Part shown: positions 1 through 64,000 of the stretch, one piece after another
How the letters are laid out: each line of letters begins with the position of its first letter
How positions within the stretch are numbered: the stretch's first letter is position 1
Source of the DNA: an uncultured Verrucomicrobiae bacterium
GTDB lineage: Bacteria; Verrucomicrobiota; Verrucomicrobiia; Limisphaerales; Palsa-1400
Length of the DNA: 64,000 nt
NCBI GenBank assembly: GCA_963707025.1
Contig: CAVPOM010000012.1
Coordinates: 352,001-416,000 of the forward strand
Direction of reading: 5' to 3'
Notes under the pieces: generated by a model
Database searches by the model: none
What the model was told of the DNA's origin: nothing
What the model saw: the letters and a program-made list of their open reading frames with translations, nothing else
Position numbers and translations under genes: made by a program

Positions 1-22
1 GCACGGAGTGCGCGCCCTACCT
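1..22. repeat. Partial REP-like palindromic element (ends in CTAC, i.e. GTAG on the minus strand)
   Basis: gcacggagtgcgcgccctacc at the window edge resembles GTAG-family REP elements; truncated, so the pairing partner is not visible. Confidence 0.3.
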
Positions 23-128
23 CCCTCGTTTCGCCTCCATCATTTCTTAAACCGCTTTGGAAGGTGAACTTTTTTTGAGGCGGAGTGGACCAGGAATCCG
101 CCGGAAAAATTCAAATTAAGGCACTATC

Positions 129-419
129 AAAAGATTGGAGCATTTCCAATAACAGTGCAGCATAAGAGTGCAGCCATAATGCCTGGTCAGGATGTGATGA
201 ACTGGTTCGCCTCCTGCATTCACAATTCCATTTAAACTGCTCGAATCACTTTGAGGAAAAGGCTTGCCCACATTGCCAACCTTCAATGTGGGCAAGCTCA
301 TTTTAACAACGCACTTGAATCTGTCGAGATAAAAGATTGGAGCATTGCCAATAAGAGTGGAGCATAAAAGTGCGGCCATAATGCCTGGTCAGGATGCGAT
401 GAACTGGTGTGCCTCGTGC
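129..419. repeat. Imperfect direct repeat, 2 x ~89 bp (129-217 and 331-419)
   Basis: aaaagattggagcattKccaataa...gccataatgcctggtcaggatgYgatgaactggt occurs twice, 202 bp apart, in AT-rich intergenic DNA. Confidence 0.85.
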
Positions 420-443
420 GGCTGCAGCTTTGTTAAAACCGCT

Positions 444-500
444 TTAAGGATCGGGGGTTTTCCGCGCTTGCAAGAATTTCAACCCGGCGGCGGCGCTGGC
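444..500 (-). pseudogene. Detached 3' end (18 codons + TAA) of the TPR lipoprotein gene, cut off by the IS3 insertion
   Basis: Removing the IS and one GTA copy continues the frame: ...CLEY-ASAAAGLKFLQARKTPDP*. Confidence 0.8.
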
Positions 501-584
501 GTATGAGGGGGTCCCCAAAAACTAGACCACTGCTGAAGAAGATAGACTTTTGTTGGTCTGCTGGAAATGAGAGAAAGCAGACTG

Positions 585-875
585 ATGAAAACAAAACGGA
601 AGCGGCACAGTGCGGCCTTCAAGGCCAAAGTGGGATTCGAAGCCCTGGTGGGGCTTAAGACGGTCGCGCAGCTGGCGCGAGAGTACGCGGTGCATCCGAC
701 CCAGGTCACGCAATGGAAAGCGACGATTCGCGACCGGTTGCCCGACCTGTTTGAGGCGGGGCATGCGGGCAGCGCAGACCAGGAGGAGTTGATCGGGCAA
801 TTGCACCAGAAGATCGGGCAGTTGACGGTGGACCTGGACTGGCTGAAAAAAAAATCCAAACAACTGGGCCTTTAA
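585..875 (+). CDS. IS3 transposase OrfA (HTH); alternative start at 567
   Basis: KRKRHSAAFKAKV...VAQLAREYAVHPTQVTQWK...LHQKIGQLTVDLDWLKKK, typical IS3 OrfA. Confidence 0.92.
   Translation: MKTKRKRHSAAFKAKVGFEALVGLKTVAQLAREYAVHPTQVTQWKATIRDRLPDLFEAGHAGSADQEELIGQLHQKIGQLTVDLDWLKKKSKQLGL
846..854 (+). other. A9 slippery site for programmed -1 frameshift giving OrfAB
   Basis: A9 at the end of orfA; orfB is in the -1 frame and open from this point. Confidence 0.8.
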
Positions 876-889
876 AGAGCCTGGCGGAG

Positions 890-1795
890 TTGGTCGGCCC
901 GGATGCGCAGGTGAGCGTGCGGCATCAGTGCGACCTGCTGGATTTATGCCGGAGCAGTTACTATTACCAACCGTGCCCCGAGACGCCGGAGAATCTGGCG
1001 CTGATGCGGCGTTTGGACCAGTTGCACTTGGACCATCCGGTCTATGGCAGCCGCAAGTTGCGGGTGCTGTTGGGCCGGGAGGGCTGGGAAGTCAATCGCA
1101 AGCGGGTGGTGCGGCTGTTGCGGGTCATGGGCATCGAGGCCATCTACCGCAAACCCCGGACCAGCCTGCCGGGGCCGGGCCATCAGATCTATCCGTATCT
1201 GTTGGGCGAGTTGGAGATCACCGGGCCCGATCAGGCTTGGTGCGCGGACATCACCTATGTGCCGATGGCACAGGGGTTTATGTATCTGGTGGCGGTGATG
1301 GATTGGTGGAGCCGGTATGTGCTGGCGTGGCGCTTGAGCAACACGTTGGAGAGCGCCTTCTGCGTGGACGCCTGGGAAGCGGCGCTGCAGAGCGGGCGGA
1401 AGGCCCCGCTGATCGCCAACACCGACCAGGGGTCGCAGTTCACTTCGCCGCTGTATATCGACGCGGTGGAATCGGCGGGGGTGGACGTGAGCATGGATGG
1501 CCGGGGGCGGTGGATGGACAACCGGTTTATCGAGCGGTTGTGGCGGAGCGTCAAGCATGAGGACATATATCTGCAAGATTACCTGGACGGGATCGAGGCC
1601 GGGCGCGGGCTGGCGCGCTGGTTTGAGGATTACAACCGGTTGCGTCCGCACGCGGCTTTGCACTATGCGACGCCCGCGGCCGTGTATTCTGATCCCGGGG
1701 CCTACGGAGCCCAACCGGCCCGATGGGAAGCGATGCAGCCCAAGGGAGGCTCGGCGGGCCGGAAAAACTTGAAATCAGACCGCCTGCGGCGGTAA
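890..1795 (+). CDS. IS3 transposase OrfB (rve/DDE integrase core)
   Basis: WCADITY, NTDQGSQFTS, DNRFIERLWRSVKHE, YNRLRPH motifs. Confidence 0.95.
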   Translation: MVGPDAQVSVRHQCDLLDLCRSSYYYQPCPETPENLALMRRLDQLHLDHPVYGSRKLRVLLGREGWEVNRKRVVRLLRVMGIEAIYRKPRTSLPGPGHQIYPYLLGELEITGPDQAWCADITYVPMAQGFMYLVAVMDWWSRYVLAWRLSNTLESAFCVDAWEAALQSGRKAPLIANTDQGSQFTSPLYIDAVESAGVDVSMDGRGRWMDNRFIERLWRSVKHEDIYLQDYLDGIEAGRGLARWFEDYNRLRPHAALHYATPAAVYSDPGAYGAQPARWEAMQPKGGSAGRKNLKSDRLRR

Positions 1796-1977
1796 GGTTG
1801 GAAACCCTAAGAAAACGGAGAGGGAGGACGGGCGGTGCCAGGCGCGGCTCGTTCTCTCTTTTCGAAAGGGTTTGGAAGCGCGGAATGAACAACAGACAAA
1901 CAAAAATACAAATGACAGCGGACCTCCAGAGTCTATCTTATTCTCCGCGCTCCGTGGTCTAAAGGATGGGGTCCACC

Positions 1978-4119
1978 TCAGTATTCCAGGCAGGCCGTTT
2001 CATGGGCGGCGATGGCTTTTTGGAAATCATCGGCGGCCGCGGACTTGTCGCCGGCCAGGAGGCGTTTTGAACCGGCGTAAAACCAGGCCTGGCACATTTG
2101 CCTGGCTTCGGTGGGCCGGTCCGCATTTTTGGCGGCGGCCAGAAATTCCGGTTCGGCCAGTTGACCGGCGAGGAAATGGCCGATTTGGGAAGCCCAGCCG
2201 CCGGGCTGGCCGTTGGCGCGGCCGGCCAGAGAAGTTTGCAACTCGGCGGTGGCGGCCGCCGCCTCGCCCAGCCAGGCGCGGGTCAGGCAGAGGCGGAAAC
2301 GGGCATAATCATTGGCGGCATTGCACTCCAGCGCCTGGCGGAAATCCGCCAAGGCCGCGGTGAATTCGCGCGCGTCATAACGGAGGCAGCCGCGATTGTG
2401 CCAGGCCCAGGCATATTTTGGATTTAGCTCGATGGCTTTGGCGTAATCGGCGCCGGCGCCGTCGCGGTCGCCTTTGGCATTCCTGGCGCGGCCACGATTG
2501 TTGTAGGCGGTCGCGTCATTGGGTTTGAGTTGGATGGCTTTGGTGAAGTCGGCGATGGCGCCGTCCAGGTCGCCTTTGACCAGTCTGGCGCCACCGCGAG
2601 AGTGCCAGGCCTCGGCCAAACCGGGTTTGAGTTGGAGGGCTTGGGTGCAGTCGGCGATGGCGCCGTCGCGGTCGCCTTTGGCCAGCCTGGCCGCGCCGCG
2701 AATGTAGTACGCGGTCGCGTCATCCGGTTTGAGTTGGATGGATTTGGTGGAGTCGGCGATGGCGCCGTCCATGTCGCCTTTGGCTTGTCTGGCCAGGCCG
2801 CGATTGTGGAAGGCAAAGGCATAATCGGGTTTGAGTTGAATGGCTTGGGAAAAATCCGCAATGGCGCCGTCCAGGTCGCCTTTGGCTTTCCTGGCCAGGC
2901 CGCGATCGTAGCAGGCCAGCGCATAATCGGGTTTGAGTTGGAGGGCTTGGCTGTAGTCGGCGATGGCGCCGTTTAGGTCGCCCCGCGCTTTTCTGGCATT
3001 GCCGCGATTGTTGTAAACTGCCGCTGAATCCGGTTTGAGTTCAATGGCCTTGGTGTAGTCGGCGATGGCGCCGTCCAGGTCGCCTTTGGCTTGCCGGGCG
3101 ACGCCGCGATTGTAGCAGGCCAGCGCAGAGTCGGGCTTGAGTTGGAGGGCTTTGGTGTAGTCGGCGATGGCGCCGTCCAAGTCGCCCTGGACTTGTTTGG
3201 CAACGCCACGATTGTAGCAGGCATGCACAAAATCCGGTTTGAGCAGGATGGCCTGGGTGTAGTCGGCGATGGCCTCCTCCAGCTCGCCTTTGGCTTTGCG
3301 GGCATTGCCGCGATTGAAGAAGGCCCCGGCCTCAGCCGGTCGGAGTTGGATGGCTCGGGTGTCGTCGGCGATGGCGCCGTCCAGGTCGCCTTTGGCCTGC
3401 CTGGCCAGGGCGCGATTGATGATGGCCAGGGCAAAATCGGGTTGGAGCGCGATGGCTTTGGTCTGGTCGGCGATGGCGCCGTCCCAGTCGCCATTGGCCA
3501 GCCGGGCATTGCCGCGATTGCAGTAGGCGATGGCGTAATCGGGTTGGAGCGCGATGGCTTTGCTGAAATCGGCCAGCGCGTCGTCCAAATCGCCTTTGGC
3601 TTTCCGGGCCACGGCGCGATTGTTGTAGGAAGCGGCTGAATCCGGTTTGAGTGCGATGACCTGGCTGTAGTCGGCGATGGCGCCGTCCAGGTCGCCTTTG
3701 GCTTGGCGGGCATGGCCGCGAGCGTCCCAGGCGAGGGAATCCTTCGCATTTAATTTGATGGCCTGATCGTAATCGGCGATGGCGCCGTTCAAGTCGCCTT
3801 TGGCCTGCCTGGCCAGGCCGCGCGCGTCATAGGCAGGCGCCAACGCCGGCTGCAGCCCGATGGCGTGGTCGTAGTCGGCGATGGCGCCGTCCCAGTCGCC
3901 CTTGGCTTGCCTGGCATTGCCGCGAGCGCCGTAGGCATCGGCATCATTCGGATTGAGTTGGATGGCTTTGGTGAAGTCGGCGATGGCGCCGTCCCAGTCG
4001 CCCTTGGCTTGCCTGGCATCGCCGCCATGGAAGTAATCAACCGGCCGGTGCGAACAGGAGGCGGCGGCCAGGGTCAGGAACAAGGCCGTGAGCAGCGAAA
4101 ATTTACCGGGGTGGCTCAT
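1978..4119 (-). CDS. Tetratricopeptide-repeat lipoprotein (about 17 TPRs, NlpI-like C-terminus), C-terminally truncated by IS3
   Basis: 34-aa/102-bp repeats (GDLDGAIADYxxAIxLxP); N-terminal hydrophobic stretch with LAAASC lipobox; GGAAGG upstream of ATG 4119; stop codon TGA supplied by the IS end. Confidence 0.9.
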   Translation of the reverse strand: MSHPGKFSLLTALFLTLAAASCSHRPVDYFHGGDARQAKGDWDGAIADFTKAIQLNPNDADAYGARGNARQAKGDWDGAIADYDHAIGLQPALAPAYDARGLARQAKGDLNGAIADYDQAIKLNAKDSLAWDARGHARQAKGDLDGAIADYSQVIALKPDSAASYNNRAVARKAKGDLDDALADFSKAIALQPDYAIAYCNRGNARLANGDWDGAIADQTKAIALQPDFALAIINRALARQAKGDLDGAIADDTRAIQLRPAEAGAFFNRGNARKAKGELEEAIADYTQAILLKPDFVHACYNRGVAKQVQGDLDGAIADYTKALQLKPDSALACYNRGVARQAKGDLDGAIADYTKAIELKPDSAAVYNNRGNARKARGDLNGAIADYSQALQLKPDYALACYDRGLARKAKGDLDGAIADFSQAIQLKPDYAFAFHNRGLARQAKGDMDGAIADSTKSIQLKPDDATAYYIRGAARLAKGDRDGAIADCTQALQLKPGLAEAWHSRGGARLVKGDLDGAIADFTKAIQLKPNDATAYNNRGRARNAKGDRDGAGADYAKAIELNPKYAWAWHNRGCLRYDAREFTAALADFRQALECNAANDYARFRLCLTRAWLGEAAAATAELQTSLAGRANGQPGGWASQIGHFLAGQLAEPEFLAAAKNADRPTEARQMCQAWFYAGSKRLLAGDKSAAADDFQKAIAAHETACLEY

Positions 4120-4490
4120 ATTTTTTCCTTCCAAGTTCAAGTTGCGCAGTTGCTGGACCATGGTGACGGAGTAATTTTCGCCGTTGGCAGGTTTGACTCA
4201 AAAGCGCTGATTTCAATTCAACGGCATTCGGCGGAGGATGCAAAGCCTGTGTTGGTTTGGCGTTGCAAACCTGCCACGGCGGGAATGAAAAGCAAGCACG
4301 CCGCGCGGCAGTGTGCTGATTTGATTGCTGTAGTGCCGGCGCCGTGCGCCCATTTCGAGCCACAGGCTCGACGCTGCAAAAAAGCAGGACACCATGCGCC
4401 CGGCGGGAGGCCGGGCCGGGCGGATGGGGAATTGGGCTTTGCAATTCCGGGCTTGCCCGATGAGCCGAACAGAGTTAGGTAAGGGTTGCT

Positions 4491-5954
4491 ATGTCTAATC
4501 CATATTCCAGGCGTCCCTCACCCTTGGCGACGGTTCGAACCGCGGTGACAACTCTCCGGATCAACCGGCGGCGGTTCATTTATTCCTCCGCGCTGGCGGC
4601 GGGGGCATTGGCCACGCGGCTGACGCCGGCCGACGCCGGTGTCAAGTTGAAATCACCCAATGAGAAGCTGGATATCGGGTGCATCGGGGTGGGAGGCTGG
4701 CGGGGACCGCAGGATGTCTCCGGGCTGGCGGACGTGGATGAGAAACGGGTTCCGCAGCAGAATATCGTGGCGCTGTGCGACGTGGATGAGAATAATTTGA
4801 AGGCTTGGGCGCAGGCGTTGCCGGCGGCCAAGCTTTACAAGGATTACCGGGAGATGCTGGACAAGGAGAAGACGCTGGACGCGGTGAGCGTGACCATACC
4901 GGATCATCAACACGGGCCGGCGGCCATGATGGCCATGGCCCTGGGCAAGCATGTTTATTGCGAGAAGCCGCTGACCCATTCGGTCTGGGAAACGCGCCAG
5001 TTGACGCTGGCGGCGCGCAAGTACGGGGTGGTGACGCAAATGGGCAACCAGGGGCATGCCATGGAAGACAACCGGCGTCTGTGCGAAATGATCGCCGCCG
5101 GGGCGATTGGCGCGGTGCGCGAAGTTCATTGCTGGACCGACCGGCCCGTGCATGTCGAGGGGGGGCCGGGTTGGGTGCAGGGCCATGAGCGCCCGCCGGG
5201 GGAAGATCCCGTGCCGCCCACCTTGGATTGGAATTTGTGGCTGGGTCCGGCGCCGAGCCGTCCCTACGTGGCCGGCTGGCCGGAGGACCGGACGGTGCCG
5301 GTTTATTGCCCGCATGTCTGGCGGGGTTGGTGGGATTTTGGCTGCGGCGCCATCGGCGACATGGCCTGCCATATCATGGACGGCCCGTACTGGGCCTTGA
5401 ACCTGGGCGCTCCGACCACGGTGGAGCTGCTCCGGTCTTCCAAACTGATGCCGGAAATGGCGCCGTGGGCGTCGGTGATCAAATATCAATTCCCGGCGCG
5501 CGGTGACATGCCGGCGTGCAGCCTGACGTGGTACGACGGCGGCCAGAAGCCGTCCAAACCGGCGGAAATGGAAGCGGCGCAACTGGACGACAACGGCGCG
5601 CTGCTGATTGGCGACAAGGGAAAGATCGTCGCCGGCACCTATGGCGACAGTCCGCATTTGTTGCCGGAGTCCAAGATGGTGGATTACAAGCGGCCGGCGC
5701 AGACGATCCCGCGGGTGCCCGGCAACAGCCCGCACAAGGATTTTATCCGGGCGTGCAAAGGCGGCCCGGCGCCTTGTTCGAATTTCGACATTTCCGGCCC
5801 GTTCACAGAGATGGCCTTGCTGGGCAATGTCGCCTTGCGCCTGGGCAAGAAAATTGAATGGGACCCGGTCCATCTGAAATGTCCGGGCACACCGGAGGCG
5901 GATGCGATCCTCCATCCGACGTTTCGCGAGGGTTGGAAGGTGTCGCCGGCGTAG
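4491..5954 (+). CDS. Gfo/Idh/MocA-family oxidoreductase with probable Tat signal
   Basis: INRRRFI twin-arginine; IGCIGVGG Rossmann motif; PDHQH, HVYCEKPLTH, GAIGDMACH. Confidence 0.92.
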   Translation: MSNPYSRRPSPLATVRTAVTTLRINRRRFIYSSALAAGALATRLTPADAGVKLKSPNEKLDIGCIGVGGWRGPQDVSGLADVDEKRVPQQNIVALCDVDENNLKAWAQALPAAKLYKDYREMLDKEKTLDAVSVTIPDHQHGPAAMMAMALGKHVYCEKPLTHSVWETRQLTLAARKYGVVTQMGNQGHAMEDNRRLCEMIAAGAIGAVREVHCWTDRPVHVEGGPGWVQGHERPPGEDPVPPTLDWNLWLGPAPSRPYVAGWPEDRTVPVYCPHVWRGWWDFGCGAIGDMACHIMDGPYWALNLGAPTTVELLRSSKLMPEMAPWASVIKYQFPARGDMPACSLTWYDGGQKPSKPAEMEAAQLDDNGALLIGDKGKIVAGTYGDSPHLLPESKMVDYKRPAQTIPRVPGNSPHKDFIRACKGGPAPCSNFDISGPFTEMALLGNVALRLGKKIEWDPVHLKCPGTPEADAILHPTFREGWKVSPA

Positions 5955-6012
5955 CGCCCGCCGTTTTTTGGGCGGCGGTCCGTGGCCGCTTTGCTTCCCC
6001 GTCATCCTGGTT

Positions 6013-7539
6013 TCAAGCCGGATTTAATTGCTGCAACAGGGCGCGGCCGGCGGCGCGCAGGATTTCCAGATGGGCCTTGGACCTGGCTTCGATGTAACAA
6101 CGCACCAGCGGCTCGGTGGCGCTGGCCCGGAAGGCAACCCATTCTTGTTTCGGCAGGAGAAATTTGCAGGCGTCGGTGGTGATGCATTTTTCGACGGGGA
6201 ATTCGCCAACGCTTTTCAGCCCTTCGGCCAGGCGCGCCAGGAGCCTCTCCTTTTTTTCAGGAGCAACGGGGAGGCTGATGCGCCCGGTGTAAAATGGGCC
6301 GGTCTGTCTGGCCAGTTCCTTGAGGATTTGACCCAACGATTTTCGCATGGTCGCCACCAATTCGGCCATCAAAAGACAGGCCAGGATGCCGTCCTTCTCC
6401 GGCACATGGCCCTGGACGCTCAGGCCGCCGGATTCGTCGCCGCCCACGATGACCGGCTCAGCTTCCATGAGCGCGCCGATGTAGCTAAAGCCGGCCGGCG
6501 TCTCGCGGACTGCGACGCCGAAAAGCCGCGCCACCGCGTCCACCTGGTGGCTGGTCAGCACGGTGCGGACGACGGAGCCGGTCCAGCCGCGATTTTTTTT
6601 CAGATGATAAAGAGCCAGGGCCAGAATTTGGTTGGGGGCGAGCCAGGCGCCGTCGTTGTCCACCACCCCAAAACGGCCGGCGTCGCCGCCGGTGGCCAGC
6701 CCCAGTTGGGCCTTGCCGCGGCGAATGGCCTGGCGCACTTCGGTGAGAAGTGCCGCGCCCGGCTCGGGCGGGTGGCCGCCGAAGAAAACGTCGGATTCGG
6801 TGTGGAAGACGGTGATTTTGGCGCCGGCCTTGAGGAGAAGCGCGTCCAGATAACCGCGGCCGCATCCGTGCATCAAATCCAGGGCGATGCGCAGGCGCGC
6901 CTTTTTGATGGCGGCGAAATCCACCAGCTTTTCCATCTGCTTAAAATAATCGGGCTGCGCATCCATGGTTTTGGCCTGGAAAGTCCCGGTGACGACCGCC
7001 GGGAAGTTCCAGTTTTCCCGCCGCAAACGGAGGATGGCGGCCTCCATCGCCAGGGTGACTTCCGGGGTGGCGCCCGCGCCATTGCCGAGGGAGAATTGGA
7101 AGCCTGCATACTCCGGCGGATTATGGCCGGCGGCAAGGTTGATGCCGCCGATGGCCCGGCGATGGCGGATGGCCAGGGCCAGGGCGGGCGTCGGGGTGGC
7201 GCGGTGGCACACGAGCGGACTCAATCCGGCGGCGGTCAAAACTTCGGCCGCGGCCAGGGCGAATTGGGGTCCGAGAAAACGGCCGTCGTGGGCAATGATG
7301 AGCCTGGGCGGGCGGCGGCGAAGTGGGGAGTTGGGATGATTAGGATTAAGCTTAGGATTAAGATTATGGTTGGGCGGAGGCCGGTGAAGGGGGGAGTTGG
7401 GATCGGCCGGTTGGGCCTTGGCGTATTCGGCCACGGCCTGGGCGGCCAGGCGGAGGTTGGCGAAGGTGAAATCGCGCGCGATGGCCGCCCGCCAGCCGGC
7501 GGGGCCAAATTTAATGGGAGTGGATCCCGGCGAGTCCAT
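6013..7539 (-). CDS. Phosphoglucomutase/phosphomannomutase-family protein with degenerate catalytic motifs
   Basis: IKFG..GWRA, HDGRF, xxHNPPEY, PPEP, GGDESGG, EKDGI, RASxTEPLVRCYIE; phosphoserine and two metal-loop Asp replaced by Gly. Confidence 0.88.
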   Translation of the reverse strand: MDSPGSTPIKFGPAGWRAAIARDFTFANLRLAAQAVAEYAKAQPADPNSPLHRPPPNHNLNPKLNPNHPNSPLRRRPPRLIIAHDGRFLGPQFALAAAEVLTAAGLSPLVCHRATPTPALALAIRHRRAIGGINLAAGHNPPEYAGFQFSLGNGAGATPEVTLAMEAAILRLRRENWNFPAVVTGTFQAKTMDAQPDYFKQMEKLVDFAAIKKARLRIALDLMHGCGRGYLDALLLKAGAKITVFHTESDVFFGGHPPEPGAALLTEVRQAIRRGKAQLGLATGGDAGRFGVVDNDGAWLAPNQILALALYHLKKNRGWTGSVVRTVLTSHQVDAVARLFGVAVRETPAGFSYIGALMEAEPVIVGGDESGGLSVQGHVPEKDGILACLLMAELVATMRKSLGQILKELARQTGPFYTGRISLPVAPEKKERLLARLAEGLKSVGEFPVEKCITTDACKFLLPKQEWVAFRASATEPLVRCYIEARSKAHLEILRAAGRALLQQLNPA

Positions 7540-7546
7540 TGACCAG

Positions 7547-7933
7547 CTACTGTTTCCAATCGAACGCTTGTTTTTTCAAAGCATAAAGATAGCCGATGAA
7601 GAGGATGCCGAGAAAACAAAACATGGAGCCGAAAATCAGGGAGGCGTCCCAGGCCAGCATGGTGCGGTAGATGATGGCCCAGGGATAAAGAAAGACGACT
7701 TCGATATCGAAAAGAATGAAGAGCATGGCGACCAGATAGAATTTGACGGAGAGCCGGGTGTTGCCTTCGCCGACGGGCAACATGCCGCATTCATAAGCGG
7801 TGTCTTTGATGGCGGATCTTTTGCCGCGTTTGCCGACCAGGACGGAGATGACCAGCGTGCCGGCGGCGAACGAAAGGGCGACCAGGCCCAGAATGGCCAC
7901 CGGAATATATTCCCGCAATTGCATTGGTTCCAT
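7547..7933 (-). CDS. nuoA: NADH-quinone oxidoreductase subunit A
   Basis: AYECG, FYLVAMLFILFDIEVVFLYPWA, three TM helices, KKQAFDW end. Confidence 0.95.
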   Translation of the reverse strand: MEPMQLREYIPVAILGLVALSFAAGTLVISVLVGKRGKRSAIKDTAYECGMLPVGEGNTRLSVKFYLVAMLFILFDIEVVFLYPWAIIYRTMLAWDASLIFGSMFCFLGILFIGYLYALKKQAFDWKQ

Positions 7934-8136
7934 GAGCCAAGGTTAAGAAAGGGCGGGCGGGTTGGCAAGAGCAAAGGGGAAATCAAGTAGCGCGCAGGAC
8001 AAAATTCTCCATTGCCGCGGGTAGAATCAATGATGATTTGGCCCCGGACCCGCGAGGTGCGGGGCGGCGCGGCGGGCGGGCTTCATGCCGGGATGACAGG
8101 CGCGCCTGAAATATTCGTGCAACCCCTCATTCCGGG

Positions 8137-8257
8137 TCAGGGGAGCAGCCGCGGGTCAAAGGTGAATCGCTCCGGCTTGGCAATGGAAATTTTTTTGAAG
8201 CCGGGATGCGCCGGATTGAGCAGGTAGTTCCTTTACGATGCGCCAGGCTTCCGGCAT
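8137..8257 (-). pseudogene. RES-domain toxin remnant (internal deletion plus frameshift)
   Basis: ATG overlaps the antitoxin stop (TGATG); MPEAWRIVK is followed out of frame by NYLLNPAHPGFKKISIAKPERFTFDPRLLP*, the typical RES N- and C-termini. Confidence 0.8.
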
Positions 8258-8781
8258 CAGGAATAAACTCCGTATTCAATGCGACCGAGCAGGTCCTCGA
8301 CTTCGCGCGCGCCCACTTCCGTCCTAGCATAGTCCAGCGGCACCGCGCCGCCCAGCCCGAATTGAGGCGAGGTCAGCCATTGGCGGGCGTTCTCCTCGGA
8401 TTCCATGACCTCAACCGCCTTGCCCATCAGCCGGGCGAACCGCACGACGCGGTCGGATTCAGCGGGTGCAAGCCTTCCGCCGGCCTTGCGGCGATGGAGC
8501 GTGGCCTTGGAGATGCCGAGCATGGGGGCCAGCCTTTCCATCGGGACGGCCAGGCTGGCCTGCAAGTCTCCCAACTCCCGTACCGGCAGCCCGATCTGAA
8601 TCACTGCAATCAGTTTGGACGGGGTAAATGCCGAAGTCTCGTTTTTGCCCTCCGGCCAGCGAACACAAAAGTTGACCACGCCGGCACCGGCCTTCTTGGC
8701 AGGCCACCTGGAGCTTTTGCGGAAATGCGCCGCCGGCGCGCTCAATATTTTCCGCCGCGAGTTGCGCAACGTATGGCTCAT
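8257..8781 (-). CDS. Xre/MbcA/ParS-family antitoxin (DUF2384-type)
   Basis: GISKATLHRRK...ESDRVVR...ARQWL..PQFGLGG..PLDYA.TEVGAREVEDLLGRIEYGVYS. Confidence 0.9.
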   Translation of the reverse strand: MSHTLRNSRRKILSAPAAHFRKSSRWPAKKAGAGVVNFCVRWPEGKNETSAFTPSKLIAVIQIGLPVRELGDLQASLAVPMERLAPMLGISKATLHRRKAGGRLAPAESDRVVRFARLMGKAVEVMESEENARQWLTSPQFGLGGAVPLDYARTEVGAREVEDLLGRIEYGVYS

Positions 8782-8913
8782 TTGAGCCTTTCAAAAGTGC
8801 CATCTGAAACGAATGTCAAGACTCATTTTGAGAGGTTTGTTCGCATCACATCAAAGGCGGGCCAATGTCCCTGACTTTCTCAATCCTTCCGTGAGGGAAC
8901 TGGGGAAGGAAGG

Positions 8914-9144
8914 TTACGCGGCTTGCAGGTCTTCGATGCGCGTAATGTGGAGGATGGCAAAGCGGACGAAGCGTTCGGCGATGCCAACCTGGTCGAGGCC
9001 AAGGCCGATATGAATGTCGTTGCGTCCGACCAGAACCATGTCGTGATTGGTAATTTCGTAATGCGCCCCATCGCGGAGATGGATGACGAACGGCTTGAAA
9101 TCCCTGGCGGTCAATAATTCTCTGATTTGTTCGGCTTTGAACAT
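8914..9144 (-). CDS. Small hypothetical protein (76 aa)
   Basis: MFKAEQIRELLTARDFKPFVIHLRDGAHYEITNHD...HITRIE resembles a small family recalled from PVC genomes; the longer ORF-track extension is an antisense shadow of moxR. Confidence 0.7.
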   Translation of the reverse strand: MFKAEQIRELLTARDFKPFVIHLRDGAHYEITNHDMVLVGRNDIHIGLGLDQVGIAERFVRFAILHITRIEDLQAA

Positions 9145-9297
9145 CGCGCGAATATATCTTTTCGGGTGATATATTTCAAGAAAAGACCGGAGATTCGCGC
9201 CTTGATATGTGGGGCGGGGGTGATAATGTTTTGGCGCGCCATGAGATGAACCGGAAACCTTTTGCCGGCGGCGTGGTTCTAATTGCCAAAACATGCC

Positions 9298-10248
9298 ATG
9301 ACACCGAATTCTCTTGAAGCGGCGCGGGAAACTTGCGGGAAAATCGCGGAGAACATCGCCAAAGTCATGCGCGGGCAGGCCGGGCCAACGCGCCAGTTGC
9401 TGGCCGCGCTGGCCGGCGGCGGGCATGTGCTGCTGGATGATTTTCCCGGCACGGGCAAGACGACCCTGGCCAAGGCGCTGGCCCGCTCGATTGACGCCCA
9501 GTTCAAACGCATCCAGTTCACGCCCGATTTGCTGCCGTCGGACATCCTGGGCGTGTCGGTCTTCAGCCAGCGGGACCAGGAGTTCCATTTTCACGAAGGC
9601 CCGGTCTTCACCAACATTTTGCTGGCCGACGAAATCAACCGCGCCTCGCCGCGCACACAGTCGGCCTTGCTGGAGGCGATGGGCGAAGCGCAGGTCAGCG
9701 TGGAGGGGGAGCGGCGCAATCTGGCGGAATTGTTTTTTGTCATCGCCACGCAAAATCCGGTGGAGTTTCGCGGGACCTATCCGCTGCCCGAGGCGCAGAT
9801 GGACCGGTTTGCCATGCAATTCGTGCTGGGCTACGTCCAGCCGGAAGAGGAGGTGGCCATCCTGTCGGCGCAGCAACACAACCATCCGCTTGACACGCTG
9901 CAACCGGTCGCCACCCTCGCCGACGTGATCGCGCTCAAGCGCGCGGTGGAAGAGGTGCGCATCAGCGACGAATTGAAACGCTACGCGGTGGACCTGGTGG
10001 CGGCGACGCGCACGGCGGGCGGCGTCCAGCTTGGGGCCAGTCCGCGCGCCTCGATTGCGTTGATGAAAACGGCGCAGGCCCTGGCCTTGTTTGACGGCGC
10101 GGATTTCGTCACGCCCGAACAGATTCAGTCGCTGGCCGTGCCGGTGATTGCGCACCGGCTGGTGCTGGAGCCGCAGGCGCGTTTTTCGGGCGTGACGGCG
10201 CGGGGCGTGGTGGAGGAAGCCATCAAGAAATTGCCCGTGCCGGCGTGA
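9298..10248 (+). CDS. moxR: MoxR-family AAA+ ATPase
   Basis: HVLLDDFPGTGKT, RIQFTPDLLPSDI, LADEINRASPRTQSALLEAM, ATQNPVE..GTYPLPEAQMDRF. Confidence 0.95.
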   Translation: MTPNSLEAARETCGKIAENIAKVMRGQAGPTRQLLAALAGGGHVLLDDFPGTGKTTLAKALARSIDAQFKRIQFTPDLLPSDILGVSVFSQRDQEFHFHEGPVFTNILLADEINRASPRTQSALLEAMGEAQVSVEGERRNLAELFFVIATQNPVEFRGTYPLPEAQMDRFAMQFVLGYVQPEEEVAILSAQQHNHPLDTLQPVATLADVIALKRAVEEVRISDELKRYAVDLVAATRTAGGVQLGASPRASIALMKTAQALALFDGADFVTPEQIQSLAVPVIAHRLVLEPQARFSGVTARGVVEEAIKKLPVPA

Positions 10249-10253
10249 GAAGA

Positions 10254-10364
10254 AAATGCAGAATGCAAAATGTAAAATGCAGAATGAGGAACGAAGAAAC
10301 AAGATTCTGCGGAGCGTTGGAAGCAGGACCTGCTTCTTCATTTTTCATTTTTCATTCCTCATTT
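10254..10364. repeat. Heptamer tandem repeats forming an inverted stem-loop element
   Basis: (A/G)AATGCA-type units on the left, TTTTTCA/TTCCTCA units on the right; the arms are roughly reverse-complementary. Confidence 0.7.
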
Positions 10365-10369
10365 AACTT

Positions 10370-11713
10370 GTGACGCTGATCTACAGGCCGATTTACTGGA
10401 TTTACCGCGTGACCAGCGGCTGGTGGTATTGGGCGCGGCGGCGGTTCACGCTGGCGGGGCTGTGCGTGGGGGGAGGATTGGTGGTCGCGGCCGCGGTGAG
10501 CACGGACGTGGAGACCACCGTCACCTATCAATCCTTTGCGCTCTTGCTGGCGTTTTTGGTGCCGGCGCTGGCGTGCAGCCTTTTCTTCCGCGCCAAATTT
10601 TCCGCGGCGCGTTTGCTGCCCCGGTTCGGGACGGCCGGCCAGCCGCTGCGCTACCGCGTGGTGCTACAAAATCTGACGGCCAAAACCCAGACCGGGCTGA
10701 CCTTGCTGGAAGAACTGGGCGACCCGCGCCCGGATTTCCGGCAATGGCTGGCGTTTCAACTGGCCGAAACCCGGCGGGTCCGCCCCTTCAGCCTGACGCA
10801 GCGGCGGCGGAAAAATCCGTTCCGCGTGGCCAGATTGAAAGAGGCGGAAGTGCCGCCGCTGCCCGCCGGCGGCGAGGCCGTGGCGCCGGTGGAGGTGCTG
10901 CCGTTGCGGCGCGGCATTTTGCGTTTCACCGGGGTGACGCTGGCCCGGGCCGACCCGCTGGGATTGTTCCGTTCGTTCGTCAAAATCGGCGCTGCGCAGA
11001 CGGTCTTGATATTGCCAAGACGCTACGCCATTGCGCCCATCGCGCTGCCCGGCGCGCTGCGCTATCAGGAAGGCGGGGTGGCGCTGGCCGCCAGCGTCGG
11101 GCGCAGCGAGGAGTTCGTGGCGCTGCGCGAATATCGTCACGGCGATCCGTTGCGGCACATTCACTGGCGAAGCTGGGCCAAGGCGGGCAAACCGATCGTG
11201 AAGGAGTTCGAGGACGAATTTTTTGTGCGGCACGCGCTGGTGCTGGACACCTTTGACGACGAACCCAACGGCGAAGTTTTGGAGGAGGCCGTCTCGGTCG
11301 CCGCCTCCTTTGCCTGCACGGTGCTGACGCAGGAGTCGCTGCTGGATCTGCTCTTCGTCGGCAACCAGTCCTATTGCTTCACCGCCGGCCGCGGACTGGC
11401 GCATGTGGACCAAATGCTGGAAATTCTGGCCTCGGTGACGAATTGCGCCGAGAAGGACTTTGCCACGCTGGAACATCTGGTGCTCAACCATATTTCCGCC
11501 GTGAGCGGCTGCATCTGCGTGTTGCAGCGCTGGGACGGGGCGCGGACACATTTGGTGAAGACCTTGCGCGCGCTTGGCGTGCCCGTGCTCGTGGCGGTGG
11601 TGGCGCGGCCGGGCGAAAAAAAGCCAGAGGCCGGGCCGATGGGCGACCAGCCGGAGAATTTTCATGTGCTTGAAATCGGGCAAATTGAGCGGCAACTGGG
11701 GGAATGGCAATGA
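10370..11713 (+). CDS. DUF58 domain membrane protein
   Basis: DPLGLF, EEFVALREYRHGDPLRHIHWRSWAK..KPIVKEFE, LVLD; follows moxR. Confidence 0.9.
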   Translation: MTLIYRPIYWIYRVTSGWWYWARRRFTLAGLCVGGGLVVAAAVSTDVETTVTYQSFALLLAFLVPALACSLFFRAKFSAARLLPRFGTAGQPLRYRVVLQNLTAKTQTGLTLLEELGDPRPDFRQWLAFQLAETRRVRPFSLTQRRRKNPFRVARLKEAEVPPLPAGGEAVAPVEVLPLRRGILRFTGVTLARADPLGLFRSFVKIGAAQTVLILPRRYAIAPIALPGALRYQEGGVALAASVGRSEEFVALREYRHGDPLRHIHWRSWAKAGKPIVKEFEDEFFVRHALVLDTFDDEPNGEVLEEAVSVAASFACTVLTQESLLDLLFVGNQSYCFTAGRGLAHVDQMLEILASVTNCAEKDFATLEHLVLNHISAVSGCICVLQRWDGARTHLVKTLRALGVPVLVAVVARPGEKKPEAGPMGDQPENFHVLEIGQIERQLGEWQ

Positions 11714-13881
11714 CGGGCAACGCCCCAACTTCCCCGGCCGGCCGCGCCAAGGCGCCGCCGTTGCTGTTGCTGGCCGCGCTCTCGTTCTGGGGCTGGCAAT
11801 CGGGATTTCTTCCGGCCGGGGCGATCATGGGGGTCGTGCTGGAGAGCGCGCGGTTCGTCCCGGCGCGCTGGGATGTGACCGTGCAGGATTTTCGGCGCAT
11901 TTGTAATTTTTGCCTGCTGCTGGCGTTCGCCATGTTGGTCTATGTTTTCACCACGAACCAGGCGGGCGGCGGCTTGGGCGGGATGCTTCATCCTTCGGCC
12001 AGGCTGGCGACGAGCTACTTCGGCACTTCGGCCACCTCGTTTCTTCGCTGGCTGCCGCTGGCGTTCTTCCTGCTGCTCGCGGCGCAAATGTTCAGCGAAC
12101 GCGAATCGGTTCCGCTGGCGGGGATTCCATGGTTTATCCGCCAGCCGCGCAAGGGGAGCGCCGGGGCGGAAGGAAACCTGGACTTGTCGTTTCCCTATTT
12201 CATCGTCTGTTTATTTTCCGCCGGCATCCACGCCAGCGCCGGGGCGCAATCCTATTTTTGGGGGCAAGCCGTTCTGATCGGGTGGGCCTTGTGGCCGTTT
12301 CGTGCGCGGCGTTTTGGATTCCTGGTCTGGGCGGGCGCCCTGGCTGCGGCCATAGGGCTTGGCTTTTACAGCCAGAGCGGCATCGGCCAATTGCAGCGGC
12401 TGCTGGAAGGCTACAACGCGCAGTGGATGGCGGGTTTTCTGCGGCCCCGGACCGATCCCTCCCAAAGCATGACGGCCATCGGCCGGATCGGGAGGTTGAA
12501 ATTGTCGGCGCGCATCGTCATCCGGCTTGAGCCAAAGGCCGGCAGCAGGCCGCCGGTTTATTTGCGCGAGGCCAGTTACCGCCATTATCAGTCTGAGCCG
12601 GGACAACAAACCTGGTTTTCCGGCGGCTCGCGCAGCGATTTTGCCAGCCTCTCGCACGAGCCGGGCAACGAATCTGCCTGGACGCTGCTGCCCGGCAAAA
12701 GCAACACCTCCACCGCGTCCATCTCTTCTTACCTGGAGGGCCGCGCAAAGGACACGGGCGACCTGGAAGGATTGCTCCCGCTGCCGAGCGGCAGCGGCCG
12801 TCTGGACAAACTGCCGGTGTTCTGGCTGAAAACGAACATTGCCGGGGCAGCGCTGGCCACCGGCCTGGGCCTGGTGATGTTTGACGCGCACTACGGCCCG
12901 GGCGCGACTTTGGATGCGCCGCCGGATGCCACCACCAATCGTCTGGATTTGACCGTGCCGGCCATCGAAGTTCCGGCCTTGGATCAAATCATTTCTGAAT
13001 TGAAGATTTCCGGCGCGACTGAACGGGAGAAAATTCTCGCCATCCGGCATTTTTTTGACGGCAAATTCAGCTACAGCACCTGGCTGGGACCGGACAAGGC
13101 GGCGCGGTCCAACGAGACGGCGCTGTCGCGATTTCTTTTGCAAAGCCGCAGCGGCCATTGCGAATACTTTGCCACCGCGACGGTCTTGCTCTTGCGCCAG
13201 TTGGGCATTCCGGCCCGCTACGCGGTGGGTTATGCCGTCAACGAACCCTCCGGCCACGGCTACGTGGTGCGGGAACGCGATGCCCATGCCTGGTGTCTGG
13301 TTTGGAACAAGGCGCAGCAAAGGTGGGAGGACTTCGACACCACGCCCGCGTCGTGGGTGGCGGAGGAAAACAAACGCGCCTCGGCCATGCAGTGGTTTTC
13401 GGACTTCTGGTCGTGGGTGAGATTTCAAGTGGCAAAACTGCGCTGGGGGCAGGCCAATTTGCGCCAATACATCCTCTGGGCGCTGATCCCCGTGCTGGCC
13501 TTGCTGCTCTGGCAGATCATCTTCCGGCGCGGACGCCGGCGCCGGGCGCAGTCCAAAACCGGCAAATCCGCGGCCGCGATGATCTGGCCGGGGCTGGACT
13601 CCGAATTCTACCAACTGGAAGGCAAACTGGCGGCGCGCGGCGTGCCGCGGCAGGCCAGCCAACCGCTTTCGGACTGGCTGGGGCGCGCGCTGGGCGAGCC
13701 TGCCCTGGCCGAATTGCGCGACCCATTGCAGGAGCTGTTGCGGCGGCACTACTGCCATCGTTTCGACCCGCGCGGTCTGAGCGGCCCGGAACGCCAAGCG
13801 CTGGCGCGCCAGGCACGGGCCTGTCTGGACAGGCTGGAGACGCTCCCGCGGTTGAAGCGCCGTCCCGCGCGCCCCGAGTGA
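11710..13881 (+). CDS. Membrane-anchored transglutaminase-like protein (TgpA/DUF3488 type)
   Basis: Multiple N-terminal TMs; GHCEYFATA, GIPARYAVGY, DAHAW, DTTP (Cys-His-Asp triad); third gene of the moxR-DUF58 operon. Confidence 0.9.
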   Translation: MTGNAPTSPAGRAKAPPLLLLAALSFWGWQSGFLPAGAIMGVVLESARFVPARWDVTVQDFRRICNFCLLLAFAMLVYVFTTNQAGGGLGGMLHPSARLATSYFGTSATSFLRWLPLAFFLLLAAQMFSERESVPLAGIPWFIRQPRKGSAGAEGNLDLSFPYFIVCLFSAGIHASAGAQSYFWGQAVLIGWALWPFRARRFGFLVWAGALAAAIGLGFYSQSGIGQLQRLLEGYNAQWMAGFLRPRTDPSQSMTAIGRIGRLKLSARIVIRLEPKAGSRPPVYLREASYRHYQSEPGQQTWFSGGSRSDFASLSHEPGNESAWTLLPGKSNTSTASISSYLEGRAKDTGDLEGLLPLPSGSGRLDKLPVFWLKTNIAGAALATGLGLVMFDAHYGPGATLDAPPDATTNRLDLTVPAIEVPALDQIISELKISGATEREKILAIRHFFDGKFSYSTWLGPDKAARSNETALSRFLLQSRSGHCEYFATATVLLLRQLGIPARYAVGYAVNEPSGHGYVVRERDAHAWCLVWNKAQQRWEDFDTTPASWVAEENKRASAMQWFSDFWSWVRFQVAKLRWGQANLRQYILWALIPVLALLLWQIIFRRGRRRRAQSKTGKSAAAMIWPGLDSEFYQLEGKLAARGVPRQASQPLSDWLGRALGEPALAELRDPLQELLRRHYCHRFDPRGLSGPERQALARQARACLDRLETLPRLKRRPARPE

Positions 13882-14016
13882 GAAGGAAAGCCGGGTCCCC
13901 TGGCGCAGGCAGAGGCTGGGTGGCCTGCTTCCGGGCGCGGAGGGGATCGTGGCTTGTTGGGGGGCTTGGCCTTATACCGTTTCCAGTTTGTAACTGCACT
14001 ATTGCCAAGGCGATTT

Positions 14017-14040
14017 GCGGCGGTCGCAGACCGCCGCTAC
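14017..14040. repeat. GTAG-type REP-like hairpin between convergent genes
   Basis: Perfect stem GCGGCGGTC-GCA-GACCGCCGC followed by TAC. Confidence 0.6.
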
Positions 14041-14141
14041 ATTGCAAAAGCAAACCGGAAAAGGTATTATACCCGGCTTCACCGAGGCCACCAACTCAGG
14101 AGCGCGGGGCAAAAGAAGCTCAAGCTGAGCCGGGGCATCGG

Positions 14142-16097
14142 CTAGGGGCCTTCGGCGTGGGCCGACATTTCATCAATGATGCCCTGGATTTCCGCGTTCA
14201 AACCGCCGTCGGCTACAATCAGGCTTCGGGTGCGCAACCAGAGGGATTCGAGCCGTTTGAGCGGTTCGTCGAAGACCGTTTCCAGGCCCGTCGGCGGGGC
14301 GTCGCCCAGGCTGGAACAGAAACTGTCCGGTCCCTGCCCGGGAAACAAGGCCGTGATCCAGGCCAGCAGATCGCACCACAGCTCCAGGGAAATGAGGGTC
14401 GAGGCCTCCTGCGAGGTCATGTCGCCGGCCGCCAGCACGCGGGGTCCCAGATGATTGAGCAGGTCCTCTGTCAATAATTTGCGAATCCGCTCCGGGTGGG
14501 GCACCTCCGCCGAATAAGAGTCGGCCGCGGCGCGGGCCAGGGACAACACGCTGTCCACCGCTTCATTGAAGTTCTGCTGGCGGCCGACCAGGAAGCAGCG
14601 GATGCTCAGGACGGCCATGGAATAAAGATCAAACGGGCTGCTGGTCTGAGGGATGATCTCGTAGGAGCACCTTGGAAACTTGAAGTGTTGGCGCATCATT
14701 TCCACGTCGCTGGCCGCCAGGGTTTGCGGGACGGAGCGGAAGGCCAGTTCGCCGCGGGTCCCGCGCGTGGTGTCGGTGTGCCCGAAAAGCTCGAGGCGCG
14801 AGTCGGCCAATGGCACGCGCAACCAAATCAAATCATGGCGGGAAACCGGGAGCGATTCCTGCACGGACAAGGTTCCCTCGATAATGGTGCCTTCGGCCGC
14901 CGGGAGGGCGTTGCGGCACTTAAAATCGCCTCTGGTGTCGCGCTGCAGTTGAGACCCTTCGGGATGGTAAATGGAGGAGGAGGTGTCGTCCATGCGGATA
15001 AAATACGATTCGCGGGCGGTTTCGAGCGTCTTGCGCTGGGCGAATCCTTCCTTGGCCAGGCAGCATTCCGCCGTCCAGAGAAAGGGCAGGGCGGAACAGA
15101 TGTTGCCGAAGCGGACGCGGAAACTTTCATGCGACAGGTTCAGCAGGGGCATCTGCGTCCGCGCGGTGGCGTGCCTGACTTGCCGGATGGCTTGGAGGAG
15201 CAGGCCGATTTTCAGGTGCAGCACTTCCGCCAGCCGGCCATGCCGGTCCATGGCGGAGTTGAAGAGGAATCCGTCGCGGTGCCGCAAGGCCTCCCAATCG
15301 CACAGAGCGGTATGGGCGGGATCGAGGTTAAAGGGCGTGCCGCCGTCCGCCACACCCTCCCAGGATTGGCCGACGAGCAAATCGCACAATTCTGTCAATA
15401 ACATCGGGCACAGCCGCGACACCAGCAGGCGCCCGGCTTGCGGATTGAAGGTGAGATAGGCCTCGGGCTGGCCGGTCAAGGCGCCGGCCAGCGATGGCAC
15501 GGGCTTGGCCTCCTCGTCCGGTGTCAGGGGCAGCATGCGGGGCGTGGGCGTGTCCAACTCCATGAGAAAGCGTTCCAAGCTGCCGTGATACGGGGCCAGC
15601 CCGGCCGCGACCAGGGCCTGGTCGTCGGCGCAGAGGCTCCAACGGCCCAGGGGCGAAGCTTCCCCCAGGGGAATGCTTTGGAGGGATTGCTTGTGAATCA
15701 AGACCGGCGCGGAGGAGCGGGTTTCCAGGGGGGTGGTGATGGCCAGGCCCGGATTGGCGGACTTGCGCCGCGCGCAGGCATCCTCCCAGCGCCGGTCGAG
15801 ACAGGCGTTGTCGAGGAAATGGTGTTGACGCAGAGCGATCGCACCCAGGCCGCTGACGAACTGGACGCGGAGTTCGAGCCACTCGAGCACGGCGTGGCCG
15901 CCATCCACCAGGCAACCCAGATAGGTCACACCGTCCAAAGAATCGCCGAGGGAGATAAAATGGGGCTGGGGTTGAAGGCTGACCACCACGCAGATGCGGG
16001 GAGAGGCCACATCGGCCGGGGTTTGCAAAGGGACGGCCCGATGGGCGGACGACAACTCCGAAGAAGGAGGGTTTGCGCTGGCCGGTTGTGTCGTCAT
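14142..16097 (-). CDS. Hypothetical protein divergent from the T6SS locus; possibly a degenerate kinase-like fold
   Basis: Long open frame (about 650 aa from MTTQP, start uncertain); PLLNLSHESFRV and PFDLYSMAVL weakly recall kinase subdomains VIb and IX. Confidence 0.65.
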   Translation of the reverse strand: MTTQPASANPPSSELSSAHRAVPLQTPADVASPRICVVVSLQPQPHFISLGDSLDGVTYLGCLVDGGHAVLEWLELRVQFVSGLGAIALRQHHFLDNACLDRRWEDACARRKSANPGLAITTPLETRSSAPVLIHKQSLQSIPLGEASPLGRWSLCADDQALVAAGLAPYHGSLERFLMELDTPTPRMLPLTPDEEAKPVPSLAGALTGQPEAYLTFNPQAGRLLVSRLCPMLLTELCDLLVGQSWEGVADGGTPFNLDPAHTALCDWEALRHRDGFLFNSAMDRHGRLAEVLHLKIGLLLQAIRQVRHATARTQMPLLNLSHESFRVRFGNICSALPFLWTAECCLAKEGFAQRKTLETARESYFIRMDDTSSSIYHPEGSQLQRDTRGDFKCRNALPAAEGTIIEGTLSVQESLPVSRHDLIWLRVPLADSRLELFGHTDTTRGTRGELAFRSVPQTLAASDVEMMRQHFKFPRCSYEIIPQTSSPFDLYSMAVLSIRCFLVGRQQNFNEAVDSVLSLARAAADSYSAEVPHPERIRKLLTEDLLNHLGPRVLAAGDMTSQEASTLISLELWCDLLAWITALFPGQGPDSFCSSLGDAPPTGLETVFDEPLKRLESLWLRTRSLIVADGGLNAEIQGIIDEMSAHAEGP

Positions 16098-16474
16098 GTC
16101 GTCAATTCTCTTTGCGCGCCGCATCCGCAACGCTTTGATTTCAGGATAGCCAAGGTAACAGGGGCCCATTGGAAATGCAAAGGGATTCCCGTTAAGCCCG
16201 TCCTTGCGCCAGAGGCCTCTCAGCCTATTTGAAGCGCCGTGGGAGCGGGGATTGGACAAAAGGGGCGCCGGCCAGGCGTTCCGGGCCGCCCTTCCAGCGG
16301 TTGTCACCCTCCAAACCAGCCCGCGCTGGCGCCCTCTCCGCCAGGGCATTTCCCGTGGTTTTTGCCATGCGGTTTTTCCTCAACTTGCTTGACAATTGCG
16401 GGCGCTTTTGATGAAGTGGGTCCCCGGAAGCAGCTTTTGGCCTTATTTTGAGGTCGCGCTAGCGGAATACTATT

Positions 16475-19400
16475 ATGCGATATTCAATCCGAACAACCAA
16501 CCGATCCCTGGTTATTGGCGTCTTGACATTTGCTTTATTTGCGCTGGCGGCCACGTTTCGAGCGGAGGCTCAACCGGCGGTGACGATAACCCAGGGCCCC
16601 TCGGTGGCGATCACCAACGCCAATGGGTCCGTCAGTTACACGGTTAATATCGCGGACCCTGTTTTGGGAGTGGTTTCATTGGCGCCGGCCAGCATTCAAC
16701 TTAATGCGACCGGGACAGCGGCGGCGGCGGGCGTGGCGGTGACCGGGGCGGGCGGGAGCGCGACGAGCACGAATTTCGCGGTGACACTCTCCAGTTTGAG
16801 CGGCGACGGGACTCTGGGGATCATGGTGCTGGCCAATGCGGTGACGGACACGGCGAGCATGGGGAGTCCGGCCTCGACCAACAGCACCACCTTCATCGTG
16901 GACACGACCGCGCCGGTGGTGACGATAACCCAGGGCCCGTCGGTGGCGATCACCAACGCCAACGGGTCCGTCAGTTACACGGTTAATATCGCGGACCCCA
17001 ATTTGGGACCGGTGACCTTGGCGCCAGCCAGCATTCAAGTTAATGCGACCGGGACGGCGGCGGCGACGGGCGTGGTGGTGACCGGGGCGGGTGGGAGCGC
17101 GACGAGCACGAATTTCGCGGTGACACTCTCCAGTTTGAGCGGCGACGGGACTTTGGGGATCATGGTGCTGGCCAACGCGGTGACGGACACGGCGGGCAAT
17201 GGCAGTCTGGCCTCGACCAACAGCACCACCTTCATCGTGGACACGACCGCGCCGGTGGTGACGATAACCCAGGGCCCGTCGGTGGCGATCACCAACGCCA
17301 ACGGGTCCGTCAGTTACACGGTTAATATCACGGACCCCAATTTGGGACCGGTGGCCTTGGCGCCGGCCAGCATTCAAGTTAATGCGACCGGGACGGCGGC
17401 GGCGACGGGGGTGGCGGTGACCGGGGCGGGCGGGAGCGGGACGAGCACGAATTTCGCGGTGACACTCTCCAGTTTGAGCGGCGACGGGACTTTGGGGATC
17501 ACGGTGCTGGCCAACGCGGTGACGGACACGGCGGGCAATGGCAGTCTGGCCTCGACCAACAGCACCACCTTCATCGTGGACACGACCGCGCCGGTGGTGA
17601 CGATAACCCAGGGACCGTCGGTGGCGATCACCAACGCGAACGGGTCCGTCAGTTACACGGTTAATATCGCGGACCCCAGTTTGGGAACGGTGGCCTTGGC
17701 GCCGGGGAGCATTAAGGTTAATACAACCGGGACGGCGGCGGCGACGGGGGTGGCGGTGACCGGGGCGGGCGGGAGCGCGGCGAGCACGAATTTCGCGGTG
17801 ACACTCTCCAGTTTGAGCGGCAACGGGACTTTGGGGATCATGGTGCTGGCCAATGCGGTGACGGACACGGCGGGCAATGGCAGTCTGGCCTCGACCAACA
17901 GCACCGCCTTCATCGTGGACACGACCGCGCCGGTGGTGACGATAACCCAGGGACCGTCGGTGGCGATCACCAACGCGAACGGGTCCGTCAGTTACACGGT
18001 TAATATCGCGGACCCCAGTTTGGGAACGGTGGCCTTGGCGCCGGGGAGCATTAAGGTTAATACAACCGGGACGGCGGCGGCGACGGGGGTGGCGGTGACC
18101 GGGGCGGGCGGGAGCGCGGCGAGCACGAATTTCGCGGTGACACTCTCCAGTTTGAGCGGCAACGGGACTTTGGGGATCATGGTGCTGGCCAATGCGGTGA
18201 CGGACACGGCGGGCAATGGCAGTCTGGCCTCGACCAACAGCACCGCCTTCATCGTGGACACGACCGCGCCGGTGGTGACGATAACCCAGGGACCGTCGGT
18301 GGCGATCACCAACGCGAACGGGTCCGTCAGTTACACGGTTAATATCGCGGACCCCAGTTTGGGAACGGTAACCTTGGCGCCGGGGAACATTAAGGTTAAT
18401 ACAACCGGGACGGCGGCGGCGACGGGGGTGGCGGTGACCGGGGCGGGCGGGAGCGCGACGAGCACGAATTTCGCGGTGACACTCTCCAGTTTGAGCGGCA
18501 ACGGGACTCTGGGGATCATGGTGCTGGCCAATGCGGTGACGGACACGGCGGGCAATGGCAGTCTGGCCTCGACCAACAGCACCGCCTTCATCGTGGACAC
18601 GACCGCGCCGGTGGTGACGATAACCCAAGGCCCGTCGGTGGCGATCACCAACGCCAACGGGTTCGTCAGTTACACGGTTAATATCGCGGACCCCAGTTTG
18701 GGAACGGTGGCCTTGGCGCCGGGGAGCATTAAGGTTAATACAACCGGGACGGCGGCGGCGACGGGGGTGGCGGTGACCGGGGCGGGCGGGAGCGCGGCGA
18801 GCACGAATTTCGCGGTGACACTCTCCAGTTTGAGCGGCAACGGGACTTTGGGGATCATGGTGCTGGCCAATGCGGTGACGGACACGGCGGGCAACGGCAA
18901 TCTGGTCTCGACCAACAGCACCACCTTCATCGTGGACACGACCGCACCGGTGGTGACGATAACCCAAGGCCCGTCGGTGGCGATCACCAACGCCAATGGG
19001 TCCGTCAGTTACACGGTTAATATCGCGGACCCCAGTTTGGGAACGGTGACCTTGGCGCCGGGGAACATTAAGGTTAATACAACCGGGACGGCGGCGGCGG
19101 GCGTGGCGGTGACCGGGGCGGGTGGGAGCGGGACGAGCACGAATTTCGCGGTGACACTCTCCAGTTTGAGCGGCAACGGGACTTTGGGGATCATGGTGCT
19201 GGCCAATGCGGTGACGGACACGGCGGGCAATGGCAGTCTCGGCTCGACCAACAGCACCACCTTCATTGTGGACACCAACGCGCCGACGATTCAAATCAGT
19301 GCTCCGTCGCACCTTTATACCTCGTCCAATGTGGTCAGCTACACCGTGAGCTACTCCGATCCTCATTTGCTGACCACCACGTTGACGTCGGCGAACGTCA

Positions 19401-20839
19401 CGGTCAATCAACTCTCGGGGACGGCCCAAGGCACAGCGGTGGTTTTGGGCAGCGGCCCGGCATATACTGTGGCCGTGACCAACACCACCGGAAATGGGCA
19501 GTTGAGCATTACCATTGGCGCCGGCACGTCTTTGGACACGGCGGGCAATGCCAATCTGGCCACCAACAGCACGGCCTTTACGGTGGACAATATCAATCCC
19601 GCCGTCACGGTTGGTTTGCCGTCGGTGTCCCTCGCCAATGCCTCCGGCCAGGTGGGCTTTCAGGTGGATTACTACGACTTGAATTTTAGCACTGCGGCGC
19701 TGAAATCAAATGACGTGGTGGTCAGCGCCACCGGCACCGCCGCGGCCGGCAGCGTCACCGTGACCGGCGCCAGCAGCGGCGGACCGAGCACAAACTTTCT
19801 GGTCACACTGTCCGGCCTTACCGGCGACGGAACGCTGACCATCGCCGTCAACCCCGGGGTCGCTTCTGATTTGGCGGGGAATTTCGATGCGGGAGCGGCC
19901 TCGCCCACGAATTTTATACTTTACACGAACCCGCCGGCGGTGACCATCTCCGGTCCCAGCACCAACTTCGGCAATTCGGGCAGCCAGGTGACCTACACGG
20001 TGACGGTCAACGACCCCTATTTGATTGCACCCACGCTGGCCAGCAATGACATCGTCCAGGTTGCGGTGGGCAGCGCAAGGGCGACCAGTGTCACGGTGGC
20101 GAGTGGCGCCGGTTCAACGGCGACCAACGTCAACTTCACCGTCACTCTAGGCGGGTTGGTCGGGCAAGGCACACTCGGTTTCCGCCTGACCAACGGGTTT
20201 GCCTTGGACCTGGCCGGAAATGCCAACATCCAATCCACCAACAGCACCCCGTTTGCAGTGAGCGCCATTGCCCCGCAAATTGTGATAAGCGGCCCGTCTC
20301 CCGGCAAGACGACCAACGGCCCGGTGACTTACACGGTGAGTTATCGCTCCACCAATTCTTTCGTCAGCACGCTCAGCCTGGCCAACATCACCTTAAACCA
20401 GGCCGGCTCGGCCAACGGCACGCTGGTGCTGGCAGGCGCCTCCAATGCTTATACGCTGGTCATGACGAACATCAGCGGCACGGGCGCGCTGGGCATTTCC
20501 ATCGCGGCCGGCACGGCTTATGACACCAATGGAAATTATGCGCCCGCCGCCGGGCCAAGCGGGACGGTGGTGGTCCTCAGCGGCATTGGGGCGGCCGGGC
20601 AGGGGGCGGCCACCTTGGACATCCTGCCTCCGAGCGGCAATAGTGTAATTGTCACCCTCCACGGCATCGCCAGCGCCACCTACGTGGTGCAAGCGAACAC
20701 CAATTTGGCGAGCACGAACTGGTTGTCGGCCGGCACGACGACGTTGGACGGGTCTGGCAACGGCACATTGACCATATTGGGCGGCATTAACAGCAACCCT
20801 GCGGTCCCGGCGCAGTTTTACCGGGCGATTCTCCCCTAG
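16475..20839 (+). CDS. Secreted Ig-like tandem-repeat surface protein (1454 aa)
   Basis: Signal peptide (…ATFRAEA); repeated DTAGN…FIVDTTAPVVTI; C-terminal YVVQANTNL…NW…QFYRA tail. Confidence 0.9.
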   Translation: MRYSIRTTNRSLVIGVLTFALFALAATFRAEAQPAVTITQGPSVAITNANGSVSYTVNIADPVLGVVSLAPASIQLNATGTAAAAGVAVTGAGGSATSTNFAVTLSSLSGDGTLGIMVLANAVTDTASMGSPASTNSTTFIVDTTAPVVTITQGPSVAITNANGSVSYTVNIADPNLGPVTLAPASIQVNATGTAAATGVVVTGAGGSATSTNFAVTLSSLSGDGTLGIMVLANAVTDTAGNGSLASTNSTTFIVDTTAPVVTITQGPSVAITNANGSVSYTVNITDPNLGPVALAPASIQVNATGTAAATGVAVTGAGGSGTSTNFAVTLSSLSGDGTLGITVLANAVTDTAGNGSLASTNSTTFIVDTTAPVVTITQGPSVAITNANGSVSYTVNIADPSLGTVALAPGSIKVNTTGTAAATGVAVTGAGGSAASTNFAVTLSSLSGNGTLGIMVLANAVTDTAGNGSLASTNSTAFIVDTTAPVVTITQGPSVAITNANGSVSYTVNIADPSLGTVALAPGSIKVNTTGTAAATGVAVTGAGGSAASTNFAVTLSSLSGNGTLGIMVLANAVTDTAGNGSLASTNSTAFIVDTTAPVVTITQGPSVAITNANGSVSYTVNIADPSLGTVTLAPGNIKVNTTGTAAATGVAVTGAGGSATSTNFAVTLSSLSGNGTLGIMVLANAVTDTAGNGSLASTNSTAFIVDTTAPVVTITQGPSVAITNANGFVSYTVNIADPSLGTVALAPGSIKVNTTGTAAATGVAVTGAGGSAASTNFAVTLSSLSGNGTLGIMVLANAVTDTAGNGNLVSTNSTTFIVDTTAPVVTITQGPSVAITNANGSVSYTVNIADPSLGTVTLAPGNIKVNTTGTAAAGVAVTGAGGSGTSTNFAVTLSSLSGNGTLGIMVLANAVTDTAGNGSLGSTNSTTFIVDTNAPTIQISAPSHLYTSSNVVSYTVSYSDPHLLTTTLTSANVTVNQLSGTAQGTAVVLGSGPAYTVAVTNTTGNGQLSITIGAGTSLDTAGNANLATNSTAFTVDNINPAVTVGLPSVSLANASGQVGFQVDYYDLNFSTAALKSNDVVVSATGTAAAGSVTVTGASSGGPSTNFLVTLSGLTGDGTLTIAVNPGVASDLAGNFDAGAASPTNFILYTNPPAVTISGPSTNFGNSGSQVTYTVTVNDPYLIAPTLASNDIVQVAVGSARATSVTVASGAGSTATNVNFTVTLGGLVGQGTLGFRLTNGFALDLAGNANIQSTNSTPFAVSAIAPQIVISGPSPGKTTNGPVTYTVSYRSTNSFVSTLSLANITLNQAGSANGTLVLAGASNAYTLVMTNISGTGALGISIAAGTAYDTNGNYAPAAGPSGTVVVLSGIGAAGQGAATLDILPPSGNSVIVTLHGIASATYVVQANTNLASTNWLSAGTTTLDGSGNGTLTILGGINSNPAVPAQFYRAILP
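16580..19285 (+). repeat. 8 near-identical 339-bp (113-aa) intragenic tandem repeats, followed by about 4 divergent copies
   Basis: gtgacgataacc recurs at 16580, 16919, 17258 ... 18953. Confidence 0.95.
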
Positions 20840-20842
20840 CTT

Positions 20843-21331
20843 ATGAATATATTATTCCGGTCTATAGCGCTGGCGGCGTTGGCCACGGCTTTAACCTCCG
20901 GCTGTGCTTCCGACAAGCTGCACCGTCCTGATTCCATCGCCATTGTGCCCAAGACCTCATTCTCCGTGCCGGTGGATCTGGTCTTCGTGTCCAAAGAGAA
21001 CTTCCAGGACATTATGGCTTATGATGTGGACAAATACTGGAGCCCCAATGATCCGGTCCGCAAGGCCGCCGATAAATTCGAGGTCACCGTTTCCGGCGGC
21101 AAGGCGATGCCCGCGGCACTGGTGATTGACGATGGCGTTTGGGCCAAATGGCATGGGAGCGGTGTGGCCCACGTGGTCGCCATTGCCGATCTCCGGGGCG
21201 ACGACTTCAAAGGATTGGGCCGCCTGGATACGCGGCGGGCTGATATTGACTTGAAGGATAAGTTTGTGGATAAAACCGTTGTCGTGGAAATCCAGGACAA
21301 AGCCGTAAAAATAATAACCCTCAAGAAATGA
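20843..21331 (+). CDS. Lipoprotein, probable divergent TssJ-like outer-membrane subunit
   Basis: LTSGC lipobox; 162 aa; VPVDLVFV…YW…VVAIAD pattern; only lipoprotein candidate in the T6SS locus. Confidence 0.55.
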   Translation: MNILFRSIALAALATALTSGCASDKLHRPDSIAIVPKTSFSVPVDLVFVSKENFQDIMAYDVDKYWSPNDPVRKAADKFEVTVSGGKAMPAALVIDDGVWAKWHGSGVAHVVAIADLRGDDFKGLGRLDTRRADIDLKDKFVDKTVVVEIQDKAVKIITLKK

Positions 21332-21421
21332 CAGCCATGGCGCAACGGTTCTCCCGGCTAATGTCCGTTGCGCCGCCCTCCCAAGCCCCCGCCGGAGCGC
21401 GGGCTGTTGCCTGGTTCCACC

Positions 21422-24400
21422 ATGAGCGATTATAGGGATTACGAGGTGTTCAAGCAGTTGGGCGGCGATATTCGCTCTGAAATCGTTTTGGCGCGAAAAC
21501 CGGGTTCCAAGCGTGTCGTTCTTCTCAAAACGCTGAAATTGGAGACGCTGTCGGCGGGCGTCGGCGCGTTTATGGAGCCCGGGTGCCCGCCTTCGAGGAG
21601 TTGGGCGGCGACGCCCGGATCCCTTACATCGAGGCGATCAAGGCCCAAGGCGCCGCCGCGCGCGTCAGCAACTCCCACATGGCGCCGATTCACGACCTGT
21701 TCCCCACGGAGGAAGGCGTCTGTTTTGCCACCGACTTCTATGAGAACGGTTCGCTCAGAAACAAGATTCGTTTAAACCAGCCCAACCACCGGGTGCTGCA
21801 AAACGTCATCGGCGGCATCCTGCATGGTTTGTCGTGCTTAAGATCGGTCGCCCATCGCGGGCACGGCAGCCTGCATACCGACAATGTTATGCTCGGCGGC
21901 GGTCCGGGAACGCCCCTGCGGGAATGTCCTGTCTTCCTGACCGATGTGGCTCCCATCACGGCGCAAAGCCCCGCGGAGATGGAGACGGAGGACCTTCATG
22001 CCGTCGGGCAAATCCTTTACCAGTTGGTCATGCGCAAGGTGGAAGACCGCAAGGAAGGTTTTCCCTTCCCGGTCCGCTCTTCGCCGGAATGGGACGGGCT
22101 GGGTGACAAGGACGGATTCTGGCTGCGCCTCTGCAACCGGTTGCTGGATCCCGACCTGGCGCCCGGCGCCGAATCGCCCGAAGCCCTGCTGCGGGAAATT
22201 GGCCGGCCCGCCTCGCGCAAGCCCATTCTGATTGCGGCAGGCCTGTTGCTCGCTGCGGCGGCCGGTATCGGGGTCTGGCTGGTCATCCCCCGCAAGACCG
22301 TTATTCTGCCGCCTCATTTGACCATTGTCTCGATGACCCCAAGCGACGGGAGAGTAACAAATGGGCAGACGATGACCTGGCAATTCAAGCTCGATCATCC
22401 GGGTGGGCCGATTTCCGCGCCGCAATTGCATCAAGAATTGAAGCCGGATGCGGATGGTCTTTACACCTTTGCCACCACTCCGAGCCTTGGCGCGCCGGCC
22501 GGGCGCACCAACATCTTGATTTCAGATGGCGGGGCGCTCTCGACCAATCTGGCCTTCGAGATTGTTCCGCCGCCGTCGCCTTACCTGAGCATGGACTCGA
22601 CGATTCCGGGTGACAGGAGAGTGATGATTGGGCAGACAATGACGTGGAAATTCAGGGTCGCGAATACGGCCGGGCCGATTTCCGCGCCGCAATTGCATAT
22701 AGAATTGAAGCCGGATGCGAATGGTCTTTACACGCTGACCAATGTTCCGAGTCCTGGCACGCCCACGGGCCGCTCCTACATCTTGATTTCGGATGGAGGG
22801 ACGCTCTCGACCAATCTAGCCTTCGAGATTGTTTCGCCGCCGCCGCCTTACCTGGCCATAGTCTCGATGGTTCCGAATGACGGGAGAGTGATCATTGGGC
22901 AGACAATGACGTGGAAATTCAGGGTCGCGAATACGGCCGGGACGATTGTCGCGCCGCAATTGAATCAGCAACTGCAGCCAGATGCGAACGGTGTTTACAC
23001 GCTTGCCAACACTCCGAGTCCTGGCGCGCTTGTGGGGCGCACCAACATCTTGATTTCGGATGGAGGGACGCTCTCGACCAACCTAGCCTTCGAGATTGTT
23101 TCGCCGCCTCCGCCTTACCTGGCCATAGTCTCGATGGTTCCGAGTGACGGGAGAGTGATGATTGGGCAGACGATGACCTGGAAGTTCAAGGTCGCGAATA
23201 CGGCCGGGACGATTGTCGCGCCGCAATTGAATCAGCAATTGCGCCCAGATGCGAACGGTGTTTACACGCTTACCAATGCTCCAAGCCCTGGCACGCCCAC
23301 GGGCCGCTCCTACATCTTGATTTCGGATGGAGGGACGCTCTCGACCAATCTAGCCTTCGAGATTGTTTCGCGGCCGGCGTCTTACCTGACCGTAGTCTCG
23401 ATGGTTCCGAGTGACGGGAGAGTGATGGTTGGGCAGACGATGACCTGGAAGTTCAGGGTTGCGAATACGGCCGGGACGATTGTCGCGCCGCAATTGAATC
23501 AGCAATTGCAGCCAGATGCGAACGGTGTTTACACGCTTACCAATGCTCCAAGCCCTGGCGCGCCTGTGGGGCGCACCAGCATCTTGATTTCGGATGGAGG
23601 GACGCTCTCGACCAATCTAGCCTTCGAGATAGTTTCGCGGCCGGCGTCTTACCTGACCATAGTCTCGATGGTTCCGAGTGACGGGAGAGTGATGGTTGGG
23701 CAGACGATGACCTGGAAGTTCAGGGTTGCGAATACGGCCGGGACGATTGTCGCGCCGCAATTGAATCAGCAATTGCAGCCAGATGCGAACGGTGTTTACA
23801 CGCTTGCCAACACTCCGAGCCCTGGCGCGCCTGTGGGGCGCACCAGCATCTTGATTTCGGATGGAGGAACGCTCTCGACCAATCTAGCCTTCGAGATTGT
23901 TTCGCGGCCGGCGTCTTACCTGACCATAGACTCGATGGTTCCGAGTGACAGGAGAGTGATGATTGGGCAGACGATGACGTGGAAATTCAGGGTCGCGAAT
24001 ACGGTCGGGGCGATTTCCGCGCCGCAATTGCATATAGAATTGAAGCCGGATGCGAACGGTCTTTACACCCTGACCAATGCTCCGAGTCCCGGCACGCCCA
24101 CGGGCCGTTCCTACATCTTGATTTCGGATGGAGGGACGTTCTCGACCAATCTAGCCTTCGAGATAGTTCGGCCGCCGCCGCCCGCCCTGACCGTCCAATC
24201 CAGCAACCCAGCCAACGCCGAAGCCGGAACGCTGATTACTTGGATTTTGTCGGTTGACGTCGGCCTCTTTCCCGAGCGTCCGGACTGCTCGGCCAAATCC
24301 TCCAATCCCGAACTGATTCCCGATCAGAGTCTGACCGCCAATTTGGCCCCGGCGGGCAATGGGAAATACACATTAACTGTGACGGCCCAATCCAGCAAAG

Positions 24401-26334
24401 GAACGAACGGCTCCGGCCAAATTGTCATTCAGGCGAATGTTCCGGGAAGTGAAACCGCGACGACAAACCTGGCTTATCATATTGTGCCTGTTCCGCTGCC
24501 GGAATTGAGACTAATGAATCCATTGCCGCTGGTCCTGGCAGCCGATTCCAACTCGATCCCGCTGCGCTTCGCGTTGAGCGATGGGAGGGTGTCTGCCCAA
24601 GAGCTGGGCTTCTCCGTGGATCTCAGTCCCAGGAACATTCTTGATCAGTCCAACCAAATTGACGGCTCCATCCGGTGGGTGACGCTCACGCGCCTGCCCG
24701 GAACCAACGGCTTAGTCACCATCAAAGCCATTGTTATTGCGGGCGACCGAACCAACAGTGCCAGCTATAAACTTACGGTGGAGGCGGTCAAGCCGCCGGC
24801 CCTGGTGCTGGCCGGCTCCGCCAACACCGATCTGGATGTGAATGCCGCCAGCGAGATGGCGCTCATCCCATGCAGCACACCGGATTCCAAACAGCTCCAC
24901 ATGGAGATTCTGGGAATAAAAATTATGCCGGCAAATTCGCCGCTTCTGGACACCAACGGCATCAAGTTCGAGCCTGGGCAGGCGCCGGACACCAACCGCG
25001 GCTTCATTGTGTTGCAGCCCAACCGCGGCTATGTCGGCACAGCCACGGTGACCGTCCGCGCCACCGCGGCCGGCGCGACTCCGGCCCAATTTGCCATCGG
25101 GTTGACCGTCGGCGGTGACATTCACCCCCCCAAAATCAAACTTTCCGCAGACGCTATGACGCTGGAACAAGACCAGACCAACCAAATTGGCGTGACGGTG
25201 GACGACGAGTATTCGCCAGCGGGCTTATCGTGGGAGGTCTTATCCCCTCCGCAGAGCTTCGTGTCTGTCAAGCCGGACATGCCGCAGCGCATCGTGACCC
25301 TCACCGGCCAGGCGCCGGGAAAGGCGACCGTTGCCGTCCGCGCGACCGCCCGCAACGGCAGCAACAGCACCGCCAATTTGACGGTCAATGTTCTTCCCGC
25401 CGAGCCGCCTCAATTCCCCATTTTTCCCGACAGCCCGGTCCAGTACCCCAAGGGCCTCCCGGTCAAGATTCAGATTGCCGACAATGCGACGCCGCCGGGG
25501 GCCATCCGCCTGGACTTCCCCGGATTATCCTGGGAGAAGACGAATTGGACCCGGACTACAAATGTGGGGGCCAACCATGTCGAGCTGACGCTCAACCTGA
25601 GCGGACCGCCGGAGGAGGACGCAACCGGGCAGACTTTTGAAATCACCGCCACCGATTTGGCCGGCCATGCCGCCACAAAACGGCTGGAGTTTGTCTTCCC
25701 TCCACGATCGAATTTGTACACCAATGACGCGACGGGCATGGTCCTGGCCTGGGTGAAGGGCTTGCCGGAGACAACCGGCGCCGCCTGGCCGGTGGACGGC
25801 CGCAGCGGCGGTGGCTGGGTCGGCAAGTACGAGGTGATGCAAGGGCAGTTCGCAAAGGTGCTGGGGACCAATCCCAGCGCGAACCAGGGCGACCCCAATT
25901 TTCCGGTGGAGAACATGAGCCTGGCGCAGGCCAGCGAGTTTTGCGATAAATTGACTGCGGGAGACCCCAACCTCCGAGGCTGGCGTTATGCCTTGCCCTC
26001 TGAGCAGCAATGGCTCTGGTTTGCCGGGAAGCAGCCGCCCATGAACGCCAACGGGAATTTCACCAATTTCGCCAATTACCAGATGAGCGGTTTCGGCAAG
26101 CCCATTGCCGTTGGCTCGCTGGAGTCCAACAGGTTCGGCCTTTACGATGTCTTTGGCAATGTCGGTGAATTGACCGGAACACGCAATCCGGGCAACGCCA
26201 AATATCAAGCTTACAAGGGAGGGAGTTTTAGACAAACCAGCCCCGCCTTGGCTCCAGAGTGGCCTGGATACACCGATAAACCCGAAAACAACATCGGCTT
26301 CCGCGTCGTCCTGGTGCCGGTGGCGGGGAAATAG
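21422..26334 (+). CDS. Pseudokinase-TM-89-aa repeats-Ig-like-FGE/SUMF1 fusion (about 1637 aa; one frameshift near 21580)
   Basis: YEVFKQLGG…VVLLK (from 21422), HGSLHTDN, TDVA, EDLHAVGQILYQL; TM ILIAAGLLLAAAAGIGVWLV; C-terminal GKYEV, FPVENMS, LPSEQQW, NRFGLYDVFGNVGE, KGGSF, GFRVV. Confidence 0.85.
22315..24180 (+). repeat. 7 tandem 267-bp (89-aa) intragenic repeats
   Basis: GQTMTW…ISDGG.LSTNLAFEIV occurs 7 times; 267-bp period (22330, 22597…). Confidence 0.92.
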
Positions 26335-26622
26335 CCCGGCGCCTGTCAAGGCAACCACTTGACAATGCCAGGACCGTGCCGGAGCGCGGCCGTCCGTGGC
26401 CTTCGGCCGCGGCCCGGCTCACCGGGGCGGAGGCCGTCGTCGCCTTGGTTTTTTGGGGCCTGCTGTCCCGGTATTTTTTTTAACTTTTTCCTTGCATTTT
26501 TTGGTGTACAGCGTCAAAACGGCCTTCGTTGTAATGAGAGACTGGCTGCGTAAGTGTATTGCGCAAGCGCGCCAGGGGGGCGGTTTGGATTTGGCCGGTG
26601 AATTTGGACGGCAGAAAAATGT

Positions 26623-29600
26623 ATGAAACTGTTGAACTTGTTTCGCCCATGTCTTTCCGTTGCGTTTTTTGCACTCGCGCAAGCAGTGGCTCTGGCCAAC
26701 CCGGGCGGCGGCGTGGTCGTCGCGGGCGCCGCCACTTTCGGAGGCTCCCCCAGCGCCTTGACCATCAATCAGAATTCGAGCCGGGCGGTGATTGACTGGA
26801 ATTCGTTCAGCATCGGCGCCGGACAAAGCACCACCTTTCGTTTCTATGGCCCCGCCGGGGCGGGCAGCGCCGTGCTCAATCGCGTCAGTCCCGGGGCGGG
26901 GCCGACGATCATCAATGGCCTGCTCAATTCTTTTGTCGGTGGCGGCAACGTCGTGGGCGGCAGCGTGTACCTGATCAATCCCAGCGGTTTGCTCATCGGC
27001 GCCCGGGGCGCCATCAACGTCGGCAGCTTCGTCGGCACGACGCTTTCGGTTGATAACAGTTCATTTATGCAAGGAGCGGGCGCGCTGACCTTGGGAGGGC
27101 CTAATGCCGCCCCCGGCTCGGCTGCTGCGATTAATAATCAGGGCAACATCAATGCTTTGGGGGGCGACATCTTTCTGATCGCTCAACAAGTTGAAAACAG
27201 CGGTTCGCTCTCCGGCAACCATGTCGGCCTTGCCGCTGGTTCGTATGTTCAAATCAACCAGCCCGGCCAACCCGGTGCCGAGCGCATCTCGATTCTGGCC
27301 GGCAATCCCTCCACCTCCGGCGGCGCCGGTGTGCAAAACACAGCCTCGGGAGTCATCCAGGCCGTCACCGCCGAATTGGCGGCTGCCGGCGGCAATATTT
27401 ATGCCCTGGCCATCCGCAACGATGGGATGGTCCATGCCAACACCATCACGTCTGAGGGCGGCCACATTTACTTGACCGCTGGCGGCGGCAATATTCTCAA
27501 CACCGGCGTCCTTGCCGCCAACAATTCCTCGGGGAACGGCGGTTCCATCACGATCAATGCGGGCCACAACGCCTCCGCTCCCTCCACCGTCGTCAACACC
27601 GGCTCCATCGAGGCGCGCGGTGAGGCCGGCAATGGGGGGACGGTCGAGATCACGGGCGACCAGTTGACCCTTGCCTCCGGCTCTTTGGTGGATGTCAGCG
27701 GCCGCTCCGGCGGCGGCACTGCTCTCATCGGCGGCGGCCCTCATGGCGCCGACGCGTCCGTGCCAAACGCCTCGCGCACGACCGTCGCCGCGGGGGCGGT
27801 TATTGATGCGGACGCTTTGAGTTCGGGCCAGGGCGGCCAAGTGGTCGTTTGGGGAACCGACTCCCTGCAATTCGATGGGGCCATCACCGCCCGTGGCGGC
27901 GCTGGCGGCGGAAACGGCGGGCAGGTGGAAGTCTCCGGCCACAACAACTACGAATTTTCCGGGACGGTGGATACTTCGGCGCCGCATGGGAGTGTCGGCC
28001 ATTTGCTGATTGATCCCACCGACCTGACCATTGATAACAACAACACCGGCGACACCGCCGCGCATCTGTATTGGGGCACTCTGACCCATCTGCTGACGCT
28101 CAACGATGTTTCGGTCACAACCGTCGGCAGCCTCCCCAACGGCGCCGACACGGGAGCCTTGACCACCGCCGGGTCCGTTGACTTGAACTCGATCTATGAT
28201 TTAACGCTCCAAGCGCAAGGACTTTTGACGGTCGGAGGCGCCATCAGAAACAGCTTGTCCGGTTCTTTGACGCTGGACAGCGTTGGCGCCGGGATCACGA
28301 TTGGCGCTCCCATCACTCTGGCCGGCGGCGGGCTGACCCTGACCAGCGCCGGAGCCATGGCCATCAACTACGACCTTACGGCCGGTTCTGTGTCCGCCCA
28401 TTCGGGAATCAGCGGCGCCGGCGATCTTTCTTTTGGGGCGGGCGTGACGGTGCAGGCTGACAGTCAATCCTATCAGGCTGGGATTGGCAATGGTGGGTCA
28501 GCCGCCGGCCCGCAAGCCTTTCTCTCGCTCAACACTCCCAACTTCTGGAATAGCGCGGGCACGGCATCCGCCGTCACATTTGGTTATCGCCAGGACGGGT
28601 CCGTTGCCACCTACATTCCTGCGGCATCGCAATTCTTTAACGGCACCCCTCCGGCCAATTATTCCATCCGGTCCGACGGCGGGAACCTGACGATCAACAC
28701 TGGCGCCGACCTGGCGGGAAGCGCCCTGACATTGCAGGCCCATGGCACGCTCAGCATAGACGACGACCTTTCGTTGACGTCACTCAGCGCAACCGCAAAC
28801 GCTGTTGCTCTGAACGGGACCGGCGGCTCCGAGACGATAACAACCACCGGGGGCGATCAGAGCTACATGGGGACGGTGACATTGGGAGCGGCCACGACGC
28901 TGAACAGCGGGACCATTGAACTGGCCGCGGTGACGGGAGGGGGCTTTGATTTGACGCTGAACAACACGGGTGTGGCGACGTTGAACGGGGCGGAGAGCGG
29001 ATTGGGGACATTGACGGCCAGCGGGAGCGGAACCTTGGTGGTGAACAACACGATTTCCGGGGCTGCGGTCAGCGACAACGAAGTGACGGCGCTGAACGGG
29101 ACCGGCGGCGCCGAGACCTTAACGACCGTCGGGGGCGATCAGGACTATATGAAGGCGGTGACATTGGGAGCGGCCACGACGTTGAACAGCGGGACTATTG
29201 AACTGGCCGGGGTGACGGGAGCGGGCTTTGGTTTGACGCTGAATAACACGGGAGCGGCGACCTTGAACGGAGCGGAGAGCGGATTGGGAACACTGACGGC
29301 CAGCGGGAGCGGGACCTTGGCGGTGGACAACACGATTTCCGGGGCAGCGGTCAGCGACAACGAAGTGACGACGCTGAACGGGACCGGCGGTGCCGAGACC
29401 ATAACGACCACCGCGGGTGATCAGGACTACATGAAGGCGGTGACATTGGGGGCGGCCACGACGTTGAACAGCGGGACTATTGAACTGGCCGGGGTGACGG
29501 GAGCGGACTTTGGTTTGACGCTGAACAACACGGGCGCGGCGACGTTGAACGGGGCGGAGAGCGGACTAGGGACGTTGACGGCCAGCGGGAGCGGGACCCT

Positions 29601-32600
29601 GGTGGTGGACAACACGATTTTCGGGGCAGCGGTCAGCGACAACGAAGTGACGACGCTGAACGGGACCGGCGGTTTGGAAACCATAACGACGGCCGGGGGC
29701 GATCAGGACTACACGAAGGCGGTGACGTTGGGAGCGGCCACGATCTTGAACAGCGGGACCATTGAACTGGCCGGGGTGACGGGAGGGGGCTTCGGTTTGA
29801 CGCTGAACAACACGGGCGTGGCGACGTTGAACGGGGCGGAGAGCGGATTGGGGACGCTGACGGCCGGCGGCAGCGGGACGCTGGTGGTGAACAACACGAT
29901 TTCCGGGGCAGCGGTCAGCGACAACGAAGTGACGACGCTGAACGGGACCGGCGGTGCCGAGACCATAACGACGCTCGCGGGCGATCAGGACTACACGAAG
30001 GCGGTGACGTTGGGAGCGGCCACAACGCTGAACAGCGGAACCATTGAACTGGCTGGGGTGACGGGAGCGGGCTTTGGTTTGACGCTAAACAACACGGGCG
30101 TGGCGACGTTGAACGGGGCGGAGAGCGGATTGGGAACATTGACGGCCAGCGGGAGCGGGACCTTGGCGGTGGACAACACGATTTCCGGTGCAGCGGTCAG
30201 CGACAACGAAATGACGACGCTGAACGGGACCGGCGGTTTGGAGACCATAACGACGCTCGCGGGCGATCAGGACTACATGAAGGCAGTGACGTTGGGAGCG
30301 GCCACGATCTTGAACAGCGGGACCATTGAACTGGCCGGGGTGACGGGAGGGGGCTTCGGTTTGACGCTGAACAACACGGGCGTGGCGACGTTGAACGGGG
30401 CGGAGAGCGGATTGGGGACATTGACGGCCAGCGGCAGCGGGACCCTGGTGGTGGACAACACGATTTCCGGGGCAGCGGTCAGCGACAACGAAGTGACGGC
30501 GTTGAACGGGGCTGGCGGTGCCGAGATCATAACGACGCTCGTGGGGGATCAGGACTACATGAAGGCGGTGACGTTGGGAGCGGCCACGACGCTGAACAGC
30601 GGGACTATTGAACTGGCCGGGGTGACGGGAGCGGGCTTTGATTTGACGCTGAACAACACGGGCGTGGCGACGTTGAACGGGGCGGAGAGCGGCGTTGGCG
30701 TCCTGACGGCCTCGGCCAGCGCCGGAGCATCGTTGACGGTGGACAACACGATTTCAGCCGGGACGCTAACTGACAACCAGGCCACGACGCTCAACGGAAC
30801 GGGCGGCAGCGAGACGATCACCACCACGGGCGGAGACCAGGATTACACCAAGGGTGTGACGCTGGGAGCGCCCACCATCTTGAACAGCGGGACGATCGAA
30901 CTGGCGGTGGTGACGGGGGGCGGCAACAGCCTGACGTTGAACAATACCGGAGCGGCGACCTTGAACGGAGCGGAGAGCGGATTGGGGACGTTGACGGCCA
31001 GCGGGAGCGGGACCCTGGCGGTGGACAACACGATTTCCGGGGCAGCGGTCAGCGACAACGAAGTGACGGCGCTGAACGGGACCGGCGGCTTGGAGACCAT
31101 AACGACGCTCGCGGGCGATCAGGACTACACGAAGGCGGTGACTTTGGGAGCGGCCACGATCTTGAACAGCGGGACCATTGAACTGGCCGGGGTGACGGGA
31201 GGGGGCTTCGATTTGACGCTGAACAACACGGGTGTGGCGACGTTGAGCGGGGCGGAGAGCGGATTGGGGACATTGACGGCCAGCGGCAGCGGGACCCTGG
31301 CAGTGAACAACACGATTTCCGGGGCAGCGGTGAGCGACCTCGAAGTGACGACGCTGAATGGGACCGGCGGTTTGGAGACCATAACGACCATCGGGGGTGA
31401 TCAGGACTACACGAAGACGGTGACGTTGGGAGGGGCCGCGACCTTGAACAGCGGGACCATTGAACTGGCCGGGGTGACGGGAGGGGGCTTTGATTTGACG
31501 CTCAACAACACGGGCATGGCGACGTTGAACGGGGCGGAGAGCGGATTGGGGACGTTGACGGCCAGCGGGAGCGGGACCTTGGCGGTGGACAACACGATTT
31601 CCGGGGCAGCGGTCAGCGACAACGAAGTAACGACGCTGAACGGGACCGGCGGTGCCGAGACCATAACGACGCTCGCGGGCGATCAGGACTACACGAAGGC
31701 GGTGACGTTGGGAGCGGCCACGGCGCTGAACAGCGGGACCATTGAACTGGCCGGGGTGACGGGAGCGGGCTTTGGTTTGACGCTGAACAACACGGGCGCG
31801 GCGATGTTGAACGGGGCGGAGAGCGGATTGGGGACGCTGACGGCCAGCGGCAGCGGGACCCTGGTGGTGGACAACACGATTTCCGGGGCAGCGGTCAGTG
31901 ACAACGAAGTGACGACGCTGAACGGGACCGGCGGTTTGGAGACCATAACGACCATCGGGGGCGATCAGGACTACACGAAGGCGGTGACGTTGGGAGCGGC
32001 CACGATGTTGAACAGCGCGACCATTGAACTGGCGGGGGTGACGGGAGCGGGCTTTGGTTTGACGCTAAACAACACGGGCGTGGCGATGTTGAACGGGGCG
32101 GAGAGCGGTTTGGGGACATTGACGGCCAGCGACAGCGGGACCCTGGTGGTGAACAATACGATTTCCGGGGCAGCGGTCAGCGACAACGAAGTGACGACGC
32201 TGAACGGGACCGGCGGTGCCGAGACCATAACGACCACCGGGGGCGATCAGGACTACACGAAGACGGTGACCTTGGGAGGGGCCACGACTTTGAACAGCGG
32301 GACTATTGAATTGGCGGGGGTGACGGGAGGGGCCCATAACTTGACGCTGAACAACACGGGCGCGGCGACGTTGAGCGGGGCGGAGAGCGGATTGGGGACG
32401 CTGACGGCCAGCGGGAGCGGGACCCTGGTGGTGGACAACACGATTTCCGGCGCAGCGGTGAACGACGGCGAAGTGACGAAGCTGAACGGGACCGGCGGCA
32501 GCGAAAACATCACCACAAGCGGAGGAGGCCAGACTTATGGCGCTGCGGTGACCCTGGGCGCCAACACCACGGTCAATGACACCGGCAGCGGGAATATAAC

Positions 32601-33486
32601 CTTTGGCGGGAAAGTGGACGCGGACCTCGCGGCAAATGACCGGACACTGACGGTGGAAAGCGCAGGGACCACGACGTTCAAGGATCAGGTCGGCGGAGTG
32701 CAGGCTTTGCAAAGTTTGACGGTGGACGACCTGCCGGGGGACGCGGGCGGGGCGATCACGCTGGGCAACGCGGCGACCGACTTGGCGATGGCGGTCACGA
32801 CGCAGGGTGGCGGGCAGCAATACGGCGAAAACAGCGCCTCGCCGCAAGACCCGGCGAACCGGCTCAACCCGGTCAACCATGCCAATCCGGTCACTTTGGG
32901 AGCCAACACCACGCTCAGTGACAGTGCTGGCGGCAATATCGTTTTTGACGGGAAGGTGGACGCCGCCGCGGCGGGCGCCCAAGGGCTGGCGGTGAATACT
33001 GCGGGGACCACCGAAGCCACGGGGAATACGATCTTCAATGATCAAGTCGGGAGCGTGCAGCCGCTCGCGAGTTTGTCGGTGGATGCTCATGTCAGCGGGG
33101 AGATCATCCTGGGCAACCCGAATACCGGCACGGCGATGCTGGTGGATGTGGCGGGCGCGGTGACGGTGGGGCAGTCGGCCAGCGTGGATGTGCAAGCGGT
33201 GCCGGGCGTGGTTGTTCGCAGTGGTCTTACGGGTTCACAGTCCTACCCCCCCGCACCGGGTTCATGGGAAACTTCCAATCCGTTGGTGCAGGAGCCTGAC
33301 GGCCTGGCTATCAATAACCAGGGCGAAGTGAACCTGGAAAACGTCATCAAAGGTATTTATAATACCAAGCGGGAGAAGATCGTTGTCACCCCCAAGGCCG
33401 TCGTGCAAAACCAAAAGGCCACAGAAGTTCCACCCGGGGAATTCCTAACGCGAAGTGGCAACATTAAAAACGCGCCGCAGCCCTGA
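26623..33486 (+). CDS. TpsA filamentous-haemagglutinin-like exoprotein (2287 aa)
   Basis: Signal peptide; TPS domain (INQNSSRAVIDWNSFSI, AVLNRV, VYLINPSG); GGQVEVSG…LLIDP; beta-helix repeats; upstream of tpsB. Confidence 0.92.
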   Translation: MKLLNLFRPCLSVAFFALAQAVALANPGGGVVVAGAATFGGSPSALTINQNSSRAVIDWNSFSIGAGQSTTFRFYGPAGAGSAVLNRVSPGAGPTIINGLLNSFVGGGNVVGGSVYLINPSGLLIGARGAINVGSFVGTTLSVDNSSFMQGAGALTLGGPNAAPGSAAAINNQGNINALGGDIFLIAQQVENSGSLSGNHVGLAAGSYVQINQPGQPGAERISILAGNPSTSGGAGVQNTASGVIQAVTAELAAAGGNIYALAIRNDGMVHANTITSEGGHIYLTAGGGNILNTGVLAANNSSGNGGSITINAGHNASAPSTVVNTGSIEARGEAGNGGTVEITGDQLTLASGSLVDVSGRSGGGTALIGGGPHGADASVPNASRTTVAAGAVIDADALSSGQGGQVVVWGTDSLQFDGAITARGGAGGGNGGQVEVSGHNNYEFSGTVDTSAPHGSVGHLLIDPTDLTIDNNNTGDTAAHLYWGTLTHLLTLNDVSVTTVGSLPNGADTGALTTAGSVDLNSIYDLTLQAQGLLTVGGAIRNSLSGSLTLDSVGAGITIGAPITLAGGGLTLTSAGAMAINYDLTAGSVSAHSGISGAGDLSFGAGVTVQADSQSYQAGIGNGGSAAGPQAFLSLNTPNFWNSAGTASAVTFGYRQDGSVATYIPAASQFFNGTPPANYSIRSDGGNLTINTGADLAGSALTLQAHGTLSIDDDLSLTSLSATANAVALNGTGGSETITTTGGDQSYMGTVTLGAATTLNSGTIELAAVTGGGFDLTLNNTGVATLNGAESGLGTLTASGSGTLVVNNTISGAAVSDNEVTALNGTGGAETLTTVGGDQDYMKAVTLGAATTLNSGTIELAGVTGAGFGLTLNNTGAATLNGAESGLGTLTASGSGTLAVDNTISGAAVSDNEVTTLNGTGGAETITTTAGDQDYMKAVTLGAATTLNSGTIELAGVTGADFGLTLNNTGAATLNGAESGLGTLTASGSGTLVVDNTIFGAAVSDNEVTTLNGTGGLETITTAGGDQDYTKAVTLGAATILNSGTIELAGVTGGGFGLTLNNTGVATLNGAESGLGTLTAGGSGTLVVNNTISGAAVSDNEVTTLNGTGGAETITTLAGDQDYTKAVTLGAATTLNSGTIELAGVTGAGFGLTLNNTGVATLNGAESGLGTLTASGSGTLAVDNTISGAAVSDNEMTTLNGTGGLETITTLAGDQDYMKAVTLGAATILNSGTIELAGVTGGGFGLTLNNTGVATLNGAESGLGTLTASGSGTLVVDNTISGAAVSDNEVTALNGAGGAEIITTLVGDQDYMKAVTLGAATTLNSGTIELAGVTGAGFDLTLNNTGVATLNGAESGVGVLTASASAGASLTVDNTISAGTLTDNQATTLNGTGGSETITTTGGDQDYTKGVTLGAPTILNSGTIELAVVTGGGNSLTLNNTGAATLNGAESGLGTLTASGSGTLAVDNTISGAAVSDNEVTALNGTGGLETITTLAGDQDYTKAVTLGAATILNSGTIELAGVTGGGFDLTLNNTGVATLSGAESGLGTLTASGSGTLAVNNTISGAAVSDLEVTTLNGTGGLETITTIGGDQDYTKTVTLGGAATLNSGTIELAGVTGGGFDLTLNNTGMATLNGAESGLGTLTASGSGTLAVDNTISGAAVSDNEVTTLNGTGGAETITTLAGDQDYTKAVTLGAATALNSGTIELAGVTGAGFGLTLNNTGAAMLNGAESGLGTLTASGSGTLVVDNTISGAAVSDNEVTTLNGTGGLETITTIGGDQDYTKAVTLGAATMLNSATIELAGVTGAGFGLTLNNTGVAMLNGAESGLGTLTASDSGTLVVNNTISGAAVSDNEVTTLNGTGGAETITTTGGDQDYTKTVTLGGATTLNSGTIELAGVTGGAHNLTLNNTGAATLSGAESGLGTLTASGSGTLVVDNTISGAAVNDGEVTKLNGTGGSENITTSGGGQTYGAAVTLGANTTVNDTGSGNITFGGKVDADLAANDRTLTVESAGTTTFKDQVGGVQALQSLTVDDLPGDAGGAITLGNAATDLAMAVTTQGGGQQYGENSASPQDPANRLNPVNHANPVTLGANTTLSDSAGGNIVFDGKVDAAAAGAQGLAVNTAGTTEATGNTIFNDQVGSVQPLASLSVDAHVSGEIILGNPNTGTAMLVDVAGAVTVGQSASVDVQAVPGVVVRSGLTGSQSYPPAPGSWETSNPLVQEPDGLAINNQGEVNLENVIKGIYNTKREKIVVTPKAVVQNQKATEVPPGEFLTRSGNIKNAPQP
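28810..32482 (+). repeat. 13 tandem 282-bp (94-aa) intragenic repeats
   Basis: LNGTGGxETITTxxGDQDY…LNSGTIEL…LNGAESGLGTL period; one unit is 6 bp longer and divergent. Confidence 0.92.
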
Positions 33487-33519
33487 TCGCACCATCTTGC
33501 TACTAAGGAACCAAACAGC

Positions 33520-35271
33520 ATGCTTATTAAGAACTTATTAATAATCGTTGGACTCGTTTCGATTTTGCAACCGGCGGCGGGGTTGGCCCAGAATTCCCCC
33601 GCGCCTGAAGACAGGCCGTTGCCCGGATTGGAGCAGCTCAAGGGAATTATCGTCCTTGGTTCCACCAACGATTTCAAGGCTGAAGGCGTTTCCGGGGTGA
33701 CGGGCATATTGGTCAAAGGCCCCGCCTTTCTGAAGGAGCGCCAGGCGCTGGTTTCCAAAACCTTGGAGCACTATTTTGGCAAACCGCTGACCCCCTCGGC
33801 CATGACGAACCTCCAAACCGATTTGGTCGTGCTCTGCCGCGTTTTGGATCGTCCGGTGGTGGATGTCTTCTTTCCGGGCGACCGCCAGGAGATCAAGGAC
33901 GCCACGGTGCAGATCATGGTCTATGAAGGAAAAGTGGACCGTGTCGTTGTCAAGCATGAAGGCAAAGCGTGGTTTAGCGACCGGATGTTGACCAATCGCA
34001 TCCGATTGAAACCGGGCGACAGCATCGCCCAGGGCGAATTGCTCAAGGATGTCGGCCGGTTGAACCTCAATCCTCAGTTCCGTGAAGTCAACGTCGCCTA
34101 TGAGCAAGCGTCCTGGACCGACCAGTCCGCCGACGGTCATGGGACGACCACGGTGGATTTGGATGTCAAGGAGCGTTTTCCCTTCCGGTTTTTTGCGGGC
34201 TATGACGACTACGGCCTGAAGATTCTCGGTGAAGACCAGATCTTCGCCGGGTTCAATTACGGCAATGTTTTTGGAAAGGACCAGCAGCTCAATTATCAAT
34301 ACACGACTGATTTGAGCCTTGATCGGTTGCAGGGGCACTCCGCCAGCTATGTGATTCCCCTGCCGTGGTGGGGGAACACTTTCAGGTTTTTCGGCAACTA
34401 TAACAGTGTCAAACCGGATCTGGCCCAGATCGGCTTTCCGGCCATCACCTATAATAATGGGCGGACCTACCAGGCCAGCCTGCGCTACACCGTTCCATTG
34501 CCGGGCTGGATTGGACTCAAACAAGATATTTCCGTTGGATTTGACTATAAAAGCGCGAACACGCCTGCGTTATTTGGAAAGGTGGTGCTCAATCCCTACA
34601 AGGCTGATGTAGATCAAGCGGCCGTGGACTATAACGCCTATTTGAAGGATCGGCTGGGTTACTCCCAGGTTTCCGGGAGCGGCTATTATAGCCCGGGAGG
34701 ACTGTTGGGCGCGAATAAGGACAGCGACTATGCCACCTTCGGGCCGCCGCTGAGATCCAGTTATTACTACGGGCGGATTGAGGGGGAGCGCGCCTTCAAC
34801 CTGCCATTGGGATTGCAGTTGCGCGGCAAGGCAGGCTGGCAGCAGGCCAGCACCGGCTTGCTGCCCAGCGAGCAGCTCTACCTCGGGGGCAACGCCTTGC
34901 TGCGGGGCTATCCGGAAAGCATAGAATCGGGCGATCAAGGATGGTTTGCCACCGCCGAGTTGCATTCGCCGCTCATCCCGACCGGCAATTTGACGCGGCA
35001 GCACAATCTTCCCAATGTTGACAATCTCCATCCCGATACCCTGGATGTTTTTGGTTTCATTGATTACGGTTCTGTCCAGCCGGTCAGCCCCAATCCCGGT
35101 TCCAGCGTCACCCTGAATTCCGCGGGCGGTGGGCTGGTCTGGCACATCAGCCAGTATTTCCTGGCCAATGTCGCCTACGGCTTCCAAATGAAGAGTCTGC
35201 CCGCCAACACGCCCGCACCCCTGAGCAAGGACAAGAGCAGACTGCACGTTTCCGCGACCATTTCATTCTGA
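33520..35271 (+). CDS. TpsB (ShlB/FhaC/HecB-family) outer-membrane transporter
   Basis: Signal peptide, POTRA region (VQIMVYEGKV, LNLNP), LPSEQLYLGG..LRGY, GDQGW..TAEL, FIDYG, terminal Phe. Confidence 0.9.
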   Translation: MLIKNLLIIVGLVSILQPAAGLAQNSPAPEDRPLPGLEQLKGIIVLGSTNDFKAEGVSGVTGILVKGPAFLKERQALVSKTLEHYFGKPLTPSAMTNLQTDLVVLCRVLDRPVVDVFFPGDRQEIKDATVQIMVYEGKVDRVVVKHEGKAWFSDRMLTNRIRLKPGDSIAQGELLKDVGRLNLNPQFREVNVAYEQASWTDQSADGHGTTTVDLDVKERFPFRFFAGYDDYGLKILGEDQIFAGFNYGNVFGKDQQLNYQYTTDLSLDRLQGHSASYVIPLPWWGNTFRFFGNYNSVKPDLAQIGFPAITYNNGRTYQASLRYTVPLPGWIGLKQDISVGFDYKSANTPALFGKVVLNPYKADVDQAAVDYNAYLKDRLGYSQVSGSGYYSPGGLLGANKDSDYATFGPPLRSSYYYGRIEGERAFNLPLGLQLRGKAGWQQASTGLLPSEQLYLGGNALLRGYPESIESGDQGWFATAELHSPLIPTGNLTRQHNLPNVDNLHPDTLDVFGFIDYGSVQPVSPNPGSSVTLNSAGGGLVWHISQYFLANVAYGFQMKSLPANTPAPLSKDKSRLHVSATISF

Positions 35272-35366
35272 CGGGAATTCCTGTTGGTCCATGAGACCGC
35301 TTGCTTGAGCCAAACTAAAGATCAAATCAACCGCGATGCAAAAGTGCCGGTGCCGGGCAAGGTATT

Positions 35367-36212
35367 ATGAGTGAAACCATACTGAATGAAGCTGAGTGGG
35401 CTGAGTACTCGGCGGCGCGCCTCAAGGCGGTGTGGGTGGATTTTGCGGAGGCCGCGCCGGAGCAGCGCGCGCAGTATTTGAAGGAGGAACTATCCCGCGC
35501 CATCAAGCCGATACCCGGCGGTTACCGCAAGAACTACCTGGGGCGGTTGCGCATGAAGTTCCCGGCTTTTGCGCCGGCGGCGGCGCCGGCGCGGGCTGAG
35601 CCGGCCGACGACACCACGCCGGTGGAAACAGCCCCCTACGCGGAGCTTGTCCAGGCCTTGCTGCTTCGCATTGGCGCCATGAAGGCCGATGAAAAAGCAG
35701 ACTTGGCCCGGCAACTCGGACCGGTCCTGCCATTTCCAAAGCCCGCCCCGGTGGCGGCCCCGGCCCCGGCAGGCCACGCCAAGGATCGTGAAGCGCTGGA
35801 GGCGGCTTTGAACAATTTCGCGATGCTGGAAAACCTGGGCTGGAGAATCTGGAAGGAAATGGCCCCGCAAGGCGAGGTGAAGAAGGAGGGAGATCTTAGC
35901 AACCAGTCCATGGATTACTTCCGGGGCAAGAACGAGGTTCTTCCCCAGTTGAAAGAAACCATGGTCAGGAACCGGATGGTGATCGGAGCTCTGCTGATGG
36001 CGATCCCCGGAGGGCTGCAAAAATATGCCAACGATTTTTATGGCACTTTCAGTCCTGACTACATTACGGCCGCCTTCGGCACCAGCGAGAAGAAATGTTG
36101 GTCCGAGTATGTCAAGCTGGCCAAGCAAGACTTTCCGATCGCCCAGGCCATCAGCTTTAAAATCAGGGGCTATATCGGCCAGTATGCCGAGGGCGTGATG
36201 AAAAAATCCTGA
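35367..36212 (+). CDS. Hypothetical T6SS-associated protein; C-terminus resembles the Fha/TagH C-terminal domain, no FHA domain
   Basis: GALLMAIPGG…FSPDYI…KKCWSEY resembles the Fha C-terminal pattern (ALxA…FxP…KAxxWxxY); ends 2 nt before tssK. Confidence 0.55.
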   Translation: MSETILNEAEWAEYSAARLKAVWVDFAEAAPEQRAQYLKEELSRAIKPIPGGYRKNYLGRLRMKFPAFAPAAAPARAEPADDTTPVETAPYAELVQALLLRIGAMKADEKADLARQLGPVLPFPKPAPVAAPAPAGHAKDREALEAALNNFAMLENLGWRIWKEMAPQGEVKKEGDLSNQSMDYFRGKNEVLPQLKETMVRNRMVIGALLMAIPGGLQKYANDFYGTFSPDYITAAFGTSEKKCWSEYVKLAKQDFPIAQAISFKIRGYIGQYAEGVMKKS

Positions 36213-36214
36213 TT

Positions 36215-37582
36215 ATGTCACCACAAATTCACTGGCACGAGGGACTGTTCTTGCAACCCCATCATTTGCAAATGATGCAGCGGGGCATCGGGCTGCGGGC
36301 CGAGTCGGAATGGAAACTGGTCTGGCCCTACGCTTACGGGGTGGTGGAAGCGACTTTGTTGCGTGACGATTTGGAGGACATGCGGGTGCGTTTTGCCAAG
36401 TTGCGCGTCATCATGCCCGGCGGGACGGAGGTCAGTTTCCCCGAGGCCGCCGAATTGCCGGCCTTGGACATACGGCCCATGTTTGCCCGGCCCGGCATCA
36501 AGTTTTTCGATGTCTTTTTGGGAGTGCCGCTGTGGATGAAGGATCGAGCCAACACCTTCCGGCCCGAACAGCAGGCTGATCCCCGCGTGAAGCTGCTCTA
36601 CCGCCTCAAGGAGGCTTCCTGCCCGGATGAAAACACCGGGGAGAATCCAAAGGACATCCAGTTTAGAATGGTCAACGCCCGTTTGATGTTTGATTTTGAG
36701 GACCGGAGCGACATGGAGGTTTTGCCGTTGCTGCGCATCAAGAAAGGCGTGGGAGATGACGAGGGCCGGCCGCGGCTGGATCCGGAGTTTGCCTACCCCT
36801 CGCTGGTGCTCAATGCGTCGCCGGTTTTGCGCGACTTGGTTCGCGCCTTGACCAGCCAGGTGGATGCCACCCGGGACGAACTGGACCGGCAATTGCACAA
36901 GGGTGGCATCGGGCTGGAACAAAAGGTGGAAATGACCGCGCGGCTGATGCTGTTGAGCCGGTTCTCGGCCAAAATGCTGTCGCTGGTCGAGGCTCCCAAC
37001 GTGCCGCTTTATGGCGTTTACCTGGAACTGCGGACGTTTCTGGCGGAGTTGGCGGCTTTTCGGCCGGGCCAGGCCGTGTTTGCGGCGGCGGCCTATGATC
37101 ACGAGAATCCGTATCCGGTTTTCAAGGAATTAGACATAAAAATCCGGCGCGAGATCAAACCGGCGGGGGGTGTGTTTCTCAAGGTGCCCTTTGAGATGAC
37201 GGCGCAGAAGACGGCGCAGATCCCCGTGGCCAAGCTGACGAGCGAGCACTTTACCAAACCCAACGCCTATTACCTGGCGGTCAAGACCAAGGCGGATCCG
37301 ACCGCCCTGGCGCGGTATGTCGAGGACGGCCACAAGTTTAAGCTGATGCCCTTGAGCATGTGGAGCGCGGCGATCTTTGGCATCACCCTGCAGGAGCAGC
37401 GGATTCCGCCGCTGGAATTTCCCAGCCAGGCGGGCCTCTACTACTTCCTTTTGCAGGTCAAGGACAACGCGGCGCGCTGGGATCAGATTCAGAACGAAAT
37501 GGCCATGGCCATCAATTATAAACAGGCGGACTTGAATCTTTCGGACGCGGAATTTACTTTATACATGACGGTGCCATCCTGA
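36215..37582 (+). CDS. tssK: T6SS baseplate subunit TssK
   Basis: IHWHEGLFLQPHHLQ, PYAYGV, IMPGGT, YDHENP. Confidence 0.92.
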   Translation: MSPQIHWHEGLFLQPHHLQMMQRGIGLRAESEWKLVWPYAYGVVEATLLRDDLEDMRVRFAKLRVIMPGGTEVSFPEAAELPALDIRPMFARPGIKFFDVFLGVPLWMKDRANTFRPEQQADPRVKLLYRLKEASCPDENTGENPKDIQFRMVNARLMFDFEDRSDMEVLPLLRIKKGVGDDEGRPRLDPEFAYPSLVLNASPVLRDLVRALTSQVDATRDELDRQLHKGGIGLEQKVEMTARLMLLSRFSAKMLSLVEAPNVPLYGVYLELRTFLAELAAFRPGQAVFAAAAYDHENPYPVFKELDIKIRREIKPAGGVFLKVPFEMTAQKTAQIPVAKLTSEHFTKPNAYYLAVKTKADPTALARYVEDGHKFKLMPLSMWSAAIFGITLQEQRIPPLEFPSQAGLYYFLLQVKDNAARWDQIQNEMAMAINYKQADLNLSDAEFTLYMTVPS

Positions 37583-37614
37583 GCAGGGGCATCTGTCTGC
37601 CGCCGGCGCGACGA

Positions 37615-38406
37615 GTGAAAACTGAGCAACCATTTGATTGGGGAGGACAGGAAGGGCGCAAGGAATCGGCCGCACCCCGCAGGCGCCCGGCGCGGGAGGA
37701 GGAGAGTCCCGCGCCCTCCTATGTGGATCTGGTGGAGCCTCTCTTCCAGTATATCTGCAAGGTGAACCGGGGCGCGAAATCGGTGAGTCCGGTCACGGGG
37801 AACCTGGCGGTGGTGCGGGGCGATGTCGAGAACATTCTGCAGAAAATATCGGCCAAGGCCAACAAGGACGTGACTCTGGCCCGGCTGCACGCGAAAATGG
37901 AAAAGCCGCTGGTGTATTATGTGGATTCGGTCATTGAGCAGAGCAACCTGACGATTGCGGCGGAATGGGGCCAGCAGCGGCTGGCGGCGATTCGCTGGAA
38001 CGATCTGGCCGGCGACCAGGCTTTTTTCAATCTCTTGGATGCGGAGTTGGCGGCGCAATCGGAAAGTTCGGAGCAGGCTCTGGCCGTATTCTATCTCTGT
38101 CTGTGCCTTGGGTTCACCGGCATGCACGCCGGCCAGCCCGTCGCCATTAACGGCCTCATCAGCCGGATCGCGCCGCGCATTCGTTCGCTGGTGGAGAGCG
38201 ACCTGAACGCGCGGATTTGCGAGTTGGCGTATGAGGTGCATCGGCCCTTGCCGGCGCCGGTGGGCAGCCGCATCGGGATTATCGTGCTGGTCTTTGTCTT
38301 CGTCACCATCTCGGTGTTGGTGGTGTATTATTCACTCTATATTTCGGCGACCAGCGACTTGCGCACTGCCGTGGATGCCGTCATCGCTCACTCCCCCCCG
38401 TCCTGA
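37615..38406 (+). CDS. tssL: T6SS membrane subunit TssL/DotU (no OmpA domain)
   Basis: YYVDSVI, AGDQAFF, VFYLCLCLGFTG, single C-terminal TM. Confidence 0.88.
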   Translation: MKTEQPFDWGGQEGRKESAAPRRRPAREEESPAPSYVDLVEPLFQYICKVNRGAKSVSPVTGNLAVVRGDVENILQKISAKANKDVTLARLHAKMEKPLVYYVDSVIEQSNLTIAAEWGQQRLAAIRWNDLAGDQAFFNLLDAELAAQSESSEQALAVFYLCLCLGFTGMHAGQPVAINGLISRIAPRIRSLVESDLNARICELAYEVHRPLPAPVGSRIGIIVLVFVFVTISVLVVYYSLYISATSDLRTAVDAVIAHSPPS

Positions 38407-38433
38407 GCGCCGATTGACTCACTTTTGAATTCC

Positions 38434-41400
38434 ATGGACGAACAAAAACCAGGCCCCGTTGAATGGTCCGTCGGCAGCGGTTTGGGCGTTGCTGCCGTGC
38501 TGACTGCCGGCTTGACCCGGAAGTGGTGGATCAGCTTGATTTTGCTGGGATTGCTCCTGCTGGTGGTGGTGGGCTACATTGCCTGGCGCCTGTGGAAACG
38601 CCGCCGCAATGAACAAAAGTTTTCCGGCGACATGGAGCAGCAGTCCGGCAATGCCAATGTGCGCAAGGCGGAGCAAAAGGCGCAGTTGGACCAATTGCGG
38701 CGCGCTTTCCAGCAAGGCATCCTCGTTTACAAGCAACGCAAAAAAGACATCTATTCGGTTCCCTGGTATCTCATGATCGGGACGCCCGGCAGTGGAAAAA
38801 CCGAAGCGATCCGGCATTCCGAAATTGGTTTTCCGCCGGGTTTGACGGATCCGATGACCGGGGTTGGCGGGACGATCAACATGAATTGGTGGTTCACCAA
38901 TTATGGAGTCATCCTGGACACCGCCGGCAAAATGGTGTTCCCGGAGGCGGGCGGCGGCGGCCAGAGCAACGAATGGGACGAATTCCTCCGGCTGCTGCGC
39001 AAGCATCGCCCGGCCTGTCCGATTAACGGCCTGTTCCTGGCGCTGGATGTGGACAAGATGATCAAGGACACGGGCGAGGCCATCTCCAAAAAGGCCAGCC
39101 AGGTGGCCCAACAATTGGATCGGGTGCAGCGGGCGCTGGACGTGCGTTTTCCGGTTTATGTGCTGGTGACCAAGAGTGATTTTCTGACGGGCTTCAAGGA
39201 ATACTTCGACGGGATTGACGATCCGCAACTGCAAAATCAAATATTGGGCTGGTCCAATCAAGCTCCGCTGGACGCTCCGGTGGACACCGATGCCATCGAA
39301 GGGTACCTCCGGGAATTGGTGGAAATCATCAAACGCCGCCGCCTGGCGGTCATTCGCGCCCCCGTCAACCTGGATCTGCGAGAGAACCGGCGCCTGGACT
39401 GCACCGACGCGATGTTTGCCTTTGCGGAGAGTCTGGAGCGGCTGATTCCGCGTTTAAAACGTTACCTGCAAATCATCTTTTCCTCGGGCGAGTTTTCGGC
39501 CAAACCGGTCTTTTTGCGGGGCATCTATTTCACCTCCTCCATGCAGCAGAACGGCGATTTGGACGAAGCTTTGGCGGAATTCATGGGCATCAAAGTGACC
39601 GAACTGCCCCCGGCCAATGTCCAGGAAAAGGAAAAGTCCTATTTTCTGAGAGACGTGTTTATTGACAAGGCGTTTCAGGAGCGATTGGTGACCAGCGCTT
39701 CCAACACCCGCCGCATGCGTCGCAACCGCCTGTTGATTCTGTCCGGCCTGACGGTCCTGATCCTGGGATCCCTGGTGACTTTCTCCCTGCTGGGTCATGG
39801 CGCGTTGGACCGGAGTGTGGGCAAGGACAAAGTGATCTGGGACGAAGCCACCAACCAATGGGTGCTGCCGCCCTGGGCCCCCGGATCGAGTTTTTGGCAT
39901 CCGGTGGTTGATTTGTCCAATGGCAATGACTGGCGCTACACGGGCGGCGAACCGCTTTCGTCCAAGTTGACCAACAGCCTGGTGGATTTCCTTGGCATGG
40001 TCAAGGACCGTGTTAGCCTGGCCGTCCAGCAACATTCCCTTGATCTTCCGGCCCTTGCGCGGACTGCGGGGAGACCTGAAATTCCCGGAAGGCCAGCGGG
40101 TGCTGGTGGAACGCAGCGTGGTGCTGCCGTTGCTGGAGGGCGCGCGTTACAAAATGTCCCGCCTGGAGGTTTCCGCCCCCCAAGACACCGAAGGGGTCAT
40201 CCGGTTGCGCAAAGCGCTCGAGTGCCTGGTGCAAACTCAGGCGGATATTGACGCCGGGCTGGGTTCTTTGTCCAATGCGGTGGTGCAGGAGAAGCTGGCC
40301 TCTTTCGTTACGCCCCTGCTCCAGTTTGTCGTGAACACGAACCTCCCCATCAATTCCAGTTTGCTGGAGGCGTGCGCGTGGACTTACTCCAGCAGCGGCG
40401 CCGGAGCCAAGTCCTGGCCGCCCAAAGCCTTGTCGGGCGGCACCAATTTGGCTTCCGATTTGGCCATCAACACCGGATTGGATTGCCTGATCGCCCAAGT
40501 CCGCAAGAACCAGCAGCAAGTGGAAGGGCACGCTCAATTGCTCGCCGCCGTTTGCGCCAGTTTATCAGCGTTGGCGCAGGCGGAAGACACGTTGAACGCC
40601 GACGCCGTCAACGATTGCGCGTTGACCCGGGAGCATTTTGAGGCCTGGCAGGCGGCGGTGAAAGATCTGCGCTCGGCCCAGAAGGAGGCTGCGCAGCAGC
40701 GCGTGTTGGACATTTCCGCCTCCGCCGGCCTTCTGCGGGCGGCCGCCAACAAGATTGAACTGGAAAACGGCGCTGCCTCCGGCGAGGCCTTTAAGGAAAT
40801 ACGGCGGGGCGCGGACGCCGGGGCCAAGACGGACAAGCGTCCGTTGTTCGGCGAGATTACCAACAAGTGCCAGGTCGCGGTGGGCGGCATGCAAAGCAAG
40901 GTGGAGAGCACGCTGGCCAAATACATGGGATCCCTGTCCAATTGGGATAACGATTTCCTGGCCACCGGCAGCAGCGGGGTCAAACCCTATTTTGAGCAAC
41001 GCGACGATCTTTATCAGAACGCCTTTGTTCTGCGCAATCCCACCGCGGCGGTGCCGGTCGGAACGCTTCAGAAGACGCTGGTCAACTGGCGCCAGGGGCG
41101 GGACAGCATCAGCGCGCAAATTGAAAGCTATAAAGGGCCGTTAAAGCCCCAGTTGCAGCGGGTCTGTCAATGCGCGATTGACGAGTCGGACAAGCGGGGT
41201 CTGGACGGTTTATTGTCCAACTACTGCGCCAGGGCCGAGGCGAATTTGAGCGATTACTTTAATGCCAGCACGGTTTCCTTTGACCGGATCACCGAGGCGC
41301 ACGCCTTTTTCACCAATCTGGACAGCGATCTTGGATTGCAGAGTTTCCGGGAATTGCCGCCCAGATGGCAGGACAAACTGCAAAAACTCCACAACGACGA

Positions 41401-42295
41401 CGCCGACGCCACCAAAAAATCGGTCAGCAAAGCCTACACCAACTGGCTGGCGGGCCAATTGTCCGCCCGCGGCGGCGGACCCGACAGCGACAACCCGCTG
41501 CAGCCCTACCTCGACTTCCGCAAGCGATGGGATAATGTCACCAATCAATTCAACAGCGATGCCGTCAAGTATTTTTCCAAGGAATTGGGCGAGCAATTCC
41601 CGCAATGGGCGGCGAAAGAGGCGAGAAACCGCCTGGATGAGGGCGTCAAGTTTTGCAACGACTGGCTCAACCAGAACACGGGTTTTCCGGTGCTCCTCGG
41701 CAGCGCCACGCCAAGGACCCCGGAACAAGTCGCCTTGCTGAAGAGGCAACTGGACCTGCGCGCCAACGAATTCAAGCAGGTTCAGGACGGTGACCAAACC
41801 CTCGCTTTTAAGAGCTTCGCCAATCGCGTGTCGGTGCTGTCGCAGGTTGTCGCCGTGCTGGTGCCGGACCCCGGGCGTCCGGCCAGGCATACCGTGGACA
41901 TCCACCCCGTCACCGGTGACGCCGCCAACCAATGTCCCTACCTCTACCTGACCACCTCGGGAGCCAAAGCCCAGCGCTTGACCCTCGGCCGGAAACGCGA
42001 TCCATCGGTCGCGCTGTCCGACTTGACCGGGGCCTTGGAGATCAAAGTGACGAGCGGTCCGGATCCGGACACCCCCGGGGCCGGGGTTTTTTACATCAAC
42101 GAATGGAAGAGTTGGGGGGCGTTGAATCTCATCAATCTGGCCAACGTGCGATTTGAAGGTGGCAAGTGGATCGTGCCGATTCCTGTCAAGAATTCCGACG
42201 GCTCCGACATTGGCGCCGTTCACGTCGAATTGGAATTCAATCCCCCGCTGCCTTCCCCGGAACAGTGGCAGCGCCTGAACCCGCCGCCGCCATGA
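38434..42295 (+). CDS. tssM: T6SS membrane subunit TssM/IcmF (about 1286 aa; one frameshift near 40020)
   Basis: PWYLMIGTPGSGKT, WWFT, LDTAG, PINGL, FPVYVLVTKSD..GF, FLRGIYFTS, SYFL; periplasmic half continues in the 39992-42295 frame. Confidence 0.9.
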
Positions 42296-45200
42296 GCGAT
42301 TTCTACAAGGATTTTCTGCGCGAACCCGGCCGCCTGCCCAGTCAGACGCCGGGGCCGCGCATTACTTTGGGAGCGCTGGGCAAGCATCCCGGCTGGGACG
42401 ACCACATTGACGGTTTGCTGGGCACCGAAACGCTCGCGCTCTTCAAGAATTTTTTTTATATCCAGGGCATCGGGCGGGAAATTGACTCGGGCGCGTGGGA
42501 CAAGCCGGAAATCGCCGGCGACCTGATTGCTTTTGATCATTTCCTGATGTGGGTTCGCGGCGACCAGTTCCTGCTGGGGCGCCTCTGGGCCTCGTCCGAC
42601 GGCCGCGGACGGACCAAGTATCCCATGATCCTCTGCGCCCAATGCAACGGACTGCCTTTGGGCTGGGCGTTGCAACACATCCTCCCCAAGCTCGACCAAA
42701 TGCGCGACGCCTGCCGGAGCGCCCGGACCGCCGATGAAGTGCGCCAGATCATCCTGAGCGCGCAGGCCGAATTGCGGGAGAGGGCCGCCTTCGGGCCCAT
42801 TGGCCCCGAAGCAGAAGCGTCCCTTGATCGGGCGGCATTCCTGGCCGGGCCGGAGCTGGGGCCGGAGCGCATGGGTTTGATGCGGATTCTGCACGAGTTG
42901 GACTCCAATTTTTTCGCTTACAAGAGGGCCAGGTCCGGCAAGACCATCGGCGCCGACGTGCGCCCCCAGCACATCCGGGTTCCTCGCAATGCCGGGTCTC
43001 CGGCGGAATCGCTCTGGGCTTGGCGGGAGTTTTTTAATTTGCTGTTCCGACGAGACCTGCCGATGCTCTTCGTGGCGCCGGCAGGCAAATCGTGGCTGGA
43101 TATTTGCGCGGGGGAGCCGTCGCTCAACGAAATCTATCCATTGCGGGTCCAGTCGGTCGGCCTTGCCAGCAGCGTTCCCTATGAAATTGGCCCTGAAATC
43201 AAATCCTCCTGCGCCGAACTGGCCAGCCAGTTTGAGACGGGCCATGTCGTGCCGTCGGGGCAGACCGAAATCATCAGAAAAGCGGACCTCAAGCCAGCCG
43301 CCCCAAGCGGAACCTGGGACACGGCGCCAGCCGCGAAGCGATTCAACTGGAAAATCCTCGGCGCAGGAGGCGGAGGGCTGATTCTGCTGCTGCTGGTTTG
43401 CGTCCTTTGGCCCGGGCGCGGCAAGCATCCAACAACCCTGTCACCACCGCAGAAAGTGGAAACCAACCAACCGCCAGCGCCAAAGGCGCCTCCTCCGGAT
43501 ATGACCCCCCCGGTGGCTGTGTCCAAGACAGTTGGGGCTGTGGCAGGGAACCCGGTGCCCGTCAATCTGGAAGGAACGGATCCCAAAGGCCGTCCTGTCA
43601 CCTTTCAGATCGTCGCTCCGCCGTCGCACGGTCGCTTGAGCGGCGATCCGCCGAGTCTTCGCTATTCGCCGGAACCCAATTTCACGGGAACCGATTTTTT
43701 CACTTTCAAAGCGGTGCGCGACAAGGTCGTTTCCGAGCGGCGACCATTACCGTGCGCGTTGCTTCCCGCCCCCTGCCGCCGCAGTTGTCGGCTATGAAAG
43801 ACCAAACGATTGAGACGGGCGACAGCTTCAAGCCGTTGCCGTTCACGGTGACCGGCGACAAGACTCCCGCGGAACGGTTGACCACCAGGCTGGAGTCATC
43901 GGATCCCCTCTGGCTGCCGGCCAGTTCGTTAAGTTTGGATCGCAACGGCAGCAATTGGGCCGTGCGCATCAATCCTTCTCCGAGCCGCGCGGGCGCGGCC
44001 GATCTGGCCATTATCGCCTCGGACGGGGACGGCAACAGCGCCACCAACCATGTTCGGGTGGCGGTCACCTCGGCGGCTTGGTCTGCGCCCACCCTTGTAC
44101 TGCAGGGACCGGCACGGCAAGTCATCCGGGCCGGTTCGGAAATCGCCCCTGTTTCCTTCCAGGCGTCGGACACCAAGACCCCGGTTGACCGGTTAACCTG
44201 GTCGTTCGAGTCGTCCAACCCGGCGCTGCTTCCGGCGGCCGGGATTCAAGTCCGTCAGGAAGGGGCGGTGTGGCGGGTGGCGGCGGCGGCGGCGCCCGGA
44301 CAAACGGGAACCGCGTCGGTTACGGTGAGCTTGAAAAATGAGGGCGGTTTGGCCGCTACCAATCAGTTTCTGCTCGTGGTGCGAAAGCCGCCGGCCTTCA
44401 ATCAGGCCTTGGAAAAGGTGCAAATTGCGCGGGGCCAAACTTATCGCGGGGCCGTCAAAGCGAGCGACGCGGATCTTCCGGCGGCGCAACTCCAATTGAA
44501 GGCGCGCGTGGAACCCCTCGCTTGGGTCGCCCCCAACGTGCTCGGAGACGGCGCGGAATGGACCGTGGAGCTGGCCGCCCGCGACGCCGCCCCAGGGCGC
44601 GGCAAACTGATCCTGGAGTTGAGCGACGGCGAATTAACAGCCACCAACGAGTCCGTCATCGAAGTGGTCCCGCCGGAAGCGCCAGTGTTTGTCACCGCTC
44701 CGCAGGGGATCACGGAAATCCCGGCGGGAAAAACCTCGCCGCCCCTTGCCTTTGTCATCTCCAACAAGAATGGCACTCCAGACCAGATCCAATTTTCCGT
44801 TTCCTCCAACGATAAAAAGGCCATCCCGGACGAACATTTAACAGTCAGTTACGACGGCGGCTCCTGGCATTTGCAGATTACCCCCAATGACGGGGCCGCC
44901 GGACAGATCAGCTTGGACGCGGTGGCGAGCGACAACCTTGGAACGTCCGCCACCAACCGCTTCACCGTTGCAGTGGCTGCGTCCTCCGGGGTTCTTCGCA
45001 ATTCGCTGGGAATGGAGTTCGTTTGGGTGGACAACCTGCCCGGCACGGCGAAAGCGGGTTGGGACGCCGGACATCAAGGAGGCGGCTGGGTGGCCAAGTA
45101 CTTGGTCACGCAAAAAGACTTTTCAACCGTGATGCATGCCAATCCAAGCGCCTACAAAAGCGGAGGGGACTCGGCTCCTGTCGAAAGCATGAGTGCGGCG

Positions 45201-45593
45201 GATGTGGACGAATTCTGTCACAAATTGGCGGCTCAAGATCAAAGCAGCCGGCCTTGGCCGGCGGGGTGGTCCTGCCAGTTATTGACGCTGGAACAATGGA
45301 AATTCTGCGCTGCCAGCTCCCATGACGCCGATTGCATCCTGAGCACGCCGGACTTGAAGCGCCAGCATCCCGAGCGCGTCGGGTCTCTCGGCCCCAATGC
45401 ATTGGGACTCTTTGACGCCATCGGTAATGTCTATGAGGTCACTCTCGGCCCGGACAATGGCAAGCTGGTGGCCGGGGCCTGGTACTCGCAACCAAAGACG
45501 GCGGCGCTGGCCCTTAAATTCAGCTACCCGTTCACCCCGGGTTATTGGGCTGGCTTCCGCATCGCCATCCTGCCGGCCGTCCAAACTCCGTAG
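42292..45593 (+). CDS. TagF-like domain-TM-Ig/cadherin-like repeats-FGE/SUMF1 fusion (about 1100 aa; one frameshift near 43737)
   Basis: ALGKHPGWDDH, GRLWASSDGRGRTKYPM (TagF-type GK…D and SxDxxGRxYP motifs); TM; PPSHGRLSG..YSPEPNFTGTDFFTF; C-terminal NSLGMEF, VTQKDF, NALGLFDAIGNVYE, GFRI. Confidence 0.8.
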
Positions 45594-45598
45594 AACTT

Positions 45599-46721
45599 AT
45601 GAGCGCACCGTCCCAATACCTCGAACCTGTTTCTTCAGACGCCCCCTGCGGGGACGCCACCTCCGTCGGCAACCTGTGGCAACTGGATGGTCTGTTTACG
45701 CCTTCGGGGGCCGACTTGCTCAATTGGAAACCGGATTGGAAGGAAGTGACGAAAGTGGCGGAGAGGCTGCTGCCGAATTGCAAGCATGTCAAACTTGCCC
45801 TGATTTTTGGCGGCATGGCCATGCAAAAGGAGGGTCTGGGCGGTTTTCGGGACGGGCTGGGATTATTGCTGGGCTGGCTGGAGCGGTACTGGGACCATTT
45901 GTATCCCCAGTTGGACAAGGAACTGGCCGATCCTTACGAGCAAATGCTGGAAAGAATCAACGAATTGCGCAACCTGACCAACCAGGGCATCGGGGGCATC
46001 TCCGTGCTGGCTTGGCTCTATGGGACCACCATTTGCCGCTCCCGTTCCTTTGGCAACCTGAGTCTCCGGGCCGTGGCCATCGTTGCAGGCTCTGTCAAGC
46101 CGGTGGAAGGGGAAGCCGTGCCGACGGCGGGGGACACGCCGATGACGGCGGCCCAACTGGACGCGGCCTTCCGCGAGTTCCAGGAGGCCGAGCCGGATGA
46201 ACTGGCGGCGCAGATTCAGGCGGTCAAGGAATCCCAGGAAATCCTGGGCAAACTGGACGCGTTTATTTCGGAGAAGGCCGGTCCCGGGCGCGGTCCCAGC
46301 CTGGGCCCATTGGACCAGGCGCTGGAGTTGCTGGAGAAATGTCTGGGCTCGCAGGCCGGGGAGGCGGCTCCGGCGGCCGGGGCGGCCCCCGTGGCCGCCG
46401 GGGCGCGGCCAGCGGAGGCTCCGGCGGCCGGGGGAAAGATCAGTTCGCGCGGGGAGGCGCTGAAATCCATCGCGGCCATCTGCGAGTATTATCGGCGCTG
46501 CGAGCCCCTCCAGCCCGGTGCCGCTGCTGTTGCAACGGGCCGGGCGCCTGATCGAAATGGACTTTTTGCAAATTGTGGAGGATTTGTCCATTGAAGGCGG
46601 CGACCAGGCCCGGCGCCTGTTGGTGGGGGCCAAAAAAGGAGCCGGAAGAAAGCGCGAAATCTTGAAGAAATTGCTTGCAATTGACAACAGTTGCTGCCAA
46701 AGTATGGCTTATCGTATTTAA
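45599..46721 (+). CDS. tssA: T6SS TssA (ImpA N-terminal domain); frameshift near 46506, true 3' end uncertain
   Basis: LEPVSSDAPCG, PDW, KHVKL, LERYWDHLYPQLD; C-terminal ISSRGEAL…YYRRCEP[SSPV]PLLLQRA..LIEMDF. Confidence 0.9.
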
Positions 46722-46794
46722 CTGGCAGTGCGGTCGTTTGGCGCGCCTTGAGTGAGACGCGCCGGTCCACAGTCAACAATCAGATTGTCTTATT

Positions 46795-47304
46795 ATGGCC
46801 AAAAGTCAAAAATTCATCGAGAGGAACCGCGCCCCGCGGGTTCAAATTGCCTACGACATCGAAACCTTTGACGGGGCAAAGCGTGTGGAACTGCCCTTCA
46901 TTGTGGGCGTGATGGCCGATCTGTCGGGCAAGCCGGAGGACCCGCTGGCGCCGGTGGCGGACCGGAAATTCAGCGAAATAGACATGGACAACTTTGATGA
47001 CACGCTCAAGGCGGCCAAGCCGCGGGTGGCCTTTCAAGTGCCCAACACCCTGACCAAGGAAGGCAACCTGAGCGTGGCCATCACCTTTGACCGCATGGAG
47101 GATTTTTCGCCGGCGGCGGTGGCGCGCAAGGTGGAACCGCTGCGCAAGCTCTTCGAGGCGCGGCAGCGGCTGGACAATCTGCTCAGCTATGTGGACGGCA
47201 AGGCGGACGCCGAACAACTCCTGGCCGACATATTGGACAACAAGGCGCTGATGCAGGCGCTCTGCGCCGCCCCCAATCCGGCGAAAGAAGAAGAGAAAAA
47301 ATAG
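46795..47304 (+). CDS. tssB: T6SS sheath small subunit TssB/VipA
   Basis: RAPRVQIAYD, ELPFIVGVMADLSG, IDMDNFD, DFSP. Confidence 0.97.
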   Translation: MAKSQKFIERNRAPRVQIAYDIETFDGAKRVELPFIVGVMADLSGKPEDPLAPVADRKFSEIDMDNFDDTLKAAKPRVAFQVPNTLTKEGNLSVAITFDRMEDFSPAAVARKVEPLRKLFEARQRLDNLLSYVDGKADAEQLLADILDNKALMQALCAAPNPAKEEEKK

Positions 47305-47319
47305 CCACGAGGAGATTTT

Positions 47320-48819
47320 ATGGCAACCAACACGAAACTTCAAAAAGCGGCGGAGTCCCTGCAACAAGGAGACAGCAACCCGTTCGAGCAGCTTGTCAAA
47401 GGAACGGTCAAACCGCGGGGCGACGCCGAGTTGACGGCTGTCAAACAGGCGGTGCAAACCCTGGCAGAAAAGGCGCTGGAAGGGGTGGCGCTGGTCCCCG
47501 GCGACGCCATCCGCACCATCAAGTCCATCATCGCGGAAATTGACGCCAAACTATCCGAGCAGATCAACCAAATCATTCACCATCCTGATTTTCAGGCCCT
47601 GGAGAGCACCTGGCGGGGGCTGCACCACCTGGTGTTCAACACGGAGACGGACACGATGTTGAAGATCCGGGTGCTGAACGTTTCCAAGAAGGACGCCGCC
47701 AAGGACCTGAAACGATTCCCCGGCGCGGCCTGGGACCAAAGCCCGCTGTTCAAAAAGATCTACGGGGCGGAGTACGACATGCTGGGCGGCACGCCTTACG
47801 GCTGCCTGGTGGGGGACTATTTTATTGACAATACGCCCGAGGACATTGGATTTCTCTCCGACATGGCGAAAATCGCGGCGGCGGCGCACGCCCCGTTCCT
47901 GTGCGCGGCGGATCCGGGGATGGTGCGCATGGAGTCGTGGCAGGAATTGAGCCAGCCGCGGGACCTGGCCAAAATCTTCGACAGCCCGGCCCACGCGCAG
48001 TGGGCGGCCTTCCGCAAACAAGAGGATGCGGCCTATGTCGGGCTGGCCATGCCGCGGTTCCTGGGGCGGCTGCCCTACGGCACCAAGGCCAAGAACCCGC
48101 TGGATGAATTCGCCTTTGAAGAGGACACCGACGGCAAGGACCATGCCAAATTTCTTTGGAGCAATTCGGCCTTTGCCATGGCGGCGAACATTACCCGGTC
48201 CTTCAAGCAGTTTGGCTGGTGCACCCGCATTCGGGGCGTGGAGTCGGGGGGCACGGTGTCGGAGCTTCCCTGCTACACCTTTCCCACCGACGACGGGGGC
48301 ACGGACATGAAATGCCCGACGGAATTAGGCATCGGAGACCGGCGGGGAGCGGAGCTGGACAAGCTGGGTTTTATACCGCTCTACCATCGCAAGGGCACGA
48401 CGGACGCGACCTTTATCGGGGCGCAGTCGGTGTTTCAGCCGGGCAAGTATTATGATCCGGATGCGGAGGCCAATTCCAATTTGACGGCGCGGCTCTATTA
48501 TATGTTTCCCATCTGCCGGTTTGCGCATTATCTCAAGACGATGGTGCGGGACAAGATCGGGGCCTTCAAGGAACGGTCGGACATGGAGGCCTGGCTGAAC
48601 AATTGGATCGCCAATTACGTGCTGCTCAACCCGGACGCGGGGGAGCAGGCCAAGGCGGAAAAGCCGCTCTCCGCCGCGGAGGTGAAGGTGCAGGAAGTGC
48701 CGGGCAATCCCGGCTATTACACCGCGCAGTTCTGGCTGCGGCCCCATTATCAACTGGAGGGATTGAACGTATCCCTGCGGCTGACCTCCAAGCTGCCGTC
48801 GGTCAAGGCGGGCGGGTGA
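47320..48819 (+). CDS. tssC: T6SS sheath large subunit TssC/VipB
   Basis: HHPDFQALESTWRGL, AAAAHAPF, PRFLGRLPYG, RFAHYLK, LRPHYQLEG. Confidence 0.97.
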   Translation: MATNTKLQKAAESLQQGDSNPFEQLVKGTVKPRGDAELTAVKQAVQTLAEKALEGVALVPGDAIRTIKSIIAEIDAKLSEQINQIIHHPDFQALESTWRGLHHLVFNTETDTMLKIRVLNVSKKDAAKDLKRFPGAAWDQSPLFKKIYGAEYDMLGGTPYGCLVGDYFIDNTPEDIGFLSDMAKIAAAAHAPFLCAADPGMVRMESWQELSQPRDLAKIFDSPAHAQWAAFRKQEDAAYVGLAMPRFLGRLPYGTKAKNPLDEFAFEEDTDGKDHAKFLWSNSAFAMAANITRSFKQFGWCTRIRGVESGGTVSELPCYTFPTDDGGTDMKCPTELGIGDRRGAELDKLGFIPLYHRKGTTDATFIGAQSVFQPGKYYDPDAEANSNLTARLYYMFPICRFAHYLKTMVRDKIGAFKERSDMEAWLNNWIANYVLLNPDAGEQAKAEKPLSAAEVKVQEVPGNPGYYTAQFWLRPHYQLEGLNVSLRLTSKLPSVKAGG

Positions 48820-48920
48820 TCGCGCCGGAGATTTTCCGCTTGCGGTGCGAGGCGGGAAGGAAAAAACAACGATGCCTGCACCAGCATCGCAGCAAATCAG
48901 CAAAAGAAAGGCGGTAATTT

Positions 48921-49421
48921 ATGGCATTTAGTGCTTATCTTAAAATAGCAACGATCGAAGGCGAGGCCACGGCCAAGGGATACGAGAAAACCATTGAGTG
49001 TGATTCCTACAGCCATCTTCTGTCCCAGCACAGTGGCGGGAGCATGTCCGCCGCCGGCGGGCTGAGCGGCGGACGCGCCGATCATGGCGAGTTTGTCATC
49101 ACCCATTCGCTGGACAAATCGTCCCCGAAATTCAACTTGGCCTGCTGCACTGGCGAACCTCTCAAGGAGATCAACGTGGATGTCTTGCGGGCGACGGGCG
49201 AAGGGGCGGGGACAAAATTCATGAATTACAAAATGAGCGACGTGATCGTCAGTTCGGTTTCCCTGGCCGGCAACTCCAGGGGAGGCGAACCGCTGCCCAA
49301 GGAAGAGGTTCATTTCGCCTACGGCAAGATTGAATGGACCTACACGGAAATCGGCCACGATGGCAAGAAGAAGGGCGATGTCAAGACTGGCTGGAGCGTG
49401 ACCCAAGGCACCAAGGTCTAG
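48921..49421 (+). CDS. hcp: T6SS tube protein Hcp (TssD)
   Basis: AYLKI..IEGEA, DKSSP, E.V.FAYGKIEWTY, GW. Confidence 0.95.
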   Translation: MAFSAYLKIATIEGEATAKGYEKTIECDSYSHLLSQHSGGSMSAAGGLSGGRADHGEFVITHSLDKSSPKFNLACCTGEPLKEINVDVLRATGEGAGTKFMNYKMSDVIVSSVSLAGNSRGGEPLPKEEVHFAYGKIEWTYTEIGHDGKKKGDVKTGWSVTQGTKV

Positions 49422-49474
49422 CGGGTGGCGGAGGCCCTCACAAGCAGGGGTGAAAGGCCCGACCCGCACCGAAT

Positions 49475-50293
49475 ATGGATGCCGCCAGTCATCTCAAAGA
49501 AGGCCGGTTGGAAGAGAGCCTGGCCGGCCTGCTGGAGGATATTCGCCGGAAACCGGAAGATGTCACCCTTCGTTTGTTCCTGTTCCAACTGGCCGCGGTT
49601 TTGGGGCAGTGGGACCGGTGCCAGACGCAATTGCGCCTGGTGGAAACGCTGGGGCCGGAGACGCAATGGCTGGGCAAGGTCTTTCAGCAAGTGGTGCAGG
49701 CGGAGTTTGTGCGCTCGCAGGTGTTTGCGGGCAAACTGGCGCCGTTGTTGTTTGGCGAGCCGGAAGAATGGATGGGATGGTTTGTCCAGGCGCTCACACT
49801 GGTCAACCAGGGCAGTCTGGCCCAAGCCAAAGCGTTGCGCGAGCAGGCCCTCGAGGCCGCCCCCGCCAATGCCGGCACGGTCAACGGCCGTGCGTTTGCC
49901 TGGATCATGGACGCCGACCCCAGGATGGGACCGTTCCTGGAAGTCATTATTGGCGGTTCCTACTATTGGGTTCCCTTCAGCCGCATCCGCCAAATTCGCG
50001 CGGAGAAGCCAAACGACTTGCGGGATTTGGTGTGGATGCCGGCCAATTTTACCTGGGCCAACGGCGGGGAAATGGGCGGTCATATTCCGGTGCGCTATGC
50101 GGGGACCGAGCTGCAAAGCGACAACGAGCTGAAACTGGCGCGCCGCACCGACTGGATCGCCCAAGCCGACGGCAGCCAGTTCGGCCTGGGCCAGCGCCTC
50201 CTGGCCACGGACAACGAAGATGTGGCGCTTTTGGAAATGCGCCATGTGGAATTAGTTGCGCCGCCGGGCGCCGACCAGCCATGCCCGACCTGA
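49475..50293 (+). CDS. tagJ: T6SS accessory protein TagJ/ImpE/SciE
   Basis: RLFLFQL..LGQWDR, WIMDADPRMGP.LE, YYWVPF, LRDLVW.P, IPVRY, GLGQR. Confidence 0.92.
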   Translation: MDAASHLKEGRLEESLAGLLEDIRRKPEDVTLRLFLFQLAAVLGQWDRCQTQLRLVETLGPETQWLGKVFQQVVQAEFVRSQVFAGKLAPLLFGEPEEWMGWFVQALTLVNQGSLAQAKALREQALEAAPANAGTVNGRAFAWIMDADPRMGPFLEVIIGGSYYWVPFSRIRQIRAEKPNDLRDLVWMPANFTWANGGEMGGHIPVRYAGTELQSDNELKLARRTDWIAQADGSQFGLGQRLLATDNEDVALLEMRHVELVAPPGADQPCPT

Positions 50294-50781
50294 CCCCTTT
50301 CGAGAAACTGCAGCCTTGCCTGCTGGATCGTTTGAGCGACGAGGCGCCGGGTCATTTGCAAGAGAGCCGCAGCGAACGGGTCATTTCGCTGATACGTTAC
50401 AAGGAATCGGTCATGCGGGACTTGCTCTGGCTGTTCAACACGACCGCCTATCCGCCCGACTCGGAGATTTATGAGTTTCCCGCCGCCGCCTCTTCGGTCA
50501 TGAATTATGGCTGCCGCAACTTGTGCGGCATGACCCTGGGCACGATTGATCTGGTGGAATGGGAACGCCATCTGCTGACGGTCGTGCGCAATTTTGAGCC
50601 GCGCATCATTCCGCAGACCGCGTCGGTGCATGCCTCGGTTGACCAATGGAACCGGCATCCCTTGACCTTCGATATCCGCGGCGAATTGTGGGCCAAACCC
50701 ATCCCCGAGCATATTTGGTTGAAAACGGCGGTTGACCTGGATACCGGCCGATTCTTGTTTGGGGACCGGCTGCATGAATAG
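50281..50781 (+). CDS. tssE: T6SS baseplate subunit TssE (gp25-like)
   Basis: LQPCLLDRL, SVMRDL.WLFNT, SVMNYG, FEPRI. Confidence 0.92.
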   Translation: MPDLTPFEKLQPCLLDRLSDEAPGHLQESRSERVISLIRYKESVMRDLLWLFNTTAYPPDSEIYEFPAAASSVMNYGCRNLCGMTLGTIDLVEWERHLLTVVRNFEPRIIPQTASVHASVDQWNRHPLTFDIRGELWAKPIPEHIWLKTAVDLDTGRFLFGDRLHE

Positions 50782-52663
50782 AAAATTTCTGCAATACTAC
50801 GAGCAGGAGCTGCTCTTCGTGCGTCAGATGGCGGGCGAGTTTGCCCGCGAGCATCCCAAAATCGCCGGTCGCCTGGCGTTGGACAGCGAGGGCAATGAGG
50901 CCTGTCCGGATCCTTTTGTGGAGCGTCTGCTCGAAGGATTCGCCTTCTTGTCCGCGCGCATCAACCTGAAGCTGGATGCCGAATTTCCGCGCTTCACCCA
51001 GGCGCTCTTGGAAACGGTGTTTCCGCATTTTTTGGCCCCGCTGCCCTCCCTGGGCATTGTGCGGTTCCAACCCGAGCCGGATGCCCCCGGAGAAGGGTTT
51101 GTCATTGAGCGGGGCGCCGTGCTGCGCAGCATTCCCGGCGGGGGCAGGGAAAAGGGGGAAGTGTTCACTTCCTGCGCCTTTCGCACCGCCCATGCCGTGC
51201 GCCTGCTGCCGTTGCGCGTCCTCCAGGCGCAATACTACACGCGCGACCTGAGCGAATTGGAGTTGCCCCAGGATGCCGCGGTGGCGGCGGCCCTGCGCCT
51301 GCGCTTGCAAACCCTGGGCAATCAACCGGTGGCGGAGGTGGATTACAACGCCCTGACTTTCTTCCTGGCCGGCGGCGAATTGGGGCCGATGCTGTACGAG
51401 CAATTATTTGGCCGGGCCCTCAACGTCCTGGTGCGCCCGGTCGGAATTCGTTCCTCCAATGTTCCGCTCCTGCCCTCCGGGGTGATCAGGCCGGTGGGCT
51501 TTGGCGAAGAAGAGGCTCTGCTGCCACCGACCCCGCGCAGTTACGACGGCTATCGCCTGCTGCGGGAGTACTTCACGCTGCCGGAGCGTTTTCTGTTTTT
51601 CCAACTCAACGGGTTGAAAGGGGCGGCGCTGCCGGGGGATCAGTTGGACATCATCATCACCTTCAAGGCCCGGGAAGCCCGGCTGGAACGGCGGGTGCAG
51701 CCGGCCTGTTTTGAACTGGGCTGCACGCCGGTGGTGAATCTTTTTTCCAAACAACTGGATGAGATTCATTTGACAGATCAGTTTTCCGAGTTCCTCGCCG
51801 TCCCGGATCGCACCCGGCCGCTGGATTTTGAGGTTTATGACATCGAGCAAGTCACCGGGGTGGGGGAGCTGGCCGGCCAGGAGCAGACCTTCCGGCCGTT
51901 TTACTGGTCCAAGGACGACGGCACCGGCGGGGAGCCTTACTACACCCTCAACCGGGTGGAACGCCAACTGACCGTGCGCGAGAAGAGACTCGGCGCCCGC
52001 TCGGATTATGTCGGCTCCGACGTTTTCCTCTCGCTCTGTGACGGCAACTCGGCGCCGTATAATTCCCGCCAGGCGGAGTTGATCAGCCCTTACAACAAGC
52101 TGCGCTTGCGCGCGCTGTGCAGCAACCGCCACCTCCCCATCCAAATGACGGTGGGCGAGGGGCACACCGACTTCGACATCATCTCCGGACCGGTTCAGTC
52201 CATTCGCTGCATTGTCGGGCCGACGCCCCCCAAGCCGTCTTGCGCCAACGGAGAGTTCGCCTGGCGGCTGGTCAGCCATTTGTCCTTGAATTATCTGTCG
52301 CTGTTGGACAAGGGGGACGAAGGGGCGGCTCCCCTGCGCGAGCTGCTGGGCCTCTACGTGCAGGACGGGGATGCCGCGGCGGAAAAGCAAATCCAGGGCT
52401 TGCGCTCGGTCCAGTCCAAACCGACGGTGCGCCGGGTGGAGGTGCCCGGGCCGATTTCATTTGCGCGCGGACTGGAAATCACGCTGCTTTTTGATGAAGA
52501 TGCCTTTCACGGCGCCGGAGTGTTTCTCTTCGGGGCGGTGCTGCAGCGATTTTTCGCGCGCTACGTGTCGCTCAATTCGTTCACAGAAACCGTCATCACC
52601 TCATTGCAAAGAAAGGAGATCATGCGATGGCCCCCCCAACTGGGCAGACGACCGATGCTTTGA
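50774..52663 (+). CDS. tssF: T6SS baseplate subunit TssF
   Basis: YYEQEL…EFAREHPKIAGRL, DPFVERLLEGFAFL, GYRLLREYF.LPERF, W.LVSHLSLNYLSL, YVSLNSF. Confidence 0.96.
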   Translation: MNRKFLQYYEQELLFVRQMAGEFAREHPKIAGRLALDSEGNEACPDPFVERLLEGFAFLSARINLKLDAEFPRFTQALLETVFPHFLAPLPSLGIVRFQPEPDAPGEGFVIERGAVLRSIPGGGREKGEVFTSCAFRTAHAVRLLPLRVLQAQYYTRDLSELELPQDAAVAAALRLRLQTLGNQPVAEVDYNALTFFLAGGELGPMLYEQLFGRALNVLVRPVGIRSSNVPLLPSGVIRPVGFGEEEALLPPTPRSYDGYRLLREYFTLPERFLFFQLNGLKGAALPGDQLDIIITFKAREARLERRVQPACFELGCTPVVNLFSKQLDEIHLTDQFSEFLAVPDRTRPLDFEVYDIEQVTGVGELAGQEQTFRPFYWSKDDGTGGEPYYTLNRVERQLTVREKRLGARSDYVGSDVFLSLCDGNSAPYNSRQAELISPYNKLRLRALCSNRHLPIQMTVGEGHTDFDIISGPVQSIRCIVGPTPPKPSCANGEFAWRLVSHLSLNYLSLLDKGDEGAAPLRELLGLYVQDGDAAAEKQIQGLRSVQSKPTVRRVEVPGPISFARGLEITLLFDEDAFHGAGVFLFGAVLQRFFARYVSLNSFTETVITSLQRKEIMRWPPQLGRRPML

Positions 52664-54838
52664 TCCGCCTTTTGCGCGAGCCTGAGGATGACGGGACGGA
52701 ACGATTCTATAAGATCGACTTTTTCCGCCTGATCCGCCTTCTGGAGGGCGCGCGGCCGGATTTGCCGCGGGTGGGATTGTCGCGCGTGCCAGCCCAGGAC
52801 TTGGTCCGTTTCTCGCAAAAGCCTTACCAAAACTTCGCCGCCTCATCGGTCCAGGATTTGGAGGCTGGTGAGGGCCGGCCGCCGCGAGTCAGCATCGCCT
52901 TCTTTGGAATGTTTGGGCCCTGTGGCGCCCTGCCCCTTTGTTATACCGAGCATGCTTTGCAACGGCTGGGGCCCAGCCGGGGCGGAGCCAAACCGGCGGA
53001 GTCGTCGAGTGACGGAAGGTTGAAGGCATCCGATTTTCACGATTTACAGGGCTGGGTGCGGCGCCTGCGCCGCCATGAGGACCCGATGAGCCGGCTGCTC
53101 TGGGAGCAGTTGCCATTGTCCCTGCGGCAAAAAGTTCAAGATTTGAACCCGGCCGCCTTCCAGGTTCCGCCCTTGCGCGACGAGTTTATCCGGGAAGTTG
53201 GCCAAGCGATGGCGGAGGCTGACTTGTGGCCTGCGGCGGCGGAGATGGGGCTTGCACCGCCGGCTGAGGTGGCGGAATTGGCGGGGAAACGCGCTGCCAA
53301 GGCTGATTTTTTCCGTGTGAACCGCTATTTGCTTGGTTTGGCGTTCAAAGCGGAGGTGGTGTTCGTCCGGCGATTGGCGGCCAGCCCGTGGGATTTCGAG
53401 TCCTGGCATTTCACCGATCTGACCGGCGTGGTCCGGCAGTGCCGGGACGGAACGGACGTCTTTACGCGCACCCTGCGGGATGAATTGCCGGCCCGAATCC
53501 GCCATTTGCTGGCTAATTTCTCTCCGGGACAATTTGTGGTGGAGCCTTTGTTGAGCGACTTCCTGGGAGCGATCAATGAACTGATCGCCACGGTAGATTT
53601 AATCGGCCTGGGCGCCCGCGCCGAAATGAATCTGCCGCAGGAAATGCGCGATTTAGCCGCCAGCAAACCTTCCGGAGCGGTGTTGGCCAGGCTCAACCGC
53701 TCTTTGGTGGTGCAGGGTTTTAGCGGCAAGATTACGGCCGGTTTCGGCGAGATGCAGCGGGATCGGACCCTGACCCGGTTTTTGGACATCTTTCAGCATC
53801 GCATGGCCTGCCATTTTTACCGCGCCTGGGCGATCAACCAGAAATCAGCCGACTTGGACCGTCCGGACAATCCGAAAGCCGGGGAGCGGCAAAAGTTTCC
53901 CTTTTACCTTTCGTCTCTGCTGGGCGCCGGCCTGGATTCGTCGCCGGTGGACGACGGCATCTCTGCTTTCAGCCGCATTTATTATTCCGGTCATCTCTTG
54001 AGTCAGTCCAGAAGCATGGCTGGTTTGCGGGCCATCCTGGAGGATTACTTCGGGGTTCCGACCCGGCTGGTTCCTTTCGCGGGCCGCTGGCTGCCGTTGC
54101 CGGCGGAGAATCAGTGCCGGGTGGGCCAATGGCCTGCCACCGGAACGGTGGGCCGGTCCGTCATCGTGGGAAGCCGGTTATGGGATTGCAAATTGAGCTT
54201 CCGCATCCGGATGGGGCCGATGGGGCTGGGCGACTTTACCCGCCTGCTCCCGCAACGGCAGATCATTTGCAGCCGGTGCCGCCAGCCGCTCGAGCCGGCA
54301 AGCCGCCAGCAGGCTTTGCTTAACAGGCTGCCGGAAAGCGTGACCAACGCCCTCTCCAGCCAAGGCGGATGTCCCCACTGCCACTACACCGGGCCGGAGG
54401 ACTGGGACACGGAGATGCACCTGGCCGGGGGCGGCCCGGCCGGGGGCTCCAAGAGAATCGTCTGCAAGAAATGCCGCACTCCCTTCGGTCCGGAGGAGCT
54501 GCAAAGCGAGCTGCAAAGCCTGGCGGCCGGGCAGGTGGCCGCCCGCCTGGCCAGGAGCGCCCGGCTGTGCCGCGTGCCTGGCCAGCCGGGGCCGGGATTG
54601 GCGGGTGGTGGAAGTGGGATCCTTCCACCGATTGAAATCATGGATCAAGAATTATTTTGGGGATGAGTATTTTTGGGACCTGCAATTGATCCTGCGCAAG
54701 GAGGAGGCGCCGGCCGCGCAACTGGGCCGCGCGGGGCGTTTGGGGCAGACGATATGGTGCCAGGGCGCTCCCCCCGAAATGGATTTGGAGGACATGATCA
54801 TCGCACCGGAAGACAACTGGCAGCCCGGGAACAACTAG
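52627..54838 (+). CDS. tssG: T6SS baseplate subunit TssG with two large insertions (about 736 aa; frameshift near 54551)
   Basis: DFFRLIRLLE, FFGMFGP.GALP, FLDIFQHR…FYRAW, GLRAILEDYF, F.GRW, FRIRMGP; C-terminal WDLQLIL…LG…RLGQT.W in the next frame. Confidence 0.9.
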
Positions 54839-54868
54839 AAAACCGCAACCCCTCAACCCCAGACCCGC

Positions 54869-57583
54869 ATGGCAGAAATTCAACGCGCAACCCTCTTCGG
54901 CAAACTCAACAGCGTCGGCTACAAATCGGCGGAATCGGCCACCGTGTTTTGCAAGCTGCGGGGCAATCCTTATGTCGAGCTGGTCCACTGGCTGCACCAG
55001 ATTCTTCAACTCCAGGATTCGGATTTTCATCATGTCATCCGCTTTTTTTCCCTGGACCCTTCGCGTCTGGCCGCCGATCTGACGGCGGCGCTGGATCGTT
55101 TGCCCCGCGGGGCCACCTCCATCCAGGACTTCTCCCCGCACCTGGAGGAGGCGATCGAACGGGGCTGGGTTTACGCCACCCTGCTCTTTGGCGAGGCCCA
55201 GGTGCGGACCGGCCATGTGATTTATGCCTTGCTGGAAACGCCTTCGGTCAAAGGTGTTTTTCTCGGTCTTTCACGGGAGCTGGCCAAAATCAAGGCCGAA
55301 CGGCTGGCCGATGAATTCGCCGCGGTCACGGCCGGCTCGCCGGAGGAATCCATGGCCGCCTCCGACGGCTCGGGCTTGAGCGCCGGGGCCGCGCCGGGGG
55401 ATGTGGCCGGGGCGCTGGCGCCGGCGGCCATGGGCAAACAGGAGGCCCTGGCCCGGTTTTCCGTTGACTTGACAGAAAAGGCGCGGCAGGGGGAGATTGA
55501 TCCGATCGTCGGGCGGGACGAGGAAATCCGCCAGTTGGTGGATGTGCTGATGCGCCGCCGCCAGAACAACCCCATCCTGACCGGCGAGGCGGGAGTGGGC
55601 AAGACGGCGGTGGTGGACGGCTTCGCCCTGCGCATCGCGGCCGGGGATGTGCCGCCGGCGCTGAAGGGCGTCTCGATCCGCAGTTTGGACACCGGCGCCC
55701 TCCAAGCCGGAGCCAGCATGAAGGGGGAATTCGAGCAACGGTTGCGCCAGGTCATAGAAGAGGCCCAGAAATCGCCCAAGCCGGTCATACTTTTTATTGA
55801 TGAAGTTCATGTGCTGCTCGGGGCCGGCGGCTCCGGCGACGCGGCCAATCTGCTCAAGCCGGCCCTGGCGCGCGGCACCTTGCGCACCATTGCCGCCACC
55901 ACCTGGGACGAATACAAAAAACACATTGAGAAAGACCCCGCCCTCACGCGGCGATTCCAAGTGGTCAAAGTGGAGGAACCCTCCGAAGCCAAAACGGTGC
56001 TGATGATGCGGGGCATCGTGGCGCCCTTTGAAAAGCACCACCGCGTGCAGATTCTCGATGAAGCGATCGAGGCGGCGGTCAAGCTTTCCCATCGTTACAT
56101 CCCCTCCCGCCAGCTTCCCGACAAGGCGGTGAGTCTGATTGACACCGCCTCCGCGCGCGTGGCGGTCAGCCAGCACGCCGTGCCGGCGGCCGTGGATGAC
56201 AACCGGCGGCGCATCCAGGCCTTGGAGACCGAGCAGGGAATTCTACAGCGGGAAACGGCGGTCGGCTCCGACCACGCCGCCCGCCTGGCGGGCCTGGCCG
56301 AGGCACTCGCCCGCGAGCGGACCCAGCTCGCCGAGCTGGAAAAGCGATGGAACGAGGAAAAGGGGCTGGTCAGTCAAATCCTGGAATTACGCGCGCAACT
56401 TACCGGCAAAGACAGCCCGGCGGATTCGCCCGCAGCCGCGGCCGGGACCGGGGCCGCGGCGGGCGGTGACAAAGAGAGCGCGCCCGGCGCCACCGGCGAG
56501 ACGAAGCTGGGGCAATTGCGCCAATGCCAGGAGAAGCTGGCCGCCTTTCAAGGGGAAGCGCCGCTGATTTTTCCCAGCGTGGACCAAAACGCCATCGCGG
56601 CGGTGGTGGCCGATTGGACCGGAATTCCCGTGGGGCGCATGGTCAAAAACGAAATCGAGCAAGTGCTCAAGCTGGCCGACGTGCTGGAACGGCGCGTCAT
56701 CGGCCAGCGGCACGCCTTGGAAACGATCGCCCGCCGCATCCAAACCAGCCGGGCGCGTCTGGACAATCCCAGCAAGCCGGTTGGGGTCTTCATGCTGGTC
56801 GGCCCCAGCGGCACGGGCAAGACGGAAACCGCCCTGACCTTGGCGGAAGCCCTTTACGGCGGCGAACACAACCTGATCACGATCAACATGAGTGAATTTC
56901 AGGAAGCCCACACCGTCAGCACCCTGAAAGGCTCGCCGCCGGGTTATGTCGGCTACGGCGAAGGCGGGGTGCTGACCGAAGCCGTCCGCCGCCGCCCCTA
57001 CAGCGTGGTGTTGCTGGATGAAGTGGAAAAAGCGCATCCCGACGTTCACGAGATCTTCTTCCAGGTCTTTGACAAGGGCCACATGGAAGACGCGGAGGGC
57101 CGGGACATTGACTTCAAAAACACCATCATTATCTTGACTAGCAACGCCGCGCAGGACATCATTATCAACATGTGCAAAGACCCCGACCTGATGCCCAACG
57201 CCGAGGGTATGGAAAAAGCCATGCGCGGCCCTCTGACCAAGGTGTTTCCCGACGCCCTGCTCAACCGCCTGGTCGTGGTGCCCTATTACCCGATCAGCAA
57301 GGAAATGCTCAAACGGATCATCCAACTCAACTTAAAGCGCGTGGAAAAGCGGGTCCTGGAGAACCACGAAGTTCCCTTCACCTACGAGGCCAGCGTGCCG
57401 GAACTGATTGCCAAGCGTTGCAGCGAGCTGGAGCGCGGCGCGCGCATGGTGGATGCGCTCATCACCAACACCCTCCTGCCGGAGATCGGCCGCGAATTTC
57501 TCAACCGCCTCTTCACGGGCGGCGAGATCAAGCGGGTGCATGTCAATGTGAAGGAGGACAATTTCGCGTTTGCCTTTGAGTGA
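54869..57583 (+). CDS. clpV: T6SS ATPase ClpV (TssH)
   Basis: [54 protein letters not shown]. Confidence 0.97.
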
Positions 57584-57589
57584 GACCGT

Positions 57590-58450
57590 ATGAGCGATAG
57601 CACCGATGTGTTAGTCAGTTCGCTGAAGCCGTCCTTGGAGAGTTTCGAAGGCCGTTCGCCTTGGCTGTATCTGGACTTTCTGGGACACTTGACCATTGGC
57701 ATCGGCCACTTGGTTCACAAAAAGGGAGGCACACCGCAAGCGCTGGAATCAGGTATAAAACTGGTTTGGTCTTACGGAATGACCCAGATTCGCGCGGATG
57801 CGGGATTTGCCAAAGAATATCTGAGTGTTTGCCGCTCGGCGCCTCCCGGGCCGGTGACAGGCGAGTCACATGCCGCTGTTTACAACCGAACGATGAAAGC
57901 CGCGATTACGCATCTTGGTTCAATAGCATCGTATGGCTCTCTCTTAACGCGGATTGGAGAGAGCACCGGCGCGATAGCGGCTGCTGCTGCGGATAATCCC
58001 CTCGTGCCTGGAGTTTGGGGCTACCCTCTTCCGGCCTCGACGTGCGATCAACAGAATATTAGGGTATTGATTCAGGAGGCGCAAAGCATCGAGCAACTGC
58101 CCGTCGGTTGGAAGCTGCCGGTAGATTATTTCGAATGTTTCAATAGTTTTAAGCTGACTGCTCCGGCGGTTGATAAATTGTTGCAGGACGATATCGGCAA
58201 AAAGATTGTCGAAGTCAAAGGTGAGCCCAGCTTTAAGGAATTTGATGGTTTTCCTGTCCCTGCGCAAGTTGCCGTGCTTGATTTATCATTCCAATATGGC
58301 GCCTGCGGTTTGTCTCATCAGACGGCTTTCGCTGCCGCAGTTAAAAATAAGGAATGGCTGGCGGCTGAGAAAGCATGTCCGACTAATGATGCTCAAGCCG
58401 ACCGCACCAAATTTAGAAAGAACAATCTCCATCAGGCCGCGAAACCGTAA
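57590..58450 (+). CDS. Phage/T4-type (GH24-like) lysozyme-domain protein, candidate T6SS effector
   Basis: FEGRSPWLYLDFLGHLTIGIGHL fits E-x8-D-x5-T; C-terminal FP..AQVAVLDLSFQYG…AAVKNKEW..A; visibly more AT-rich than neighbours. Confidence 0.75.
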   Translation: MSDSTDVLVSSLKPSLESFEGRSPWLYLDFLGHLTIGIGHLVHKKGGTPQALESGIKLVWSYGMTQIRADAGFAKEYLSVCRSAPPGPVTGESHAAVYNRTMKAAITHLGSIASYGSLLTRIGESTGAIAAAAADNPLVPGVWGYPLPASTCDQQNIRVLIQEAQSIEQLPVGWKLPVDYFECFNSFKLTAPAVDKLLQDDIGKKIVEVKGEPSFKEFDGFPVPAQVAVLDLSFQYGACGLSHQTAFAAAVKNKEWLAAEKACPTNDAQADRTKFRKNNLHQAAKP

Positions 58451-58464
58451 CCAAGGCAACACCC

Positions 58465-60541
58465 ATGCCCGCCACCCAAACACAACGCAACGTAGCCATC
58501 GGCACCGCGCTGGGCGATGATGTGCTGCTCGTCAAATCGGTTGCCATCACGGAACGGCTCGGACGGCTGTTTCAAATCGAGGCGGACCTGGCCAGCGAAC
58601 AGGGATCGGTCAACTTTGACGATATTCTGGGTAAAAACGCCACCATTCGCCTGGAGCTGCCCAATCAGAAAACCCGCTATTTCAACGGCAACGTCAGCCG
58701 CTTTGTGCAGACGCGCATGGAAGGCCGCTACGCCCATTATCGGGCCACGCTGGTTCCCTGGCTCTGGTTCCTCACCCGCACGGCCGATTGCCGCATCTTC
58801 CAGAGCATGAAGGTGCCGGACATTGTCAAACAGGTCTTCCGCGACCAGGGTTTCGCCGATGTTCGCGACGCGCTGACCGGCAGTTATTTGACCTGGGATT
58901 ACTGCGTGCAATACCGCGAGACGGACTTTAATTTTGTCAGCCGCCTCATGGAGCAGGAAGGCATCTACTATTTCTTCGAGCACGAAAACGGCAAGCACAC
59001 CCTCGTCCTGGCCGACGACAAATCCGCCCACAAGCCGTTCCCGGATTACGCCACCATCAACTATCGCGCCGAAGTCACCGGGGTGCGCACGGAGGAATAC
59101 ATTTCCGACTGGATTTTGCAAAAGGAGGTGCAAACCGGCGTCTATAGCCTGAACGATTTCAATTTTACCACGCCGAAAAGTTCCTTGCTGGCCAAGTCGC
59201 AAGTGAGCCAGGCTCATGCCCAATCCAACTTCGAAATCTACGATTACCCTGGTGAATACGACGACCAAGGGGAGGGGCAAAGCCTTTACTCCAAGCTCCG
59301 CATCCAGGAACACCAGGCGCAACACGAAGTCGCCCAGGGCCACGGCAATGCCCGCGGCCTGGCCAGCGGCGCCATCTTCACCCTCGACCTCTTTCCGCGC
59401 AGCGATCAGAACCGCGATTACCTGATCACCGAAACCTACATCCACATCACGGGCGACATCTACGAGGGCCGCGGCGGCGGCGGCCGCGGCGAGTTTTACA
59501 CTTGCGCCTTCAGCGCCATACCGTCGGATGTTCCCTATCGCCCCCCCCGGCTGACGCCCAAACCGCTCATCCAAGGGCCGCAAACCGCCATGGTGGTCGG
59601 AACCAAAGGGGAGGAAATAATGACCGATAAATACGGCCGGGTCAAGCTCCAGTTCCACTGGGACCGCTATAGCAAAGGGGACGAGAACTCCTCCTGTTGG
59701 GTGAGGGTTTCGCAGGCCTGGGCCGGGAAGAACTGGGGAGCCATCTACATTCCGCGCATCGGCCAGGAAGTCATCGTGGAATTCCTCGAGGGGGACCCCG
59801 ACCAGCCGATCATCACCGGCCGGGTTTACAACGCCGTGGCCATGCCGCCCTATGCTTTGCCGGGAGAAATGACTAAGAGGTACTGTCAAGACCAATTCCA
59901 CCAAAGGCGGGCAGGGCTTCAATGAAATCCGCTTTGAGGACAAGAAGGGGGCGGAACAAATCTTCATCCACGGCGAGAAGAACCAGGACATTCGCATCAA
60001 GAGCGATTGCTTCGAATGGATTGGCAACAACCGCCATTTGGTGGTCACGAAGGACCAACTCGAGCACGTCGAAAACAACCGCAATGAAACGGTGGATGCC
60101 GACCACAAGGAGCAAATCGGCAAGGACAGGCATTTGAACGTCACGGGCAAAGAGGCGGTGGCGATTGGCGGCAGCAAATCCCTCACCGTGGGGGGCGACG
60201 TCATTGAGGTGTTCAAAGGCAACCATTCCGAGCAGGTCACCAGCGATTATTATCTCAAGGCCGACAACATCGTCATCGAAGGCATGACCAACGTGACGAT
60301 CAAGGTGGGGCAGTCCTACATTGCCATTGAGGCGGGGGGCATCTCCATCGGCACCAGTGGAACGATGGAGTTGAAGGACAGCGGCGGCTTGACCATCCAA
60401 TCCGACGCCACCGCCACCATCAAGTCCAGCGGAGCGCTCTCGGTCCAATCGCAGGCCTCGGCCGAGCTCAAGGCGCCGCAAACCAGCGTCAAGGGCGATG
60501 CCATGACGACCATCAAAGGCGGCGCCGTCATGATCAACTGA
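58465..60541 (+). CDS. vgrG: T6SS spike protein VgrG (about 691 aa; frameshift at ~59880)
   Basis: YCVQYRETDFNFVSRLMEQEGIYYFF, GPQTA.VVG, DKYGRVK.QFHWDR, PRIGQEVIVEFLEGDPDQP; the +1 frame continues NEIRFEDKKGAEQIFIH…GAVMIN*. Confidence 0.95.
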
Positions 60542-60560
60542 TCCCAAATCCAGCCCCGAC

Positions 60561-60965
60561 ATGCCCAGTCCAAAAAGTGGAAACGCCGGTTCGGCGGTCT
60601 CGCCCGCCGCTCCCGATGCGGCCGTGGACGCCGACGACGCGGTGGCCGGCGACGTTGACCAGGCCCAGGGCGCCTCGGCCACCAAGGCGGCGAGCAGCCA
60701 GGACTCCGTCAAGGTCAAGCCCTACAAACCGCCGCAAACCAAGGAGGAAAAAGCGCAAAAGCCAAGCTGGATCGAGATCGTGATGGTGGATGAACAAGGG
60801 AACCCGGTGCCAAGCCTGGCCTACAGCATCACCCTGCCCGACGGCGAAACCGTGGCCGAGGGCACCCTGGACGACAAGGGCTTTGCCCGCGTGGACGGCA
60901 TCGAACCAGGAACGTGCCAAATCACGTTTCCCGACCTGGACAAGGAAGCATGGGAGAAGGCCTGA
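60561..60965 (+). CDS. Small VgrG-associated protein with a C-terminal transthyretin-like beta-sandwich
   Basis: Ala/Asp-rich N-terminus, then WIEIVMVDEQGNPV…Y.ITLPDG…GTLDDKG.ARVDGIEPG.CQITFP. Confidence 0.7.
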   Translation: MPSPKSGNAGSAVSPAAPDAAVDADDAVAGDVDQAQGASATKAASSQDSVKVKPYKPPQTKEEKAQKPSWIEIVMVDEQGNPVPSLAYSITLPDGETVAEGTLDDKGFARVDGIEPGTCQITFPDLDKEAWEKA

Positions 60966-61123
60966 CAACGCAGAATCTGGTTTGTAGGGAACCCTCGTGC
61001 CCGTCCCGCCCCCGCCCATAGGCGCGCCGGTGAAGTCCGAAAACGCGTCAGGAAAAATGCTTGCAAAAAGCCTGAAATGGGCCAAAATCAGCCGCAGATT
61101 AGTCGCAGACGCTCTTGTTTTTT

Positions 61124-61867
61124 ATGTCTGAAGACTACGAAGTTCAGGAAGGTGACTGCATCAGCAGCATCGCCCACGAGCATGGTTTCCTCTGGGAAAC
61201 TTTGTGGAACCATTCTGCCAACTCAGGGCTGAACCAGCAGAGGAAGGACCCGAACATCTTAATGGAGGGCGATATTGTCCACATCCCCGACAAGACTAAA
61301 AAACAAGAAAGCGGCGCCACGGAAGCGAAGCACAAGTTCAAGCTCAAGGGTGTGCCAGCCAAGCTCAAGCTCAAACTGATGCGTCCCAAGGCTGGCAGCA
61401 GCCCGCCGGACGCGCCCGCGGCGGATGGTGGCGGCGGGGGTTCCCCCTCGAATGGGGCGGATCCAGATTACAAGGCACCCAAGAACGAGGAAGAACCGAT
61501 GAAGGCAGCGCCCTACGTGTTGGAGGTGGACGGCGCGCCCGTGGCCCAGGGCACCACGGATGGCGATGGTTGCGTGGAGATTCCGATCTTGCCCGACGCG
61601 CGCGCCGGGAAGTTGATCATCAACAAGGGCAGCCCCGACGAGAAAACCATCACGCTTGACCTTGGCGGCATGGACCCAATTGATGAGGTTGCCGGTGTGC
61701 GCAAGCGTCTTGGAAACCTCGGCTATTTCTGCGATGCCGAAGGCCCGGCGGATACATCGGATCTTAAGGACGCGCTGCGAGCATTCCAGGAGCGGAACTC
61801 TCTGGACATCACCGGCAATATCGATGATGCGACCAAAAACAAGCTCAAGGAAAGCCACGGCAGCTAA
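61124..61867 (+). CDS. LysM plus peptidoglycan-binding domain protein
   Basis: YEVQEGDCISSIA…DPNILMEGDIVHIP (LysM); GVRKRLGNLGY…ALRAFQERNSLDITGNIDDAT (PG_binding_1). Confidence 0.85.
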   Translation: MSEDYEVQEGDCISSIAHEHGFLWETLWNHSANSGLNQQRKDPNILMEGDIVHIPDKTKKQESGATEAKHKFKLKGVPAKLKLKLMRPKAGSSPPDAPAADGGGGGSPSNGADPDYKAPKNEEEPMKAAPYVLEVDGAPVAQGTTDGDGCVEIPILPDARAGKLIINKGSPDEKTITLDLGGMDPIDEVAGVRKRLGNLGYFCDAEGPADTSDLKDALRAFQERNSLDITGNIDDATKNKLKESHGS

Positions 61868-61895
61868 ACCGAAATCACTCTCAAAGGATCTTTCC

Positions 61896-63758
61896 ATGCC
61901 TGTCAGCAAAATTAAGATTTCGTTCGTGAGCGTCGGCGTCGCCGATACCGCTGATATCTGGGGCGACGATACGTGGGGATTCTCGGCCAGCATCAACGGC
62001 GACTTCGTGGGCAATGTCATGGATGAGTTCACCGCCAGGGATAAGGGAATTATTGTCCTCCCCGCCAAATGGAGCGCGGAAATCGATGTCAGCCAACAAA
62101 CCAAGTTCATCTACGGTGTGAAAGTGAAGTTTGCCGTCATAAAGTTGGATGGTGTTGACAGTCTTGGAGAGGTCAGCTACGAGTTCAAATACCCTTTTGC
62201 CAGGGGCAAAACGATCTCCATCGATTCGCCCGTGCAGCACGGCCTTTTTGCGGATCACCAATATTACACCCTCCAAGTGAGATTGGATGTGCTGGAGGTG
62301 AAGTCATTTAAACCCAAATTCGGCTCGTGGCAAAACTTCGTGAAAGCCAGCCGCCAGAACAAAAAGAGCAAGACTTTTACGACGGTCTCAGTCAATCAGG
62401 TGCTTCCCCGCGTGGAGGTTTGCCCGGTGGTTCCCAGCCCGGAGTGGCCATCCATGATGCCCAAGCGGCCCGATATCGCCATTAAATCCGGACTGTGGCC
62501 CGGCTTGGATACGCCCCAGAACGCACCCGTCACGCTTTGGCCGCTGCCGCCTCTCAACTCGACCTATAATCCTTCATTAATCCCGATCATCCCCAAGACG
62601 GACCCGGACTTCGCAAAGAAAGTGGCCAAGCTGGCGGTCACCTATTTCGAGCCGGGCGACCTCGATTTGAGCAAGCTGACTTGGAAGGTAAAGACCGGAC
62701 CGTCGGAAATCGTCGGCAGCAACAAGGGCGTCAAGATTAAACTCCTGGGGACGGGGAGTGGCGCCAGCGATCAGTTGACCGAAGTCGAGGTCCGCTGGGA
62801 TGGCCGGAATGGCCCATTGCTCGCCACCTTCCGGGCCTGGGTCGGGAACATCAAGACGGCCATGTACCGCATCAACCTCATCAATGGTCCCACCCCCGCC
62901 ACTAGCGTGGCGTTCCCGCCGCAGGATTACAAAAACCAAGTCGAGATGGCGCGCTGCCTCTACTGGCAGGCAGGCATCGCCCTGGTCCCCGATACCGACA
63001 CGACTTGTTGGGATGGCGCCACCAGGACGGATCCTTCTACTGGTGCGGCGTTGCCCCCGGGAGTGTTTATTGTGCCCGTAACCGACCCAACCTTGACAGT
63101 CAATGTGAATAATTTCGCGCCGACGCCCGCCTCGCGCTTGAACTGCCGGCCCGGCGTTCTGCACGCCGTTTACGTTTGCTCCACGCCCGCCCCCATCCGT
63201 GCGGCGGCCACCGATATACAGGGTGTTGATGGACAGGACTATGCACTCGGCGGCACTCCAAGCTCTTCGTGGGGCCTGCCCAGCGGCGTGCCCCCCGACG
63301 ACCCGGCCGGAACCCTCACGATGAAGACGTTCGCCTCAAGCAATCGTCCATCCAAAAAAGCCGTGGGAGACGATGCTTACGTGACGGCGCGGCACGCCGT
63401 TGATCCGAGTTTCACCGCCGCTTCGATGGCAAAGATCTACGCAGCGGTGTTGCCTTCCGCCTGGACAACCGTTTTCGGGTCGGGCACCGACCCCAATGCC
63501 GGCGTCAACGTAGGTCACGAATTGGGCCATGTCCTTGGCCTCATGCACCGCGGCCACACCAATCAGAGTAAGAAAGGTCCGTTTGGTTCCGATGATAAGA
63601 TCGACTGTATGGGCATGGACGGCGTGGCGCGCGGACATCCATGGCACGAGAACATCATGACCTACGGCTACGCGGGAAATACCGGCGGCGTCACGCGCGC
63701 GCAGGACATTGACCTCCTCCAAACGGCGGTCATCCGCAAACACCCTGCCTGCAAGTGA
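61896..63758 (+). CDS. Putative zinc metalloprotease (metzincin), candidate effector
   Basis: HELGHVLGLMH (HExxHxxGxxH) and ENIMTY Met-turn; no signal peptide. Confidence 0.8.
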   Translation: MPVSKIKISFVSVGVADTADIWGDDTWGFSASINGDFVGNVMDEFTARDKGIIVLPAKWSAEIDVSQQTKFIYGVKVKFAVIKLDGVDSLGEVSYEFKYPFARGKTISIDSPVQHGLFADHQYYTLQVRLDVLEVKSFKPKFGSWQNFVKASRQNKKSKTFTTVSVNQVLPRVEVCPVVPSPEWPSMMPKRPDIAIKSGLWPGLDTPQNAPVTLWPLPPLNSTYNPSLIPIIPKTDPDFAKKVAKLAVTYFEPGDLDLSKLTWKVKTGPSEIVGSNKGVKIKLLGTGSGASDQLTEVEVRWDGRNGPLLATFRAWVGNIKTAMYRINLINGPTPATSVAFPPQDYKNQVEMARCLYWQAGIALVPDTDTTCWDGATRTDPSTGAALPPGVFIVPVTDPTLTVNVNNFAPTPASRLNCRPGVLHAVYVCSTPAPIRAAATDIQGVDGQDYALGGTPSSSWGLPSGVPPDDPAGTLTMKTFASSNRPSKKAVGDDAYVTARHAVDPSFTAASMAKIYAAVLPSAWTTVFGSGTDPNAGVNVGHELGHVLGLMHRGHTNQSKKGPFGSDDKIDCMGMDGVARGHPWHENIMTYGYAGNTGGVTRAQDIDLLQTAVIRKHPACK

Positions 63759-63767
63759 ATTCAGCCC

Positions 63768-64000
63768 ATGCCTAAGGACGCTTCCATTTTTCAAACCTCG
63801 AGAGATCCAAAGTTGCTCGTGGACACCGCGGTTGAATTCGCCGCCAGCGAGCAGGCGTCCGACCAGGTGACCCTGGCCGGGGTGCTCAACTCGCCTGACT
63901 TTTTGCAACGTCTGAACACTCCGCACGAGTACGACACCCTGATCACCAAGCAGTTGAGAGTGGCCAGGGTGATCAGGGCTTTGCGCGACAGTCCGCACGA
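63768..64000 (+). CDS. Hypothetical protein, truncated by window end; possible immunity partner
   Basis: ATG 9 nt after the protease stop; open frame MPKDASIFQTSRDPKLLVDTAVEFAASEQ… runs to the edge. Confidence 0.65.
   Translation, partial: MPKDASIFQTSRDPKLLVDTAVEFAASEQASDQVTLAGVLNSPDFLQRLNTPHEYDTLITKQLRVARVIRALRDSPH

Follow-up and report, generated by a model that had tools for sequence, protein, structure and literature searches.

Is the T6SS (type VI secretion system) of an uncultured Verrucomicrobiae bacterium a new type of machine, or a known machine in a new form? What is known of T6SS regulation comes, to our knowledge, almost entirely from Proteobacteria and Bacteroidota. Whether new T6SS architectures exist in other phyla is a question raised in a review (PMC8632748), and the locus analyzed here provides a concrete T6SS gene set for Verrucomicrobiota. 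It lies in a stretch of 64,000 nucleotides (contig CAVPOM010000012.1), hereafter the window. Our answer is that it is a T6SS of known kind in a new variant form, with a layout that is common to many relatives; no paper describing this architecture was found in the literature searched, which consisted mainly of papers outside subscription.

Gene content and extent of the locus

The identity of the locus as a T6SS is nearly certain. All the genes named in the initial annotation were recovered, in the order given and on the plus strand. Pfam/NCBIfam matches establish tssK, L, M, A, B, C, hcp, tagJ (ImpE), E, F, G, clpV and vgrG; upstream of them are the Ig-repeat protein, lipoprotein, kinase-FGE fusion, TpsA, TpsB and Fha-C-like gene. 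The intergenic gaps from the Ig-repeat gene to tssK measure 3, 90, 288, 33, 95 and 2 bp. The locus starts further upstream than annotated, with a divergent, conserved pseudokinase gene, and extends ~10.8 kb beyond the window, up to a PAAR gene. Its features are the following.

14142..16097, minus: P651, predicted soluble kinase-fold pseudokinase of ~651 aa (AF2 model and structural alignment), overlooked in the initial annotation
16475..20839, plus: Ig-repeat surface protein, 1454 aa, with signal peptide-like N-terminus, eight 113-aa repeats and C-terminal 'FYR' domain
20843..21331, plus: conserved lipoprotein (lipobox), candidate TssJ stand-in
21422..26334, plus: fusion of PpkA-like pseudokinase, TM, eight repeats, Ig and FGE (TagR-like), frameshift near 21580
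26453..26482, plus: terminator-like hairpin and T-run in the 288-bp gap before tpsA
26623..33486, plus: TpsA, adhesin-like, 2287 aa, 13 repeats spaced 94-96 aa (TPS domain, E 7.5e-14)
33520..35271, plus: TpsB (ShlB/FhaC) transporter (ShlB, E 3.5e-22)
35367..36212, plus: Fha/TagH-like protein without FHA domain (family-level T6SS_FHA_C matches)
36215..37582, plus: tssK (TIGR03353, 209.7 bits, above cut-off)
37615..38406, plus: tssL, without OmpA domain (DotU, E 1.6e-18)
38434..42295, plus: tssM, with divergent periplasmic part and one frameshift near 39990-40010 (IcmF-related_N match)
42292..45593, plus: TagF-like, TM, Ig and FGE fusion, split near 43745
45599..46665, plus: tssA of ImpA_N type, frame broken near 46510 and again near 46632, with an approximate end
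46795..47304, plus: tssB (Pfam/NCBIfam)
47320..48819, plus: tssC (Pfam/NCBIfam, PDB match, trees)
48921..49421, plus: hcp (Pfam/NCBIfam)
49475..50293, plus: tagJ (ImpE; PF07024, E 3.6e-46)
50281..50781, plus: tssE (Pfam/NCBIfam)
50774..52663, plus: tssF (Pfam/NCBIfam)
52627..54838, plus: tssG, carrying one insertion of 265 aa and another of ~120 aa that has CxxC motifs, frame broken near 54600
54869..57583, plus: clpV (tssH; TIGR03345, 1233 bits, above cut-off)
57590..58450, plus: lysozyme-like protein (weak Phage_lysozyme match, E 0.01)
58465..60541, plus: vgrG, split at about 59879 (Pfam/NCBIfam)
60561..61867, plus: small beta-sandwich gene and PG_binding_1 gene
61896..63758, plus: candidate effector with HExxH motif (translation), without family match in the Pfam/NCBIfam scan

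The tail, baseplate and ATPase core of a type i T6SS is complete (TssA, B, C, Hcp, E, F, G, K, ClpV, VgrG and PAAR, the last just past the window, several of the genes carrying probable assembly frameshifts), and the inner-membrane parts TssL and TssM are both present. TssM is full-length in relatives, and none of 20 TssM C-terminal parts matches IcmF_C.

Affiliation and integrity of the T6SS core

The order A-B-C-hcp-tagJ-E-F-G-clpV is common to proteobacterial and planctomycete loci, and the presence of tagJ within it is associated with subtype i3. The best PDB match of TssC is 5n8n (675.8 bits, the next reaching 473.5 and VipB 335), namely the TssB1C1 of the P. aeruginosa H1 system, which belongs to group 3 (PMC5807055). 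With H1 providing the closest solved TssC and the gene order shared with these other loci, the core does not look like a new T6SS type; on sequence grounds it appears group-3 (i3)-like. A quick TssC tree, in which neither H1 nor the SecReT6 sets were included, places our TssC in a 74-row clade (SH-aLRT 99) separate from the references of Ralstonia, R. etli NXC12, Vibrio, E. coli and Campylobacter, whose subtypes we take to be those usually assigned. (Left out of this tree were 29 named loci that were redundant, as well as any row with fewer than 380 aligned residues or with a stop; G013 and Cronobacter are also absent from it). A further tree puts our TssC in a Verrucomicrobiota subclade.

Seven single-base breaks affect six genes of the locus: the membrane kinase, tssM, the tagF fusion, tssA (twice), tssG and vgrG. 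Were they real, they would mark a decaying system, a reading that finds some encouragement in their density (7 in ~46 kb of locus, compared with 6 elsewhere over 72.3 kb of aligned sequence), in the long branch of TssC and in the lipoprotein, which was not found in any of the five other genomes of the genus. However, every break is a single-base shift after which homology resumes in the next frame, and genes outside the locus are broken too (frame changes in 4 of 52). Moreover, the short-read contigs of a near-identical strain have one base fewer at 46632 and 59879 and lack the corresponding breaks, this check on independent contigs covering two of the seven breaks, at a depth of 2 each. We thus consider decay improbable and the breaks to be, probably and for the most part, assembly errors.

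Pseudokinases and the accessory module

The accessory genes follow a conserved order, in which P651 and the lipoprotein, the membrane pseudokinase, an export slot, Fha-C, tssK-L-M, the TagF fusion and tssA succeed one another. The same arrangement is seen in different families and extends to further orders of the phylum, in keeping with the proposed Verrucomicrobiota T6SS variant, whose accessory set is unlike that of P. aeruginosa H1. The block recurs in relatives without the Ig-repeat gene, a homologue of which was found in none of the fetched loci.

P651 has no Pfam/NCBIfam match, and its sequence profile returned nothing significant from the PDB. Its AF2 model (pLDDT 92.6) aligns with the kinase fold over 267 residues (Z 17.2, rmsd 3.8) in an exhaustive structural aligner, the only means by which the fold was seen, as Foldseek gave no match to the same model at E up to 0.001; an earlier model built from six sequences (pLDDT 46) had made the Foldseek search uninformative. 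The column of the catalytic Asp is occupied by Asn in 117 of 142 family members. The family, for which 425 clusters were recovered with E values up to 1e-30, adjoins T6SS genes in relatives and lies inside T6SS loci in five of six genomes outside the order; judging from the model, P651 is an unannotated, T6SS-linked family of predicted pseudokinases. The family profile of the membrane kinase matches protein kinases with a best E of 9.6e-07, but its catalytic loop reads HGS here, with Ser replacing Asp; the catalytic Asp is missing in seven of nine members and kept in two, and neither the glycine loop nor DFG was seen. Both families therefore combine a kinase fold with the loss of catalytic residues. 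In the window, the kinase domain is followed by eight repeats of 87-89 aa and an FGE domain (E 6.6e-12). G568 and G785 have no membrane kinase within the region fetched. TagR contains an FGE domain modelled as binding PpkA (PMC13713981), and the kinase-FGE protein thus resembles a natural PpkA-TagR fusion, which fits this recent model.

The remaining members of the module are candidates, family matches being weak or absent for TagF, Fha and TssJ alike. T6SS_FHA_C is weakly matched by 7 of 16 members of the Fha-like family, that of the window not among them, and an FHA domain by none of the 16; the G462 locus has separate, true FHA proteins. TagF_N is matched by two of 12 TagF-like members (best E 0.02), the PDB sequence-profile search with this domain gave nothing significant, and the TM/FGE extension is absent from several TagF-like proteins. 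As to the lipoprotein, the Gly-Cys of its lipobox is invariant (9/9) and there is an Atlas lead to IglE_N (0.89), but none of 57 family members matches TssJ/SciN and the PDB sequence-profile search returned nothing significant. A metagenome scan with close lipoprotein orthologues yielded only two loci, both distant, and the search for a proteobacterial TssJ for comparison returned none.

The closest known counterpart is the H1-T6SS of P. aeruginosa (type i, group 3), controlled by the TagQRST-PpkA-PppA-Fha1-TagF pathway. Besides TssC and tagJ, the resemblance extends to a kinase-like membrane protein, a TagR-like FGE domain and Fha-like and TagF-like genes. In contrast with H1, the kinase is catalytically degenerate and fused to FGE, the TagF-like domain is fused to TM-Ig-FGE, the Fha-like protein lacks FHA, and a soluble pseudokinase is added; furthermore, TssJ is not recognisable, the TssM C-terminus is divergent, a TPS pair is embedded and the core falls in a Verrucomicrobiota subclade. 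The ORFs scanned here include no PppA or TagST-type family, and no phosphatase family was found among them or among those scanned for G178. Hence the active kinase motifs, the FHA domain and the locus-borne PppA of the threonine phosphorylation pathway are all missing from what was scanned here, and inactive kinases seem to have taken the place of the customary phosphorylation switch.

Two other systems invite comparison. TslA/TagM1 are periplasmic accessory factors proposed to position T6SS assembly at contact sites (PMC13584744), from which the candidates here are set apart, as so described, by being fusions that sit in the inner membrane and carry a pseudokinase or TagF-like domain on the cytoplasmic side. 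The membrane pseudokinase YukC/EssB is the assembly platform of the contact-killing T7SSb (10.1101/2025.01.24.634720), an unrelated machine in which, by that account, YukC binds FHA domains in YukB; such a domain is lacking in the Fha-like protein of our locus.

The export slot and a possible mechanism

TpsA, with its N-terminal TPS domain, adjoins an Omp85-type TpsB, as is the hallmark of two-partner (type Vb) secretion, and no second copy of TpsB was found in the genome. That a large TpsA sits beside a competition system might suggest a CdiA-type contact-dependent inhibition toxin, hence a second weapon. Yet TpsA has no toxin or pre-toxin Pfam match, no plus-strand ORF of at least 100 aa that could provide the immunity gene of CdiBAI lies in the 33 bp separating tpsA from tpsB or in the 95 bp separating tpsB from fha, and the gene order is tpsA to tpsB, all of which makes this reading highly improbable.

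We surveyed 401 genomes of the same order, 24 of them TssK-positive and 377 TssK-negative. The slot beside fha/tssK holds TpsA-TpsB in nine of the 24, an alternative pair or its secreted half in nine, neither in four, and is not assignable in two. The alternative pair, a predicted outer-membrane barrel with a large secreted protein, is unrelated to TPS, and its 381-aa barrel has no Pfam/NCBIfam match and nothing significant in the PDB sequence-profile search; two unrelated export pairs thus occupy the same position of the locus. Strong TpsB occurs in 11/24 TssK-positive versus 29/377 TssK-negative genomes, the alternative barrel in 8/24 versus 4/377, and both together in no genome. This mutual exclusion may reflect a single event, since the genomes with the alternative slot group together on the TssC tree, and Fisher tests on co-occurrence were not relied upon, given the relatedness of the genomes.

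TpsA-TpsB and the Ig-repeat protein could instead be general adhesins of a surface lifestyle, sharing locus or regulon with a genuine T6SS and pseudokinase module and having no mechanical coupling to assembly or firing. We lean against this possibility while granting it real weight. It accords with the TpsB genes of TssK-negative genomes, with the closest TPS pair (G388, TpsB 55-58%) standing alone without T6SS, and with the TpsB tree, in which embedded and stand-alone forms are intermixed. It also accords with the Ig-repeat gene, which besides being missing from the relatives' loci has homologues with Big_3_3/Big_12 domains and a C-terminal motif matched by 44 ORFs of the genome (itself and 43 others), and with the hairpin ahead of tpsA, which by its sequence may split the block into two transcripts; terminator-like sites show no excess (19 versus 21.0 in shuffles), and promoter and terminator scans are near shuffle levels. 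What speaks for a link to the T6SS is the filling of the same position by an unrelated pair, found also in G806, the persistence of TPS next to tssA or the kinase despite rearrangement (G226, G025), and the TpsA-like genes before tssA in four Phycisphaerales loci (TPS domain confirmed for L037).

A T6SS-linked adhesin is not without precedent: in Vibrio fischeri T6SS2, TasL, a large surface protein and putative lipoprotein, is reported to give the cell-cell contact for killing (PMC9040878). The candidate here would likewise be a large surface protein associated with a T6SS, and differs in being a TpsA accompanied by a TpsB, or else the secreted partner of an unrelated barrel.

Taken together, these elements would make up a T6SS that is intact, present in a single copy and related to group 3 (i3), in a lineage of Verrucomicrobiota. 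Its accessory module, presumably descended from the PpkA/TagR/Fha/TagF pathway, would act through protein contacts instead of phosphorylation. The periplasmic FGE ends of the two inner-membrane fusions (TPR/PEGA in relatives) would sense envelope state or attachment, while their cytoplasmic pseudokinase and TagF-like domains, helped by soluble P651, would either free the FHA-less Fha protein or recruit it to TssL/M-TssK, and so place assembly. The exported TpsA, or its secreted counterpart in the alternative pair, would retain target cells or surfaces for as long as firing needs, and the lipoprotein would fill the role of TssJ. We consider this whole scheme, with its intact T6SS, phosphorylation-free module, exported tether and TssJ-like lipoprotein, to stand at about even chances; the coupling of contact to firing, suggested in the initial annotation, is something we infer. 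A bolder version seems rather unlikely: a distinct T6SS branch of Verrucomicrobiota, possibly also Planctomycetota, whose PpkA/TagR/Fha/TagF switch has turned into a relay free of phosphorylation (two pseudokinases and the TagF fusion), tied physically to an exported tether of exchangeable kind (TpsA or the undescribed barrel's substrate), adhesion itself triggering firing. If the pseudokinase relay were true, T6SS placement could be controlled without phosphorylation, and target sensing and holding by T6SS would become testable by single deletions. The gene set also brings in three families without Pfam/NCBIfam match, namely P651, the lipoprotein and the alternative barrel.

At the effector end, the lysozyme-like protein is a candidate effector or wall-remodelling factor, to judge from its family match. 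The beta-sandwich and PG_binding_1 gene pair has two further copies past the window end. Separately, the relative G178 carries a Pesticin-like gene between clpV and vgrG.

Gene content and affiliation of the secretion locus

Family scans confirmed the gene block of the initial annotation, with tssK, L, M, A, B, C, hcp, tagJ, E, F, G, clpV and vgrG on the forward strand, as well as the genes it had placed in front of them, encoding an Ig-repeat protein (1454 aa, eight 113-aa repeats), a lipoprotein, a kinase-like–FGE fusion, TpsA (2287 aa, 13 repeats), TpsB and an Fha-like protein. Between the Ig-repeat gene and tssK the successive intergenic gaps are 3, 90, 288, 33, 95 and 2 bp. The locus runs about 10.8 kb past the window end, closing with DUF6931 and PAAR genes, and contains both the only T6SS and the only TpsB found in its genome, G000 (6.96 Mb, 88% complete). 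Beyond the PAAR region come a probable IS and, on the minus strand, an NRPS/PKS cluster (both identified from their translations).

Features of the window and its downstream extension
567-1795, integrase (rve) transposase ORF
1978-4161, TPR protein
9283-13881, MoxR AAA - DUF58 - transglutaminase operon, its end close to the 3' end of the P651 gene
14142-16097 (minus), P651, a pseudokinase of about 651 aa
20843-21331, lipoprotein, candidate TssJ stand-in
21422-26334, membrane fusion (kinase-like / TM / repeats / Ig / FGE)
42292-45593, tagF fusion
52966-53760, TssG insertion of 265 aa, not seen in relatives, with weak matches at three other G000 places
54253-54600, second TssG insertion, CxxC-rich and zinc-ribbon-like, not seen in relatives
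L001:1769-12761 (G000:C12:415768-426763), downstream effector region with two further copies of a small beta-sandwich + PG-binding gene pair, several genes without label, DUF6931 and PAAR

Among PDB chains, TssC matches best 5n8n (675.8 bits; next chain 473.5, VipB 335, IglB 238), which is the group 3 sheath of Pseudomonas aeruginosa H1 (PMC5807055, in part). By a quick TssC tree (80 rows), the window belongs to a 74-row clade (SH-aLRT 99) that also holds Rhizobium symbiotic-plasmid, Burkholderia, roseobacter, planctomycete and verrucomicrobial systems, while references from Ralstonia, Azospirillum, E. coli, Campylobacter, Vibrio and R. etli NXC12 stand apart; the window branch is long and unresolved. 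TssC rows of the same order cluster with named Verrucomicrobiota, so the host is probably a member of the Verrucomicrobiae; its order may be Limisphaerales, the label carried by a 56% homologue. In a 34-row FastTree of TssC, TssF and ClpV, the window falls in an 8-row clade (support 97) formed by same-phylum genomes and one contig labelled Bifidobacteriaceae, separate from proteobacterial and planctomycete rows. Judged from these sequences, the core appears to be a branch, specific to its lineage, within a group already known. A new T6SS type is not supported, since the best solved match of TssC is group-3 H1 and the order A-B-C-hcp-tagJ-E-F-G-clpV is common across 80 named loci. The T6SS of the contig labelled uncultured Bifidobacteriaceae (L040), nested among Verrucomicrobiota, probably reflects a binning error.

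Seven single-base shifts split six genes of the locus, and past each of them similarity to single-ORF relatives resumes in the next frame.

Frame breaks (window positions)
~21580, kinase
~40000, tssM
~43745, tagF fusion
~46510 and 46632, tssA
~54600, tssG
59879, vgrG

X1, a sequencing run with a near-identical strain and perhaps the run of the source sample itself, gave contigs with one base fewer at both 46632 and 59879 (a single contig per site, at depth 2); 20 of its 77 compared pieces were at least 99% alike, and this check covered two of the seven breaks. Outside the locus, six frame changes were seen in 4 of 52 genes tested (72.3 kb). Assembly error seems the likelier cause.

Pseudokinases and the proposed activation module

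The N-terminal profile of the membrane fusion matches protein kinases (best E 9.6e-07), and its catalytic Asp is replaced by Asn or Ser in seven of nine members, the window's included. Its periplasmic end is an FGE-sulfatase domain, where relatives' membrane kinases have PEGA+FGE, PEGA or TPR instead. Because the FGE domain of TagR, the activator of P. aeruginosa PpkA, has been modelled as PpkA-binding (PMC13713981, in part), the protein looks, by analogy, like a PpkA-TagR fusion. The tagF fusion combines a weak TagF-like head (2 of 12 members match), a TM helix, Ig and FGE, the last confirmed in four relatives, others being TPR-type or short. In the canonical pathway Fha is phosphorylated by PpkA, a step reversed by PppA, and sequestered by TagF (PMC13584744, sections 7 and 10), whereas here the kinase is degenerate, none of 16 members of the Fha-like family contains an FHA domain and no phosphatase family appears among scanned ORFs of the window locus and its downstream part; G462, a genome of another class, departs from this in having true FHA proteins in its T6SS locus.

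A second pseudokinase gene, P651, is divergent from the main block and had been overlooked. It has no match in family scans, while its homologues comprise 425 cluster representatives (E up to 1e-30), the nearest Atlas cluster being mostly planctomycetotal. The predicted structure (pLDDT 92.6, built with 142 sequences) aligns to kinase domains, the top rows tied near Z 17, among them the IRAK3 pseudokinase (Z 17.2, rmsd 3.8, 267 residues). By motif register across the 142 sequences, the presumed catalytic Asp column holds Asn in 117, and neither a conserved beta-3 Lys nor a DFG Asp was seen. P651 was detected in 6 of 400 genomes sampled across the phylum, five times within T6SS loci immediately before the lipoprotein and once near a kinase-like gene only; one metagenome contig has P651-lipoprotein-kinase-fha-tssK-L-M in a single run.

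The likeliest reading is a functional, i3-related T6SS in which the activation module would have kept its PpkA, TagR, Fha and TagF parts and lost catalysis, acting through protein-protein contacts, and an exported adhesin would keep target cells in place; the parts and their conservation are observed in the sequences, and sensing, binding partners and coupling are inferred. Precedents exist for separate pieces, namely TasL, which provides contact for T6SS killing (PMC9040878, in part), and a membrane pseudokinase that scaffolds T7SSb (10.1101/2025.01.24.634720, in part). This architecture was not found described in the literature, subscription papers and supplements lying outside the search; a 2026 review of T6SS accessory factors does not mention pseudokinase, two-partner, Verrucomicrob, Planctomyc or FGE, and the accessible parts of PMC13373197, PMC3482391 and 10.64898/2026.01.08.698421 hold nothing specific to it.

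Putative surface proteins and their possible linkage to the T6SS

Among 401 genomes of the order, TssK was detected in 24 (G000 counted), and we inspected all 24 neighbourhoods. The accessory block accompanies the T6SS in relatives, the slot adjoining fha/tssK holding TPS genes in some and an unrelated, alternative pair in others.

Slot content in the 24 TssK-positive genomes
TPS genes, 9: G000, G337, G013, G123, G199, G210, G313, G374 and G226 (divergent)
Alternative pair (or, where a contig ends, its second half), 9: G178, G132, G299, G307, G309, G217, G275, G261, G128
Neither pair, 4: G126, G383, G025 (lipoprotein-kinase-TpsA-TpsB grouped on a separate contig), G085
Cut off by contig edge, 2: G147, G136

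The alternative pair, also found in the full locus of G806 (same family as the window), consists of a protein of about 385 aa with a barrel-like C-terminal Phe, without match in family scans, followed by a large secreted protein with BNR, Ig or HYR matches; the two may form a dedicated export pair. Some of these secreted partners end in a motif resembling the verrucomicrobial 'FYR' C-terminal domain.

Members of the barrel-like family, each with a large secreted protein next
L117:15662-16804
L124:2357-3511
L185:3768-4982

Genome-wide, strong TpsB (E < 1e-25) occurs in 11 of 24 TssK-positive versus 29 of 377 other genomes and the alternative barrel in 8 of 24 versus 4 of 377, two of these four carrying the membrane kinase gene next to the barrel. 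None of the 401 genomes holds both, an exclusivity that may amount to one displacement because the genomes are related and several with the alternative slot cluster on the TssC tree. The main rival reading is that the adhesins share the locus and are uncoupled from the T6SS, consistent with G388, of the same family, whose TPS pair is the closest (TpsB 55-58%), having no T6SS gene within 40 kb, with embedded and stand-alone TpsB being intermixed in a 16-row tree, and with a terminator-like site before tpsA, though a scan finds such sites at chance level. The Ig-repeat gene also fits this rival, as it has no homologue at any fetched relative's locus, occupies the place where, in G337, G299 and G815, the P651 and lipoprotein genes diverge directly from each other, and carries at its C-terminal end a motif that 44 G000 ORFs match; against it, P0235, apparently an orthologue, and P0197, a lipoprotein orthologue at 59%, come, by their records, from the same 11,015 bp NCBI contig, which hints at recurrence. 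The shared domain of about 70 aa with an F[YF]R motif in these 44 ORFs (e.g., window 20600-20839, a copy without Pfam match) resembles a C-terminal sorting domain specific to the phylum.

Four Phycisphaerales loci among the 80 named ones have TpsA-like genes upstream of tssA, and L260:12299-20000 (G096) reads TpsA-TpsB-fha-tssL-tssM-tagF, with no space for tssK between fha and tssL. In many relatives' loci tssA is followed by a methyltransferase gene or by two of them (L118:10564-12090 and 17766-19325; L126, L136, L196), with none in the window. Divergent second sheath-like genes occur at L180:7753-9552 (a TssB-TssC fusion by NCBIfam), L111:7024-8835, L219:14919-16874 and L200:11056-12462, and opposite-strand runs of large, partly repetitive genes lie within the T6SS loci at L130:1244-18762 (G199) and L220:15401-19368 (G559).

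Follow-up and report, generated by a model that had tools for sequence, protein, structure and literature searches.

In the threonine phosphorylation pathway of the H1 type VI secretion system (T6SS) of Pseudomonas aeruginosa, the T6SS-encoded single-pass inner-membrane protein PpkA (TagE) carries a cytoplasmic Hanks-type kinase fold. TagR is a free periplasmic protein that works with TagQ and TagS/TagT. It is described as an upstream sensor, belongs to the FGE-sulfatase superfamily over residues 127-359 (PMC13713981), and in a published model binds PpkA on its periplasmic part (PMC13713981; PMC13584744). TagF, another component of this circuit, is also present in T6SS clusters that lack Fha or the phosphorylation pathway (22.0% of 741 contexts); in Acinetobacter baylyi, TagZ tethers it to the membrane (bioRxiv 10.64898/2025.12.08.692957). 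Kinase folds missing catalytic features are also known from bacterial membrane proteins, among them the intracellular domain of Rv3910 (MviN) of Mycobacterium tuberculosis and YukC/EssB, a single-pass membrane pseudokinase that forms a non-catalytic part of the type VIIb secretion system (bioRxiv 10.1101/2020.05.09.085852). The bSTK atlas, which gathered homologues of Pfam Pkinase, reports loss of the VAIK Lys in all seven pseudokinase families, from 34% of CP1 to all members in five families; it describes an activation-loop deletion in the ActPs3 family, in a passage that also treats the MviN structure, and names FGE-sulfatase as a partner domain of the Proteo1 family, while the available portions of its text contain no T6SS or PVC context (bioRxiv 10.1101/2025.01.12.632604).

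The protein described here is encoded in a 64,000-nt stretch of DNA (hereafter the window) from an uncultured soil bacterium. It is a single-pass membrane protein that combines a kinase fold without the catalytic Asp, seven repeats and an FGE fold, and the reading that we favour, with some reservation, is that of a predicted trans-envelope sensor likely controlling the T6SS by binding rather than by phosphorylating. In comparison with PpkA and TagR, a single chain here unites the membrane protein with an FGE-like ectodomain, likened to TagR through its FGE superfamily assignment, and its kinase domain has neither the catalytic Asp nor an activation segment. In contrast to the PpkA cluster, with its FHA protein (TagH/Fha) and PP2C phosphatase (PppA), an FHA domain, a PP2C_2 phosphatase and a canonical kinase are absent, and there is only an FHA-less protein resembling the C-terminal part of TagH; a lipoprotein gene lies upstream. 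Contrary to the atlas pseudokinase families, the VAIK Lys is kept and the HRD Asp is lost (HGN), and the family falls below the threshold of Pfam Pkinase, whose homologues the atlas collected. YukC/EssB belongs to another secretion system and another phylum and, as far as the available part of its description goes, has no FGE-like ectodomain. The order kinase, transmembrane segment, FGE-sulfatase is shared by canonical receptor Ser/Thr kinases that have an FGE-sulfatase ectodomain; one of them is encoded in the same genome at about C6:772,900-775,200, with GEGGCG, VALK, HRDIKPSN and DFG intact. In such receptors, however, every catalytic motif is intact and the Pfam Pkinase threshold is exceeded. 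Neither holds for the pseudokinase family, whose FGE-bearing members adjoin T6SS genes.

The preliminary description had treated positions 21422-26334 as one continuous gene, overlooking a frame shift. The open reading frames listed for this region lie in two different frames, one at 21368..21775, with the ATG at 21422 and VVLLK, and one at 21583..26334, with HGS, DVA and the remainder. The second encodes 1583 aa (P0001), and the N-terminal 52-54 residues with VVLLK thus sit in another frame. The first part of the gene (21422..21583, plus strand) comprises the N-lobe strands beta1-beta3 and runs into a disordered beta3-alphaC loop; its product is 71% identical to residues 1-45 of the orthologue P0004 (E 4.6e-13). 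The remainder of the kinase-fold domain (21583..22224, plus strand) comprises alphaC, HGSLHTDN with the HGS and the retained Asn, DVA and a conserved LCNRLL helix. The two parts are joined only through a -1 shift at 21578..21586 (CCCGGGTGC), where base 21583 must be read twice, equivalent to one base missing in CCCGGG relative to intact orthologues, and the GC3 signal changes frame at about 21560. Because of this shift, the gene as assembled is broken. No X XXY YYZ slippery motif could be read from the sequence at the site, which corresponds to a loop with pLDDT below 50 in the orthologue model (residues 45-60). Three intact orthologues (P0004, P0005 and P0012) form one continuous protein across it.

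The kinase-like nature of the N-terminus, noted in the preliminary description, was borne out by profile and by structure. A profile of 14 N-terminal domains matched 868 PDB sequences at E<=1, with StkP at the top (E 4.3e-12) and ULK1, PDK1 and PknE among the closest relatives; apart from RNase L with its kinase-like domain, the best 60 of the 868 all bear protein-kinase names. In the StkP alignment, AVK stands opposite the beta3 Lys and HGNLKPGN opposite HRDLKPQN, and the DFG-activation stretch of StkP was left unaligned by HMMER. Structure modelling, like the complex prediction discussed below, was carried out on orthologues and not on the window's own protein. The AF2 model of P0004 residues 1-265 (pLDDT 85.0, pTM 0.86) returned at least 500 PDB matches at E<=0.001 in Foldseek, and all among the matches listed were protein kinases or pseudokinases, including Nek7 (9.7e-10), PknI, ULK2 and the Jak1 pseudokinase; the Rv3910 intracellular domain (3ouk; TM 0.67/0.71) was among the best structural matches. 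In the Pfam scan, PF03781 (FGE-sulfatase) was recovered, and PF00069 (Pkinase) gave no match in the window protein at E<=0.01 (gathering cut-off 31.7 bits). Among the 14 relatives only two matched PF00069 at E<=1 (best E 0.013), and none of 45 further family members did so at E<=1e-5.

The motif changes noted earlier are all present. The beta3 Lys (21527-21529) is kept within VVLLK at 21515-21529, in the first frame; HRD is replaced by HGS at 21862-21870 and DFG by DVA at 21943-21951. GxGxxG is absent from the window protein and its near orthologues, the window glycine-loop position reading QLGGDIRSE. The HRD position is HGN in 13 of the 14 aligned relatives, the remaining one being the window protein itself. 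In the best 150 of 760 cluster representatives it is HGN in 118, HGD in five, HGG in four, HGS, HGA and HGE in three each and other in three, the motif was not found in 11, and HRD occurs in none. These counts support the loss of the HRD Asp as a family-wide design, not lineage decay. Other positions are conserved in the 14 aligned sequences: the beta3 Lys36 in 13 of the 13 that include the N-terminus, the catalytic-loop Asn153 in all 14 and the DFG-position Asp173 in 13. Because these three residues are kept, nucleotide binding is possible, and so is residual or weak activity. In the P0004 model only about nine residues separate Asp173 from the helix at 182-202, which indicates that the activation and P+1 segment is absent. 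We infer that signalling would proceed without phosphotransfer.

The kinase-fold domain is followed by one hydrophobic span (22225..22287, plus strand; ILIAAGLLLAAAAGIGVWLVI; P0001 residues 215-235), in agreement with the transmembrane segment placed there before. By a crude hydrophobicity rule, a comparable segment lies at residues 200-420 in 116 of 150 family representatives. Seven tandem repeats form the stalk (22308..24182, plus strand; TRF period 267 nt, 7.0 copies, 88% matches), as noted before, with exact 89-aa spacing and pairwise identities of 62-97%. The stalk is also variable in length, with 7 repeats here and 3 and 4 in orthologues. The next 500 aa or so (24183..25677, plus strand) form additional beta-rich domains that are probably Ig-like. 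For the Ig-like assignment, the window protein itself gives only weak matches, to Big_9 (E 8.5e-4, 20.6 bits, under the cut-off of 23.6) and to a K319L-like PKD domain, also under cut-off; the paralogous region of a TagF-headed neighbour (P0008) passes Big_9 with 36.6 bits. Residues 967-1580 are 31% identical to the product of window positions 43758-45578 in that neighbour (E 5e-34). The C-terminal domain with the stop codon (25678..26334, plus strand) has the FGE-sulfatase fold recognised in the preliminary description (PF03781, residues 1432-1576; 38.6 bits, above the 23.3 cut-off, E 1.2e-9). A formylglycine-generating enzyme uses a pair of catalytic cysteines; this pair is absent here, the last 220 residues containing one cysteine, and the nearest PDB sequences are the non-enzymatic FGE folds of T. 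denticola variable protein 1 (TvpA; E 3.4e-7) and PorK/GldK. Because a single transmembrane segment precedes it, the FGE-like domain is predicted to be exported to the periplasm.

The association with a T6SS is substantiated by a full core set 10-38 kb downstream of the pseudokinase gene. Pfam matches in this cluster (36215..59925, plus strand) identify tssK, tssL, tssM, a gene combining TagF, a transmembrane segment, Ig-like and FGE-like domains, then tssA, tssB, tssC, hcp, tssE, tssF, tssG, clpV and vgrG. The TagF-headed protein, located between tssM and tssA (42292..45593, plus strand), has an ectodomain paralogous to that of the pseudokinase and had been overlooked in the preliminary description; no publication on the pseudokinase/TagF-FGE pair was found in the literature. 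Its gene is frame-shifted near 43730, and its product is 34% identical to the intact 828-aa orthologue P0011 of a related genome, G015 (E 8e-54). The top seven PDB matches for a model of its homologue P0203 are TagF structures (9t0n, E 2.2e-8; 6iz8; 2qnu). In contrast to the TagZ-tethered TagF of A. baylyi, this paralogue has a membrane anchor of its own and a large periplasmic Ig/FGE ectodomain; the protein described here differs from it in having a pseudokinase head in place of TagF. None of the genome's four FHA (PF00498), 24 Pkinase (PF00069) and one PP2C_2 (PF13672) matches lies inside the window, and no ABC-transporter match was obtained with Pfam among the 37 window ORFs scanned.

Two neighbouring genes are candidate partners. 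The first, directly upstream (20843..21331, plus strand), encodes a 162-aa lipoprotein with the lipobox LTSGC. The lipoprotein has no Pfam or NCBIfam match and is 29% identical to the product of the gene upstream of the G015 orthologue; by tblastn, a homologue immediately precedes the pseudokinase gene in L018 (the G015 locus), L019, L025 and L026. In its Atlas look-alike cluster 37% of members carry IglE_N, which is a lead only. The second (35367..36212, plus strand) precedes tssK and encodes a 281-aa protein that resembles the C-terminal domain of the T6SS FHA protein TagH and has no FHA domain. The T6SS_FHA_C match is weak and found in two of six family members (best E 0.0016), the homologue P0249 carries PF20232, and in five loci (L016, L020, L021, L023 and L024) a homologue directly follows the pseudokinase gene. 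Complex prediction for the G015 pair (pseudokinase residues 1-300 with P0010) returned 'weak support', with a score of 0.53 against 0.00 for the best control. The mark is reached by 116 of 157 solved complexes and two of 215 mismatched pairs, and scores of 0.60 or less include only 18 of the 157 solved complexes but both passing mismatched pairs. One of the three runs scored 0.00; contact agreement was at least 0% and partner pLDDT at least 69.

Gene order is syntenic between the window and G015. Eight of the 11 related loci (Planctomycetota or Verrucomicrobiota wherever the source is named) have T6SS core genes nearby: they were present in the fetched DNA of seven (by Pfam in six), and in the eighth, L018, they lie 10-19 kb downstream. 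The other three (L019, L025 and L026) had no T6SS gene in 5.6-17 kb. The pseudokinase gene was not found in any of five same-genus genomes (completeness 64-92%). By a custom HMM, 65 of 121 long family members are without an FGE-like domain, and PEGA, TPR, Ig and PRC domains occur as alternatives. Because about half of the long members carry such other ectodomains, the pseudokinase module as a whole is not T6SS-specific.

The conservation of Lys36, Asn153 and Asp173, the HGD found in five of the 150 representatives and the 24 Pkinase and four FHA matches elsewhere in the genome would fit an atypical active kinase, in which the Asn of HGN with the kept Lys, Asn and Asp gives slow phosphotransfer, or else a kinase substrate, phosphorylated by one of about 23 canonical kinases and read by an FHA protein encoded elsewhere. 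HER3, which has HRN, retains weak activity; PknB phosphorylates the Rv3910 pseudokinase, and FhaA binds it. However, the catalytic base is missing in 145 of the 150 representatives, there is no activation/P+1 segment, the glycine loop is degenerate in T6SS-linked members and the cluster has no FHA or PP2C_2 genes, and we regard an active kinase or substrate as unlikely. Similarly improbable is a general envelope sensor or anchor that would act with the upstream lipoprotein, or would serve the TpsA/TpsB pair, and lie near the T6SS by locus history only. The lipoprotein-pseudokinase pair does recur in L019, L025 and L026, where both T6SS genes and an FGE domain are missing, the family ectodomains are varied, and in both the window and G015 the next genes are those of the giant adhesin pair TpsA/TpsB, a two-partner secretion pair (26623-35271), which separate the pseudokinase gene from tssK. 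Against this, the gene stands immediately before T6SS genes, without an intervening TPS pair, in L016 and the five phycisphaeral loci L020-L024, and the ectodomain is paralogous to that of the TagF-fold protein between tssM and tssA. A T6SS immunity function has been reported for FGE-like proteins (Lopez et al., 2021, as cited in PMC13713981, ref. 31), and the ectodomain could by analogy be an effector binder that protects the periplasm instead of signalling. This is highly improbable, since a membrane span links the ectodomain to a kinase-fold domain that is cytoplasmic and conserved (to TagF in the paralogue), and since the gene lies among core genes and does not adjoin an effector.

A separate matter is whether the gene is still in use in this genome. 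Three frame changes occur by GC3 within 25 kb, at about 21580, 40000 and 43730, in the pseudokinase gene, tssM and the TagF-FGE gene, and the G015 orthologues are intact (tssM 1195 aa). These shifts may reflect an inactive system in this genome or indel errors in the assembly. A recent pseudogene in a decaying T6SS locus, the one-base deletions being real, is a reading that we take seriously without quite favouring it. A crude genome-wide count of frame-switch signatures gave 4.8 per 100 coding segments against 3.7 in a control genome, not clearly higher, which argues against a very high uniform error rate. On the other hand, neither in-frame stops nor other signs of decay are present, GC3 indicates strong coding to either side of every shift, and another contig has a canonical kinase-FGE gene that is likewise frame-shifted, inside its catalytic core. 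The genome is a metagenome assembly (18 contigs, completeness 88%), and the public contigs of the single matching run have a depth of just 3-5 and do not cover the frame-change site.

Under the favoured reading of a trans-envelope sensor that binds rather than phosphorylates, the FGE-like domain, held by the stalk far from the inner membrane, would bind an envelope ligand or protein, as modelled for TagR. The cytoplasmic pseudokinase would thereby switch its oligomeric state or its conformation, and would then recruit or release T6SS assembly factors; the most likely target would be the FHA-less TagH-like protein, encoded adjacent in most relatives, and the membrane-tethered TagF with its paralogous ectodomain would be the opposing brake. 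A broader proposal, possible but distinctly tentative, is that PVC bacteria fire the T6SS through a phosphorylation-free trans-envelope switch, in which two single-pass receptors, a dead kinase accelerator and a membrane-anchored TagF brake, with paralogous FGE-like ectodomains on long stalks of variable length, would respond to the same outer-envelope event, for example damage or the arrival of an effector, and converge on the FHA-less TagH-like adaptor. If this were true, the TagR-PpkA-Fha-TagF circuit of Pseudomonas would have been rebuilt in these bacteria without phosphotransfer.

The gene at 21422-26334 (+), which the preliminary description had presented as one chain with a kinase-like N-terminus, is not covered by a single open frame. 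The ORFs found were one of 1583 aa (21583..26334) and one of 135 aa (21368..21775), which lie in different frames. The ATG at 21422 falls in the shorter ORF, whose reading is MSDYRDYEVFKQLGGDIRSEIVLARKPGSKRVVLLK...; HGSLHTDN and DVA lie in the longer one, together with the membrane span, repeats and FGE domain. The GC3 signal switches frame at about 21560, and joining both frames requires a double reading of base 21583, which amounts to one base being absent from CCCGGG (21578-21586); the earlier account had silently spliced the two frames. A search for relatives with residues 1-245 recovered four proteins at E<=0.001, namely the window's own and three others. The orthologues P0004 (1085 aa, 72% identity) and P0005 (1385 aa) both start MSDFRDYEVIE...VLLKALKLD... 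and are continuous from the N-terminus into the part held by the second frame of the window, and the 985-aa orthologue P0012, from the same-family genome G015, is encoded in a single frame. Because these three proteins are unbroken, the N-terminal piece is part of the gene and, compared with its relatives, the window copy has one base deleted. The shift site corresponds to the beta3-alphaC loop, modelled as disordered (residues 45-60, pLDDT <50). None of five same-genus genomes had a match to the query used. Programmed -1 frameshifting was considered and rejected, since GAG CCC GGG TGC offers no slippery heptamer of the form X XXY YYZ in the upstream frame and the orthologues need no shift.

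Further frame changes occur in the window in tssM, near 40000, and in a gene headed by a TagF-like domain, near 43730. The tssM gene (38425-42295, +) is divided between two overlapping frames (38425..40251; 39992..42295), and GC3 changes frame near 40000-40050. In G015 the counterparts of both genes are unbroken (tssM is one ORF of 1195 aa and the TagF-headed gene encodes 828 aa). A canonical Hanks kinase-TM-FGE-sulfatase gene elsewhere in the window's genome (contig C6, about 772,900-775,200, +; GEGGCG, VALK, HRDIKPSN, DFG) is also frame-shifted inside the catalytic core, between the catalytic loop and DFG. The presence of several shifted genes, in the window and on C6, suggests indel errors in this 18-contig, 88%-complete metagenome assembly. 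Recent decay could equally explain the pattern: the three shifts in one T6SS locus would then be real and the gene dead in this genome only. In the single public run that holds the stretch, contigs span only 21300-21406 and 21774-22208 at a depth of 3-5, with the shift site outside them. A genome-wide estimator, which combined a codon log-odds score with pairs of abutting same-strand coding segments, returned 278 frame-switch candidates among 5822 segments. This corresponds to 4.8 per 100 (2.2-5.2 in pieces of about 400 kb) vs 3.7 per 100 in 400 kb of the single-contig relative G009, so that the estimator is non-discriminating and its rate was discarded as a gauge of assembly quality.

The kinase-like character of the N-terminus was borne out by two approaches, as both a family profile and an AlphaFold2 model match protein kinases. 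Pfam and NCBIfam scans of single sequences did not detect a kinase domain, which is visible only to the family profile and to structure, and a phmmer search of the PDB with the P0004 domain gave only marginal Eph-kinase matches (42 sequences, E 0.029-1.6). The profile built from 14 aligned N-domains matched 868 PDB sequences at E<=1, headed by StkP (4.3e-12), ULK1, PDK1 and PknE, with AVK aligned onto the beta3 lysine and HGNLKPGN onto HRDLKPQN. The model of P0004 residues 1-265 (pLDDT 85.0, pTM 0.86) matched at least 500 PDB chains at E<=0.001; among the matches listed, all were protein kinases or pseudokinases, including PknI, the Jak1 pseudokinase domain and the intracellular domain of Rv3910 (TM 0.67/0.71).

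The replacement of HRD by HGS (21862-21870) and of DFG by DVA (21943-21951) is read in ORF 21583..26334, as had been described. An exhaustive search showed the family to comprise 760 cluster representatives at E<=0.001 (484 at E<=1e-10). Among the best 150 representatives none has HRD: the position reads HGN in 118, HGD in 5, HGG in 4, HGS, HGA and HGE in 3 each and something else in 3, and the motif was undetected by pattern in 11. Retention of HRD in orthologues, which would have refuted the preliminary description, was thus not observed, and the loss of the catalytic Asp is a conserved design rather than lineage decay. In the 14-domain alignment, H146, G147, L149, N153, D189, G194, W222, W232 and C236 are invariant, Lys36 occurs in each of the 13 sequences with an N-terminus, and Asn148 (Ser in the window) and Asp173 are each present in 13 of 14. 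In the P0004 model only about 9 residues separate the DFG-position Asp from a long helix (182-202), which indicates that the activation and P+1 segments are absent, and the glycine loop of T6SS-linked members is not GxGxxG. With Lys, Asn and Asp retained, the domain may still bind nucleotide.

The remaining architecture agrees largely with what had been read from the DNA. There is one hydrophobic span, at residues 215-235, followed by seven repeats, which are tandem 267-nt units (22308-24182, 88% matches) with an exact 89-residue spacing and 62-97% pairwise identity. The Ig-like label comes from sub-threshold Big_9 and PKD matches. The FGE-sulfatase fold occupies the last ~215 residues (PF03781 at residues 1432-1576, E 1.2e-9), and its nearest PDB sequences, T. 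denticola variable protein 1 (E 3.4e-7) and PorK/GldK, belong to the non-enzymatic members. True FGEs have a cysteine pair, which cannot be there because the domain contains one cysteine. The stalk varies in length, with seven 89-aa units in the window, three in P0004 and four in P0005, and in the G015 orthologue it is coiled-coil/TPR-like.

The gene lies upstream of a complete T6SS core set: tssK (36215), tssL, tssM, tssA, tssB, tssC, hcp, tssE, tssF, tssG, clpV and vgrG (58465). The tssE and tssG frames are both unusually long: in tssE (49450-50781, +), of 443 aa, the gp25 domain is confined to residues 317-417, and in tssG (52627-54666, +), of 679 aa, the best TssG-matching stretch is 375-545. 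These frames may carry N-terminal extensions or their true starts may lie further in. Between the pseudokinase gene and tssK are a two-partner secretion pair (26623-35271, +), consisting of a giant 2287-aa TpsA-like protein and its ShlB/FhaC-type transporter, and a 281-aa protein, P0009. The TpsA-like protein contains 13.1 tandem 282-nt units (28810-32498) and is syntenic in G015 (52% identity), where the order is identical: lipoprotein, pseudokinase-FGE protein, TpsA, TpsB, P0010 (the counterpart of P0009), tssK, tssL, tssM, TagF-headed FGE protein, tssA. The lipoprotein gene (20843-21331, +; 162 aa, no family match), directly upstream of the pseudokinase gene, is conserved in four other loci, three of them devoid of T6SS genes or an FGE domain. 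Its reading as TssJ or TagQ is a lead only, based on a look-alike Atlas cluster (score 0.92) in which 37% of members carry IglE_N, a TssJ-like lipoprotein of Francisella. Further to the left, a 1454-aa protein (16475-20839, +) has 8.0 tandem 339-nt units of 96% identity (16574-19285) and only weak Ig/fn3-type Pfam matches, and an IS-type integrase (HTH_21, rve, rve_3; 890-1795, +) lies near the left end.

A paralogous ectodomain occurs within the cluster. Residues 967-1580 of the pseudokinase protein share 31% identity (E 5e-34) with the protein of 43758-45578, which belongs to the TagF-headed gene between tssM and tssA (42292-45593, +; ...LGALGKHPGWDDH... at its beginning). In its product a TagF-fold N-domain is followed by one TM span, by Ig-like (Big_9) domains and finally by an FGE-like domain; across 324 residues the product shares 34% identity with the unbroken G015 protein P0011. 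TagF_N is absent from the precomputed Pfam domains of all 89 relatives, and a family profile found only FGE and TPR entries among PDB sequences, not TagF, so that a fold search was required. The model of the relative P0203 (pLDDT 77.9) has significant PDB matches to TagF only, from A. baylyi (9t0n, E 2.2e-8) and P. aeruginosa (6iz8, 2qnu), which indicates that the product is a membrane-anchored TagF bearing the paralogous ectodomain. Such a gene also follows tssM in L020, L022, L023 and L024, which belong to the related loci described below.

A candidate partner is P0009 (35367-36212, +), encoded before tssK, which has a weak likeness to the C-terminal domain of the T6SS FHA protein TagH. T6SS_FHA_C is weakly matched by two of six members of the P0009/P0010 family (best E 0.0016) and appears in the precomputed Pfam table for a 48%-identical relative; the family lacks an FHA domain. 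A family gene stands directly 3' of the pseudokinase gene in L016, L020, L021, L023 and L024, several of which are planctomycete loci. The predicted complex of the G015 pseudokinase (residues 1-300) with P0010 was graded 'weak support', with 0.53 vs 0.00 for the best control; contact agreement was at least 0%, partner pLDDT at least 69, and the score fell to 0.00 in one run of the three. The predictor's mark is reached by 116/157 solved complexes and 2/215 mismatches; with a score of 0.60 or lower, it is reached by only 18 of the 157 and by both mismatches that pass.

When the two best-conserved peptide patterns were searched for in one genome of each species, 11 related loci were recovered, from Planctomycetota or Verrucomicrobiota wherever a phylum is named (three are titled only 'bacterium'). 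T6SS core genes lie within the fetched DNA of seven (L016, L017 and L020-L024, by tblastn; Pfam on 6/11) and 10-19 kb downstream in an eighth, L018, which is G015. The 5.6-17 kb fetched for L019, L025 and L026 contained no T6SS genes; all three retain the upstream lipoprotein, PEGA, PRC and BON domains replace FGE in L019, and Pfam matched nothing in L026 at E<=1e-4. Among representatives of at least 700 aa, an FGE-like domain was found in 56 of 121 with our own HMM, and a Pfam scan of 45 non-FGE representatives showed TPR, PEGA, Ig, PRC, cadherin-like or other domains, or none. On a FastTree phylogeny of the 121 N-domains, from which rows below 700 aa were omitted and in which kin share labels, the FGE/other label changes 21 times vs 40.2 +/- 2.6 in 200 shuffles (minimum 33). 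Ectodomains are clustered on the tree yet have been swapped many times. The mixture of ectodomains and the many label changes show that the pseudokinase-TM module is a general receptor chassis, with the FGE-bearing, T6SS-linked proteins forming a large portion of it.

Most of what is understood about how the T6SS is controlled post-translationally comes from the kinase-phosphatase-FHA relay of Pseudomonas, Agrobacterium and Serratia. None of the genome's four FHA, 24 Pkinase and single PP2C_2 matches lies inside the window. We infer, and consider moderately probable, a phosphotransfer-free control of the T6SS by a pseudokinase receptor that senses through its FGE-like domain. The stalk-borne FGE-like domain would bind something in the outer periplasm, and the signal would cross the single span through an altered oligomeric state. 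A parallel comes from the part available of one study, where modelling has the FGE domain of TagR binding PpkA, and where two PpkA molecules are proposed to be paired by a dimer of TagR (PMC13713981). The cytoplasmic pseudokinase might then offer a surface on which the FHA-less TagH-like protein, or other assembly factors, could dock, and the TagF-headed twin would oppose the receptor; TagF is reported, in the available portion of a preprint, to block assembly and to be membrane-held by TagZ in A. baylyi (bioRxiv 10.64898/2025.12.08.692957). One rival is that the kinase-like domain is weakly active or itself phosphorylated; the retained Lys, Asn and Asp would suit the former, and the conserved loss of the catalytic Asp argues against activity. 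Another is that the protein senses the envelope in a general way and has no part in T6SS control; the loci showing no T6SS genes are consistent with this reading, and the linkage in eight of 11 loci and the paralogous TagF-headed protein speak against it.

Kinase-TM-FGE receptor kinases are a known kind, as the canonical gene on C6 illustrates, and an atlas of bacterial STKs lists, in the part available, FGE-sulfatase with the Proteo1 family (bioRxiv 10.1101/2025.01.12.632604). Bacterial membrane pseudokinases are also known already, namely Rv3910 and, from the section available, YukC of T7SSb (bioRxiv 10.1101/2020.05.09.085852). In the same portion of the atlas, all seven pseudokinase families lose the VAIK lysine in some or all members, whereas the present family keeps it. 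In the available text of a 2026 review of T6SS accessory factors, TagR is listed for Pseudomonas H1 and Rhodobacter alone, and a fused form is not mentioned (PMC13584744). Within the literature covered, which lay outside subscription journals and supplements, no published description of the pseudokinase-FGE family was found. In conclusion, a large, unnamed family has kept the kinase as a non-catalytic fold with a TagR-type sensor domain in the same chain; a TagF-headed twin is encoded in the cluster studied here. If the proposed mechanism is true, the family would provide a natural 'Rosetta stone' with which to read the contact disputed between TagR and PpkA, a model of bacterial pseudokinase signalling and a first handle on how the T6SS is aimed in Planctomycetota and Verrucomicrobiota, with their unusual envelopes.

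Follow-up and report, generated by a model that had tools for sequence, protein, structure and literature searches.

Results

The window, by which we mean the whole 64,000-nucleotide stretch of DNA analysed here, carries a type VI secretion system (T6SS) gene cluster in which a gene for a TagF-like protein directly follows tssM: the tssM stop codon TGA occupies 42293-42295 and the ATG of the next gene lies at 42292, giving an ATGA overlap. In the Pseudomonas H1 cluster tagF presumably also stands directly after tssM. The order tssK-tssL-tssM-this gene-tssA-tssB-tssC-hcp is common to the window and the genomes G015, G023 and G037, and in G190 tssK-tssL-tssM are followed by a long TagF-like gene; a long form occupies this position in 5/5 clusters of the genomes examined for context (G000, G015, G023, G037 and G190), whose clusters are related to each other. 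The features discussed below are as follows.

21422..26334, + strand: membrane pseudokinase-like protein with a kinase-like domain in the cytoplasm, a single helix, numerous Ig-like repeats and an FGE-like end
35367..36212, + strand: conserved 281-residue protein before tssK, with homologues there in 5/5 clusters
38425..42295, + strand: tssM, in two frames (IcmF-related_N, E 3e-53; TIGR03348; tblastn with TssM of G015, G023 and G037)
42292..43263, + strand: putative cytoplasmic TagF-fold domain, residues 1-324 (AF2, Foldseek, VIA-align, hhalign)
43348..43419, + strand: single transmembrane helix, predicted at residues 353-376 (Kyte-Doolittle peak 2.39 with a 19-residue window)
43420..43737, + strand: Pro-rich linker (residues 377-407) and most of Ig-like module 1, frame 1
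43737..43738, + strand: frame break, one base absent (frames, orthologue, short-read contig)
43740..44984, + strand: end of Ig-like module 1 and modules 2-5, frame 3, read-through residues 484-898
45003..45593, + strand: FGE-like (C-type-lectin-like) head, residues 905-1100, and stop codon

The product is thus laid out as a TagF-fold domain, a single transmembrane helix, a Pro-rich linker, an Ig-like stalk and a head resembling formylglycine-generating enzyme (FGE). The original prediction had read from the letters the ATGA overlap, the motifs GKHPGWDD (at 42379) and SSDGRGRTKYP in one reading frame, a helix followed by a Pro-rich stretch, Ig-like modules and an FGE domain, and each of these is present. 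It also treated 42292..45593 as one open frame, which does not hold, and tssM and the pseudokinase gene contain breaks of the same kind that had likewise been overlooked.

These 3302 bases are not divisible by 3. Frame 1 runs from 42292 to a stop at 43797, and frame 3 takes over at about 43740 and continues to 45593, with the interruption at 43737/43738. At this point the window reads GAG-CGG-CGA and the intact orthologue P0001 (1100 residues, N-domain 73% identical) has SEPATITV in a frame unbroken across the site; at the level of DNA the window has GAGCGGCG where GAGCCGGCG would be expected. A contig of run X1 (151 bases, depth 2) carries the missing C, aligns with 43738-43880 at 143/143 bases and no mismatches, and ends in the unaligned sequence TTCCGAGC (record 4). 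Because the intact orthologue reads through and a short-read contig holds the missing base, the one-base gap most likely arose in assembly, the support being one contig at depth 2 plus one orthologue; in the given sequence the break is real. Systematic deletion at GCCGGC was considered as a cause of the missing C and rejected, the motif being undepleted (110 found, 70 expected).

Taken at face value, the frames of this assembly would describe two genes, one for a TagF-helix-Ig protein ending at 43797 and another for a downstream Ig-FGE protein. We find this barely conceivable: the second frame has neither a signal peptide nor a sensible start, its open reading frame and the first share 400 bases, the break interrupts an Ig-like module, and the missing base is present in a read. 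Long homologues, including the intact P0001, are all single chains, in agreement with the earlier treatment of the two halves as one gene.

A further possibility is that the T6SS locus is decaying and the gene has become a pseudogene, its frameshift being real and its protein not made, since at least five cluster genes (tagF, tssM, tssA, tssG and the pseudokinase gene) shift frame, these five once each within about 33 kb. The shift in tssM lies at about 40034-40068 and that in the pseudokinase gene at about 21572-21585; tssM is unbroken in four relatives (1156-1233 residues). Consistent with decay, the completeness of the genome is estimated at 88%, and independent reads bear on the tagF site only: short-read contigs cover about 5 kb gap-free, with the tagF site inside and the tssM and pseudokinase sites outside this coverage. 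A search of sequencing runs listed four DNA runs, all from a single study, that contained 5-7% of the words, and listed no RNA runs. We nonetheless judge decay to be improbable, as the sole covered site is intact in the short-read contig, both halves of the gene retain 65-78% identity to intact orthologues and contain no stops besides the shift, and ClpV, TssC, TssF and a 2287-residue gene are unbroken. The single-base indels, which fall at short runs (CC, CCCGGG), would moreover resemble long-read errors in this 18-contig assembly.

Sequence and predicted structure together identify residues 1-325 as a true TagF relative. With the AF2 model of this domain (pLDDT 86.4, pTM 0.85), Foldseek ranks 1-7 are all TagF structures (9t0n at E 1.5e-9, 6iz8 and 2qnu at 2e-4 to 1e-2), and rank 8 has a probability of 0.05. 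VIA-align places model residues 19-324 on residues 2-320 of the chain of 9t0n, the TagF of Acinetobacter baylyi ADP1 (ACIAD2683), in a match to both domains of the fold (Z 17.1, 272 residues aligned, sequence identity 11-12%); the N-terminal fold also matches TagF of the Pseudomonas aeruginosa H1-T6SS (PA0076) at Z 10.9 (2qnu_B) and 10.7 (6iz8_C), and the next best structure after the TagFs is a longin domain at Z 6.7. Family models gave PF09867 (TagF_N; 13.3 bits vs a cut-off of 27, E 0.08) as the sole Pfam match and TIGR03373 (13.5 bits vs 41.2, E 0.059) as the sole NCBIfam match, both below cut-off, and a scan of the rest of the genome with TagF family models gave no other place above cut-off. 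A four-sequence profile had A. baylyi TagF as its best sequence match in the PDB (E 0.14) and, among 5.8 billion sequences, reached P0164, which carries PF09867, at E 5.9e-7; hhalign to P0164 gave 97.2% probability (E 3.1e-11, 135 columns). P0164 resembles canonical TagF and can be regarded as a bridge sequence.

The loops of the domain point in the same direction. In Lin et al. (2018, PMC5995506), P. aeruginosa TagF is described as having a conserved loop (G8 K9 D15 F16 S79 D81 R85 P88) of which GK and SDR are required for Fha binding and repression. Seven of these eight residues are kept here, in the loops GKHPGWDDH (G30 K31 D37) and SSDGRGRTKYP (S101 D103 R107 P111); the Phe (F16) is replaced by His38, and the R-to-P spacing is 4 vs 3 in P. 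aeruginosa TagF. Across 52 sequences six of the loop residues are invariant and S101 is nearly so. The Asp of the TagF DW pair aligns with Gly67, in a mapping made via P0164 only. The earlier assignment of the N-terminal domain to TagF, made from the motifs, has therefore withstood structural and profile comparison.

A low-confidence linker (residues 325-352) separates this domain from the only hydrophobic helix of the protein, beyond which lie some 720 residues of Ig-like and FGE-like sequence. We infer an N-in/C-out topology from the lack of a signal peptide, from the 350-residue folded domain that stands ahead of the only helix, and from the usual periplasmic location of Ig-like and FGE-like modules. 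Big_9 (PF17963) matches residues 406-474 (E 5.5e-8) and again the frame-3 piece (E 5.1e-9), and in P0001 it occurs in three stretches together with He_PIG; the layout of modules 1-5 was taken from inspection of the read-through sequence. The C-terminal head matches the FGE-sulfatase family PF03781 (31.2 bits vs a cut-off of 23.3), and against the PDB a six-sequence head profile matched TvpA (2y3c) at E 8.7e-12 and PorK at 4e-8, followed by PvdO, EgtB, SUMF2 and FGE (2e-4). Used alone in phmmer, the FGE-like end found no PDB match at E 0.01; its AF2 model has a pLDDT of 58, and the Foldseek list obtained with it names the same family and is to be taken as consistent only. The GGS-like motif of the protein is degenerate.

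The match to PF03781 above cut-off, together with public names of homologues such as 'SUMF1/EgtB/PvdO family nonheme iron enzyme' and 'formylglycine-generating enzyme', would allow the FGE-like end to be a periplasmic enzyme, either formylglycine-generating or an EgtB/PvdO-like oxidase, that the TagF-like part only positions. This seems very improbable to us: the nearest solved relatives by profile, TvpA and PorK, serve in binding or structure and not as enzymes. Cys is absent after residue 1015 of 1100, that is, from the last 85 residues, where FGE presumably has its catalytic Cys pair, near the C-terminus. The FGE domain is described as a non-enzymatic periplasmic binding scaffold, and FGE-like T6SS immunity proteins are judged unlikely to be enzymes, in Lopez et al. 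In profile and fold family the C-terminal 200 residues resemble TvpA (a DGR variable protein), PorK/GldK (type IX), SUMF2 and Tsi3; unlike in these proteins, the FGE-like domain here is the distal head of a TagF-anchored stalk. Neither a reverse transcriptase nor a template repeat was seen near the gene, and no adjacent effector was identified.

The protein belongs to a TagF-like family that is a sizeable unannotated branch in Verrucomicrobiota, Planctomycetota and Lentisphaerota, its members being named 'hypothetical' or 'FGE/SUMF1 enzyme' in public records. Two forms occur, one soluble (about 320 residues) and one long and single-pass, and we count at least 112 short and at least 50 long homologues (the latter of 696-1804 residues), both numbers being lower bounds; the architecture recognized in the window is thus found in other genomes as well. 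A helix follows the TagF-like domain in 48/50 long homologues (one at 326-513 in each, 13 with further weaker segments), and 28/50 carry PF03781. In the precomputed Pfam column, PF09867 is assigned to 0/50 long homologues and, among the 112 short ones, to P0164 only. Intact forms after tssM measure 828 (G015), 1095 (G037), 1459 (G023) and about 1284 (G190) residues.

The pseudokinase-like protein is encoded in the same T6SS cluster as the long TagF-like gene in 5/5 genomes, 10-22 kb apart. Its kinase-like domain matches kinases in the PDB (best E 1.2e-4), with HGNLK or HGSLH where HRDLK is expected and the VAIK lysine missing from some members, and on its sequence it seems to be a pseudokinase lacking the catalytic Asp. 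Its earlier reading as a pseudokinase stands; the description of it as activator-like has no basis, the catalytic Asp being apparently absent and no FHA or PP2C gene being linked. FHA-domain matches were absent from the T6SS contig region in G000, G015, G023 and G037 and genome-wide in G190, those found elsewhere in genomes lying away from T6SS clusters, and the scanned cluster ORFs gave no Pkinase, PP2C or FHA Pfam matches; the components of a PpkA-PppA-Fha pathway (active kinase, PP2C and FHA-domain protein) are not recognized in the cluster.

The outer parts of the two membrane proteins are related. The shared segment pointed out in the original prediction was located in both, as GMEFVWVDNLP...GGGWVAKYLV at 45009-45078 in the TagF-like protein and GMVLAWVKGLP...GGGWVGKYEV at 25735-25807 in the pseudokinase, and their FGE-like ends share 36% identity in 203 aligned columns (E 1e-29), making them paralogous. 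Within a genome the outer parts are alike in four of five cases (E 3e-36 in G000, 1e-26 in G015, 4e-9 in G037 and 1e-4 in G190), and in G023 no similarity between them was detected. In G000 and G015 the TagF outer part is closer to that of its own pseudokinase (135 and 104 bits) than to those of other TagF proteins (65-80), and in G037 it is nearer the G000 proteins than its own pseudokinase. Across the family, pseudokinase outer parts consist of Ig-like and FGE-like modules, TPR, PRC-barrel or other domains.

The conserved protein encoded at 35367 offers a further lead. PF20232 scores 17.5-17.8 bits (cut-off 23.7) on 3/5 members of its family, and in three genomes the best place for this model genome-wide is the 35367-type gene; the family profile gave nothing meaningful against the PDB. 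As a lead only, this protein may be related to the C-terminal domain of Fha/TagH while lacking the FHA domain, and it is, again as a lead only, a candidate partner of the TagF-like domain.

Discussion

TagF is the most widespread post-translational brake on the T6SS, acting on Fha in Pseudomonas and Agrobacterium and on Hcp in Acinetobacter, and so far it has been described as a soluble protein, sometimes fused to a phosphatase. P. aeruginosa TagF and Agrobacterium TagF-PppA are soluble, of about 220 residues or phosphatase-fused, and target an FHA-domain protein in a threonine phosphorylation pathway; the protein described here appears to span the membrane, and genes of such a pathway are absent from its cluster. 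We infer, as did the original prediction, that the TagF-like protein or the pseudokinase may control this T6SS.

We consider it probable, from sequence, models and analogy with known TagF proteins, that the TagF-like protein is a membrane-tethered brake on T6SS assembly whose hold would be set by a ligand of the outer head. Since its inner part is TagF-like and its outer part is an Ig stalk with an FGE-like head, the protein likely couples an outside cue to T6SS firing. By binding a component of the T6SS, in the way that known TagF proteins bind Fha or Hcp, the TagF domain would prevent assembly, and with the anchor built in, no separate membrane protein of the kind of Acinetobacter TagZ would be needed for recruitment. 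The stalk could set the distance of a non-enzymatic head from the inner membrane, and the head might bind an envelope or foreign ligand, alone or jointly with the matching head of the pseudokinase.

The closest comparison is A. baylyi, where, according to Engelin et al. (bioRxiv 10.64898/2025.12.08.692957), TagF is independent of Fha, binds Hcp and reaches the membrane via single-pass TagZ, whose periplasmic domain is variable and dispensable for complementation and whose membrane helix is needed. In both systems, moreover, the T6SS cluster lacks an FHA-domain Fha and a kinase/phosphatase pair. In contrast to TagF plus TagZ, here TagF, helix and outer part form a single chain, and whereas the periplasmic part of TagZ is disordered, the outer part here consists of folded Ig-like and FGE-like modules. 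The present data do not require sensing, and the periplasmic part of TagZ was likewise dispensable.

Helix and outer part might therefore only fix the TagF domain beside TssL-TssM as a constitutive assembly checkpoint, such as has been reported for A. baylyi, with no transmembrane signal; the outer part could perhaps also be attached to peptidoglycan or the outer membrane. Besides complementation by TagZ lacking its periplasmic domain, as reported in that study, the free exchange of the stalk among close orthologues (P0001 has Ig modules, P0004 has fewer of them, and P0002 has a stretch rich in Ala, Glu and Lys) is in keeping with a tether. So is the N-domain tree (FastTree), in which soluble and anchored forms interleave with 22 changes by a Fitch count that takes in short-contig gene calls, possibly truncated, on a tree with support below 0.9 at about half of its nodes; the result is the interleaving, not the number of events. 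However, an FGE-like head is retained at the far end of 28/50 long forms despite the changes of stalk, a second membrane protein of the cluster bears a matching outer part in 4/5 genomes, and a 720-residue outer part would be costly as a mere anchor. We hold a tether of this kind to be rather unlikely, though deserving of serious attention.

A more elaborate version of the ligand-set brake would join it with the pseudokinase in a transmembrane T6SS switch that replaces the kinase-phosphatase-Fha pathway. The pseudokinase is comparable to PpkA-type receptor kinases in its layout, in which one helix joins a kinase-like domain in the cytoplasm to a large outer part; it differs in that HRD is changed to HGN/HGS, the outer part is not von Willebrand A, and no FHA-domain Fha substrate is linked. 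Paired stalks and heads would recognize the envelope of a neighbouring cell or an effector on its way in, comparable to the binding of effectors by FGE-like Tsi3, and the ligand would pull the TagF domain off its target, possibly the Fha-C-like 35367 protein, so that the system fires only when the cell is touched or attacked. This switch is doubtful, and we offer it as speculation.

Returning to the membrane-tethered brake, the protein is likely a variant of TagF that is new in being membrane-spanning with a folded outer head. Full-text literature, subscription journals lying outside the coverage, yielded no description of a membrane-spanning TagF or of a TagF-pseudokinase pair. If TagF does cross the membrane here with a folded head on the periplasmic side, an outside cue would have a direct path to T6SS assembly, and one that can be tested.

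The N-terminal domain as a divergent TagF

The gene immediately downstream of tssM encodes a chain in which a TagF-like domain is followed by a membrane helix, an Ig-like stalk and an FGE-like head. In both profile libraries TagF was the sole match of the N-terminal domain, with scores under the curated cut-offs (PF09867, 13.3 bits against 27; TIGR03373, 13.5 bits against 41.2), and a profile of four sequences placed A. baylyi TagF first among 177,635 PDB sequences (E 0.14). The AF2 model obtained for residues 1-353 from an alignment of 52 sequences reached a pLDDT of 86.4 and a pTM of 0.85. When this model was submitted to Foldseek the predicted relationship with TagF was borne out: ranks 1-7 were all TagF structures (9t0n, E 1.5e-9, followed by 6iz8 and 2qnu), while rank 8 had a probability of 0.05 and later ranks reached 0.60-0.75 only for longin-like chains of GATOR1/KICSTOR. 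VIA-align gave a Z of 17.1 over 272 residues for 9t0n (model 19-324 on chain 2-320) and of 10.9 and 10.7 for Pseudomonas TagF structures, the next being a longin domain at 6.7. The family profile additionally retrieved P0164, a 310-residue protein bearing PF09867 (E 5.9e-7), and alignment of the family with this protein by hhalign returned a probability of 97.2% (E 3.1e-11, 135 columns).

The passages of Lin et al. 2018 (PMC5995506) on the conserved loop of TagF assign it eight residues. Seven of these are kept in the target protein, Phe16 being replaced by His, with the spacing retained save from R to P (4 vs 3); across the family, six of the seven are invariant and the other, S101, nearly so. 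Since fold, loop motifs and profile comparison agree, we regard the domain as a divergent but real TagF, predicted to span the two domains found in Acinetobacter TagF. The target is thus a member of the TagF superfamily, though one that falls below the curated models and is predicted not to be soluble.

Beyond this domain lie a single hydrophobic helix (residues 353-376), a Pro-rich linker, five Ig-like modules reaching approximately residue 898 and a 200-residue FGE-like head. A profile of six head sequences matched TvpA (E 8.7e-12), CarF, PorK/GldK (4e-8), PvdO, EgtB, SUMF2 and FGE (2e-4), and a low-confidence model of the head (pLDDT 58) retrieved the same fold family. The last 85 residues, the segment in which FGE carries its catalytic cysteine pair, contain no cysteine; the head is therefore probably a binding module rather than an enzyme. 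As the protein has no signal peptide, and given the kinds of domain it carries, its topology is probably N-in, C-out.

Reading frame of the target gene

The source genome comprises 18 contigs (6.96 Mb, estimated completeness 88%), and its T6SS cluster spans 36215-59925.

Genes of the T6SS cluster and the associated pseudokinase gene
21422-26334, pseudokinase gene, frame change at ~21572-21585, at a CCCGGG run
36215-37582, tssK
37615-38406, tssL
38425-42295, tssM, frame change at ~40034-40068
42292-45593, target gene (TagF-like/Ig/FGE-like), between tssM and tssA
45545-46667, tssA, frame change at ~46482-46516
52627-54817, tssG, frame change between 54252 and 54620
after tssA, ending by 59925: tssB, tssC, hcp, tagJ/ImpE, tssE, tssF, tssG, clpV, vgrG

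The ATGA overlap with tssM, the motifs quoted in the original prediction, the hydrophobic helix, the Pro-rich stretch and the Ig-like and FGE-sulfatase matches are all present. The interval that it gave, 42292-45593, is not a single open frame, as frame 1 covers 42292-43797 and the remainder lies in frame 3, from ~43740 to 45593. The frame is lost within an Ig-like module, where the window reads ...RDKVVSE and then ATITVRV..., with GAG-CGG-CGA at 43735-43743. At this site P0001, an intact 1100-residue orthologue with an N-domain 73% identical to that of the target, reads ...RDKITSEPATITVRV..., and the insertion of one C (GAG CCG GCG) yields exactly this reading and 1100 codons. In a public sequencing run (X1), a 151-base contig aligns to 43738-43880 with 0 mismatches, and its 8 loose letters, TTCCGAGC, correspond to the upstream sequence plus the extra C; this read support is modest, coming from one contig at depth 2.

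Relative to intact genes of relatives, four further genes (tssM, the pseudokinase gene, tssA and tssG) each switch frame once, and tssM is uninterrupted in four relatives; public contigs reach only the target-gene site among the five. Such changes could be read as a locus in decay. The window has uninterrupted genes for ClpV, TssC, TssF and a 2287-residue protein, and we infer that the pattern reflects indel errors of long-read assembly.

Separately, tssG carries an in-frame insert of ~235 residues (52968-53674) that is absent from the 338-residue TssG of a relative, G015. Inside the T6SS cluster, 26623-35271 encodes the 2287-residue protein and an ShlB/FhaC-like outer-membrane transporter, resembling a two-partner-secretion pair; the pair also occurs in G015 (51% identity over 1812 columns), and a second relative, G037, has the transporter. 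Just upstream of the pseudokinase gene, 16475-20839 encodes a 1454-residue secreted-looking protein with near-identical Ig-like repeats of ~95 residues.

Anchored and soluble forms across the family

The long architecture, when sought in other genomes, was found as single chains in at least 50 homologues (696-1804 residues) from Verrucomicrobiae, Phycisphaerae and Planctomycetota, alongside at least 112 short forms, mostly of ~320 residues; these counts are lower bounds, as only ~8000 candidates sharing most words were scored. A helix follows the TagF-like domain in 48 of the 50 long forms (one at 326-513 in each, with extra weaker segments in 13), and PF03781 is present in 28. No helix was found in 104 of 111 short forms examined, P0164 being left out as a bridge to canonical TagF. 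Public names for the long forms are 'hypothetical', 'SUMF1/EgtB/PvdO' or 'formylglycine-generating enzyme'; the named short forms are all 'hypothetical', with about two thirds unnamed.

Among 401 evenly sampled genomes of the phylum, TssC was found in 20, this type of TagF in 11 and both in 8; three genomes of one genus (G184, G277 and G325; loci L013, L008 and L009) have the TagF type and no TssC (PF05943) match. The long form occurs in this sample only in the window's genome and G190, and among 40 closer relatives in G015, G023 and G037. In a FastTree phylogeny of 161 N-domains, anchored forms are intermingled with soluble ones, requiring 22 parsimony changes vs 39-51 in 300 label shuffles, a result limited by gene calls that are truncated and by poorly supported nodes. 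Close orthologues keep both ends and swap the stalk, which consists of Ig modules in P0001, fewer of these in P0004 and an Ala/Glu/Lys-rich stretch in P0002.

Soluble relatives at nine loci (L007-L015, in G208, G277, G325, G426, G102, G121, G184, G408 and G199) share a hydrophobic-basic C-terminal motif (FFSRLF, LFWRLFG, LLKKLFG, FVGRLFRGG) in the position occupied by the membrane helix of the long forms; this tail may bind membranes or a partner. In addition, P0153, a 210-residue fragment from a 16-kb contig of another assembly, shares 98% identity with the TagF-like domain of the window, which indicates that this organism, or a strain close to it, has also turned up in other sampling.

Candidate partners and a proposed mechanism

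The target gene follows tssK-tssL-tssM in the window and in all four relatives compared (G015, G023, G037 and G190). No FHA-domain match was found near any of these five clusters, nor any Pkinase or PP2C family among the cluster ORFs scanned. Each cluster has, 10-22 kb from the TagF gene, a single-pass protein with a Ser/Thr-kinase-like cytoplasmic domain, which matches 210 PDB sequences with E no greater than 1 (the best at 1.2e-4) and in which HRD is replaced by HGN or HGS. This pseudokinase family numbers at least 162 proteins, which differ in their outer parts (TPR, Ig and PRC-barrel occur there); among the 120 listed, 8 have an FGE-like outer part and 2 match PF00069. Within four of the five genomes the TagF protein has an outer part similar to that of the pseudokinase (E 3e-36, 1e-26, 4e-9 and 1e-4); in G023 the two outer parts show no similarity. 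In the window's genome and G015 they are reciprocal best matches, ranking above orthologues, the G015 score being driven largely by a low-complexity stalk.

Immediately before tssK, 35367-36212 encodes an unannotated 281-residue protein that is conserved, at the corresponding place, in all five clusters (in the relatives, L026:16232-17146; L029:1435-2424; L030:1952-3097; L032:12128-13063). PF20232, the C-terminal domain of T6SS Fha, matches three of the five members below its cut-off (E ~0.003), and in G015, G023 and G037 this gene is the top genome-wide place for PF20232. Judged by these sequence matches, the protein may be an FHA-less counterpart of Fha and a candidate target of the TagF domain.

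TagF is described as binding Fha in Pseudomonas and Agrobacterium in the sections of Lin et al. 2018 (PMC5995506) on this interaction, and the main text of a preprint by Engelin et al. (bioRxiv 10.64898/2025.12.08.692957) has Acinetobacter TagF binding Hcp and being recruited to the membrane by TagZ; that text applies 'transmembrane' to TagZ and TsmK only, and the strings 'Verrucomicrobi' and 'Planctomyc' are absent from it. We found no description of a membrane-spanning TagF in the open full-text literature. The closest working comparison is the Acinetobacter TagF-TagZ pair, but here fused into one chain. By analogy with TagFs of known structure and tested function, the GK and SDR loops of the cytoplasmic TagF domain would engage a component of the T6SS, thereby restraining assembly; anchored beside TssL and TssM, the domain would need no recruiter. 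Carried on the stalk, the head would act as a binding module far out in the periplasm; that another receptor has an outer part of the same kind hints that the two sense jointly.
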